Shown piece after piece: positions 1-64,000 of a stretch of 64,000 nt of DNA. Below the pieces are notes generated by a model. That model ran no database searches. It was not told where the DNA came from and saw only the letters and a list, made by a program, of their open reading frames with translations. How positions within the stretch are numbered: the first letter of the stretch is position 1; each line of letters starts with the position of its first letter. Origin of the DNA: Protoeuglena noctilucae (lineage: Eukaryota); contig OY253675.1 in assembly GCA_958009085.1 (NCBI GenBank), positions 620,001-684,000 on the forward strand, given 5' to 3'. Made by a program: the position numbers and the translations under genes.

Positions 1-3000
1 GAGGTATTTGGACAACAACACCTCGTATCCATTCCACACAGCGCTGTAATAGGGGTCCGTGGAGGGGCGGCAGTCGGCCTTGTTGAGGCGGAGGCAGGAG
101 CTGCCCTGGATGATGGCGGCTTGCTTGGGGTCCTTCATCACTGCGATTGGGGGGGAAGGGGTGTTGGGAGTGGGGGTGATGGTGGGTTGGTGGGGGTAGT
201 GTTGGGGTGGTGGTGGTGAGGGTCGTGAGGTGGGATGAGACCGTGTGTTGTCACTGCCACCGTCACTGTTACTATCACCATATTATACTTGCTAATCAAT
301 ATCATCATATCAATCACCATTACCATCCCTCACCTGACCCCGTGAGCCCCAGCGTGGCGTTGCCGTTGAGGATGGACTGCCACTGCACGGCCGCCATATC
401 TGTGAAATGGGACAGCTGCTCTTTGGAATAGACGGCCTCCGTCTTCCATCGCACAGTGCTGACCTGGTTGCCCCAGTAGCGGACCTGGGGGGGGGGAGGT
501 GGGGTGGGGGTAGGGGTGAGTGGGGGGGGAGGTGATGGGGCAGTGGGGGTTAGTGGGGGAGGGGCAGCGGGGGAGAAACGATGCACGTGGTTGGGATCGT
601 GTCGAGTGATCACTTCCCCGATGCAAGCGCACCACCACCCATCCCATCCCACCCGATCCCTGCTACTCCCCCATCTCTCGCCTGCATGAGGTAAGCGATC
701 CAATCTAAACTGCAACCCACTCCGTCATCCCTCGCCTGCATGAGGTAGGTGATTAGATCCTGCGTGCCCACCAGGTCGTGGAGGGGGCTGGTGGTGCTGC
801 GGATCTCGACATAAGATGCCATATGTAATCCCAATATGACGCCGATCAAGAGGACCATGGGGGCCAAGACCAGGGCCAACTGGGGAGGGGGAGGAGTGAG
901 AGGGGGGTTGACGGGGTGAGGTGAGGCGAAGGGTGTGGCGGTGAGAGCGGATGCATTGTCACACCAATGCCCCATCGCTGTATAGCTCCTCCCCTAAATC
1001 CCATCTGCCATTCATCTCAACTCGCCCTCCCCCCACCCCGCCCACGCTCACCTTTCGCTTGGTCCCCCTGTCTAGCTCGATCGTCCTGTCCGGCTTGCTC
1101 CACATGAGCAGGCTGCTGTGCTTCTTGCTCGCATGGGCAAAGACGTCCTCCTGAGTGGCCGCGGCATTGGCAGCATCGGACTCGGCCTCTTCTCTTGTAG
1201 CTGACAGCCTGGGAGTAAATGAGTGGGATAGTGTTTTATGTGAAAGTTGTGATAATGAACATTAACACCCCCACTCCCACTCCCACCCTCGCTGCCACCC
1301 GTGTTGCCACCCCCACTCCTACATTCACACCCACCCCCACACCCCCACCCCCATCTCCCACCCACCCCCACCACCCCATCTCTCACCTGGTCACCAGATG
1401 CCTGGGAATGGCCAGCAGGACCTGGAACAGCGCCCGGCGGTGGCCAATCAGCGGCAGGGCGTGCATCACCACCCCCACCACAAACGCGGGCACGATGACC
1501 ACAATCTGTACCAGCGCGATGATCAACGCGATCGTTTGCAATGATTTCATGTTGCTCAAAGTGGCTTGGCTGATGGAGGTGCGCATGGCGTCCAGGGAGG
1601 GGACCAGGGCAAAGGCCGTGTTGCTGCATTGGGGGGTGGGGGGGGGGGGTGAGTGGTGAGGGGTGGGTGAGTGGGATGAGTGGGGTGGCAGGGTCAGTGG
1701 TGGGTGGTGCTGGGCCAGCCATGTGCAAGTGTCGTTAATCATTACAGTCATTCACTAATAACACTAATGAGTACCAACCCCTCTCCCCCTCACCGCGTGA
1801 CGAACACGAAGGACCGGTCGCTGGCCAGGAGCGTGCGCTGGGCGTCGGTCTTGCGCAACACCAGCAGCGCCTTCTGCACCCACAGCTCTGCGGACGTGGA
1901 TAGGGATGGGTAAAGAGATAAGATAGTGGCTATGTTCTATGCATCTCTTCTGCACCCACAGCTCTGCGGGTGTTGGGTGGCTTGGGGTGGTAAAGATGGT
2001 GAGAACGTCACTTCACTCGCCCGCCTCAGCAACTGTTCTCACTCTCATCTATACACACGCCCACCCCCATCTCCACTCACCCGCCAGCCTGAGCAGCCCG
2101 TCTTGTTCTGTATAATACACCGCCGGCACCGTGTCCTTGTACCTCATGATCGTGATGCCGGGCGTCTCGTAAAGCACGTCCCGCAGATTCGACTTGATGC
2201 CCTGCAGCTTGGTTTGAACGTACTCGTTGCGACTGACTTGTTCTAGGGATAACGCGGACGATTCCATTTCGGCTTGCACGCCCGGCCAGGCGCTGACGGG
2301 GCGGCTGTGGAGGGGGTCGCCGTTGTAGGTGGCTCCGTAGACGTCGGCGTCGGTCGCGACAAAGAGAGAGAGGGCCGTGGTCTGGCCCGCCTCAAATGTG
2401 TCGGTCACGAGGGTCCTGGAGGGGGCAGTGGGATTGGTGTATTGGTATAGGTGTGTTGGTATAGGTGGGTCGCGTGGCACGTACTGCGTGTGACAAGCGC
2501 ATATGGCTGATGATTGTAATCATCACCCGTACCCCCTCGCCTGGACTTGAGCACGAGGCTCACGTACACCGCGAACAGCACCACTGATAGTACCAAAATT
2601 CATAACAATAATAACCATAATAGTCATAATAACAATAAGAACAATAACAATACTAACGTCACACCCCCCAACACTCGCCTGGACTTGAGCACGAGGCTGA
2701 CGTAGACGGCGAACAGCACCACGTGCAGTGCCGCGGTAACCAACACAATCACGGGCGTCCTCGCCCCCACCACATTGGCGAACCGCCACGCCTCGGAGTT
2801 TTCTAACAGTGTCCGCAATCGCCGGTGTCGCTTGGCCTTGCGTATCTGGACGCTCAGATCGACGCGGCCGGTGTTGGGGGAGGGGTCGTCGGGGTCGGGC
2901 TCGTCGTCGTCTTGGGTGGGAGCGGTTGGGTCGGGCTGGGGGGAGAGGGGAGTGGGGGTGGGGGGGTGGGGTTGGCAGTGAGGGTGGCAGTGGGGGTGTC

Positions 3001-6000
3001 GGGCTGTGGGGAGAGGGGAGTGGGGGTGGGGGGGTGGCAGTGGGGGTGGGAGTGGGGATGGTGGGGTGGGGGTTGTGGGGTGGGAGTGGGGTGGGGTTAG
3101 CATTATCGTTGTTTTGGGCCGTGGGGGTGGGGTCGGGCTGGGGAGAAAGGGTGGGGTGGGGGTTGTGGGGTGATGTGGGGGTGGAGATGGGAAGCATGGC
3201 AACGCTGCCTGTGCTTGTGTGTTGATCAGATGCTGTGACCAGCAGCAATTAATATGCAAACACGCCCAGGCTGTCCACAAGCATCCCCCACTGCCCCTCT
3301 CCACCCCCACTCATCCCACCCCTCACCTGCCGCTTCCCGTCCCCCCCCTCTGCTTTGTCCGTCCCCTTCTTCCCCACCACCTTGCCCTTCCCCGCAGTCC
3401 CAGCCTTGTTGTCCTTTTCCTTCTCTTTGGATTTCTCCTCCTCCCCGAACTTCTGCGGATGGAAATTGTGACGAAACAATTAAGTTGGTTAATAAGAAGC
3501 AGTATTAATTATAAACAGCAATCTGTACCAAAAGACAGCTAATCAACAAACAAACATCGACAACCCATCACTCATCGCCAACCCCACAAATCAATCAACC
3601 AACAACAAATCAACATTATCATTCATCGCCTCTTCACCATCTCACCACATGCGACGCGAACCCCACGCTCTTCTTCCTCTCCCCCTTCCCCACCCCGCCC
3701 CCCGCCGCCGCCGCTGCCACCGCCTCTGCCAGCTCCTCCCTCTGTGAGGCCACCTCTCCCCCCATCAACATCTCCAGTCGCTTCAATCCTTCGATTGAAT
3801 TAGCGGGTTCTTCTAACAAGCCCTGCACCAGCAGCTCGTAGCACGTCTGGCCGCCGATTTGTGCTGTGCCGCCGGACACGGAGACTGGGGGCAGAGGGGT
3901 ATAGGTGCATGACTGGTAATGTGTTGCTGTGTTTTACTTCTGTCTACCTATCGATTGTCCTTCCATCACCCTCGCTGCCGCCCCCACTGCTCACGTCCCC
4001 TTGCACACCCACCACCACCCGCATCATCACCCCCATTGTCAACCCCTGACCTCACCTTCCCTCACACCACTTTAAACACGCCAATATCACCTCCACCATC
4101 ACTCTCACCATCAACCCCCCCCCCCCCCCCCCCTCACCCTTCAGCAGCGACCCGTCGCTGTGCAGCGCGTCGATGGCAATGCGCTGCTCCTTGCGATCAA
4201 TCCTCTGCAACAGGCTCTCAGCGGCCGGGATCATCGATGACAGGGGAGTGCCCACCACGCTGGCAGACTTGCGGCCCAGCAATATCTGCGGGGGTTTTGG
4301 GGTTTGGGGTGGGTGTGGAGGGAGTGGTGGGGTGAGTGGTGGGGTGAGCGGGTGAGTGGTGGGGTTGAGTTACGCTGCAGATGCTTTTTGCAGCATTACT
4401 GTAACGGTACCTATCGCATCAACAATGCGCACGCACAGTCTCATCTCTTACACCGAGCCATCACATCCCCACCCGCTCTACTCACCTCGCAGTTCCGGTC
4501 CAGCACCCTTGCAGTCCCACCCATCTCTCTCATCCCTACTCATCACATCTCTCCCATCCCACCCTCATCTCCCTCACCTCGCAGTTCCTGTCCAGCACCC
4601 TGACCGTCCCGTCCCTCCCCACGCCCACATGCCCGTTCACCCAATTCGCGCTCCACACCCGCACGCAGCACCCGCCCTCCTCCGCCCCCCGTTTCAAAAG
4701 ACCAGGGTCCACGTCTCCCTGCCTGGTCAGCTCGGGAATATTCAACGGCGATCGGGAAAGGGATTCCACCGCAAATCGAATTGGGACATAGTCGGGGACC
4801 GATCCGGTTTTTGAAGCGCAAATGAAAGAACCTCGGATGGATGTCAGTGTCTCGTTTTGGAATTCCTTGGCGAGGTTGGCGAGGGTGTTGGCCAGGAGGT
4901 CCTTGGGTTTGGCCTTGCTGTAGAGCTGCGGGGGGTGGAGTGGGTTGGGGTGGGTGGGACGTTGTGGCTCTGAAATGAGTGATGCTAACATCGCTATGAG
5001 CCATGTTACGAATAAGACAAGGCATTTGATTGTCATAAATATATAATCATCTCTCCTTCTCACCTGCCCGTTCTGCACGAGCGTCTGGAACACATCCACG
5101 CAGTCGCTGAGCAGCCGCCCCCGCATGCCCGAGGCATCGATGCCAAACACATCGCCCGGCAATGCCGACCGACTGAACCCCAGCCCGCCCCCCACGCCCG
5201 CAATCACCCCCTCCCCCGTCACCACCATCTGCAGACACGTGCAGCTCTCTAACAGACCCTCCACGCCGTTCACACCCCAAGGGGCCAGCTCCGGCGGCAC
5301 CGGCACGCCATGTGCTTGCACCACCACGCTCATCGTAGCCCCAATGCGCTGCGGCCACCACTGCAGCCTAGCCGAGACTTGCTGGTGGCTCCGGCCTTGT
5401 AACAAGACTGGGTGGCTGTGGTAGCAGGGGATGTGGGGGTGCGGCTGCTCTCCGGATAACACGGACGCCTTCAGCATGCCCAGGTGGAACTGCGGGGGGT
5501 GTTGGGGGGGGGGAGGGGTTGTAATGTTTAAAATATTTGCATTATTAGTTTTGTAAGTATATATTATAAATTTGACACAAAATTATGACAAAGTACTTGA
5601 TTTATCAGGTTAATGAGTCAATTATCAAGCATTTGATGTATTTTGTCATATCAAATACACCCTCCCCCACCCCCCTCGCCTGTGAGTATGGCTTGGGAAG
5701 CATGCTCTCCAGCGTCAGTTTGCGCGTGTCGTTGGCCGCCTCCCCGTAACCCAGCATCTTCTGCGAGAGTGAAAGTGACAAATACAGATAGATGAATGGA
5801 GAATACTTGTGAGAGACTACTAGTGACTACTAGTTACTAGTAGTAACAGCCACTCTCAACAACACCCACTCGCACGTCATCCCACCCCACTCCCACCCCC
5901 CCTCACCAGCATAGGGTAGTTGGTGTACTGCGTCTTTCCCTGGAGATCGAAGACGGCGATGCCGCCGATCGAATTCAAAACCTCGAAGTCCACCTCCACC

Positions 6001-9000
6001 ATCCGACCCTCGCCAATGCCCACCAGGCGCACTGCGGGGATGAGCATGGCTATGTTAATTGGGATACGGGTATTTGAGCAGCTGGAGCATAGAATTGGGG
6101 TAATAATACCTGGAGCGCAGCAAAACACCATCCCTTGCCGCTGGCTGCATGTTGAGCAGCAACCGGTTGCGCAAACGTGCAGCTGCAAACACTCTCTCCC
6201 CAATCACACTCCCATCCTCAGCAAGCCCCCCTTCCCATCATCACCTCTCGCTTTCACCCGCATGGCGTCCCTCTGTCATTCCACCCCCATCACACATTCA
6301 TTCCCATCTCCCCCACCTTTCGCCTTGACCCGCATGGCGTCCCTCCCGAACCGATGCTTGATGCGCCACTCCAGCGTCGCCACGTGCCCCTCCCCCTCCT
6401 CCCCGCCCCCCTGCATCATCCCATCCCCCTCCATCCCCATCCCCATGCCCCCGTCGCCACCCTCCCCGCACTCCCCGTCATCCTCGGCCTCTTGTTGCAA
6501 TGTCGCCACTGCCTCCGCCAATGTCTCCTCCAATTGATGGCCGGGGGCCGCGATCGACTGCACCGTCTGGCCCTGAAGCACGCTCGTCGTGAATCCTGGG
6601 GTCAGGGGGGGGTGGGTTAAAAAGGGTGAGATAGGGAAACGATTCCTGGCGACGAGTGTCGCCCCTAGCAAAGTGCAACCAGTCCATGCAGATAGTGACT
6701 GAGAGTACCCCACTCTTTGCCCCTACCCTCACCCACAACATCAATAGACAATCATCACTCACAATAACAATCCCACTCCCACTCTCCGCCCCTCTGCCCT
6801 CACCCATAGTTACATGCAGTTATCACCCACTCTCTGCCCCTCTCCCCTCACCGGTCGTGGACCCAAACGCGGCATTGACGGCGATGAAGGCCCCCTCTGT
6901 CCCCAGCCACGCCACCGCACGGCTCGAGGGGCCGCCTGAAGGGTGGAGGAGAGTAGCAAGGGTTGTTATGCAAGGAGCACAGAGCACGAAGCACACAGCA
7001 CGATGCACAGTGCAGGCATGGTGCGGATGTCAGGTCGTCTCCACCTATACCCTTGCTCGATGCGCGATGAGCACACTATATAACATCGATAGCATAGTTA
7101 CAATATCATCAATAATGACACAGTCACTGACTAACTAACAATGACACACTCACTTCCGTCGTCCTCCTCGACCGGGTGCATGATCCCGATGAACAGCGTG
7201 CCCTGCGAGCTCTGCCCGATCCTCGTCACCCGCAGCTGCATACTCAAGATGCTCTTGTCCTTGCGAACCGCCAACACTTTTGTTGTTCTCAATAGCATGC
7301 GACCGGTGCCCGTGGCCTTGCATGCGCGCAGGTAGCCGTTGTGGCGGGCGCTGAAGGGTGCAGGCATCAACACGCTCACGTTGATGCCGTCCAGCTCGCC
7401 GGCCTTGTAGCCGAGAACGGAGTTGAGCACTGGGAGAGAGGGTGTGGGTGGGTGTGGGTGTGGGTGTGGGTGGGAGTAGCAGTGTGGGTGTGGGTGTGGG
7501 TGCAAGCAAGTGCATTATCGTTTCCCACTCACCCTTGTTGGTCATCTGGATGATCCCAGTGTCGTTGATGCACACGACGGCGTCGGCCGTATCATCCACC
7601 ATCTCCGAGAGATCGATGCCGCCGTTGGCCATCGCGCTCGACAGCAGCTGCTCCCTCTTGCGTTCCTCCTGGATGTCCTCGATCTTGTCCGCCTCGTTGT
7701 AGAGGCGCATGGCGCGGTGGGGGTCGCACGTCACCTCCTCCCTGAGAGGACAAGTCACACGGGTGAAACAATGATAATTAGAAATTATGATGTTAATGAT
7801 AATCAGCATCGTGTATCGGTACTATTGCAATGGTGAAGAAGAGAAAACGTGGGAAGCTGCGTGCCAGCAGCTTCTCATGTCCAGCGACGCTACAGGTACC
7901 AAGAGCCACTCACGTGAATCTCCCGAAGGATCTTAGGAGCTTGACGTTGTTGGGGTAGCGGGAGACGAGGTTCTTGAAGACGCGGTTGGTGGAGCTCTCG
8001 AACAGGTCGATGTTCCTGCGATGGGGTGAGATGGGAAAGCGAATAGTGAATATGCGTAAGCATCCAAGCAAGAAGGTCCGAGGGCGGTGGAGAGTGTAGA
8101 GTTAGGTGGACATGTTGCAGAAGGGGGAATGAGGGCAGGGAACGTGACGTTACATGCGGAGGTGCACCACAGCACGTTTGGTGCCGCTTGGCCTGGTCAA
8201 ATCACGTCACGTCACGTCGTGCGTCACCTGACGGCGTCGGAGATGGCCTTGAAGGAAATCTCTTTCCGCAACAGGAGCTTCCAGAACTTGCTGGCCGCCC
8301 GCATGGCCACCACGTGACTGTTCTCAGCACCCTTCAACGCTTGCTGGAACTCCGCCAGCGATGTCATGTCCATGGCGCCATCTGCGTGCGAGGAAGAGGC
8401 ATTGGATCGATGATACTAATAACGTCTATTAGAGGTCGTCTGTTAGTGGTAACTTTGTGTCACTTGCATGGCACTCCGCACCGACTCGCGGACACACGAA
8501 CCCTTCCCATAACGCCCCATCGCGTGCAACGCATGCACCCAGCTTCGCTTCGCTCACCGGACCCGAGGTTCTTGCTCTGCACGATGGCCTTGTTGTCCCG
8601 GTCGACCACGAACGTCATGTACCGCGTGCTGAGGCCCGAGGGGATCTTGGCCGCGCGGAGGAGCTGAGCAGACGCAGCCGTGTAGTCCTTGCGAACGAAC
8701 CTGCGAGACGAGGAGGGACGCCAGGGATGGACAGAAGCGACGCGATGTGATGGATCAAGACTGCGGTGTCGGTGAGAAAGGCCGCTCGCCTGAGGTAGTT
8801 GGCGTACTGCAGCACGAGCAGGACGTTGTCCGGGAAGGCCGCCATGCCGTTCTTCAGAATCGACTCTCCCAGCGCCTGGCTGGCGGGGACGTAGTTGCCG
8901 AAGACGTCCTGGTCGCGCACCAAGCGGCTGCAAATCTGCGGGCGGGTGCGGCACGGGGCGGCTTTTGGTTCTGACCTGCAGACGAGCGTCGCTTAAAACA

Positions 9001-11247
9001 CCGCAGCTGCGCGTCCGCGCAGTGCAGGAGTACATAAAAAAAGCTGCAGCGGGCACCGGGGCGGTGCAGCGGAGAGTGCTTGCGGCTGTCGAGCCCGCAG
9101 CACGGGCGCACCCTCAACAGGCGCAGAGGCGAGCCCGGCGGGCGATACGGACGCGACAAGTACCTAATCGATACACATATATTATGCCATAAATACCAAC
9201 GACTCACCTCGAGGAGGGCGGGCCTGACCCCCTGGACGGCCAGCTGCCCATCGGGGCTCTCCCCCGCCTCCTCCAGGCCATTCAAAAACCCATCCTTGAG
9301 CAGCTTGGACTGCGATCGGGGAACGATGTTTAGCTTACAAATTCGTGCGCTTGAGGCACCATTCACGACGGCCCTTTTGTGATCCATCGCTAGCACCGCG
9401 TCTCGCCTGGTAACGGAGCCACACATAGCCGCCGGCGAAGGCGACGGGGATGCCGACGATCATGGCAATCGTGATGCCGGTGCTCGGCGTCTGCACCAGG
9501 CCCATGACAAAGACCATGAGCCCCGCCCACATCAGCGACGATAGCAGCGCCACGCATCCCGCATTGACGTGGGTGCGGTAGTAGCGGTGGCCCCTCCAGA
9601 GGTCCCAGACGGCCTTGCAGCCCAGGACCACCGTGGTGATGCCGACCATGTACCCCTGCTCGCGCCATATGATCATGCACACGACCATGGCGGACGAGAC
9701 GACCATCCACGCCGTCGCGCCCTGGTTGCTGCAAACAGGACCCAAAGAAGAACAGGGATTCTGGCAAGTACTATACAATCGCAGTTGCAACAGGACCGAC
9801 CCTACGCTCGCGGCAACGGCAGGGAGCCGTGCTGACAACATGGCAAGCGAGAGAGGCAGTGCGGTGCAGCGTGTCTTGTTCACGTGCCTTGGGGCGGCGA
9901 GGAGCCTGGTGGAGAGAATGTTGGGGTCAAAATCCGCGAGGCTGTTTCCGATAGCGAGCAGCATGACTGCCGCCAGCGCGATGATGGACACGAGGGACAG
10001 GATCGCACCGGACCCTGCAGGCGGCGACGCAGGGGAGCCAGTGAGTCGTGCGCCCAGGCGAGGCTCAGCGCGACGTGGCAGAGGGAGCGCATCGGGGCGT
10101 GACGTGAGTGGCGCCAGCAAAAGCGCACGTGCGCATGCGATATGCCACGGTGCAATCACATGCCACCTCGCCTGTGTAGCACTGCTTGTCCGGGAAAATT
10201 TTGTTGGTGGCGGGCACGTCCCTCGTGTGTGCGTGGATGACGTTGCACGCCAGGGGAGACAGCAGCACGACCAGCACGGGCAGGTAGAGGACCTCGAGCA
10301 TCACCGACCTGCGACATGGTCATGAGAGAAAAAGAGAAATGAGAGATTGAGCTGAAAAGATGCGAGTTAGTCACAATATAGCAGTGGCAACGTGCTATGG
10401 GCGACGCCACCAGTACCACAGCACAATTCCGATCACCGAGAGCTGCCAGCCGCCCTCGGCGACCGACCCTCTCAGGCCTTCACCTGAGCAGTACGGTGAC
10501 GTGCACTGCGGCTGCCCAAGGGCGCTTCTGCTTGGAGTGGACGAGCGCCTGCAGGCCCACGAGGGCCACCAGGGCGCAAATCACGCCAGCACAGGCGTAC
10601 ACGATCGCAGTGAAGATGCTGCGCGCGGAGAGGAGTTGCTCTTGCGGCGTGACATCCATGAATCCATGCCGCTTGAATCCTTGCCAGCCGGGCTTTCCCA
10701 AGCGCTCACTGACCTGTACCCAAGCTGGCGCTCGATGTGCGTGATGTCTGTCCACGCCAGCACTCCCATCCAACCTCCCTCATAGGCCCAGTGGAACTGC
10801 GTGGTCGGGATAGAACGAGTTTTCGCGCATCATCGCGCCTTGGGAGGACGAAATTCACGCTTTAGCCCAGGCAGACGTACCTGTGGGCCCAGCAGGAGCC
10901 CCAGCAGGACCAGGTAAGGGAAGACAAGCGCCACGATCGCATACTGCGCGCATACGTGACGTTGAGGGATGCGTTAGGTGCTTGTTGAGATCGTCTCGAG
11001 CCGCAACGACACGCTCTTTGCGCCACGACCTCGCCTTCCAGCTCGCCGAGTACCGGACCGCGCTCGTCGTGTAGAGGAGACGGAACAGAGTGTCCTGCAG
11101 GCCGCCGTCCTTGATCAAAAGGCCGCCCGCGCCGTCCACGCGCCGGAAAGCCTTGATATCCCCGGTGGCGTCTGCCGTAGCGTCCGTCAGGGCCGCTGAG
11201 CCCGAAAACGAGTGGCCCGAGGAGCTGGGCCTCGTGCTCCCCTCCAT
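1..11247 (-). CDS. Tiny macrocysts B (TmcB/TmcC)-like multi-pass membrane protein with several PAS domains; multi-exon, 3' end runs off the window
   Basis: Spliced exons give an N-terminal multi-TM block (YAIVALVFPYLVLLGLLLG, MLEVLYLPVLVVLLSPLAC, GCVALLSSLMWAGLMVFV), a helical linker (AFPDNVLLVLQYANYL; RAMRLYNEADKIED), a clear PAS (VDDTADAVVCINDTGIIQMTNK|VLNSVLGYKAGELDGINVSVLMPAPFSARHNGYL, 7140-7610), further PAS-like units at ~6900, ~5930, ~5200 and ~4600, and C-terminal TM segments. ATG at 11247. Confidence 0.85.
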
Positions 11248-11878
11248 ACCCCCACCTCCTGACAGACGATGGGGGTCTCCCAAACTTTAAAACTGTGCAG
11301 GGACCACCTGACTAAGCTGCTCGCAACAATCCTGCGAGCCACGGAAGGAGCGGCATGATACAGGGCACGATTTGCGACGGGACCGCCACGGAGGATGCTG
11401 CGGTGGTCGCGGGGGTGCTGGTCCAGGCGTGATTGCGCGAGAGCTCCGCTGTCGAAACACCCAACGAAGCAACGGACACGTCTCGGCGTCGAGATGGAGT
11501 CGAATCGCGGGCCGGCCGCGGTCGCGGGTGTGGAGTGTCCGCACGAGTGGCGGAGTCAACGCGACAAGCGTCGACATGCCACCCTCGCGCCAACACGTCT
11601 CTGAAACGAGGCTTCTGGGCAATTCATTAGCAAAGGAAAAAGGGCACCAAACCAGGCCCAGTCTCGTCCACGAGCGGCGGAGTTCGCGCGGATTGGGGTC
11701 CAGAGCTCAGCAATTGGACACCCTGCGGCCCCACGCTCACCTGGAGACACACGTTTGAAGGAATATTTGTCGGGAAGTGGCTCGCAAGCGCTCGAGCGGC
11801 GCAGGCATGCATGAAGCTGACAGCCTACAAAAGTCAAGACCAGAAACACTGCTCACGTGTCCCGTAACTTCCCAAGTT

Positions 11879-13239
11879 TCAAGCCCTGAACACCACACTA
11901 CCCTCCCACCGCATCAGAGCACGACATCCTCGCCCCAGCCATCCTCGTCCGGCTCCTCCATTGTAGCCTCCTCCAACCCCGCCACCAAAGGCTCCTGGCC
12001 ATCCCATTCCTCTCTCTGCGCACCTTCTGAGTCCCCAACCAGCGACGCCGCTCCACCCAGACGCGTGAACACGTCGGCAGGGTCTGCAGAGGAAGGGGCG
12101 TGGCCGCAATAGGCGAGAGCAGACCTTCCCCATGCCCGCAACGCAGTCCCTCCATCTCGACACTGGACTCTTGCTCGTCCCGTTTCACCCACCTGGCCCG
12201 TCCAGCTCCTGGCTCCCCACGCGGGCCACGTCGGGCGAGTAGCGCAGCACGTCCCGCCGACCCTGACCCCCGTTCCCGCCGCGGGACTTGACGGGCGGCG
12301 ACCCCGCAAGCTCCCCATCCTCCATCTCCCCGCCCTGCGCCTGCCGCTGCCCCGTGTGGTGTGCTGCGTGCCCACCACCACCACCACCACCGTACGGGTC
12401 TCGCTCGGCGTCCCGCACCTGCCGGCGCTCTGCAGGCGCGCATGGTCCATCATACATTGCAAAGCTGCGCAAGGATGGCCGACGGACCCCACACAGCACC
12501 ACATGCCCACATGGTAGCTGGGCAATCCCGGCTGGGGTGGGTCAGGGTGGGGGAGCGCATCTCACCTCCCTCCCCGCCCCGCCGAGCCGCGCCGTCGCCA
12601 CCCGCAGCCCCGCCCCGCCGCCCCCGCTCGCCTCCACGCGGCGCGCCTCGGCCCCTGCTCCCGCCTTCCCGCCCAGCGTCCCTGCCCCCGACCCTCCCCT
12701 GCCGGTGCGCTCGCACCCGCTTCTCCTCACGACCACGCTCGTCCCCGTCGCCCGCCCGCTCCCCTGCCCCGTCCTCGCGCCGCCTCTTCTCGCCCGCGCC
12801 GCCCTCGCGACGGCCCCCGCTTTTTCGCTCCCAGCCGTGGAGCTGCTTGCGCCACACCCGCAAAAGACCATCGAACTTCCGCTTGCTCATCTTGAGCGTC
12901 ACGTCCGGCGTCCGCGGGTCCCGCGCACCGCGCTTCTCTTTTGGCATCTGTGGAACCCGATACACAGCCTGTGAGAGTCCGCGCGTTGCTTTCCGGCCCC
13001 AGCGTGCATGGCATAGGGACGGTTGGGCCAGCCGTGGAATTTAAGCCAGCCCTCACGAGCTCGATGTAGCGGGCGTACTCGGGTGTATTGTATCCGATGT
13101 TCACTTGCTTCTGCCGCTGGCTGATGCGGTGCGGATCCAACTCCACGCCGTCCTCCCCCGCCGAACCGGGACCGCCCCCTGCAGCGGAAGGGCGACGACC
13201 TCGCGGCTCAAGGGGCCGCGGTTGCGACGACGTTTCCAT
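11879..13239 (-). CDS. SLBP: Histone RNA hairpin (stem-loop)-binding protein
   Basis: ELDPHRISQRQKQVNIGYNTPEYARYIEL|MPKEKRGARDPRTPDVTLKMSKRKFDGLLRVWRKQLHGW matches the SLBP RNA-binding domain, including the TP and S.R.FDG...WR..LH.W motifs. Start and final exon are uncertain. Confidence 0.88.
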
Positions 13240-14145
13240 CTATCTGTCGACACGGTGGCGCGCTCCGAACGGCACGGCCGCCTCGCGGGCAGGGGCCCTG
13301 AAAGTGCGCGGCCCGCGCCACGCGCACCTTCCTCTTCCCCATCGAAGCGGAACTCGTCCGTCGTGTCTATTGGGTACCCCTCCACCATGGCCACCGTCAA
13401 TGCACGTAGGCTCCCCCGGAGAGCGGCACTTTTCTTTCCCGCTTCTTGCTGAAAACTCCTGTCGCGCCCGGATCAGCAAGCGGCGATCTCCAAGACCATG
13501 ACACGGGCCAACACTGAGAGTTGTTGAGCCCAGCAGCCCGCGATGGCGCCCCAGACGCGCCAGGAGTTCTGCTGACGCTCGTGTTCTTGCCAAATCTTTC
13601 GTATTCGAGACAGAACTAAGCCCCAGCACCCTGCAGGCTTTCACACCTGACCCACCCAGCGACTCAGTCGGATCGCCGGCCGCCATCGCTGTCCCAGCCA
13701 TCGTCGCTTGCTGCCCCAGTGACGGGGCACACGTTCGGACCCGGCACTCTCAGGCGTGGCCGCGAAACGCGCCGCTCTGCCCTCTTGCCGAGCACCGTGA
13801 ACGTCCACTTCCCCGCGCTAACACTCGTCTCGCCATCATCATCGGGAGGACTGCAGACGCTGAGCCGACGCTAATTGCTCGGTCGCGCGCGCTGCGCCGC
13901 CGCGAATGGTGAGATGCGTTTCTCAGGTCACTCTTCGCCGCATCCTCATCGCGCCGCTCTGATCGGGCCACCCTGCGTGCGCTCCGGCGCGACGCCCCAC
14001 CGTCCCGCTCGCCTTGTGTCGATCAATCGCCTCTCGGGCCCCGCACCTGCGCTGCGCCTGACCGCCCGCTGCGCCTTCCGCATCTTCGCAGAGCGGCCCG
14101 CCCGGTTTCCCGCCCTACGGCCAGGGATGGGCCGGCGGGCACCCG

Positions 14146-16571
14146 ATGGCGCGTCCGGGCTTTCCCAACGGCCCTTTCTCATCGCCGCACCCGGCCGGCG
14201 GCCCCCCCGGACCCGCCTATCCGCAAATGAACGGCCCACCTGCGCCGTACGCGCAGCAGCCGTTCGCCGGGCAGCCGTTCGCTGGCCCGCAAGCGGGGGC
14301 GTGGGCGGGGCAACCTGGGGCTGGTGGCAGCATGGGTGCAGCGCCGGGACCGGCCCTCGCGCCGCATTCCATGCCCGGACATGCCCCGGCGCCTCGGCCC
14401 GTGATGCTGGGCCCGGCGACGGGAATGCAGGGGCCGCCTGGCATGGGGATGGGTCAGCCACAGCCGATGGGGATGATGGGGCCTGGGGGCAACCACCCAG
14501 GGCAAATGGGAATGGTGAACAATGGCATGGGTGGTGGGGGCATGGGTGGCGGGGGCATGGGTGGTGGGGGCATGGGTGGCATGGGTGGTGGTGGGGGGAT
14601 GGGTGGGGGAGCAATAGGGGGTGCGGGTGGGGGTGGGGGTATGGTGAACGGCGGGATGAGTGGTGGGAACTTCGTTGGGATGGGTCCGATGGGGATGATG
14701 CAGCCGGGGATGGGCCCTGGTAACAGGGGCGCACCGCCTGCTATGATGGGCGGCGTTGGGATGGGGGGCGGGGGGTGGTGGGGCGGCATGGGGGGCATGC
14801 CAATGGGGGGTGGGGTGCAGAGGCCCTGGATGGGGGGTGGGCCTGGTATGGGTGGCATGGGTGGCATGCGTGGGGGCGGCATGCCGGGCCAAGGGGGGCA
14901 GGGCGGTGCGGGTGAGGGGTAGCGGAGGGGAGGGGCGTCGGTGTTGGTTGTGCATACTGTCAGTCGACGTTAGCTTATCATCCATGGCAATTGTTTTGAC
15001 TGTCAGTCGACCTCATCCACGTGATTGTCGTGAACCGGACCCTCACACCCACCACACCACCCACTCAACCCACTCAACCCATGTACTCACCCACTCACCC
15101 CACTCACCCACCTCCCCTCCCCCCCAGGCCAGAAGCGCCGCCGCGGCGACGACGGCGGCGCCCGTGGCTCCCGTGGCAAGCGCGACCGGCCGGGTGGCCA
15201 AGCGGGGACGTCGCTGTCGGACTTCTACAGCCAGTCGACGCCTGCGGTGGCGGAGGGGAAGGGGGAGGCGGAGAGAGAAGAGGCGCGGCGGTGGAGGGAG
15301 GAGCGGAGGCGGAACTTCCCGGGGTCGAAGGCGAGTGGTTGGGGATTACGATGATATGTGTATATGAGAACAGTTAGTGATGAGTTACAGCAGTGGTGGG
15401 TGAGGGGAGAGCAGTGGGGGCGGAAATTCCCGGGGTCTAAGGCGAGTGGATTGGATGATATGTGTGGGTGAGAACAATCAGTGGTGTCAGTGGTGAGCGA
15501 GAGCAGCCAGTTATGATAGCATAGGTGGTGGTCATCACTGCGATGGCGACTGTGCATCGGTCGCGGCTGCGATGGTTAGCAATGGTGGCAAATGTCATGA
15601 TTGTCATCGTGCGATCATCAGCACTAATCACCACTGCGTCTAACGTGATAATTGCCACTCTGCGATCATCACCACCATCACCACTATCACCATTATCACC
15701 ACTACCACCATGATCTCCACTATAGCCACTAATCACCACTGCATCTCTTTCTCCCCCAGGACCGTGAGGGCGCGGATGCTGCTGAGGAGCGCCGCCGTCG
15801 CCTGCGGGAGGTCGTGGAGATGCAGCGGCGAATGGGCATCGACAGAGAGGCGGGGACGACTGACCTGGCCATCACACTGGATGGGAGGGGTGGTGGTGGT
15901 GGTGGCGGTGGGGGTGGTGGAGATGGGGTGGATGGGCGTGAGGGTGTGAGGGGCAAGGGCCCCGATGCGGACTGGATGGGGCGGAGGGTGCCCAGGGACG
16001 CAACGCTGGTGAGGGGGTGGGGGTGGGGGACAGAATGTGGGAGGGAGAGTGTGCGTGCAACGCTGGTGAAAGTGCTTTGTGTTACTAACACTGTGTTACT
16101 GTTTCGCCATTAAGATAAACGTTCACATTACTACTCCCTCTCTCCCCTTCCATGCAGCTAGAGAAGCTGCTATCCAAGGAGATGCGCGTGGACATGTCTC
16201 GCCTCATCCAGCTGTGCCGGTTCGCGGTCAACAACAACTTCTTCCAATCGGGCAACCCTGGGTGGTTCCCCAGAGATCCCCCCGCTACCAAACACGAGCT
16301 CAGGAGGGCGAGGGTGGCGGAGGCAGAGGCGGCAGCTGCAGCGGCAGAGGCGGCGGTGGGGGTGGGGGGTGACGGTGAGGGTGATGGGGATTGGGAGGGT
16401 GATGAGGGGGATGGGGAGGGGTTGCGGGTTGATAAGGAGCGTGGCGGGGGGCTGGGGAATGCGGGGGATGGGGAGGGGTGGGTGGGGGGAGCGGGGGGTG
16501 AGGGCGGGGAGAGTGGGGAGAGTGAGGGGGGCGGGGAGGGTAGCGACGGGGGGGAGAGTGGTGGGGAGTAG
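14146..16571 (+). CDS. NUFIP1: NUFIP1/Rsa1-like box C/D snoRNP assembly factor with a Gly/Met/Pro-rich N-terminus
   Basis: EEARRWREERRRNFPGSK (~15275-15330) is the NUFIP1/Rsa1 PEP-type motif; TL|LEKLLSKEMRVDMSRLIQLCRFAVNNNFF (16158-16245) is the conserved C-terminal motif. Confidence 0.8.
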
Positions 16572-17145
16572 TGGTGCGGGGGCGAGGCTGTTTGTGTTAC
16601 ATGCACCAGCCCATGACGGTTTGTTGAGTAAACTTGTCACTAGCGAGGGGATCGCTGCTAGTAGGAGCGTTGTTAGTGGCAGGGGAGTTGCGACTTGTGT
16701 AGTGTCGTGCTATGGATTTGTGCATGACTAATCGTGCATTGTGAAGGGAGAGCACGTGATGTGACCGACTGCAGCTGCTTGCCGCTCATTCCATCACTAT
16801 TACATTCACTATTCACAACGGTCGTGTCGTTTCAAACGACATCATTCTGACAGTTTCGCGACGCAGCAGCCGCCACGCCTGCAACACCACGCCCCGCCAC
16901 CCCAAGCAGGCAGCAGGGCTGGCGACAGTAAGGGTGACAGCAATGTGGTGGGTAACTATGATATTGGACAGGAACCATGGCAAAAGCAGCGAGAGTTGAC
17001 GGTGGTGGATCGACCTTACCACCCGCCTAGCCACCCTGCACCCCGCACCCCTAACAGGGCGCCCACTCCCGCCCCCAACAACCACAGTCGGCGCCTGCCG
17101 TTGGCTTAGCCCTCCATCAACCCCAGTGATCCCCGCTCATAATCC

Positions 17146-20100
17146 TCAGTCGGCCTCGGCCATCGCCACTTCTCCGTCTGCCGCTGCCTGGTCCCCGCCA
17201 TCCCCCGCCTGCCCGCCCTCGCCATCCCCCGCACCCTCACCCCCATCTGCACCCTCGCCCACTCCGTCACCCGCACCCTCATTGCCATCCGCACCCTCAC
17301 CCACACCCTCCGCCTGCGAAGCAGGATTACAGTTATTGATTGAGCTTTAATCATAAGTCACGTTTACAGGTACAGACACGACTGATACACTGAATAACAC
17401 AGGCTTATCGCCAACAGCCCAGCTTATACAGCCCCCACCCCCCCCACCCCCCCACTCCTCACCCCCTCCCTCGCCTCCCTCTCTCTCCTCTCCTGCTCCT
17501 CCTCCCTGCTCCGGAACTCGCTCCACAGATGCTCCGCCTCTGGCTGGCCGCGGTTATCGGCACCGCCACCCCCGCCCTCGTTTGAACCACCCTCGTCCGC
17601 ACCGTCCTGAGGTGATGGGTGTGAGAGAGAGAGACAGTGAGAGAACTATGGCGATGATGACATGATCATCGATATGGTATCCCAATCGAAGCAAGTTTAC
17701 TCGGTTAAGAGCTTGAATCGAATCCATCCCACCCCTCACTCGCGCCATTGCCACTCCTCCCCGACCCTTCCCATCCCATCTCACACCCCCCCCACGCTCC
17801 ACGCCAACACCACCACCCTAACCCATCTCACCCGTTTTAAACCATCACCACCCACCCATCTCACATTACCTCCCCCCCCACAACCGCCTCACCTGCGCCA
17901 TGGCCGCCCACGCCCCCGGGTTCTGCACCGTGACTTCCTTCCTCTGAGGAGTGTGCTTGAGGATGTGAAGCGGCACCCCCGCAGCACGTTCCACCTTGCT
18001 GGCGGCCATGTGACGGTCCCCAGCCCTCACGCCCTCCTCCGCCCCTCCCACACCGGCCCCCGCCCCACCCTCCACCTCAACCTCCCCACCCCCCTCCGCG
18101 CCCTCGCCCTCTCCCTCTCCCTCGCCCTCTCCCTCTCCCTCGCCCTCCCCGCTGCTGCTGCTGCTGCCCTGGGGGGCCTGCAAATGCAAACACACGCGTG
18201 CATGCGTTGCAGCATCACAGATGATGCACAGGGCAACACGACACCCCATGCAATCGGGAATCAATCAAGTCATGGTAACAACAAACACCCCAACCCACTC
18301 ACAAGTCTCACACCCACAGCGACCGCCCGGTACGATCGCCACTCGCCACCCCTCATCATTCCCCATCCCAATCCCGCTCACCTTGGGAGCCTCGTCGTCG
18401 CTTCGATTCTCGCCGACGCCGCCCTCGCCCTCCCCGCCCTCCCTTTCCGCCCCCCTCTCACCCTCCCCATCCCCATCGCCATCGCCGTCACCCACCCCCG
18501 CCCCCGCACCCTCCCCCACCACCTCTCCCTCCCCCTTCATCCCCTCAGCTTCCCCCACACCCTCTCCCTCCCCCATCGCCACATCTCCCTCTTTCTCACC
18601 CTCACCCTCTCCCTCACCCACACGCGCACCCTCCCCACCTCCCTCAGCCTCCCCCACTCCCTCTCCCTCGCCCATCGCCACATCCCCCTCTTTCTCTCCC
18701 CCCCCATCCCCGCCCACCACCCCCACCGCCCCATCTCCCTGCTTCTCACCCTCCCCCACACCCGCACCCGCACTAACCCCCGCACCCACCCCCTCACCCC
18801 CCACGCTCCCCGCCCCCGCCTTCACACCCCCCTTCCCCTCTTTCCGCTCCCTCAGCCCCCTCAGCAAATCCTGCAGCGCCCGCACCGTGCGTGCGTCCAT
18901 CGTCGCGACATCCACCACCACGTCATCCCCAGGTACGTTGGGCGCCGCCAGTAGCATGGGGTGCGACGCCGCGACCGCCTCCAGCACCGCCGTGAGGGCG
19001 TCGCCGGGGATCGATCCCAGATCCAGGGACAGGCGACGGCGTTCTTCGAAAGTGGGCTCGGCGGGGCGCTTGGGGTCGCGGGACGCCAGTGGATCGTCGG
19101 GGAGCTTGCCCGCCTCCACGTGGGTGCGGAGGTCCTTCGACGCATCGGACATGTCGGCTGGGGTGAGTGGGGAAGTGGGTGGGAGTGGGTGAGGGTGGTG
19201 ACAGTGAGTGAGAGTGAGTGAGAGTGAGCCAGGGTGACAGTGGGTGAGGGGGTGAGAGTGGTGAGTGCACACCACTTCGCAACCGCAGCTGCATCTCTAC
19301 TACCCACTGCTCAACAACATCACTGCCACTACCCCACCGCCACCACCACCACTACTACCACCACCATTACCACTCTACCAAGTCACTACCACCACCGCTA
19401 CCTCCCACCCCACCCCTCACCCGCCAGCCTCTCCATTGCCGCCCCCTCCTCCCCCGGCCTGGCCTCCACCCCGTGCCCCTGCTGCCGCCGCACTTGCGCC
19501 TGCAGCTCGGCCACCTTCACCTCCATGCGGCTCTGCGCCCACTTGCGCTCCCAGGCCTCGCTCATCAGCTCGCCCGCGAACCGCACGTCCGTGCCCGTGG
19601 GGTTGTACAACCGGCAGTTGTGGAACATGAGGCGCATGTCGTCGCGGACCTGGGGGGGGGGGGGGGAGAGAGAGGGAGTGGTGGTGGCGGTGATGGGGAG
19701 GGGGAATGAGGATGGTATGATGAACGAGGATGGCGTCTCTATCCCGTTAGATAACACGTCACAGCGCCTGCACTCATCCCATACCGACTTGACCCACCCC
19801 ACCCCACACCGCCACCCCATCTCACCTGCAGCGGGTTGGTGTACTCGCGCCTGTTGTACCCCGTGATGGGGTCCTTGCGCGCCTTGAGCCGCTTCTCAAT
19901 CGTAGACAAATCCATGGGCTCCTGCACGATCTCGAAGTAGTCGGGGATGCCCAGCTTGATGGGGTCCACGGGCTGGGCGAAGATCTGGGGTTGAAAGGTA
20001 AAGAGAGGGAGGTGAGGGGTGAGGCAAGTCAAGCTTGATGGGGTCCACGGGCTGGGCGAAGATCTGGGGTGGGAGAGGTGGGGAGGGGCGAGGTGAGGGG

Positions 20101-20909
20101 TCAGACCGTATGATTCAGCTGGCCCCCTTGGCTCACGCTTCCACCTCGCCCACCCCCCTCCACCTCAACCCCCCCCCCCCCCCCCAACTTCCACTCCCAC
20201 TCCCAACCCACTCCACCCCACCTGTCACCCACCCCGCACTCACCGCACCCACCCCCATCTCAACCCACCCCACTCCCACCCCACCTCACCCACTCCCCCA
20301 ATCCCCCTCACCTGTGCCCCCGAGTTCTTCTTCAGCACCCTCACGATCTTGTTGCACTCCGTGAAGAGCGGCTCCAGCTGCGCCCAGATGTGAGACCCCG
20401 AGGACTGCAGGTCCATCTGCTGGCTTGGAGGAGGCGGGTCGCGCTTCCGGAGGTCGCGGCCCGGGGGGGCCGACATCACCGCCGAGGGGGCGGGGGGGGC
20501 GCGGCCTGCAGGAGTGACGGCGTCCTTTGCCTGTGGGGGAGAGGGGGGTGGGGCAGTGGGGGTGGGAGTGGAGATGTAGTGGGCGTGGCGGTACATGCGG
20601 CAGCGCTGGTGAAGGTTGCGTGGGGCAGCGCGGACGGCAGTGCGCGTAGCAGTGAGGTCGGGATGCAAGGCACGAGGGTGCTTGCTCCCCCATCTCTGTG
20701 AGAGAGACACACCGCTCGGGAGCTCACCTGGGCCGCGGCCGCCGCGAGGCGCGCCTCCGCCTCCGCCAGCTCGCGAATCTTCCTCTCCACCGCATCCTTC
20801 TGCGACAGGACCTTGCGCAGCTCCTGTGGGGCGAGAGGGGAGAGGCTTGGTGGGGCTCGGGTTGGTGACCAAGCAGTCCGAGTTCGAAAGCAGCGGGCCG
20901 CCGTGACAT
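17146..20909 (-). CDS. BET/GTE-family protein (one bromodomain plus ET domain)
   Basis: [33 protein letters not shown]...[22 protein letters not shown] is a bromodomain; [28 protein letters not shown]...[15 protein letters not shown] is an ET domain. TGA at 17146-17148. The first exon is not resolved. Confidence 0.88.
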
Positions 20910-21778
20910 GCCGCCGGGCTGCGCTCCCGTGCGCTCAGCCACCGCCCAACGACAGTTACAAACTCCAGCTGCGCATCGGGAGGGGCGCCGGCGCCGGGGA
21001 GCGCTGCCGGCGGGCAGGGCGGGGGAAAGCGACCGCGCAGGGGCTCGAGCCTCCCCCGGGGCGCGATGGCTCGCGATGCTGGCGGCGCAAGCCGGCAGCA
21101 GATACTCTAGCCCACAAAATCCCCGTTGCAACCCCGTCTCGGGCGCGGGGCGCGCCGGACGCGGACAAAATGGCCGGAAGGCGGCCCAGGGCTCCCGCTA
21201 CCCGTCGGGGCCCCGCGCCCGCCCCGCACGCGGCGAGGCCGCCCATCTCGAGACCGGCGACTGGGAAAACACGCGCGCGCCCCCCCACGGTCCCTGACGC
21301 AGCTGCGCGGGGCCCGGAAGCGACGAGCGGGATCGGCCCGCTCCGGCGCGCCCGGGCAACGCCGCGGGCTCCCGGCGGTCGAGGAAACGGATACGGAACG
21401 AGAGAGCCCAGAATTTCGAGACCGGGGCCCATGGCGAGGACGCGGGCGCGGTTGTGAGGACCCGACCGCAGCCTGACCTGCGCGAGCTCCGCCCGGCGCT
21501 GCCGGCGGCCCTCCTTGGTGTTAATGGCTCCTTGCACCATTGCGCTGCGCCCCCGTGGCTCCCGAGGGGGTCCTCGCGCCGGCGAGAGGGAGCGCCGAGC
21601 CTGAGGGCCAGGGAGCCGGCCTCCCGGGTACCGAACCCGCACCGGACACTGGCAGATGGGCCGCCAGAACCTCGCGGCAGCCTCACTCGCGGCCAGCACG
21701 CGAGCGCCGCGGGCCACGTCGGCTGGAGTGCGGAACGCGGCCCTGGCACCTTGGCGCGTCGTCCGTGTCCCCTCGAGC

Positions 21779-23358
21779 ATGCCCAAGCTGCCCATCGGCG
21801 AGCTCGGCCTGCCATCACGGGTGGCGTCGGGACTCAAGGCCTCGTGTCCGACAGGCGAGGGCCCGCTCGCTGCCCGCCCGCCGCTTTGTCGCCTGCTGGA
21901 GGCAAAGCACGCCCAGCGCGCTTGCCCACCCCCGCAGCCGAGGAATTCCTGACGTCCTGGGCGGCCTCCTCGGCACCTTCGGGCGACGGCGAGGACCCCC
22001 GGGCCTCCAAGTTCGGCCCGGACGCCGCCTCGGCCGTCCTGCGCCACATCGCAGAGCACGTCGCGCCCCCGGTCTGCAGAGGGTCCGACCTCCTGCAGGT
22101 GATGCCTCGGCTGATGCCAGCGGCGACTCCGCAGCGCGTCGCTCCGTGCCGTGGCGGTCGCGAGAAGGTTGTTCATCACACGAGTCTTGTTTCATCACAC
22201 GACGCGTGGGCTCGTGGCTTGCAGCGGCTGAAAGACCCTGATGGGTGCTTGCCCACGGGAGAGGCTGCCCTGGGGGAGCTCCTGGGCGGGGGCTACCGGC
22301 GCGGGCAAGTGACGGAGATCGCGGGACCGTCGGGGATCGGCAAGACGCAGCTGTGCCTGTATGCGGCTGTGGCAGCAGTGGTGGCGGGCAAGCGGGTGGC
22401 AGTGGTGGACACGGTTGGGCAGGTTTCTGCGCGGCGACTGGACGAGTTGATGCTGGAGAGGGGTCTGGAAGATTCTGGGGAGGAGGCCAGGTGCGAGAAG
22501 GCGGGCTGTGTACGCGAGGTGAGAGGTGCACTGCCACATGCTGCGTTTGACGTAGCAGCCTCCGCCCTTCGCAGACGCGATGCGTTGAGTCGCATAGAGA
22601 TCCAGTCTGCCCCGGACCTCTTTGCTCTCTGGGAGTCGCTGCAGCGCGTGGCAGACGCCCCTCCCTCGCATCGCCCCGACCTCGTCATCGTCGACACCCC
22701 GTCGTCCCTGCTCGCTCCCTGCCTGGGTGAGAGTCTCTTGCTATTTTAGCAACCAGCCCCGCATCTCACAGGCAGCTGTACAGGCTTACTATCAAGCAAA
22801 AGTCGAGTCATGATGCGATGCATGACGTGTGTCGTGCATGTGAACGTGCATGTCCCGACGCATTGCAGGGGGCCCAGCGCACGTCCAAGGCCGCGCCGCC
22901 GTCGAGCGCGTGGGGAAGTTTCTGCTGCACTTGGCTGATTACTCGGGAGCGGCGGTGTTGGTCACCAACCACGTCCTTGGATCCAACGCCGCCTGGGGCT
23001 CCCGCCAAGGTGTGCTGGGGCATACATGGGAGGGTCATGCAGCAGGCCGTGTATGTAGTTTTGAAACTCGCACACCCGGACATGGCGGGTGTTGCACCAA
23101 CACCCTCACTATGCCTGCGCCCTTCCCGCAGGCACGGACCGCGAGCAGGGTGGAGCTGGGGGTGCGGGCGCTGAGGAGAGCGCTCGCGAACGGCCGGCGC
23201 TGGGAGAGACGTGGCGGCGGCAGGTCCACGTGCGGGTGCTGGTTCGGGAGGCGAGGCCGGGAGAGGGTGCCGATACGGCGGACCCGACGGTGCGGGTGGC
23301 CGAGGTCCTGCAAGCCCCGAACGTCCCAGTGGGGTCGGCGTTGTCGTTCCACTTGTAG
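21779..23358 (+). CDS. RAD51 paralog, most like RAD51D
   Basis: LPTGEAALGELLGGGYRRGQVTEIAGPSGIGKTQLCL (Walker A), VAVVDT, DLVIVDTPSSLLAP (Walker B), AVLVTNH and ERPALGETW. The paralog assignment is inference. Confidence 0.85.
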
Positions 23359-23794
23359 ACCGGCGCCCAGGGGTCGGTCATCGGCGCGCAGGACTGCTCT
23401 GGCATCTGCTTGGCTCTGGATGAGTGTGCTGCACGGCATCTCGTAAGGATGCCGCCAATGGAAGAAGCCTGCCCCGGCCTCTCCACCTGCGAGTTTGGCA
23501 ACTGACGGCGCTGTCTTCACACGAGAGGTGAGAACGGCTTGCACAGGGTCGAGCTTTCACGCGCGCCTGCTCGCCCTGAGCTTGGAACGCCGATGCCGCG
23601 CCATCCACGAATGTTTTCGCTTGCGAATTGCTCGATCATGGCCCGGGTAGCCTGCAATACGTTCTCTCGACGCCGTGCCGCGTGTCGAATGTAGTCGAGC
23701 TTCCAGAGGCGATGGCGAAGTCGCGGGCGCGTGTCTGCGGCTCACGCTCTCATATGTGCTGTATTGCCTCTCCATCAACGCAGAGGGACCAACC

Positions 23795-25004
23795 ATGACG
23801 ATCAAGCTGACTTACTTCGGCGGGAAGGGCCGGTGAGCGTCCCAGGCCTGCTGGCTGGCGTTGCGCGGCGGCTCGCGCGCCTCGGGGGGAGATGGCCGCT
23901 GCTCTTGCCACTTTGTACCTTTAATGATCGCACAAGGCTCGCGTTTGCGCCTGAGCAAAGCATGCGGTGTCGTTTGGCCAAGATGCTTCCGGCGTGTGCG
24001 CAGTGGTCCTGTCCTTAGGTGAACCGCGCCTGCGCCGCCGTGCCTGCGCAGTGCCGAGCCGTGCCGCCTCGCTTTCCACATCGGCGGCGTCGCCTTCGAG
24101 GATGAGCGCATCAACTTCGAGCAGTTCATGGCCCTCAAGCCCAAGCTGCCGTTCGGCACGGTTCCCGCCGTCACGGTCGACAACGTGCAGTCCGCGCAGT
24201 CCGCGGCCATCCTCCGCTACGCCGGCAAGCTCGGCGGCCTGTACCCGGCCGACCCCGTGCAGGCCCTGCAGGTGCCGCACGCTCGTTCGTTGTGCACGGG
24301 ACCGTACACGTTGCCAGTGGCGGCTGTGAGCTTGCACCAGCGCGACACGGGCTCCGATTCACGTGTCTGTATCCAGCACCCCTGTCGCGATGGTGGAAGC
24401 TCAGCGTCAACGGCAACGTGCGTCGGGACCAAAGGTAGCGGAGCAGTGCATGACGTCGATCCACCTCGTGCCATCGTCCCCCCGCAGGTCGACTGTTTCC
24501 TCGATGGCCTGACGGAGCTCCTCAACGCCATCTCCAAGTCGTACGGCATGCAGGACCCGGAGGTCCGCAAGGCTGCCCGCCAGGACATCTCGGGTAAGCG
24601 TCTCACACAATAATAACAGTACTAGCTTATCTCACTGCTAGCTGCGAGCCGCAGCAGCTGCGCACATGCATGCTCGGCGCGACGTGTGCGGCGATGTCCT
24701 TGTGACGCGGACTGACGCGTCATGGCTCGCGTGACCGTCGCCTGCCCCTTGCCCGCACGCAGCCGGCCTGATGGTCAACACCATCACGTACCTGGAGCGC
24801 CTCATCCAGGGTGACTACGTCATGGGCAGCACGATGACGATCGCCGACCTCGCCGTCTACTCTGCCGAGGACCTCATCGTCGCCACGGATGACCTCGACG
24901 ACTCGCAGCTCAACAAGTTCCCCAAGTTCCGCGCCGTGGCTGAGCGCGTGCGCAACCACCCCAAGGTCAAGGAGTGGAACGAGCGCCACGCTACCTCGGG
25001 CTAA
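23795..25004 (+). CDS. Glutathione S-transferase, sigma-like
   Basis: MTIKLTYFGGKGR|AEPCRLAFHIGGVAFEDERI...LPFGTVPAVTVDNVQSAQSAAILRYAGKLGGLYP...YVMGSTMTIADLAVY...FPKFRAVAERVRNHPKVKEW; ends in TAA. Confidence 0.93.
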
Positions 25005-25320
25005 GCTCTCAGCGATCGCTGCAGCACGATGGCGGCGCTCGGGTCATAACCGCCCTCGACGCGCCAGTCATCTGCCGTATTTCCGGACACTAGGGTGCCT
25101 TTCCATGACAGGAACCTCTCCTCTTTGAATTCAGCCATTCCTCGGTGTGAGTTATTGAGTGAGCTAGCGCACTCGCATCGCACATGGGCAGGCCGGCTGT
25201 GCTGGGCCCTGCGGATGCGGCCTGGCCGCGCGAGTAGTTCACGAGAACAGAGTATTCGCGCCTAGTTGCGTTTCTCGCGTCCTCGTCCGCCATCGGCGGC
25301 GCGCGCCCCGGGGAGCGAGG

Positions 25321-28300
25321 ATGGCAGGGGTCACGGAGGAGATGCTGCTGTACGGGCTGCCCCGGGACCCGGACATGTACAAAATGGTCGGCATTCTCGG
25401 CAAGGGATCCTACGGAACGGTGTTCAAGGGCCAGGTCCTGTGGCCGGGCGGAGTGCGGCCCCCCGGGGCCCCGGTGTACGTGGCAGTCAAGGTGGGCGCG
25501 CGCACATCGAGCAGCGCGTCGGGATGCCCGATTTGGCGGGGAGTGTTTCCACTACTCAAATTCGATGCCCAGGTGGTCCCGGCCGTGAAGGCCAGCGAGG
25601 AGAACATGCGCGAGATCAATCGGGAGATTGAGGTCCTTCGTGGTTGCCAGCACCGCAACATCGTGCAGTACTTCGGGTCCTTCCCCGCACGTCAGAGGTG
25701 ATTTGACGCGGATGCCGCATCCCAGCCCCCGCCAGGCGCTCGCGCGTCGCGCCTCGGTCGCTGCATCCACCCTTCGCTCCCCCGCGCGCAGCCTCTGGAT
25801 TTTGATGGAGCTCTGCGAGGGCGGAAGCGTCGCGGACCTCATTCACATCAGCCAGGCGCCGCTGAGCGAGGCGCAGATCCGCTACATCACGCGGGAGTCC
25901 TTCACGGGCATCAGCTACCTCCATTCCCTGGGCCGGCTGCACCGGGACCTCAAATGCGGCAACATTCTGCTCACGTCGGACGGGGAGGTGAAACTCGCCG
26001 ACTTTGGCGTGGCCACGCAGATGAGCGGGACCTTCGGGGGCCAACAGACCTTCATCGGCACGCCGCACTGGATGGCGCCCGAAATCATTAAGCACAACCG
26101 GTGAGCAAGACAGTGGAGCGTTGGTAGCTGCATTCTGACTGACCAGGTGCCCGCGGCGGCACCGGCAGCACCCTGTAACCCACCCACCGCAGCCGAGCTT
26201 CGTGCGACGCTCGGGTCAGGCAGCGACTGTTCAATGGTTATTCTCTTGTCGATTTATTGCAGGTACGACTACAAGGTGGACGTCTGGGGACTCGGCATCT
26301 GCGTGATTGAGATGGCGGAGATGCAGCCGCCACTGTGGCAGGTCATGCCCATGACGGCCATCCTGCAGATCGTCACCAACGACCCCCCGAGGCTAGAGGC
26401 GAGATCATTAAGGCGGATCGCATGTCATGGATTGAGATGCAAAATGGGTGTCAGTGAGAGCATGGTCCATGACTGTCCGGTCGTTGCACGCATTGCCACC
26501 CCCACTGCCACCCTCACTGCCACCCTCACTGCCACCCTCGCTGCCACCCTCACTTCCCCCCAGGACGAGCGCGCCTGGTCGCGTCTGATGCAGAACTTCG
26601 TGGAGCAATGCTTGACCAAGGAGCCCGACGCGCGCCCCACGGCGGCCAAGATGCTCAACCACAAGTGGCTGCTGGCGACGGGTGAGTATAGATAATGGTC
26701 ATCAGTCACATGCAGCTGCTGGTGACGGGTGTGCGGTGCATGGCGCACACAAGCACTGTAAAGATAAGCAGCCCACCACCTCACCTCAACACCCCCCCGC
26801 ACCCACCCTTCCCTCTCGCCCCACCCCAGACACGGCAGGGCTTGAGGCAGCGCGCACGTCCCTGCGCCCCCTCATGGCTCGCACGGCGCGCATGCTGGAG
26901 GCACAGAGCAAGGACATGCCGCTGGTGGCGCCGGGGCAGACCGACGCGGACGGGAGGGGCGTGATGGGTGGCACGGGTGAGTGGGTGTGAATGGGTACGA
27001 CAGGGGAGCGACCGTCGTACCTGCAATGCTTGACTTGACTATATCCATCGTGAATTGTGCACGATCCATACACAAGCATCATCATGCTCGTTTCTTACAC
27101 GCAGTGGTGCATGCCGAGGATTTGGATGAGGACGACGATGACGATGACAACTACGGTGGGGGCGGTGGTTATGGAACCGTGTTGCAGGGGACCGTGGTGC
27201 ATGGCACTGTGGTCAGGAGAGCCGGCGTGTCAGAGAGAGAGGGGCGGGGCACTGCGCTGCGGAGGGGAGGGGTGTCGGGGCAAGAGGGGCGGGGGACCGT
27301 GCTCCAGCATACCGTGCTGCAGCATGGGGGCCCGGAGGCGTCCCCGTCGGGCACGGTGGTGCAGCACGATAACGGCGGGGGTGCTTCGGGGACGGTGGTT
27401 GCGGGAGGGACGGTGGTTGCGGGGGGTACGGTGGTGGGGGGTGGTACGATTGTGGCGGGTGGTACGGTGGTGAGTAGTATTATTATGCAAGGATTGCATT
27501 TGGAGTCCTTGATCAATTCTTTGTGTTACTTCATCGAATGCATTCCGTTCATCCATTTCATCCCGTGCAGGAGGGCCCGTCCGGGGATGCTGGGGTGGAT
27601 GGGTCGCATTACCTGGCTGCGTTGGGGAGGGACGCAGACAGGTGCGCGTTGGGTGCTATGTATAAGCTTATAAGCATGGTGGACGATGACCTGCTTGCAT
27701 GGTGGAAGTCGGATATCTTGTTATGGTGTGCTATATGTGTGTTTGGCATGATTGCCAGTGCTCAATCAACAACGCACCAAGTGCCGCCCATCGCTCGCTC
27801 GCAGGGCCGGGCGCGGCGGGGACGGCGGTGGCGGTGGGGACTACCAAGCGGCACTGCGGATGGCGATGGGGGAGACAACGAGGGGGCGCAACCGGGGGAC
27901 CATGTCAGTCGTGGCACAGGCGAGGGTGATGGGTGTGGGGTGGGAATGTCTGCGGCAGCACAGGCGAGGGTGATGGGTGGGGTGGGGAGGCTTTGTTGTA
28001 GAGAGACTGTGGTGGCAAAGGCGAGGGTGATGGGTGCGGGGTGGGAGTAGAGTGGGAGTGTCTGTGGCGGAGTGTCTGGTGGCGAATGGATGATGGCCGT
28101 CACGGCTGATGGCTGTCGCGCCCCCACCCCCACTCTCACCCCCACCCACACCCTCACCGTCACCGTCACCCTCACCCCCACCCCCACTGCCACCCTCACT
28201 GCCACCCTCACTGCCACCCCCACCGCCACCCCCACCGCCCCAGAAGCGCAAGGAGGCCCTGTCCCGCGCCCAGCGTCAGAGGGAGCGCATGGCGAGGCTG

Positions 28301-29067
28301 GCGGAGAGACACGGCTCCATCGCCCTGCCCTTCCTGTCCGCACGCTCTGCTTTGCCCACCGCCCTGGCTGCATGGAGGTCGGTGGCGGGGGCAGACCGGG
28401 GGCCGGGGCCACCGGTCATGTCGGACGGGTGAGTGTCGATGTGCGTTGCGAGGTGCTTGTAGATGTACAACGTAAGCCGGGGCTGCATGGATGAGGCACT
28501 GTTGGACGGTGGAATGGGAGCTGGACGTGCTTACCCACGCGCTTAAGATTCCTTTCATTCCCTATTATCGCTCGCCCTCACAGACTGGAGCTGGAGGTGC
28601 TCGCGAACGTGCTTGAGATTGAGGATGACTTCCAGGAGGGCGCCAGTGCCAACACGGGGTCGGTGGGCAACGCGCCTGGCGAGCCCGGTGGCGTGAGGAG
28701 GCCGCTGCCGGGGACCGTGCTGCAGCAAGTGCGGTCCAACGCGGGTGAGGGGGGTGGGTGCGGTGTGCAGCGCAGGGTGGGTCAGCACTGCCGGTGGTCC
28801 CTTGTTAGAATGCGTGAGCGACCTGTAAGAATGTACACCAACCCAATCAATTCCTCTGTTTGTATTACCCTCTGTTTGTATCAACAACTCACCTCTCCAT
28901 CTCTCTCATCTGTCCTTCCGCCCGCAGTGCTGCTGAACCTCTGCCGCAGCCTGGCGTACCAGAGGCGCACGCTCCACGACCTCCCGCTGGGCATGCAGCA
29001 GGCGCAGGCGGTGCAGAACGCCATCGACGACGTCCGGGACATCGTCCACGTGGCGCTGGGGCAGTGA
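25321..29067 (+). CDS. STE20/MAP4K-family Ser/Thr kinase (SIK1/MST-like)
   Basis: LGKGSYGTV, VAVK, LWILMELCEGGS, HRDLKCGNILL, KLADFG, FIGTPHWMAPE (STE20 signature) and DVWGLGI; GTVV-repeat linker and C-terminal LLNLCRSLAYQR region. Confidence 0.93.
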
Positions 29068-29169
29068 GACGCGAGAAGTGTCGGAAAGACTACCTACTAG
29101 TGCTTAGAGACGGGCTGAGCTTTCGTGCGATGAGCCTGGCCAGCGCCGTCGCTGTTTGGCCCGTTCTAC

Positions 29170-29455
29170 TGCGCCGCGATTGTGTGTTCTGACCTCCGTT
29201 GAAAGCGGTTTTTGTTTTATATGTGGCATGTTTGCGATGGGAAGGCAAGCGGACCTGAAGGGAGGAAGTGCGCAAGGCGTGGAAGCCAGCGATAGCAGCG
29301 AGGCCCCACCCGGACGCCGCGCACCGTCGCGATGGTCTGGAAGGTCATGCCTAAGCGCAGCGTCGCAGCCGTGGGGCGCAGCGGGGAGTCCGCAGGCCAG
29401 CGCCCCCTCCCGAATGCTGCGCGTTGCTGGGAGATCGCCGCGCTTCGCGAGTCCG
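29170..29455 (+). repeat. Diverged direct repeat, copy A (~280 bp)
   Basis: Shares gttgaaagcggt, agcggacctg, cccggacgcc and aagcgcagcgtcgcagccgtggggcg.agcggggagtc with 31828-32095, in the same order. Confidence 0.85.
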
Positions 29456-30593
29456 CGTCAATCGTCCAAGGACACCCAATGGGGTCATGTTGAAGCTCGT
29501 CTGGCGCGCTTATGTTTAAAGCGCCGACTTACGTCAATAACGACACCGTACAGAGCTCGCGCTGCTCACGCGCATCGGGCTCGGTGCCCGGGACGTCGAG
29601 CGCCTGTCCTCGAGCTCCTCGTGGTCGCCGCGCAGGCTTGATAGATAGGGCGTCCGATGGGTGCGGTCGGCAGCTGCTAGCAGCGGCGCGCGAGCGCTCG
29701 GAGAAACGCTGCGTGACGTGAAAGCAAACGGGGCCCATAGAAGCACGCGCCTCGTCCGCGACGTCATTCACTCCTCGCTCCGTTCTTTCGTGGTCCACGC
29801 CAGCAGCTGGCATTGTTGGCTGGACCGCAGAAGGCGCCGGCGCGCGCGCACGCGCCCGGGTCTGCTGTGCACACTTCGCATGCAATTGTGGCGCGTGACG
29901 TCGACCTTGCTCAGCGCTACCTGTGAATTCGCAATCTTCATCGAGATAATAAGCGACGTGCGACCTCAAAGCGGCAGCAGGAGCAGAGCCAGCTCGTGGA
30001 GCGCAGGGCTGGCCCTGTGCGCTCGTGGCACAGCCTCGGCCAAGTCCCGCCCCGCCGGGACGGTGTCTTAGATACATACAGAATGTGACTGGGCTGCCGG
30101 GCTTTGATGGGATTGGCTGGACCGTTTTTAGGGGAGCACAACAGGTGCCCGGCCGGGCCGGTATCGGCGTCGCAGTGGGAAACCCACGTGACGGCACGCA
30201 GGCATTGCTCTGACCCTGCCCACGCCCAAGCGCGCGACCGCCGTGGGGAGAACGTCGCGCTTTCGGCATTTCACCAAAACCCAGCGATTCGAACCGATTC
30301 CACTCCACTTTGGCAATAAAGTCGGCTTTTGGTGGCCACTGGAGGAGTCTCGGCTTCATCCGTGAAGGCCCGGTCGCTGGCCCCCGCTGGCGAGGGACCC
30401 CCCTTGGACCCTACTGGTGGCAGTATAAGGGTTCCTGCAGCATCCTGCTCTGGACCCGCCACACTATAGCTAGCTCTCCTCGGCTCCGGGACCGATGTGC
30501 GTGCGGGCTTGCGCGGCTCGCGAACCCGTTGGTGATTCGCCCGAGGTCTACCCTCTCTTGGGTGCCCCCTGAGCCGGGCCTACCCCCGCGAGA

Positions 30594-31607
30594 ATGGAGT
30601 GGGACATCTCGCCCAAAACGATCTACCCAGGGGCCAAAAGCGTCACACTGATCATCCGGAATCCGAGCCATAATGGATCCCGTACGTCGGATTTCAAGGT
30701 GCAGATAACCAAAGAAAAACCTTTCATCATCGAGCAGCAAAGCAGGGAAAAAATTGAGAGCCGGCTGGGACACGCAGGTCAGTAGGATGGGTGACTTCTT
30801 GGGCAAGGCATGAGCGAGATGCGATTAACTCCCCTGTGCATTCTGGATAGCATGCTTACTCGAAAGGCGGTGCATCTCGAACGCCCCGGCACCCCGCATG
30901 CCGCGCAGGTCTTGACGGCGCCGAGTGGAACGTCATGGTGCACGGCGCAATCAAGCGGCTGCAACTTATTGTCACAATCTTAATCTCGCAGCACCTGGGG
31001 GACTACTAAGTGTCCGCACCAGAATCGAAAAAGCAACAGACCGACTTCAAGAGCGCGCTTTGGCCCTTCATCATCAACACCATCGTCGAGACGGCACAAG
31101 GCGGGGGCGCGCGATTGGGGCAGGGCCCCATGCACCTGGAGGCGTTGGGCGATGGCGGCGCTGGCGAGGGCCCCGCGGTGCAGGGCGGCCGTGTGGAGCC
31201 TGAGACCCCGGCGCAGCAGATGGCGCAAGTACACCAGGGCGTGGGTGAGGGGCAGGGCCCGGAGCAGGGGGGCGCGGGCACGGGGGCTGGCGGCAGGGAG
31301 GCTGCAGCACAGGACGTGGACGGCGCGTTCGACGCGGGCCAGAGCGACGGAGAGGGCGCAGGCGCGGGTGAGGAGGGGCCATGGTATGGGACTCGCGGAG
31401 CCATGGCTGACCACTTGTATCAACGTGACCTCGCTCGGACCACCTGCAGATACGGGGCGGGCCAAAAAGAGGCGCAGGGTTGATGTGCGGGAGATGCTGG
31501 AGAGCTTGGCGGGGAGGTTGGCAGACAGCCAAGCAAACCTCGCAGCCGCGCAAAACAACCTCACCTCCTTCATCACATCGTTCGCGGGGACGGCAGTCAG
31601 TGAGTGA
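30594..31607 (+). pseudogene. Small spliced ORF or pseudogene of unknown function lying between the direct repeats
   Basis: ATG at 30594; a GT-AG intron at 30778-30908 joins MEWDISPK...RLGHA to GLDGAEWNVMVHG...; an in-frame TAA at 31007-31009 is followed by an open frame (VSAPESKKQQTDFKSALWPFII...); probable last exon ends at TGA 31607. Confidence 0.4.
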
Positions 31608-31827
31608 GATTCACCAGGTGCTATTTTCGCTCTCTGTTTGAGAGGCATGGCGCATTGCCGTGGGTCAGGCGATTGATTCTCGAGCAGGCGGCATTCACGT
31701 ATTCGTGATTTGAGCAGTGACGTGCGTGAGTGTGCTGAGCCTGCTGGCAATTGCCTTGCTGTGGCGGCGCAAGTGCGTGGTTAGGGCGGTGTCGGAGGGA
31801 GAGCGGCCGGATTGCATCTTAATGCAT

Positions 31828-32095
31828 TGCTCCGCGGTTGTATGATCTGGCCTTTGTTGAAAGCGGTCACGTTCGATATCAGGCCTTCCTGCGATTGGAT
31901 GGCGAGCGGACCTGCGCGGAAGGCGCGGACGCGAGCGTAGGGAGGCCGCGCCCGGACGCCGGCACCGCCGCGATGGTCGGGAAGATCGTACCCAAGCGCA
32001 GCGTCGCAGCCGTGGGGCGTAGCGGGGAGTCTGAAGGTCAGCGCCGCGTCCTGAAGGGTGCTGACTGCCGGGACGTCGACGCGCTCCTCCCGTCC
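31828..32095 (+). repeat. Diverged direct repeat, copy B (contains the short ORF 31838-32101)
   Basis: Colinear similarity to 29170-29455. Confidence 0.85.
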
Positions 32096-32577
32096 ATATA
32101 AACCACTGTGACAAGCCAATGCGATTCATGATTGGCAAACTAAGGCTGCTCATGATATCGAGCGCGGCTACGCCACGCCCTGTCGCGCGAACGGCGTCGG
32201 TTGCGCCGCAACTGTCCTCGCTTTCGCTCGACGCGACCTTCTCTGCCCGGTTGCAGTCCGCGATGGGACGCTTGCTCCCGGCCACGACTGCGAGTGTGGG
32301 CGCGGGGAGCTATTGGTGTGCGCGGGATGCGGTGCGACCGGGTGTCTTTCCGGCCCCTTCGAAAGGCGAGAGCCGGCTGCTGGGGCTTTCATATGGCCGA
32401 TGCGTTGGCCAGCACCTGAGGTATGCGACTGCGGACCTACCGACTCCCTCGACCCCCCCGCTGCGCAGGGGACCGATCAGCACCCGCACTCGGTCGTGCA
32501 AGGCGCCGTGGCAATGCGCCGACTGCCTCGCCCGGACCGATGCGCCTGCCCTCGAACGCCCGGCCGCAAGTACAGCG

Positions 32578-35500
32578 ATGGAAGAAGACTGTGTGCCAGT
32601 CGCAGGCAAGAGGGACAATGCACGGCTCGAGCTGGCTGCACCTTCGCGCAAGCGCACGCGGCAGGCATCTCCAGAGACCGCGGGGGAGCAAGGGAACGAC
32701 GGCAGCACCACCAAACGGGCGCACAAGGAGCTGAGCTCCAAGCAGGGCGGGGCCAAGGGCAGCAGCGACGGCGCTGGCCGTGGCAAAGGCCGGGGGCACG
32801 TGGGCAAGGCTGCGTGTGGTTTGGGAGCTCAGCAGCGAGGTTCTGGGATGGGCAGCTGTGCAAACGAGGGCAACGCGGCAGCCGCGACGCTGCCCCGCGC
32901 CCGCACCCGCATGCGCACCCGTGCAGATGACCGCACAGGTTCCACAGAGCATGTCACCACACGTGATGGTGCTGGGCCCCTCACTGCGACTGCGACCGAC
33001 GATGATTGCAAAGTAGAAGACCATACTGCTTCGCCAGATGCACCGTCGCTGCCCGTTGCGAGCAGACGAGGGGTGCATGACAGCAGCGGCGGCCGTGTCA
33101 CCATGACTAAGGCGCCAGCAGCACCGACGCCTCGCGATGCATCCCATGCATCTGTACAGCCCCGCACTGCCCAAGAGGCCTCGCTGTGGCGCCACGTGGG
33201 CCTACAGCTGCTGGTGCTGCCCGACATGCAACCACGGCCACCCAAGCGCAGTCGGGGCAAGACAGGGACAGCCCACACCGACGGGGGTATCAATCTCGGC
33301 TTTTCAGATCTCGACAGAGAGCACACTGCCACAGAGCACACTGCCACATATGGCCCCGGCGCCACAGAGCCGACTCAGACCCAGCCAGCATCAACACTGT
33401 TGCGGCCCGAGAGTCCCAGAGAGCGCGTGCACGTGCTGCTGTTCAATTTAAACGCGCTGCGGGGTGGGGTCGAGCCGTGGGAGCAGTGCGGGGGGTGCGG
33501 GAACTACGTGGCGCTGCCCAGGACGACGCTGAGGTGAGGGACATGGGTGGGGGGGGCAGTGGTGAGCGGTGAGGGGTGCATGCTAAGGGTGGGAGAGGTG
33601 ACGGGTGGAGTTGTAAGGGGTGATGAGGACGACACTGCCCAAAGTAGTACTCTCTTCCCAACACATACCCCTCCCCCTTCCCACCCTCCCCAGTGCCTCC
33701 TGTCGCATATGCAAGGCCACCGTGACTCCCGACACTCTCCTGGACTCACTGCCGCTCATGGAGGATTTGAAAATCACCCACGGTGACCATCGGCGTCACG
33801 GGTTGAGGTCCAAGGGGCAGAGGCAGGGGGTGGCTGGCAAGAGCAGGGACGGGAGGGGTGAGGGAGAGGTGGGGAATGCCAGGAGGGGTGGAGGTACAAA
33901 GAGAAAGGGGGCCAGGAGTGGCGGTGGCAATGGGGAGAGCGACGGGGTGCGAGAGACGATTGCAGCAGCGAAGCGAGGGGACGACGGGTGCGGTGATGGC
34001 TCTGGCATGGGTTCTGGCACTGGCATCAGCTGCGGCGCTGGCGCTGGGTGCCAGTCAGATTCAGACGGGGGCGGGGCGGGCGAGGTGGCCGGGGCGGAGC
34101 TGGTGGTGGAGGCGGAGCACTGGGTGCAGTGCGACGTGTGCCAGAAGTGGCGCAAGGTGGATGCGGAGTGCGCGAGGAGGGCGGGGGAGGGAGGCGAGTG
34201 GCGGTGGTGAGTGGCGGCGGGGTGGGGTGTGTGCAAGAGTGGTGCTGGTGGTGGTGGTGAACCTCTTAGCAAGGGTTTTTGACGATCCCTCAATATCTCT
34301 CATCCCATACTCATTCCATGCTCTCATTTCACGTCTCATCGCACCTCGCTCCCCTCTCAGTTCGGCCTTGGGCCATGGCGCGTCGTGTGACGCGGCGGAT
34401 GATTGGCTCAGCCAGCAGGCGCGGCTGCAGCGGTCGATGGGGGCGCTGGGGAGGAACAGGGCCAAGAGGGCAGAGGTGAGGAGGGGGGGTGGTAGTGGTA
34501 GTGAAGAGGGTGCGGTGTTGAGATGAAAGAACGCGCAATTACTTGTCACTTCTCCTTGTGTGAGATACAAGACAAGCGAACTATACATGCAGCAAGTCTG
34601 TTACATTACGTCATCCCATCTTACTCTCCCCCCACATCGCAGCGCAAGCGTCGGGATGCGAGGGTGCATGAGATACGCGACTTGCTGTCGGCGATGGGGG
34701 CGGAGTGCAGGGCTGCCAGGGCAGAGCTGCGAAATCGGCGATCGAAAATGGCAGTTGGGAGCGGCGGGGCTGGGTGCGGGGGCGAGGGGGTGGGGGTGGG
34801 GGTGGGCGAGGGTGGTGGGGAGGGCGAGGGTGTTGCGGAGGGCGGGTGTGGTATGGGTGGGGATGGGGTGGACGGGGTCGTGAGCGCGGGTGGAGTGGTG
34901 AACAAGGATGTCGAGGATGGGAGTGGGGATGGGGATGAGGGGGGATTGGAGGGGTGGCTGGTGAAGAAGCGGGTGAGGGGCGGCGTGGGATGGGCGGAGA
35001 GGATGGTTTGAGCCATACTTATCCATGTAAACACAACTGATGCCAATTTTAGAAACTCATTACCAACTGCAGACGGAGATGGCTTCTCTCGAGTCGGAGC
35101 TGGCTGACTTGCTGGCCAAGGGCCCGGGTGCGAAGGGGCGCGAGATGGCGGCCTTGGGGGCAGCGGTGAAGGGGGGTGGCGGGGAGTCGGACGCTTCGTC
35201 GGACTGGGACAGACGGGCGAGTGAAGCGAACGAGAGGGGGCTGTGGTAATGATGTTATTATGATTTATTATATATTTTTAGTATTTCCATTACATAATAA
35301 TAAAACTAAATTTTACTATAATTATTATCAAATTAAAGACGTTGTCATCACACTGAATCCCAGTCCCTTTCTATTCCCTCCGCAGGGCCGCGTGGGCTGC
35401 GCGTCCAAGGCCGGGCACCGCGGTGGCGGGTCGCTGGCGGGGCTGGCGAGGGTGCTGAAGGGTCTGCATGACGAGGGTAGGTTAGGACATGCGTTGGGGA

Positions 35501-38500
35501 ACGCGGTTGGTACAAGGGAGCGTGTGCGGGTGGCGATGGGCGTGGGAGCGGAGGGGCGCGTGTGGGTGCAGGTGGCGGTGGTGGGGGAGGTGGATGTTAC
35601 GACAGAGGCGGCGGTGCTGGCGAGGTGAGGGAATGGGTGGGTGGGTGGAGGGGGACGATTAGTGTGATTACTGTGGGTGGAGATGAGGCGGGTGGTGCGC
35701 TGGCGAGGTGCGTGGGTGTTGAAAGGGTTAGGGCTGGCTTGTTGATATAGTCATGAAATGAATGCTTAACAGCTTTTGCTCTGTTCATCTCGCAGGTCCC
35801 TGACATTGGATGCGGAGGGCGACGACTTTTGGGAGGCATGCGACGTGTGCGGATCATGGGTGCCACTGACGAATATGAGTGATAATCATACGACAGGGAA
35901 GACGAGTAATATGGAAGATGGTGGGGCTGAGGGGGAGATGGAGGGTGGCACTCCAGCTGCTGAGGGTGGCAGCGGCAGTGGGGTGCGTGCGGTGGAGGCG
36001 TCTGCGCTGTGGGGTCAGTGCCGATGCGGGGCGACCGTGAGGTTCAAGGGAGCAGGGGAGGTGAGAGGAAAAGGGTTGTATGTTCACTACAGATATAGAT
36101 AGACATGCGCATTGCATTATGGGAGCTTACACAGTCTTTCTCTCACGCAGTCGCTGCACTCCCCTCCTCACCACCCTCACAGCCCCACAGATATCACACA
36201 CTCACTCATTCACCCCCACTTACCCCACAGGGCACGGATCACTGGGCTTCGTGCGACGCGTGTGGCAAGTGGCGCGCCGTCACGCCCCAGGTCTCTGCCC
36301 TCTGTGCCAAAGTGGGAGGGCGATGGACATGCGCGATGCTAGTACCGGGCGCGACCTGCCGGGCGACGCAGGGGGACTGGGCGGTGCGGGCACGGGCGAT
36401 GCGGGTGGCGGCGGTCAGGGAGGCAAGCATTGAGGCGACGCCGGGGGAGCTCGCCGGGCGCGTGGCGAGGGTGGGGGTGGGGCAGGCTGTGGCGATCGCC
36501 AGGTGAAAGGCTGGGGAGGGGCTGGGGCAGGCTGTGGTGCTTGCTTGGTGAGGGGCTGCAGAGAGGTAGCTGTGGCTGTGTGGTAGGGGCTGCTGCGCCA
36601 CTAACAGGCACGAATTCACGAATCATACACTGTTCATATGTACTGACATCATCTTGTAGCTAAACGTCACTGCCTCCCCACCGCAGAGCCTTCCCCGATG
36701 ATGACCACGCGCTCTCGTCCCTCCATCCCATCGACATAGCTGCTATCGATGCCCACGACATGAGTGATGGTACCAATGTCGATGCCGACGATGTCGATAA
36801 CGCTGTGATGGCGAGTGCGACACACTCGGTCATGCAGGGCTCATGGTGTGTGGGGAACGCGAGTGCGAGTGGGAGTGTGCGTGGGGTGGCGCGCGTTGAC
36901 GTTGATGAGAGAGAGGAGGGGACATTTGCAGAAGGGTTGCAGCCGAGAGCGTTGTTTGAGGGGAGGGATGGGGGCGAGGTGGCAGGGGAGGTGGGTGCAG
37001 AAGCAGCGGGGGTGTCTGGGCATGACCAAGCCGAGTCGCCTACCACTCATGCCGGCTGCACGATAGAGGGGCTAACGACACCAGACAAGTCAGTGCAGTG
37101 TAACTACTCAGTAGGTGGCCGTGGGTCCGATGGCAGCGCCGATGCCACGGTGTGCGCCGAGCCATGGGCCGCCACCCAACGTGCTGCGTCGGACGCAGCT
37201 GACACCGAACGTGCTGTGCCAGGCGTGACGGCAGGGTCACCGGCAGCTCTTGTCGACCCCAGTGCCGACGATCGCAATCGCGGCGGTCTGACACAGGCGT
37301 GTCCGACCAAAGAGGAGCAGTCCCCATCGCAGCGGTCGTGTGACTGCGACGAGGGCCCGACGCCGCCTTCGGTGTTTGCGGTGCCTCGGAGCCACCGGGG
37401 CCGCATGGTGGCCGTCATGGTGCCTGTGAAGGAGACGGGGGTCGAGACTGACATGTTGTGTGTGACGGGAGCTGGGTCAGCGAGTATCACAGAGCCCGGC
37501 ATGGAGCGTGTAACTGAGGTTTCGACTGAGGGTATAACAGAGCCAGGGATAGCGACCGTCGATGTGCCTCATGCCACCCCACGCACCGCCACTGCCCAAG
37601 GCGTAACCCCATGTCACGCCACCCCAGCCCACCCCACTGCACACAACGTCACCCTTTGCGTGCACGTGCTGAGCGAGGCCGTGCCCACGCACGCGGCCTT
37701 CTGCGAGTTCGTGCCTGGGAGGGACATGGTGTTTGCGCCTGACACGGCGGCCATGGGGATCGATCTCATGGACAGGGAGGTGATTAAAAGGTTGGGATAA
37801 ATAGTAGTAGCCCATTTACGTACTGCTCTCAATACCCAGACAATGATATTTCACCATCACCATGTGTTTCCCTTCCCCCCACGCCTTACCCATCCATCCA
37901 TCCACTAACCCATCCACTCCCCCAATCCCCCCCTTCCCCGCAGTCCGGAGAGCACGTCCTCTCCACCCGCCGCCTCCCACCCCACGCCCTCGCATGCGCA
38001 CGCGGCCCCGTCTTGCACGCACTCTCCCTGTGGCACGCACAGCGCATGCCGCCCGGGGCAGACGGCCGGGCCAGTGCTGGGCCCATCGACTTGCCAACGT
38101 ATCTCGCCACTCCGGACGCACAGGCGCAGGCGAGTGGTTGTGGGTGTATGTGGGTGCGTGTGACGTGTATGTGTACGATGGGTGTGGGTGTGGGTGAGAG
38201 GGTTGGTGAGGGCGAGCAAAGCGAGTGGAGTGGGTGCCGGATTGCAGAATGGTAAAGTTGTTAGTGTGGCGCAGCCATGTTCTCATCACACCTGAAAGCA
38301 CTTGCCACTTCCCCAGCCCCATCCCCTTACCTCCCTCCCCCTCACCTCCTCCCTACCTCACTCCCCCACCTCATCCCCCCACCTCCACTCAATCCCCCCA
38401 GGTGGTCCAGGCGCTTCACCGCCGCCGGGCTCGCCTGGAATCGGCGGGGATTGAACCCACGCGGGACAACTGCGCGGCCACGCACGTGGTGCACGTGCAC

Positions 38501-40828
38501 CCGGACGGCCGGCGCGTGTTTATCGGCGACGAGCACGACGTCACTGCTCATGGTGGCAACATCATGGCATTTAACAAGGCGTGGAAGTCTGCTCCTATTC
38601 GCTCATGGGTGAGGGAGCGGTTGGGGCGAGGGGCGGTCGTGCTGTGGGCGGGGAGGGATTTGTACGGGTCTGCCATCGCTAAAGAATGGTCACAGCATGA
38701 AGCATGGAATATTGACTTGTTATGAAGCTGTTATGAAGCTGCACCATGCAACCCCGACCATCGTCCTCCTGTCGCAGTCTGGGGGATTCAAACTGGCGGA
38801 CCTCCCCGGCGCGATTGCGAATCGCGTGGTGCGCAACCGTCTGTCCGACTGGATGGGCCCGCACGAGGCGGGGGTGCATGAAACAGCGCGTGCGGTGTGG
38901 GCCGCGATGCTGTCTGTGCCGCACACGCGGGAGGCGGCGCATCGGATGGTGGAGTATCTGGACGGCACGGCGCTGAGGAGGGCGACGAGGATCCCAGGGA
39001 CCGGATTCAATGCGTACAGGCGAGAGCAGAGATGGGGGTGGTGGAGGTGGTGGTCAGCAATCCAGCAAGTGATGGGTGGTGGTGGTGATAGGGCAGGGGT
39101 GACCGTCTCAATATCGACTGGCCCACAAATCAGCTTAAGTGTATAGTTACTGCTGGCAAGTGTATAATTATTAATATAAAGTCTCCTCCTTCCCCATCCA
39201 CTCAGTCTCAACATCGACTACCGCACCGGTCACCTCTTACAATATTAACTCTTTAATCACAGACACTAACTCCCACCTTCCCCTCCACCCAGCCTGAACA
39301 TCGATTACCGCACCGGTCGCCACGTGGACGGCAAGAACATGCCCGGCAGTTACTCTGCGTTACTCATCGTGGAGACGGGAGAGCCTTTCTTAGGGGGATT
39401 CTACATGGCGCCTCAGTTCCGAGTCGGGTTCGACCTGAGGCAGGTGACATGGGGAACATGGTGGTATGTGAGTGCGACTGTTACAGTGCTACTGTTACAG
39501 TCGCAACAGGGTGGCAAGCATTTGATGACAGGGTCGGGTGTCGGGTGCGGTAAGGTGAAGTGGAGACCCCCACCATCACACTTTCGATGACCAAAACTAT
39601 CCAATATATCGATTGCCATTGCTCATTTACTCTTCTCTCACCCCCCCCTGCAGGGCTGCGTGTTGTTCCACCGCAGCGGCGACCCCCACGTGGGCGTCCA
39701 CGGCAACGCAGCGCTGCATCTGCCAGAGCCCAGCAGTCACCGGGTGGCGCTGGTGTTCTATTGCACAGAGCTCAGGGACGGAGGGGGGGTTGGCGGGGGG
39801 GCGGGGGGCGATGTTGTGGGGGCAGCCACGGGGGTGGCGGGTGGGGAAGCAACGGGGGTGGGAGAGGGAGGCGGGGCAGTGGAGGTTGGGGAGGGAGGTG
39901 GGGTGGGTGGTGGGGAGGGGGATGGCAGGGGGCTGCAGGAAGGGAGAGGTAGCGGTGGGGGTGGGGGTGGGGCAAAGGTTGGCGTCGCAGCAGCAACTCC
40001 AGCTTTGCGAGACAGTACAGTGGGGCAAAATGGTGGTGGTTGCACAAAGAGAAAGGTGCCGAGTGACGGGGGAGGGGCGGAGTGGATGGAGGCGTGGGGG
40101 TGGGATGCGCCAGGTGTGCGTGGCAAAGGGGAGGGGGGGTGCGGTGGGAAGCAATCAGTGGGGGGCAGTCAAAGTGCACTTGCGCAGGGAGGACTTGGGC
40201 CGGCGGTGGCAGGAAGGGCGGGCGAGGGTGCGGTTGGCAAGAGCGTGGGTGCAGGGGGGGATGGCAAGGGCGGTGTGGGTGCGGACGCCTCCCTAACGAT
40301 CCACGCGACTGCTGACGGTTCTTATGACGACAACGATATCGACGTTTGTGGCGGTGACATGGCGTACGGTCCAGGCACCTTGCCGGCTGCCATCGCGAGC
40401 CTGTTCAAGAGCAGTGGCGGTGGGAGGAGGGGCAAGGGGGCTGCGGAGGGGGCGGTGGGGAGTGCGGGGAGGGCGGGGGTGGAGGGTGGAGGGAAGGGGG
40501 AGAAGCGGAGAGCGGGTGGGGCGGACGGGGCAGCTGTGCCTGCCAGGTGAGTTGGAAGAGTTGAGTGATAGGGTGCTGCAGTGTTCGTTAGCTACAGTCA
40601 CAGTCTACTTTGTGATCGCTCCCCTGTGCATCTGCTGCAAGCATGCCAAGGAGTCACCATAGCCATGCCACAATACTGCTAGTCTCAACCACCCACTGCA
40701 ATCGCTTCTCTGTTTGCCGCAGCAAGCGTGCCAAGAAGTCGACCCGGCGCTACCCCCGCTGCGGGGCGTGCAAGTTCTGCATGAACATCCACTGGCACAG
40801 GCCATGCATACGCAACCAGGAGGAGTGA
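32578..40828 (+). CDS. TET/JBP-family 2OG-Fe(II) dioxygenase with CW-type zinc fingers and a C-terminal CXXC-like motif
   Basis: Spliced core FNAYS|LNIDYRTGRHVDGKNMPGSYSALLIV...FLGGFYMAPQFRVGFDLRQ|GCVLFHRSGDPHVGVHGNAALHLPEPSSHRVALVFY shows HxD...H...RxxxxxY. zf-CW motifs HWVQCDVCQKWRKV (~34120) and HWASCDACGKWRAV...WTC (~36240); last exon RCGACKFCMNIHWHRPCIRN. The start and the linkage of all exons into one gene are inferred. Confidence 0.82.
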
Positions 40829-41331
40829 GGGGGTGCGGGAGCAGTACACGTGCCTTGTGCCTTGCCACAATAAGTAACCTCTAGGGGTCTGGGGGTGTCA
40901 GCTGCCCTGGGGGTGTAGACACCTCTGTGAGAGGGGTGTCTTTTACTCATAGCACTTAGTCATGGCACGTCTCGCCTGTCGAATTAGTTCTCATTATTGA
41001 AGATCGGCGTGGCAGTACTACAACAGATAAAGGATACTGCACGCGGTCAGAGCCAAGCGCCAGGCACTGTGCCCTGAAGAGAGTCGGGCCCGGCAACGCG
41101 GCTATGCATGCGCGTCTCATCGGCACGTGCGCCTCTCATCTGCGCTTCTGAGCTAGCCCGCGGCGTCAAAAATCCGCCGTGCTGCGCGGGGGCGAGCGCA
41201 GTGGGGATAGGGAGTTACGCAAGCAGGGTCGCACGGGTGGTGCAGGCACAGTGGCATCGTCACACTGCCCAGCAACCGTGTCATGCGGCCATCACTCCGA
41301 CCAAGGCACCACCCGCCTTCCTCTCTCATCG

Positions 41332-42411
41332 TCATGCGGTGGGCGGCTGGGGCGGTGGCGGCACTTGCGGGACCTGGTGCGACGGCTTGGGCTGCCCCGT
41401 GATAATGTCGAACTCGACGCTGTGCATCTTGCGGTACAGGTTGTCGCTCCTGCGTGCCGCACGGTGCCGCACCTTGTCGTCCTCGTAACGCTTCCACGCA
41501 CCCTGCGACAAGGACGAGGCTGTTACATAAGAGTTGCTGTATCAGAGTTAGGGAGTGCGCAGCGTGGTTGACGTGTGCATCCATGCATGTCGTACTCCTG
41601 GTTTATTGAATGAGCCCACGCCAGCGTCCACGACCCTCTCCAGTCCAACCCAATGCCCTCCCCTCACCTCGGGAGTCTGCAGGTACTGCAGGGTGATGGG
41701 GTTGACGGGGATGGAGTTCTTGTTGGTGTTGGCGGCCGGGCGCGACTGCAGCTCCCGCAGCCACTCCTGCTCCTTGCTAAACTCCTTCTCCATCCGCTCC
41801 CACCGACGCGTCTCCCTGCAGCAGAGCAAAGCGTAGAATACGTCAAAGCAAGGAGCATAATAGGGTAACAGCACGTCATAAGTAGCCCGTGTCGAACATG
41901 TGCACAGTCCACGAAATGGCTGTATTGTCTCATTAGTCTCATTCCTTCCTATCCCAAAAGTCACCTCATCTCGTTCCTCTCCGCCTTGTGCGTCAGCTTG
42001 GCGTCGTACTTGTTAAGCTTCTGCTCTCTCCGCGACCGCTCCTCCGCCACAAAGTCCCCATGGAAGCGCTCCTTGTTCGTCGCGAAGAGCGGAGTGCCCT
42101 CCGCGGGTCGGACAGGGTTCTGCGCGCGAAGCCCCCATCGGCTGAGTGAGCAGACAGCTGCACAGCGTGCATGTGGGCGCTGCAGTGGATCGGCTGCGTG
42201 ACGTGAGGTGCGCGGGGCGGGTGGAATGAGGCGAGATGTATCAGGCGGACTGCACGGGAGGTGCAGGGCGGACAGGGGCGCAAAAACCACGCGCAGGGCG
42301 GCGAGGGATGCCATGCGTGACGCAACGTCTCACCTCCACGACCTCGTTGCGCACGAACCCAAAGTCCCGCGCCGCCAGTCGCTGCTTCTCCAGAGCGTCT
42401 TTGTTAGTCAT
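41332..42411 (-). CDS. Small conserved-looking protein, probably ciliary/flagellar (microtubule inner protein-like)
   Basis: Four exons: MTNKDALEKQRLAARDFGFVRNEVVE|NPVRPAEG...|ETRRWERMEKE...NPITLQYLQTPE|GAWKRYEDDKVRHRAARRSDNLYRKMHSVEFDIITG. The NPITL and FDIITG motifs resemble ciliary MIP motifs (inference). Confidence 0.6.
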
Positions 42412-43697
42412 CACTCGCCGGCCGGACCACGAGCGGTGCCGGCTCTCGGAGGACTCGTCCCGGAATATGCCCGGGCACCGTCCTCACCCAGCCCGCGGGT
42501 GCGGACCTGCGGGACGCGAGCGCAGACTGTGCATCTGACGGAATCTCCTGGCAGCGGGGGCGGAGGGAAACAAGCGCGGCGCTCGCGTCGCACCTCACGC
42601 GTCGCCGCACCGCCCCGCGAGAACAGACGCCGGGCACGGCGCTGTGTCGCCACGCCGGAACGCTTCTACCGTACGCGACTCTGCCAGACGCCCGCGAGGC
42701 AATGCAGTCGTTCCGCGACGGGAACTGCGGGTCAACGATAACAACACTGTTCCAGCCGCGGCGCGAGAGGTCAACTGGCCGAACCGCTGGGCTCCAGCCA
42801 TCAAAACATATCGACTCGCGCCGGATACGGGCCGTGCACGTGCCGGCAAGGGCGATGGCGCGGCCAGGGCGCAGAGCCAGGTATGGTGCATGCGCGCCCA
42901 ATCTGTGTCCGCGCGCGGCGAGGGCCCCACGGCGGGGCCAGTGTGGCAAAGAACTACGGACCCCCAGCTGAGCGACGGGCTTCCGCGGGCCCCGCGCCCA
43001 CGCAGTCCTGCTCACACCGGTCCGCCATGTCAGGCGCGAAAGAGCACAGAGACGAGACAGCAGTCGCATCATGCATTGCACCCCTCACCTCAGATGTGAT
43101 GTATACCAGCAGAAGCGCACAAGAGACCGGGAAAACAAACCAGCGGTGCTAGCTACACCTTTTGAGGTCCGTCACAAGCGCGGTTGGGGATGTGCCACTT
43201 ACCGTCTGAGAAATGACGCTTGCTGCACGATAGGGGCTTGCGGGAGCCTTCCGCTGTTGCCAGTTCCCATGCCAGTCGCACGCGCGAGGGTCCGTCACCG
43301 CAGCCCTGTGTGCTCGAGTCGCAAAATTGCATCGCGAGTGATCTTGGGCGCGCATTGTCACGACTGACGAGGCAGACTGACGCTTTCGCCGACTCCTCGG
43401 GCGGCGGAGTGGTTCGTGAGTGACGGCGATGCCCGCGCAGCCCCAGCATCGACATTGAACCGGAGAAGCCACGAAGCGGGACATTGTTCGCTCTGTTATC
43501 GCCTCGTGTGACCTCCTTCCCTGTCGCCTGCGCAGAGTCGCGCTCCCGGGGCTGTTGTTGGATCTCGCTCCTTGTCCGCCCTCTGAGCGCAGGACGGCGC
43601 GCTTCAGTCCTCCGCGAAGGAATCCACAGTACTGGACCGTGCAGCACGACATCGCGCACCTCGAGCGCGTGCCGGACCCTCGCCGCGCGCCAGCACC

Positions 43698-46754
<3,057 letters not shown>

Positions 46755-46965
46755 TGTGATGCTCTAGTGCGGTGCGATGAGCGCACGCCTGCGGGTGTAG
46801 TGAAAATTCGCGTGAATTGACGGAACTGGCAAACGCGCGTCTGTCGCGCTGGACGCACCGATGAAGAGGCGTGCAGCGGCTGCTGTATTTGGACAAGAAG
46901 GCGTGGAAAACACCACCGTCGACCCGGGGTGCAACTCCGGGCTCCGGATTGGCGCCGGGGCTGCA

Positions 46966-49210
46966 ATGGGCGCGGCACGATGGCGCGGCGTGCTGCTCGC
47001 GGGCGCGCTGCTCGCGGCGGTTGCGACGATGGCCGCGGGTCGTGGGTCGCGAGACATGGCCATCCCGCCGCACGGGAGGCGCACGCTGCTGCTGACGGAG
47101 TTATTCGAGGACTCGCTCGCTTTTGATGGTTTGACGCGTGCGCTGGGGTCTCTGGGCCACAAGGTGGAAATCAAGGCACGGAAAGAGATCAAGTGGGAGG
47201 ATCCCGTGCTGATGGACGGGTCCAGGTGCGGGGCGCGGGCGAATCGCGCGCGCGGGCGACGCTGCAGTGCGCACAGGGAGTCGGTGCTGCGACGCGCCGA
47301 CCTCCGTGGCGATCTCGATGTGCGAGGCATGCATCGATAGCTATACGCGTTCTTCTCTCACCCGCAGGCGCCTGTACGACAACGTGGTTCTCCTGGGGCC
47401 CTGGGGCGATCTGGACCCCGACAGCGAAGACCCTGGGGCCCGCAAGCCGGTGACGCCGGCCTCCCCGGCTGCAGTTGCGGCTCTGCTATTTGCAGCCATT
47501 CAGTATCACAACATTTCGCGTCTCCGTGCGTCCCGCAGTGGCCGAGATCGCAGGCGGAGGTGATGGGACCATCCCCGACAGAGGTCGGCGATTTCTTCGA
47601 CGCGGGCGGCAACGTGTTCTTAACTGCGCACCCAAACGACGGCGATTTCGATGACCAGGTGCTGGCGCTGTTCGGGGCGTCGCTGCGCAAGGGCGTCGTG
47701 GAGGATTCGCGCAGCAACGTTGAGACGCTCTTCGACCACCAACTCAACATCCCCGTCACCACCCAGGTGCGGCCGATGCGCAGAGCTTTTGCGCTTATGA
47801 CGCGCTATCGATGCGCCACCTGTTCAGCCCCTCCGCCCGGCCTTTCCCCGAAGAACACGGACGTTGCATGGTTCGCTGCATCGAAGTCTTTCCATGCCAT
47901 GCCCTGACGTGCCCTGACGCCATGGATGTCCCATCGCCCTTCACACTCTTCTCAGTCATCCTCTTTACAGACGTGCATCCATATTCACTCCCCCCTTGTG
48001 CAGGTGGCGCCCTTCCTTGGTTGGTGCCCGGAGGCAAGCAAGCGCGGCACTCCACGCCCGGACAACTGCTACGTTCTCTACGACGGGGGGGCGTTTGCGC
48101 CGGGGTCAGGGGGCGCTGAGTACCCCCTGCTGCCGCTGGTGTGGGGAGAGGACAGCGCGGGGCTGACGGGCGGTGGGAAGGGCGAGGCGGGGGTGAAGGG
48201 GCGGGACGTGGTGCTGGCCGCCGGGTTCCAGGGCCGCCACAACGCCCGGGCTGTGTTTCTGGCGTCTTACACGGCCGTGTCTGATGCGGGGTTCTTCACG
48301 AGGAGGGGCAACGGGCCGCTGATGGAGGTGAGGGGTCACAGCCAGACGAGCGATGGGGACGCGCACAGAGCACGATATGCCATGTGACTGCCAATGACAT
48401 AAGCCAGGCTCAGAGGCATGGGAGTGATGTGCAGCGTCAGGTATATGGCTCGTTTCCCATCCTTTTCTCCCTCTGCCGATCCTTGGCATGCACTCCACGC
48501 AACTGATGCGTCCCTCCCGCTCCCTGCAGGCCTTGCTGCAGTGGGCGTTCAACGACAGCGGGCAGCTGCGGGTGGCCCAGTGGTCGCACCGCGTGCTGGA
48601 GCGGCCGGGGCTGACTGGCTACCGTCCCGAGTTCAATCCCCGGGAGTACCGGGTGGGGGACCGCGTCCGATTGGAGGTGGCCCTGGAGACGCGGGCGGGG
48701 GCGGGGGCGGCGTGGGTGCCGTACAATGGAGCAGTCGCGGAGGTGGCCTTCAGCATGATGAGTGAGTGGGGGCGGGGGACCGGGGGGCAGGGCTAAGATA
48801 GGGCGATGGTGGCGTGATCAGTGGGGGTGACGTAGGGGCAGTGCTGATGGTGGCATGTCCCTCTTTTCGCCACAGACCCGTATGTGGAGGGCCGGATGGC
48901 GTCGGAGGGCAATGGGCTTCACTCGTTCGAATTTTGGGTGCCCGAGCGCCACGGCATCTTCCGCTACCAAGTCAAGGTGGACGTCCCGGGCATGAGCCTG
49001 GTGCACGTGGAGCGCGACGTGACGGTGCGGCCGGTGAGGACGGACGAGATGCCGCGGTTCGCGGTCTCCGCGATCCCCTACTTCGCATCCACGCTGGCGA
49101 TGCTGGCCACGTCCGGGGCGCTCGCATTCACGCTGCTGCGGAAGGGCGATGACGATGGGGCCGAGGGCGACGGGGCGCAACGAGTGACGAAGGAGAAGAA
49201 GAAGGATTAG
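46966..49210 (+). CDS. OST48: Oligosaccharyltransferase 48 kDa subunit (OST48/WBP1/DDOST)-like
   Basis: Signal peptide, LYDNVVLLGP, FFDAGGNVF, LAAGFQGRHNARAVF, FWVPERHGIFRYQV, VTVRPVRTDEMPRFAVSAIPYFAS, a C-terminal TM segment and a terminal KKKD ER-retrieval motif. Confidence 0.85.
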
Positions 49211-49501
49211 GGCACAGAGACTTAGCTGTCGTTTGTTTGACTGGCCACGCCCCTCACACTTCTCCCAGGCTTCTAGATGGGGTGTTTGTGTCTCCGGATT
49301 GCCGAGACGCATGGTGGCGCGGGTGGCATCTCGTAGGCTGCTGTTGGGGCTTTGAATGCCGCGGTGGGAACGACAGGGTTGCCCTGGCGCGTTTGTCTGG
49401 CGCCTGCTCGCACCTCATGGTGCCGGTCGCCAGCTCAGACCTCGCCACTTTGTCGCGTGTGGGAGGAGGAGGAGGTGTGAGACCGTCAGCTGCGATCGAG
49501 G

Positions 49502-52500
49502 ATGGCAGCAAAGGCAGCGATCCGCGCCATCGGGGCGCTTTCGCTCTCAGGTCCGTGCGCGCTCGCCAGGCGCCATCCGCCGCGCAGGCCGCACACAAGC
49601 AGACGAACACCTTTTTTCTGCGCCCTGTCCGCAGCCTTCGGCAGCGGAGCGTACTTGTACAACACTGATGAGGGCGCGCAAAGGCAAGGGGCTGCCACCG
49701 CGCGCAGCCAGGGGATCCTGGGCGCGAGCTGACTCTGTAACCTTTCGCTTCGCGTTCAGGATGATTCAGATGTACGGCGCCTTCGCTCCCGTGGTGCTCC
49801 ATTACCGTCTTCTTGAGGCGAAGCAGGACCGGCTGGGTATCAAGCCGGCTTCCAAGGTGCGGTACGCCGCCGATGCCTCGCTTCAATGCACCAAACTGTC
49901 ATTTGAATACATACGCACTTGACACCACGCTCGCTCCGCAGGAGGAGGCGGACGCGGAGTGGGAGGACCTGCACGAGCGCTGGTCGCCGCACGTGCTCGA
50001 GTCGATGCGCAAACTGCAGGGATTCTACATCAAGGTCGGCCAGGTCCTCGCAGGTCGCACCGACACGCTTCCGCCGCAATATACGGACAAGCTGCGCACG
50101 CTCGAGGACGCCTGTCCTCCTCGACCCCTCGAGGGTGCGTTGTTGGACGCGCAGTGAGCCGCGCCCGGCCACAGTCGCCCGTCCGCAGCTTCATTATCGC
50201 GACATCTTCCCCCTCCGCAGAAATCCGCGGCATCGTGGAGTCGTCGCTGGGCGTCTCGATGGACGCGGTGTTTAGCGAATTCGACGAGAAGCCCCTGGGC
50301 GTGGCGAGCATCGGCCAAGTGCACAAGGCGCGGCTGCGTGAGGGGGGCCAGGTGGTGGCCGTCAAGGTCCAAGACCCGAAGGCGAGGGAACGCGGATGGA
50401 TGCACAATTAGCTCGATCAACACGAATGGTCATAGGCCGCTACCAATGCTACCCACATCGCCTTGCTGCAGGCAGAGCGGCTCTTCCGATCGGACATTCG
50501 CACGGCGCGGGGGTTCTGCACGCTCCTCGCGCCAGAGCAGGTGCGGGCGGGCCCTCGCTCACACAACGCTGTCGCTGCACCCGACCAGATCGTATGCCTC
50601 ATGCAGCTCAGGCCCATTCACTGCGCGAGCACTCGACTCCCCGCCCCGCGACCCGCAGTTGATTATCTTCGACGAGATCGAGCGCCAGTTTCTGACGGAG
50701 TTTGACTATCGGCTAGAGGCAGAGCAGGTCGCAACGGTTAACCGCAACATGCGGCCCTTCTCGCGACAGGTGGCCGTGCCCAGGGCTTACCCCCAGTACT
50801 GCTCCAAGGTGAGGGCATGACTAGCTCACCCGCAGTGGTACTGCTTTTAAGATGAGTGACACCACCAACGCTGTGCTGTGGTTCGACTGCCTGTGCACTT
50901 TACCCGTTCCCTCTGTGCCACAGCCCTGGCCACCTCCCCTTACTCCCCCAAATGTGCTGCATGGGAGGACACACACAATGACCGCCTCCCCTCCCCTCAA
51001 CCCCCCAGGACGTGCTCGTGATGGACTATCTCCCGGGTCGCAAGCTTTATGATGTGGTGCAGGAGGAAGGGACCAAGTATGCGGCCAGGCAGGGCAAGAC
51101 ATTCGCGCAGCTGCAGAAGGAGGTGAGGGGGATGAGGGGTGGTGCAGTGGCTGAGAACAGAGGTGATGGGGTGCAGTGGCTGAGGACAGAGGTGCAGGGG
51201 TGGTGCAGTGGCTGAGGACAGAGGTGCAGGGGGTACAGTGGCTGAGAACAGAGGGGCTGGACAGAGAGGTGCAGTGCTTATGGCAGAGGCATGTCGAGGA
51301 GTGCAGTGGTGTGGGGGGTGCCATGGGTCACAGCAGCATCGTAGCGTTGGCAGTGGTGACGCTTTCGCACCAAGCTCTCTCTGTTCCTGCAGATGCACGA
51401 GAAGATCAAGAGAGAGGGCCTCCCGCCGCCTTACAAGGGCCCGGGCGCCTTCCAAATCGAAATGTACCGAAGGTGACATGTTGATTACATGGAGAGGTCT
51501 GAGTAGCCGAAGTATGACTATGGCTAGTTACATAGCACGCAACTATGGCTAGTTGTGTAGCCATAGTAAGGGTAAGGGTACCAGCCAATGCTCCTCTTCA
51601 TCTTCCACTTCCCTCGCAGGTTCCTGGCATCTCGCGACTTCGTGCTCAATGTGCCACTCCGTGCCGTCAACGCGGTGGCGTGGGTGCTGCGCCTGCCGCC
51701 CCTGCCGCTGTGGCGCACGGACATCCCGCCCAACTCCGCACGCATCATGGACGTTCTCATGAAAGTCATGGGACACCAGGTGAGGAGTGAGGATGTGAGT
51801 GGGAGGGAGGGTGTGATTGGATGTGCTCATGAAGGTCATGGGGCACCAGGTGAGGTGTGAGGGCGTGAGTGGTGCCCCAATGACTATGTGCAAGCACCCT
51901 AAGGACTGTGTATGAACACTCTGTATATGCAAAACGTGCTCCCCTTGTCATATATTCCAGATCCTGGTCGACGGTTTCTTCAACGCGGACCCCCACGCGG
52001 GCAACTTCCTCCTGATGCCCGACGGCCGCGTCGGCTTGATCGACTTTGGGCAGATCAAGAGGCTGACGGAGTACGAGAGGTATCAACTGGCCAAGATCCT
52101 GCGGTGCCTCATGCGGGGGGACAAGCAGGAGCTCAAGGCACTGGCGCTCAGGTGACGGGTGGTGAGAAGTGGGGTGGGGAGGGGAGTGGTGGTGAGGAGG
52201 CAGCATCCCCTTCACTCCCCGTCACACCGCAGCCACGGCTACCAGTTGCGTAACTTGGGCTATGCAGTCACTTAACTCACGACCCACTCGTCACCCCTCG
52301 CAGCCACGGCTACCAGTCAAAGTACCTAGACGCCGACGTCATTTGGAACATGACGCGCTTCGGCCTCGACCAGGACGGCCCAGAGGTGACCGGGGGTCTC
52401 AATGTGCAGCAATTCATGGACCAGCAGTTCCGGAAGGACCCGTGGAGCAAGACGGACGACCTGGTCATCATGCCGGTCAGGTGATGGGTGCTGTGATGAT

Positions 52501-52782
52501 CAACCTAAGATGACTGTTGCGATGATCTCATGGTGGTGAAAGTGACGATGGATTGGGCTGCATACGGTGGCTCTCGCCTTCGCACCCTCATCCTCGCCCC
52601 CACTCCCCTCTCGCAGGGTGAGCTTCATGCTGCGAGGCGTGGGCCTGTCCCTGGGTCACCCCGTGAGCTCCCTGCACTACTGGGGCCCCCTGGCACTCCA
52701 AGTGATCAGCGACTACGAACGGCGCCACCCTGACCACCAAGGGCAGAGCGCGGGGCCAAAGACGCAAACACAGAAAAGCTGA
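49502..52782 (+). CDS. ABC1/UbiB (ADCK) atypical kinase
   Basis: GFYIKVGQVL, LRTLED, PLGVASIGQVHKA, VAVKVQ, EFDYRLEA, VLVMDYLPG, FFNADPHAGNFL and LIDFGQ. Confidence 0.93.
51141..51255. repeat. Intronic minisatellite, about 4 copies of a ~29-32 bp unit (gtgcagtggctgag[a/g]acagaggtg...)
   Basis: Seen directly inside an ABC1-kinase intron. Confidence 0.9.
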
Positions 52783-53389
52783 GGCGGTTTGGTCTACGGG
52801 TGGTACGTAGACGCAGCACGTAGCACGTAGCTTGCAGGCCCCTTCCTACAGGACACATGGGCATGTGTCATACGCGCACCAAGCACTTGGAGCATAACAC
52901 GATCCATCGTTTGCGTATGTTTGAGCGTGCGAGTGGATGGTCCAGCAAGGCTCCTCGCCGCTCCTGTATTCTCGCGTGCCTTTTTCAGCTCCGTCGCGAT
53001 CCCCGGCTGTCTGGCCGCCCCCATGCCACCCGCGCTTGCATGCTATGAACCGTGTGTTGCGTTCTGCACTGTCGCTTGCGTGTCCTGGTTGAGAGTGCAC
53101 CGTAGTCGCTTGCGTTCAACTGATGTGCCACCCAGGGCCGCCGCCAATGTGCTCAATCGTGCGCCGCTCGCGCACGGCAGCCGATGGGGACAGACATGCA
53201 TGCTCCACCTACGCAAAACGTCACGCCGCACGCACCGACGGTGCCACGCAGCGATGAAGCAACAACCAGTCATGTGTCGTGTCTGATCTCGCATGCGCTG
53301 ACTGCAAATCGTGCCAAGATGACAAGTCCCAAGCCGGGCCTCCCCCAACTCATCAGACCACACCCGCACCCAGCCCCACACAGAGGCCC

Positions 53390-54352
53390 TCACATGCGCG
53401 TCCTGCGCCCCTGGGGCCCCATTCTCGCGTCATTGGGCACCGTGATCTTCAGATTGTTCGGGGCCTTGGCCCTCTTCATCCCCGCGGGCGCCGACGCGGC
53501 CCTCCCATACCCCGCCCCGTTGCCGTACGCCATGGCCACCGGGTAAGCCCCCTGGGCCGCCGCCATCGGGCGGGCAGCCCTCGCCCGGCCGCCGTTCACC
53601 GCCACCACCGCCTGCCGCGGCGCGGGGCCCGCCCGGCGCTGCGTCTGCTGCGACCGCTGCAGCTGCGCCAACTGCGACCACAGGCACAAGAGACACGAGT
53701 CACATAACGGCCCACTCGCCGCTGTCCCCTCCGCCACGCACGCTGCCCCCGCCACCCCCCGCATCAGCCCAGCACTCCCCAGCGCTTTCCTATCTCTGCA
53801 CAAGCTTATCTCTCTCTCCCAACAGCCCCCGCACACTCACCTTGCTCTTCAGCTGCTCGTTCTCGTGCCGCAGCTTGTTGACCAGCTTGGCCGGGGTCGC
53901 CGCGGCCGGCCGCGCCTTGCCCGCGACGACCTTGACCTTGACGGGCACCGGGCGCGCCTTGCCGGCTTTACCCTTGACGCCCTTGACGGCCACAACCTTG
54001 CCCTTGCCCGGGGTCGCCACGCGCACGAGCTGCGGCGAGGGCGCGGGGCCGGGGGCGTGGAGAGGCTGACGTTCGAGTTCTATGCAAAATGAACAGCGTG
54101 ACTGCCGGCCGGGAGGCTCACCTTGGCCCCCTTGGCTGCCGCCTGCGCGGACTTGACCGCCCCGGCCTGGCCGCGCTTGGCCGCGACCTTCGCGGCGCGC
54201 CCGGCCTTGGCGCGCGTCTGCGCCGCGTCCGCCACGGCCTTCCCCTTCGCGGAGGCCTTGGTGGCCGCCTTGCGCGGCTCCTTGGCCTTCCTCTCCTGGG
54301 CAATGATGTCGTCGAGCGACATGCCCATCAAGTTCTCCACCTTGGTCGCCAT
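53390..54352 (-). CDS. Basic Lys/Ala/Gly/Arg-rich protein with an N-terminal UAP56-binding-motif-like sequence (ALY/REF/UIF-type mRNA export adaptor-like)
   Basis: MATKVENLMGMSLDDIIAQERK matches the L.MSLDDII motif; three GT-AG-joined exons; no RRM visible. Confidence 0.6.
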
Positions 54353-55101
54353 CTGGGGCCAAGCGGGGGTTATAGGGCGCAGTGAGTCATGAGCGTCCGG
54401 CAGACCCAGCAAGACGGGCAACGGAGCATGGCATGCGCGCGGAGGTGCCCCCAAACGCGGAAGCGCGCTTAAACGGTCGCGGGACGTTGCAGGCCGGGCG
54501 CGGACGAGGAGCGCTGGCGAACGCGCGCATTCCTAACGCCCTCGTCGACGCAACGCACGTCGCGCGGGGCCGGCAAGTGGGGGCCAGGGAGCGAAAACGC
54601 GACCTTGCCTCACCCCCGGTTCCAGGAGCGCCGGGACGCCATGCGCACGCTCGCGCCCCAAGGCCCAATTCAAATTGCAATAACTCAGCGTGGTCATCGC
54701 GGCGTCCCCGCGCGACGCGACCGGGGGGGAGCACGTTTGCCCAACATGGAGCGAGCGCAGCTCCCCGGGCCGTGGCTCTCCCCGCAGCAAGCATTCACCT
54801 TCAACCTGCGCCCTCGAGAGCGCGGGAAGGCCCGCGAGCTTGGTCGGTCCGCCCTGCGTTCGCGTGCTGGGAGGCCCAAAGCGAAGGTAGCGCACACGCT
54901 GCTTGTCCCACGTCGATGAGAATGCAGGAATTTGGGACGCGGGTGGTCTCAACGCTGAAGGCCTGACGTGGGGAGGGTTTCTGGAAGGCCCTCCCCTCCT
55001 CGGCCCGCCGCTCTTGGGCCGGCGGACGCGGCCCTGCGCACCCGAATATCAAACCTCAGGCACAGGCGTCGTTTGGTGGAGGATCTTCCAGCGGCTACAA
55101 A

Positions 55102-57457
55102 ATGGCAGCCCCTGTTGCAAGGCGAGTCGGCCCCGCCTCCCCCGGCGCTGGGCGGCCGTTCTCGGCCGGATGCCTGCGCCGTCATGTGCACGATCATTTC
55201 ATGGGAGCGGATGTGGCCCCGCGCCGGCTCAAGGGGCGGGACGCGCGCCTGACGGAAGGCCGGCCGTCCCCCCACCCATCCACACCGCCCGGCGCCGCGC
55301 AGGCCGTTCGGCACGCGAACGCTGGCTTGCCGGCGACGTGAATGTCTGAATCGCGCCCGCTGATGCCCCGTTTCGGCACTATACCGCCCGCTGCGGCTGC
55401 GAACGGCGCTTCTCTGGAACCTCCCAGCCCACGCCCCGCCGCCCCTCTCCGCGCGCCGCAGGGATGCCCAGCTCGCCGCGAGCTCCGCGCGGAGCTCGCT
55501 CGCGACCCGGAGCGGTAGGCGGTGCTCGACGGTGGCCCGCGCGGCCAAGGAGCTGCACTTCAACCAGAACGGCGAGGCGCTCAAGCGCATGCAGGCGGGC
55601 GTGGACAAGCTCGCCACGGTGGTGGGCGTGACGCTGGGTCCCAAGGGCCGCAATGTGGTCCTTGAGTCCAAGTTTGGCTCCCCCAAGATCGTGAACGACG
55701 GCGTGACGGTGGCCAAGGAGGTGCAGCTGGAGGACCCCGTGGAGAACCTGGGGGCCAAGCTGGTCATCCAGGCCGCGTCCAAGACGAACGACCTTGCGGG
55801 CGACGGCACCACGACGGCCACCATCCTGTCGGCGGGCCTCATCGCCGAGGGGATGAAGGTGGTGGCGGCGGGGGCCAACCCCATCCAGATCGTGCGGGGC
55901 ATCGAGAAGGCGAGGGGCCGGGCGCAGGGGTAGAGCTATTGCCGCGCGAGCAGCAGGGAGGCGGCGACGCGCTCATGAAAGCCGCGCCTGACGTGCTGAC
56001 TGTCGTGCTGGCCGTGTCGCGCAGACGGTCAAGGCGCTGGTGGAGGAGCTGCGGGAGCTGTCCCTGGAGGTCCGGGGCACGGAGGACATCAAGAACGTGG
56101 CGACGGTGTCTGCGGGCGGCAACGAGGCGATCGGGGAGCTCATCTCCCGTGCGATGGACAAGGTCGGGCGCAAGGGCGTGGTCACGATGGAGGAGAGCAA
56201 GACGGCCGAGGACAACCTGGTGTTTGTGGAGGGCATGCAGTTCGAGCGCGGCTACGTGTCGCCGTACTTCGTGACGGACCCCGAGCGCATGGTGTGCGAG
56301 TACGAGAACGCCCGGCTGCTCCTGGTCGACAAGAAGATCAGCACGGCCCGCGACATCATCGGGGTGCTCGAGGCGTCCATCCGGGGCAACTTCCCGCTGG
56401 TCGTCATGGCCGAGGACTTCGAGCAGGAGGCCCTTGCCACGATGGTGGTGAACAAGCTCCGGGGGTCGCTCAAGCTGGTGGCAATCAAGGCGCCCGGCTT
56501 CGGCGAGCGCAAGTCGCAGTACCTCGAGGACATCGCCATCCTCACGGGGGCTACGGTCGTCAAGGACGAGACGGGGGTCACGCTCGACAAGGCCGACGAG
56601 TCGGTGCTGGGCATCGCGGCCAAGGTCGAGGTCGGGAAGGAGAACTGCGTGATCGTCGGGGACGGCTCCACGCAGGAGGCGGTCGAGGCGCGCTGCAAGC
56701 AGATCCGCCGCCTCATCGAGGCCACCGAGGCGGAGGTGAGGCGGCGCGAATCGCCGGCCCTGCGCAACTATGCGCCTGGCCGCACGCCCTGCGCCCCTGG
56801 CTGCGCGGCCGCCCGGCGCGGCGGTGCAGCGCAGCGCGCGGCCCAGCACCTCTAATAGCAGGTGTGTATCAGATGACGGGAATATCTCGCCCCTTTCGCC
56901 CGCAGTACGAGAAGGAGAAGCTGAACGAGCGCATCGCTCGGCTGTCGGGTGGTGTGGCGATCGTGCAGGTGGGCGGGCAGACGGAGACGGAGATGAAGGA
57001 GAAGAAGTTCCGCGTGGAGGACGCGCTGTGCGCGACGCGGGCGGCGGTGGAGGAGGGCATCGTGATTGGGGGCGGGTGCACGCTGCTCAAGCTGGCGGCC
57101 AAGGTGGAGGACATCAAGAAGGACCTGAGCAACGAGGAGCAGGTGGTGGGCGCGGAGATCGTCAAGAAGGCGCTCCACTACCCGCTCCGCCTCATCGCCA
57201 ACAACGCCGGCGTCAACGGCTCAGTCGTCATGAGCAAGGTCATGGACGCCAAGGACCCCAACTTCGGCTTCAACGCCGCCACGGGCCGCTACGAGAACCT
57301 CATGGAGTCGGGCATCATCGACCCCACCAAGGTCATCCGCTGCTCCCTCGAGAACGCCGCCTCGGTGGCCAAGACGTTCCTCACGGCCGACGTGGTCGTC
57401 ACCCAGATCCCCGAGCCGCAGCCCGCCGCGGCTGGCGCCGGCGACATGGGCTACTAG
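55102..57457 (+). CDS. CPN60B: Plastid chaperonin 60 beta subunit
   Basis: Transit peptide [33 protein letters not shown], then AKELHFN...[47 protein letters not shown] and [21 protein letters not shown]; ends GDMGY*. Confidence 0.96.
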
Positions 57458-57580
57458 ACGCGCCTCCCCGTCCCGCTAGGAAGCAGCTCAGATGTCATGC
57501 AGTGGTGGTGTCGCACGCGGACCGGCCGAAGAGTTGAAGCTCGCGGCGGCATGCCAACCGAGTCGCGCGTTTCATCCAAG

Positions 57581-58209
57581 TCAGCCACAGCGCCTAGTGT
57601 GCCTACATCTCCTGCGTGTCCGTGCGGTGCGGGCGGGGCTGCCCATCTCGCGCAAGGGGCTGCGTGCCGGGATGCTTGCGCTTCCGGAGCCTGCGGAGGG
57701 GCACTCGTTGCCATCGGAGGCCGTTTCGAGGCACAGATATGCAGGAGCGCATTCATTTACGCTGCAGCTGGCGCACCCGGGGACCCGGAAGTCCGGACCG
57801 TGGCGCATGAGCTCCAGGAGGGTCGGCTGGTCTTGCGACTCCGGGTCGACTGCCGGGGCCTGCTTGGCCTCCGCCGGGCCGGCGATCGCGGGGTTGGAGG
57901 TCAGCTCCGTCTGTACCAGGACCGGCCGGACTGGAACGGGCTTGGGCGCGTGGGCCACGAGCGTGTCCACGGGGCAGAGCTCGACCTGCAGTGGCGGGGC
58001 CTGGGTGCGGTCCCTGGGTCCACACGACGCATGCCCGGCTGCTCTTAAGGGAACGCAACCATTCGGGTCCTGGGAAGCGTGCTCCATCGCGCCAAACGCG
58101 GCAATCGCCCCGCTGACAACGAGCCTCCTCACCTCGACCGCGCACCCGTCCTTAGCTTTCATCAGCAATGCGATGCATTTCGCGTTGTGACTCTGTATTT
58201 TCTCCATTA
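57581..58209 (-). CDS. Hypothetical protein
   Basis: Open frame from an ATG (MEKIQSHNAKCIALL...) with a Cys cluster (CASCSVNEC); no recognised domain. Confidence 0.3.
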
Positions 58210-58485
58210 TTCCGGAGCCGAGGAGCCGCGGGAGCGAGCCGGGGCGGGGGTGCTGGGCCCTCCGATGAATTCGAAAGCGGAGCGAAGTTGCAAGCCTCGC
58301 TATGGCCACGGCGGCAGACAATGGTTTGAAGGGCGAAAAGCACATGTGCGAAGGAGGTGAGTCGGGTCCAGGGCGAAAGTCCGTCCAATGGTCTGACGAA
58401 GGCGGGCGCAGCTGCGTCAGGCTAAGCTAGCGTCGACTGGAGCATCCCTAGAACCCAGGGACCGCGTCCTTCGCCTTGCTATCGC

Positions 58486-59933
58486 TCAGGCCGGCCGCCG
58501 CAGAAGGGGAGCACGGTAGCGCAGGATCTTGAGCGGAGGGTCATCCACCAGCACTCTCTCGCCGTTCTTGTACGCCAGCCTGCGCCAAGCTGGAAGAAGC
58601 AGGCTCAGCTGTAAGGTGCATCCGAAGCAGCCCCGTCGCACCACGGCCCCTGCTCGCTCGCCTGAGGTGCGGGCCCAGGAGGAACGCCACCAGCGCCCCG
58701 CCAACCAGGCCCCCAATGTGTCCAAAGTTGTCGACGTTCACCGATACGAGCCCGTACAGCAGGTTGACGCCGATGGTGCGCGCAAGCGAGTTGCGGTAGG
58801 CCTCCATGTTCGGGAGCAGCTGCGGGGAAGGGAGGGTTGTGATCGGCATGTACGTGTGCAACGATGTCAAACGCTGTTGGCACTGTCATGGACATGACTA
58901 CCTATCACACACCTTCTCGTGCCGCTGGGCGAAGACCCACATGGCCCCTGCCAGGCCGAACAGCGCTCCCGACGCCCCCACGGCCGGCGCAGAGGAGAAG
59001 GCAAAGGAGGCGAGCGTGCCCGTGACGGCCGCCACCGCGTAAATGACGGCGAATCTGCGCGCCAGGTCGCAGGGCGGACCGGTCAACACCTGTATGCGAG
59101 CAGCACGTCAACCCACACCACCGCACGCGCCCTTACCGGACGCGCCCGCTGATCTGCTCGACCTCGGGCCCCACAGAGTTCAGGAACATGCTGTTGAACG
59201 CCAGGTGCATGACGTCGGCGTGCAGGAAGGCTGGCGTGATGAACCGCCACGCCTGCGGCCGACGTGTGAGTGTACGTGCTGTCAACTACAGGGAGCGGGC
59301 CAAAGCATGCGCGGCGTAGGTCACCGCCCGCAACTCAGATGTCAAAGTCGCTCTTCCTTACCTGCCCGGCAAGGATGAGCTCGTTGATCTTGGCACCAGC
59401 CAAAAAGAGACGCCCGCGCAGAATCGCGTCGGCGGCAAACACAGCCACGTTGATGCCCAGCAGGATGTCCGTGATGCGCCTCGAGTCATTCCCGAACCCG
59501 GACTGCCTCCGCATCCGCCGGCCGTAGGGCCTGCGCCAAGACGTGCGAGTGGCTCGTCGCAACCATGGCCGATACGGCCAAGCGCAGAGCCCAGGCAGCC
59601 TAGCTGTCGTAGCCCGCAACTTGCCTGGAGTGAAGGGTTGTTGCAGCGAAGGCTCCGCCGCAAATACCGCAGGCCGCGAGAGTGGTGACCCGCCGCGGCC
59701 CCGTGAGGCGTGGCCTGCCACATCCTGCGCCGCCCCTTGCGCCCCGGACCCCGCAATCGGCTCCCTGCAAGCCGGCACGGGATCGATGTAACGAAGCAGT
59801 TTGTGAGACGGCCTATGCGATCGGGAACGAGGAGCGTGGATGATCAATCTCTCACCTCCCCCCCGGTGTCCCTACCCCGGCGCCAGCTGCCAGGCCAAGG
59901 CTTCCCCGACCACTGCAATGGAATGCTCCGCAT
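58486..59933 (-). CDS. Rhomboid serine protease (plant RBL10-like)
   Basis: TDILLGINVAVF, GAKINELILAGQ|AWRFITPAFLHADVMHLAFNSMFL, VGASGALFGL (catalytic Ser) and NFGHIGGLVGG (catalytic His). The start is inferred. Confidence 0.92.
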
Positions 59934-60537
59934 CAGGGGTCGCAGCTCCGCTCCCAACGACGGAACCCGCCCCTGAGCGCAACGAGTGAGCTGGTCCCGG
60001 TCACGACCCCCTCCCTGACGACCTCCGCGCACCCGAGCTACGAGCAAAGGTCCGCGTGCTTGAAAGGACAAGGCAAAAACGAACGCGCTCCCCACAACTC
60101 GCCTGCGCGGCCTGCGTCACGCGGGCCGTGATGACGTACTAAGCAAAAAGGAACTGGTGGATGGGATGCGAGGGACGAGGCAACGCAGCCGGGATGCGCT
60201 CGCGACACTGGGTGTTCAGATTGTCGAGATGAGCGTGACATTGCGGCTCTCGTGCTCGTCAGATGCCGAACAGGGTGGTGCCCTACACAAGTGTGGCAGC
60301 CACACTGGCTCTTTGGCACGATTCAAGGGACTTGCGCTTAGGCCCGGTTGTGCGCTGTACAGTTCGCCACGCTGGATGGGGACTGGAGCGTCGGATGGGA
60401 GGATTGGCGCGCGGAGTGCACGCCCAAGTGCTGGCTGAGCCATGAGCGCAGGTGAGCGTCGCTGCCAGGGGGTCCCCGACGCTCGCTGTCGGGAATTCGC
60501 AAGCGCGGCGTTCGATATATACGCAGGCGGCTCTGCG

Positions 60538-63500
60538 ATGCCGTCGGAGGGCCCGGCCTGGCGGAGGGTGCTGGCCTTCCAAAGCGGCGCGATGAAGGAG
60601 GACCCGCCGAGCCAGACCAGCCGCGATGAGGCGTGCAGCCTGCCGGAGGTGACGAGACGGATGCCTTGTCGCTTTGGGGGAAGCCTGTGTGGGTGGCGGT
60701 GTCCCGATTCCCGCTGCCGTGTGTGCCCCGTGTGTGCCCTCGCTGCCGCTGCGACGTCTCCCTCCTCTCGTTCGACGCCATCTTCGCCTATCGAACGCAG
60801 GCCGTGCATCCAGTGAGCGCGCGTGGCCTGAGCGCGGGGCCCGGCACCTCTGGAGCGCCACCAGTGCGCGACCCAGAGACGCCGTGCGACGCCTCCGCGG
60901 ACCTCTTTGCGGACTTTTTCTGGCACGGGACCGTCAAGTCTTCTTCCGGGAAGCGCTTGTCGCAGTCGCCGGCCACGCCGGCAGCTGGCTCTCCTGCGCC
61001 CGGCCCCGCCAAGCGCCGCAAGGTGCCGCCCTTCTCCCGCTCGGCCCCGCCCGCGGCCCGCGGCGTGCGGAACTCCCAGAGTCAAGGCACGGCGGAGGCG
61101 GACGATTCGGGGGACTCGGATCCGGAGGGCGGGGACGGGCGCGAGCGCGTGGCATCGCCTGCCGAGTTGGCCCCTGCCCCGAGGGACGCGCCGTTGGGAT
61201 CTCAGGCGGAGGTCGCGGCTGTGGCGGAAGAGAGCAGCAGTGAGGAGGAGGCGATGGATGACGCAGACGCGGCCCCGGACGACCTGCTGTTGCCCCCCAG
61301 CGCGCGCCGACAGCTGCGGGTGCCGGGGCACGTGGGGCGATACCTGAGGGACTACCAGATCGAAGGCGTGGCGTTTCTGGCGAGGCGGTACCTGGAGGGA
61401 CTCGGGGCGATCCTGGTGGACGACATGGGCCTGGGCAAGACCCTGCAGGTCATCGCGTTTCTGGCAGGGGTGCACCAGCACTGCCAGGAGGAGGAGGAGC
61501 CGTTCTCGGTGTTGTTGATATGCCCCACGTCGCTGAAGGACAATTGGATCGACGAGTTCGAGAAGTGGGCGAAGAAGGGGCAGGCGAGCATCTGGTGAGA
61601 GATTTGTAAGTACGGAGGCTGTGTTGAGAGAGAGCGAGCAATGGCAAGCGGCGGGGGGCAAAACCCTGCTTGTCGCACGCGACCCGGCATGTTACTTTGC
61701 TTGCCCGCTGGGTGTAATCACAGCACGATCGCTGTTTCATCGCAGCACGATCCTTACCCCTGCATCGTCACCCGTCCCCTCCTCGCAGCGTGGACAAGGC
61801 CGAGGGCAAGGACTTGGACAACAAGATCAACCGCATCCGTAACGGCCGCCTGCACGTGCTGGTGGTGTCGCTGGGTCTGGTGCGGACTTATATCCAGGAG
61901 CTGGCGGAGGTGGATTTCACGGCGGTGGTGGTGGACGAGGCGCACAAGATCAAGAACATGGAGAGCAAGGTGGGTTGGGGATGGTGGGAGATGATGGGAG
62001 ATGGGCAGCTGAGATGATGTAAGATGCAGAGCAAGGTAACGGGAGGTGTGACGGGGGGCGGGGAGATGGGGTATGAGGGCGAGCCACCTGACGGAGCACG
62101 ATTGACTGCTGTCGATGCATGGATGGATTGACACTAACAATAATGCACTCGCCTTTTCCATACAGGCGTTCAAGGCCTGCATGAAACTGCGGACACCGCT
62201 GCGGTACGCCCTGACTGGCACGCCCATGCCCAACAGATACGGTGAGGGTGGGGAGAGGGTGGTGGTGACAACAAGGGGGTGAGTGAAGGCATGTACAATG
62301 GCAGTGCAGTGCGGATGGGGAGAGAGAACGTGAGGGGTGGCTGTGGTAGTCATGCATGTGATGGTGGGACAGTAAGTGAGGGCCCTCGTCTTTACCCCTC
62401 ACACCCTCCCAGAGGAGCTCTACGCTCTGGTGGAGTGGGTGACGCAGGGCGACAACCCCCTGGGGGACATCAAGGTGTTCAGAGACGAGATCAGCAGGCC
62501 GCTGAGGGAGGGGTTTGACGCGCGGGCCACCCAGGCGCAGAGGGCCAGGGCAGAGGCGGTGCTGCACCGGGTGCAGAACAGGATCAAGTGAGGGAGAGGG
62601 AGGGTTGGTGTGAATGTTTGGATGAGTGGTTGGTGTTGATGTCAGTTGATGGAGATGGGCGGTTATTATTGATGGGTGGTGTTTGTACTAACCCCAAAGC
62701 GAGGGTGTTTGATTACTGGTCGTGCTATGCCATGGGTAATTACCAAGCATCGTCATGCTTGTCACCGCATCAGACACACCAGACCTCGCCACCTCCCTTT
62801 ACTCTCCCCAACCCCCCAGGCGCCTTCTCCTGAAGAGGTCCAAGGACGTCGTGCTCCGTGACGTGCTGCCGATTAAGCGGGATCTCTTTGTGCTGTGCCC
62901 GATGAGCGCGGTGCAGACGGCGGCGTATGAGAGGCTGCTGTTGTCGGAAGACACGCAGTGGGTCATCGACGTGGTGATTAGAGGAGTGGGGAAGGGGGGG
63001 GAGGTGAGGAGCATGGATGTGGGAGTGGGTGGTGATTTGGGGGGACGGGAAGGGGGCGGAGGTGAGGGGCGGTGGTGGGGAGATGTGGCAGTGGTTGGGT
63101 GACGGTGGGTGTGTGGCTGACCATTGACATAGTGCGTTTAGAGGGGAGGTGAAGGGCTGTACGAGGGTGGGCGCGTTGAGAGGGAGGGTGCAGGCAGTGT
63201 GGATGTGAGAGCGACAGGGTGCCACTACCACCGAACGTGCTCTCTGCCAATCGTGCTTTGCCCTTCTCTCTCTCAGATGGTGATGGATCCAGAGACCAAG
63301 GGTCCCCTGTGGCGGTCGCTGCACTGCTGCCAGTGCCCCAATGAGGACGGCAAGTGCAACAAGCACAGGCCGGAGGTAAGGGGTGGTGGCTGTGTGAGAT
63401 GGTGGCGGTGGGGGTAGCAGTGAGACTCACCTCACCCCACCCTCACACACCCCACCCTCTCACCCCACCCCACACTCTCTCAACCCCCCCCCCCCCCCCC

Positions 63501-64000
63501 CCCCCCCCCAGGGCTGCGAGCCCAAGGGCTTGTTCCAGGGCTGCCCCCAATGCCTGCTCTTTAGCACCCTGGACTTAATGTGGAGGACCGCCAATCACTT
63601 GGAACTGATCAAGGCCAACCCCGTCAAGGACCCCCCCCACAAGGTCGCGACTGACAGGGACGTCGCCAGAATGGCGTTTGGGGAGGACCTGGAGGCCGCG
63701 GGGGGCACGGACCGCATGCAGAAGTTCGAGTTCCTCATGGACTCGAGACAGGTGAGGGTGCTCACCCTCACTCACCTTCACTCTCCCGTGACCCTCCCAG
63801 TACTGACTCACTCCCACTTTACCATACCACTCCCAGTGCGGCAAGCTCCGTGTCCTGGACTTACCTCATCCTCTCCCACTCTTTTTGCCCCTCACAGTAG
63901 TAATGACTCACTCACCGTTACTCACCCTCACATTCTCCCTCACTCACCCCCCCCCTCCCCCCCCCTCACTCCCTCTCCCAGTGCGGCAAGCTCCGTGTCT
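60538..64000 (+). CDS. SNF2-family ATPase, ERCC6L2/CHR9-like; partial, runs off the window
   Basis: LRDYQIEGVAFL, GAILVDDMGLGKTLQVIAFL, VLLICPTSLKDNW, VVDEAHKIKN, ALTGTPMPN, ANHLELIK and CGKLRV. The start is uncertain. Confidence 0.9.

Follow-up and report, generated by a model that had tools for sequence, protein, structure and literature searches.

Internal gene duplication, reportedly described by Gao and Lynch in 2009, is cited as a route to intron gain. Intron 7 of human F7 contains a 37-bp minisatellite that starts with a unit lying across the exon 7 boundary; its repeated donors are identical to the authentic donor yet silent, and the most upstream one is chosen (PMC1557585). A review (PMC3443670) outlines how introns can be gained when an exon segment containing AGGT is duplicated in tandem, and also the direct repeats that flank new introns in Daphnia. 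In Ostreococcus tauri, vector integration was accompanied by a 518-bp direct target duplication and by 55-83-bp inserts of unknown origin (PMC8002553). Introners have brought about large-scale intron change in marine protists, and some of them splice at a target duplication (PMC9860276, PMC12130899).

In a 64,000-nt stretch of Protoeuglena noctilucae DNA (contig OY253675.1; hereafter the window), copies of exon ends together with their splice sites do occur inside the adjacent introns, and we call these copies echoes. This kind of event is already known from the minisatellite of human F7 intron 7. New are its abundance here and the way the echoes diverge, which resembles that of coding sequence; a limited search of the open literature found no description of recurrent junction echoes in an alga. 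As in F7, an exon end and its donor are repeated within the intron, but in F7 whole units follow one another head to tail at a single locus, whereas here there are mostly two copies with a non-repeating spacer, acceptors are duplicated too, and at least 14 loci fall within 64 kb. Duplication of AGGT-containing segments likewise yields two equivalent splice signals, with the extra copy removed by the spliceosome and the protein unchanged; here, however, an existing junction is straddled and an old intron grows, with no new intron arising. Intron gain of the AGGT type was considered and rejected, as the intron extends past the second copy as far as a separate acceptor or donor. The direct target repeats flanking a unique short insert recall break repair with filler, from which several loci depart by showing tandem-type homology. 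Introners share the reshaping of introns in a marine protist setting, but they come in families whose members resemble each other and share characteristic ends and lengths of duplication, whereas the copies described here are gene-specific. An introner or transposon-derived intron was also rejected, with no similar copies across genes in the 64-kb window, no fixed duplication length (12-55 nt) and no local inverted repeats at a score of at least 14.

The splice site lies inside the repeat at all 14 exon-derived loci, and the spare copy is always on the intron side, downstream of nine donors and upstream of five acceptors. Copies share one orientation and stand 44-145 nt apart. The recognisable repeat is 12-55 nt long, with an intron part of only 3-13 nt at 12 of the 14 loci and an exon part shorter than half the spacing at every one, and runs of G frequently come straight after it. 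At all 14 loci the echo retains a GYGAG or GTG donor, or a CAG acceptor, with weakened donors at 16057 and 26715.

Among the donors on the minus strand, an exon end with a GC-type donor (CAG/GCGAG, the slash marking the junction) at 726-747, read in the frame of ORF 613-993, is echoed 54 nt downstream in the intron at 672-693 (17/17 identical for 677/731). The last 44 nt of an exon with a GCGAG donor, at 2674-2722, where homology to P0025 crosses the intron, recur at 2536-2584 with 46/49 identities, all three differences being synonymous. Junction comparison places an exon end with a GTGAG donor at 4573-4601 and its echo at 4481-4509 (27/28; the sole difference is AGG against CGG, both Arg), where gapped homology runs about 20 nt beyond the core, and an exon end with the start of a GTG donor at 6314-6345 and its echo at 6242-6273 (28/31 for 6243/6315; two of the three exon-part differences are synonymous). 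On the plus strand, base-by-base comparison aligns an exon end with a GCGAGTGG donor at 15308-15338 to an echo at 15419-15449 (29/31), and the homology goes on into the intron after a 7-nt shift (12-mer at 15350/15454). An exact 13-mer, GCAACGCTG/GTGA, joins 16000-16012 to 16057-16069. The end of a kinase-domain exon with GTG at 26668-26684 (base comparison and Pfam) gives the weakest case, with an echo at 26715-26731 (16/17). Three copies of CACAG/GCGAGGGTGATGGGTG, the first of them the exon end, lie at 27908, 27952 and 28009 within 27908-28046. The last 32 nt of an ABC1 exon (MDVLMKVMGHQ) plus 23 nt of intron, at 51748-51802 (tblastn with homologs P0001 and P0003), recur at 51818-51872 (34/38 for 51748/51818; 4/4 exon-part differences synonymous).

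Acceptor-side loci have the mirrored layout. On the minus strand, the acceptor CCGCAG/ with 17 nt of exon start at 1871-1893 is echoed 76 nt upstream in the intron at 1947-1969 (23/23, and 22/22 for 1872/1948), and the acceptor ACCCCAG/ with 32 nt of a bromodomain exon at 19953-19991 is echoed at 20032-20070 (39/39, and 38/38 for 19953/20032). A gapped alignment of the latter locus extends over 70 nt with 88.6% identity overall, all differences lying outside the identical 39-nt core. On the plus strand, an acceptor ending in CCACCCAG/ with 26 nt of exon at 39280-39318 is matched at 39193-39231 (30/34 for 39198/39285; 3/3 exon-part differences synonymous), and a third copy at 39105-39119, absent from the initial annotation, is older and decayed and has lost its AG. 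The acceptor CGCAG/ with 14 nt of an ABC1 exon at 52299-52317 (tblastn, ABC1 homologs) has its echo at 52228-52246 (19/19, and 18/18 for 52229/52300). The acceptor CTCCCAG/ with the exon start of an SNF2 gene at 63975-63999, truncated by the window end, has its echo at 63830-63854 (25/25, and 22/22 for 63832/63977); upstream of both copies there is also a 15-mer pair, 63799/63899, that matches at 14/15 with a spacing of 100.

Base-by-base comparison reproduces 13 of the 14 sets of repeat coordinates in the initial annotation as written; the pair given as 16001/16057 is out of register (2/12), the repeat itself being real and one base off. A gapless scan of the 64-kb window (match +1, mismatch -3, cut-off score at least 14) finds 55 local direct matches at offsets of 25-300, against 1, 1, 0, 3 and 0 matches at the distant control offsets of 1025-1300, 2025-2300, 3025-3300, 5025-5300 and 8025-8300. 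At a score of at least 13 there are 72 local direct matches versus 2 distant ones. Local inverted repeats in the window, where a planted control was recovered, number zero at a score of at least 14 and three, which is chance level, at a score of at least 13. No base exceeds 50% in 15 of the 55 local match rows; 11 of these are pairs from the initial annotation, two belong to an array at 51135 and two are others (14464 and 15622). The 27913/27958/28013 triple reaches a score of at least 14 but is G-rich, and the pairs at 16000 and 26668 score 13, just under that cut-off.

Further local duplications surround these loci. On the minus strand, 26 nt at the beginning of an intron are duplicated at 7114-7154 (7114/7140; A/GTGAGTGTGTCATT, then A GTGACTGTGTCATT), and on the plus strand 51135-51274 holds an array in which some 4-5 units, 29-32 nt long, all contain GAG/GTG; neither is in the initial annotation. 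The array begins 12 nt past the exon end at 51122, and its unit resembles that junction. Local duplications also occur wholly inside introns, at 51517 and 15622 and in many G- or C-rich arrays, among them many of the 253 TRF rows. Among the TRF rows listed (second run at a score of at least 45), no echo pair appears as a tandem repeat, and only the 51135 array does.

Homology indicates which sites fit the proteins. ABC1 homologs P0001 and P0003 are collinear across the introns 51780-51960 and 52153-52303 (tblastn). For the first gene, a word-based homolog search returned nothing and HMMER then gave P0025, which aligns without interruption (LVLKSR/TLVTD) across the intron 2419-2678; the Pfam bromodomain match starts at the exon start, 19984. 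Splicing at the echo would throw the reading out of frame or into an in-frame stop at 10 of the 11 loci with a settable frame, and an echo as an alternative coding exon end is rejected at those 10; with the donor of the 672 echo, 18 codons would be added in frame and no stop would be met. This mostly contradicts the earlier proposal that the copies create alternative splice sites. The accompanying proposals, of decoys and of intron growth, agree better with the data: the echoes retain consensus splice sites and are potential decoys, and the repeats lengthen their host introns by 44-145 nt. On these sequences, the outer site is probably the one spliced, the inner copy being a silent decoy.

Exon copies and echoes differ at 17 positions of the exon part, 14 of them synonymous. 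Under a neutral echo with synonymous change in the exon this gives P = 0.00024, which rises to 0.06 if half of the 17 differences arose in the exon copy. The synonymous excess runs contrary to what a freely decaying echo would be expected to show and suggests that echoes may be evolving in concert with exons, a pattern that the main reading given below does not explain.

Self-BLAST of the 64-kb window bears out the view that the repeats are gene-specific and belong to no transposon family: no intron family is shared, and beyond the local pairs there are just two unrelated dispersed matches. The spacers have no match of at least 18 nt elsewhere in the window, and none is shared between spacers; a copy from elsewhere in the window was sought as their source and none was found. 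The spacer is unlike its flanks at 9-10 of the 14 loci and homologous to them at the remainder. A patchwork of nearby sequence accounts for the spacers at 15308, 19953, 16000 and 63830 only. Gapped homology covers the whole unit at 15308 and 19953, not at 2536, 51748 or 52228. Snap-back copying of the polymerase-theta type was rejected, inverted echoes being absent from the window at a score of at least 14.

We consider it probable that the echoes are scars of small, gene-specific local duplications, untargeted in origin and filtered by selection, in which the outer site is spliced and the inner decoy goes unused. A second copy of a segment straddling an exon-intron junction would arise at a distance of 44-145 nt and with unchanged orientation, either by tandem duplication, the low-complexity intron part of which would later diverge or change in length, or by break repair, which would leave a unique 15-120-nt spacer between two target copies. 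Duplications that disrupt an exon would be purged by selection, and survivors would leave the message intact. Such a mutational route with a selective filter may well lie behind the echoes; many survivors would straddle a junction because repeats are spaced at roughly an intron's length, as a matter of geometry, and a junction-targeted process is not needed. At 15308, 19953, 4481, 39193 and 63830, tandem-type homology continues past the core with indels; three copies occur in series at 27908 and 39105, and 51135 has the array. Since the spacer has no likeness to the flank at 2536, 51748, 52228, 16000 and 26668, no one mechanism is established.

The short intron part and the exon part of less than half the spacing are not predicted by random breakpoints, and a detection bias against G-rich repeats could contribute to them. 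Together with the inclusion of the junction in every exon-derived repeat and the G runs that so often follow, these same dimensions are what would be expected if breaks or template switches favoured the place where complex exon meets G-rich (5') or C-rich (3') intron. We regard such junction targeting as unlikely, however: selection alone forbids exon-only duplications, duplications inside introns are common, and repeats made mostly of G-rich intron are hard to spot as junction copies. It is rather improbable, too, that selection retains the echoes for a role in tuning splicing, whether as decoys or as alternative sites, or that they persist by concerted evolution with the exon, in which gene conversion, or repeated deletion and re-duplication, would expose them to purifying selection at second hand. 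The synonymous excess speaks for retention, as do the consensus splice sites that persist in the older pairs at 2536, 39193 and 51748, the identical core beside diverged flanks at 19953 and the open frame behind the 672 donor. The differences are just 17, however, with the weaker P value if half are exon-side; use of the echo destroys the frame at nearly all scorable loci, and the oldest copy, 39105, has no AG. A broader proposal, which we offer tentatively as a possibility, is that micro-duplication of junctions affects about one in ten introns of this lineage and that echoes evolve in concert with exons, by gene conversion or by deletion and re-duplication, under protein-level selection acting at second hand; the process would also feed decoys, intron growth and, when AG/GY inside exons is struck, new introns.

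Insertion of a mobile element or of a retro-copied fragment, given target-site duplications that are long and variable, would account for the repeat-spacer-repeat layout and for the unique spacers of most loci. We think this very unlikely, as the spacers share nothing with one another or with the rest of the window, terminal inverted repeats are absent (none local at a score of at least 14), the repeats range between 12 and 55 nt in length, and the make-up of each spacer is that of the adjacent intron part. Assemblies of heterozygous genomes can yield short local duplications, and an assembly or haplotype-merging artefact was weighed accordingly. A single-assembly artefact is unlikely because exact ORFs reading through repeat, spacer and repeat at four loci recur on 2-20 public contigs (ENA, Logan assemblies): P0018, through the 51748 and 51818 copies, on 20; P0020, through the 672 and 726 copies, on 15; P0030, through the 16000 and 16057 copies, on 7; and P0021, through all three copies in 27908-28046, on 2. 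For one of these four ORFs the longest contig is just 7,488 nt. Five of the 20 ORFs looked up are present in the collection, and the ORF ends were guessed, which makes the 15 misses uninformative; the fifth ORF present, P0031, covers the exon copy and the spacer only. Metagenome runs of another study contain 93% of the words of 600-10599, and a scan of metagenomes for orthologous loci yielded 60 of at most 64% identity, none of them usable for a before-and-after comparison. Moreover, the coding sequence is left intact by all 14 copies, an outcome not expected of artefacts, and several pairs have diverged, so that we hold an artefactual origin to be extremely improbable.

If the pattern extends to the whole genome, it would provide a natural experiment on how the spliceosome chooses between identical competing sites, with dozens to thousands of perfect decoys for donors and acceptors, GC-type donors included, as well as a concrete route for the growth and turnover of short introns. 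Should the coding-like divergence be confirmed, it would be a clear case in which sequence exchange lets selection on the functional copy act on its non-coding counterpart. In practical terms, gene prediction and spliced alignment in GC-rich algal genomes will be led astray by such echoes. The window itself is rich in introns, with about 65% GC and common GC-type donors. This GC content and the many GC donors resemble Emiliania huxleyi (PMC4028052), and the intron-rich window contrasts with the 0.45 introns per gene of Pelagomonas (PMC9481584).

Copies of exon boundaries repeated within the adjacent introns, first reported in the initial annotation, are real, local and same-strand features that lie well beyond chance. 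In a base-by-base comparison, 13 of the 14 listed repeats were reproduced at their coordinates with 87–100% identity; the remaining pair, at 16001, is present as an exact 13-mer in register, its coordinates having been out of register by one base. A gapless scan of local offsets of 25–300 (score at least 14), with five distant offset bands as the control, yielded 55 local direct matches versus 1, 1, 0, 3 and 0 in the distant bands, and no local inverted match in the window, where a planted control was recovered. Fifteen rows are free of compositional bias: 11 correspond to previously annotated pairs, two belong to one array and two lie elsewhere. The scan also added three cases: a third copy at 39105 that has decayed, an array spanning 51135-51274 and beginning 12 nt past an exon end, and a 26-nt intron-start duplication at 7114.

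On the coding strand, every locus has the order repeat, spacer, repeat. At nine loci, four of them with a GC-type donor, the exon end and donor are duplicated and the extra copy lies downstream; at the other five, the acceptor and exon start are duplicated and the extra copy lies upstream. The recognisable repeat measures 12–55 nt, the spacer 15–120 nt and the spacing 44–145 nt. The exon part of the repeat covers 8–44 nt, and the intron part only 3–13 nt at 12 of 14 loci, barely beyond the splice consensus. None of the 14 loci has an exon-derived repeat ending before the junction or a repeat wholly within the exon. The spacer of the 2536/2674 pair (2602-2647) is AT-rich (29% GC), unlike the DNA around it, and contains a 9-nt repeat in five units (ATAACAATA).

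Homology indicates that the conserved protein is encoded by the outer, exon-contiguous copy. Two ABC1 homologs (P0001 and P0003) align gap-free over the introns 51780-51960 and 52153-52303, a homolog found by HMMER (P0025) aligns as ...LVLKSR|TLVTD... across intron 2419-2678, and the Pfam bromodomain profile starts at 19984, the exon start. The proposal that the inner copies, or echoes, serve as alternative splice sites fares poorly, since their use would cause a frameshift or an in-frame stop in 10 of the 11 loci of known frame. The exception is the echo donor at 672 (locus 672-747), which would add 18 codons in frame with no stop (ARDDGVGCSLDWIAYLMQ); no other echo could yield an alternative protein isoform.

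An artefact of a single assembly is unlikely, as judged from public contigs (Logan, ENA) and from the coding sequence being spared at all 14 loci, which an artefact would not do. The open reading frame that runs from the exon end through the spacer and the echo (51748-51857) occurs letter for letter on 20 contigs; exact read-through frames were likewise found at 672-747 (15 contigs), 16000-16069 (seven) and the triple at 27908-28046 (two, the longest 7,488 nt), these contigs not necessarily being independent of one another. Fifteen further frames had no exact match in the public collection, misses that are uninformative because their ends were guessed.

With regard to origin, the repeats proved gene-specific, as annotated: within the 64-kb window no element is common to different genes, and no spacer matches elsewhere. 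Together with the lack of inverted copies, this makes a transposon family unlikely, and snap-back templated repair as well. Several loci show signs of tandem origin in their sequence. At 15308, a 33-nt spacer stretch recurs past the echo with a 7-nt shift; at 19953, 70 of 79 nt align (88.6%, with gaps); at 63830, the 15-mers upstream of the two copies agree at 14 of 15 positions but with a spacing of 100 rather than 145, the difference sitting in a C-rich tract; three-copy series occur at 27908 and 39105, and a true array at 51135. At 2536, 51748, 52228, 16000 and 26668, spacer and flank are unrelated, and no echo pair was called a tandem repeat among the TRF rows listed. These five loci look like target duplication around filler DNA, an arrangement demonstrated by experiments on the integration of foreign DNA in another marine alga (PMC8002553) and proposed for new Daphnia introns (PMC3443670). 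Diverged tandem duplication and duplication with filler are both candidates; the metagenome scan turned up neither an allele nor a relative lacking an echo.

A process duplicating splice junctions had been suggested; the evidence supports real repeats recurring at at least 14 loci and does not call for a junction-specific mechanism. Introns also hold internal duplications, among them those at 51517 and 15622 and many arrays rich in G or C; the exact 13-nt duplication at 51517-51554, with copies 25 nt apart entirely inside ABC1 intron 51474-51619, is the same type of event away from a junction. In the ABC1 gene, the only one mapped by homology (about 10 introns), junction repeats lie in three introns and an internal repeat in one. 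Exon-only duplications would be lost through selection and, with spacing close to intron length, geometry alone would place a large share of tolerated events over the junction. Targeting thus need not be invoked, although a break hotspot where composition changes is possible: random breakpoints do not predict the short intron part, nor an exon part below half of the spacing at all 14 loci, features that poorer detection of G-rich repeats may partly explain. The repeats are real and are best read as recurrent by-products of local duplications that selection has filtered; the interpretation given in the initial annotation is partly supported.

The divergence of the copies offers a further lead. 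At the seven loci with differences and a set frame, exon copy and echo differ at 17 positions, a small sample; 14 of these differences are synonymous and 14 lie at third codon positions. Free echo decay with synonymous-only exon change would give an expected synonymous share of 38% (P = 0.00024), and P climbs to 0.06 only when half of the changes are placed in the exon copy. By their sequence, with the frame lost at 10 of 11 loci if used, the echoes cannot be coding. The simplest reading, a lead and not a result, is sequence exchange between the copies, through gene conversion or deletion and re-duplication, which would bring mutations of the echo under the selection acting on the exon. Such a concerted-evolution signal in the echoes is intriguing.

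The nearest single case is the 37-bp minisatellite of human F7 intron 7, whose first unit crosses the exon boundary; its downstream donors, identical to the authentic one, are silent (PMC1557585). Tandem duplication is also an established source of equivalent splice sites (PMC3443670). Unlike in the known cases, at least 14 loci occur here in 64 kb, acceptors are duplicated besides donors, and echo divergence is coding-like. No description of recurrent junction echoes in an alga was found in searches of the open literature.

Both strands of the window (GC 57–72%, no N) carry eukaryotic genes rich in introns; several were identified by Pfam matches to open frames, namely a bromodomain gene (about 19400-20160, minus strand), a protein kinase (25168-26692), GST, zf-CW, UDPGP and OST48 genes, an ABC1/ADCK kinase (about 49750-52710), a cpn60/TCP-1 family chaperonin, a rhomboid and an SNF2 helicase (60630 to the window end). 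Marine metagenome runs contain 93% of sampled words from 600-10599; the closest protein relatives are merely 60–68% identical, so the organism's own proteome is absent from the collections searched. GC content, short introns and many GC-type donors (AG|GCGAG) resemble those reported for Emiliania huxleyi (PMC4028052); such donors are common (731-735, 2674-2678, 15331-15335, 27920-27924, 39020-39024), and the one of intron 39020-39292 lies outside the duplicated set. Introns are strand-asymmetric on the coding strand, with GGGGTG-type runs after donors and C-rich tracts before acceptors (e.g. 2914-3183, 7431-7502, 16430-16597, 18437-18844, 28121-28239). Short-period arrays fill 253 TRF rows over the whole window, and some C-rich ones, such as 18437-18844 with periods of 18 and 150 nt, may be low-complexity coding sequence. 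A direct repeat of about 145 nt is dispersed at 29270-29414 and 31916-32055 (83–87% identical, 2.6 kb apart) and possibly represents pieces of neighbouring paralogous genes. Finally, a coding-looking Gly/Met-rich stretch at 14460-14930 is made up of 9- and 15-nt repeats (GGCATGGGTGG...), one 15-mer recurring at a distance of 222 nt.
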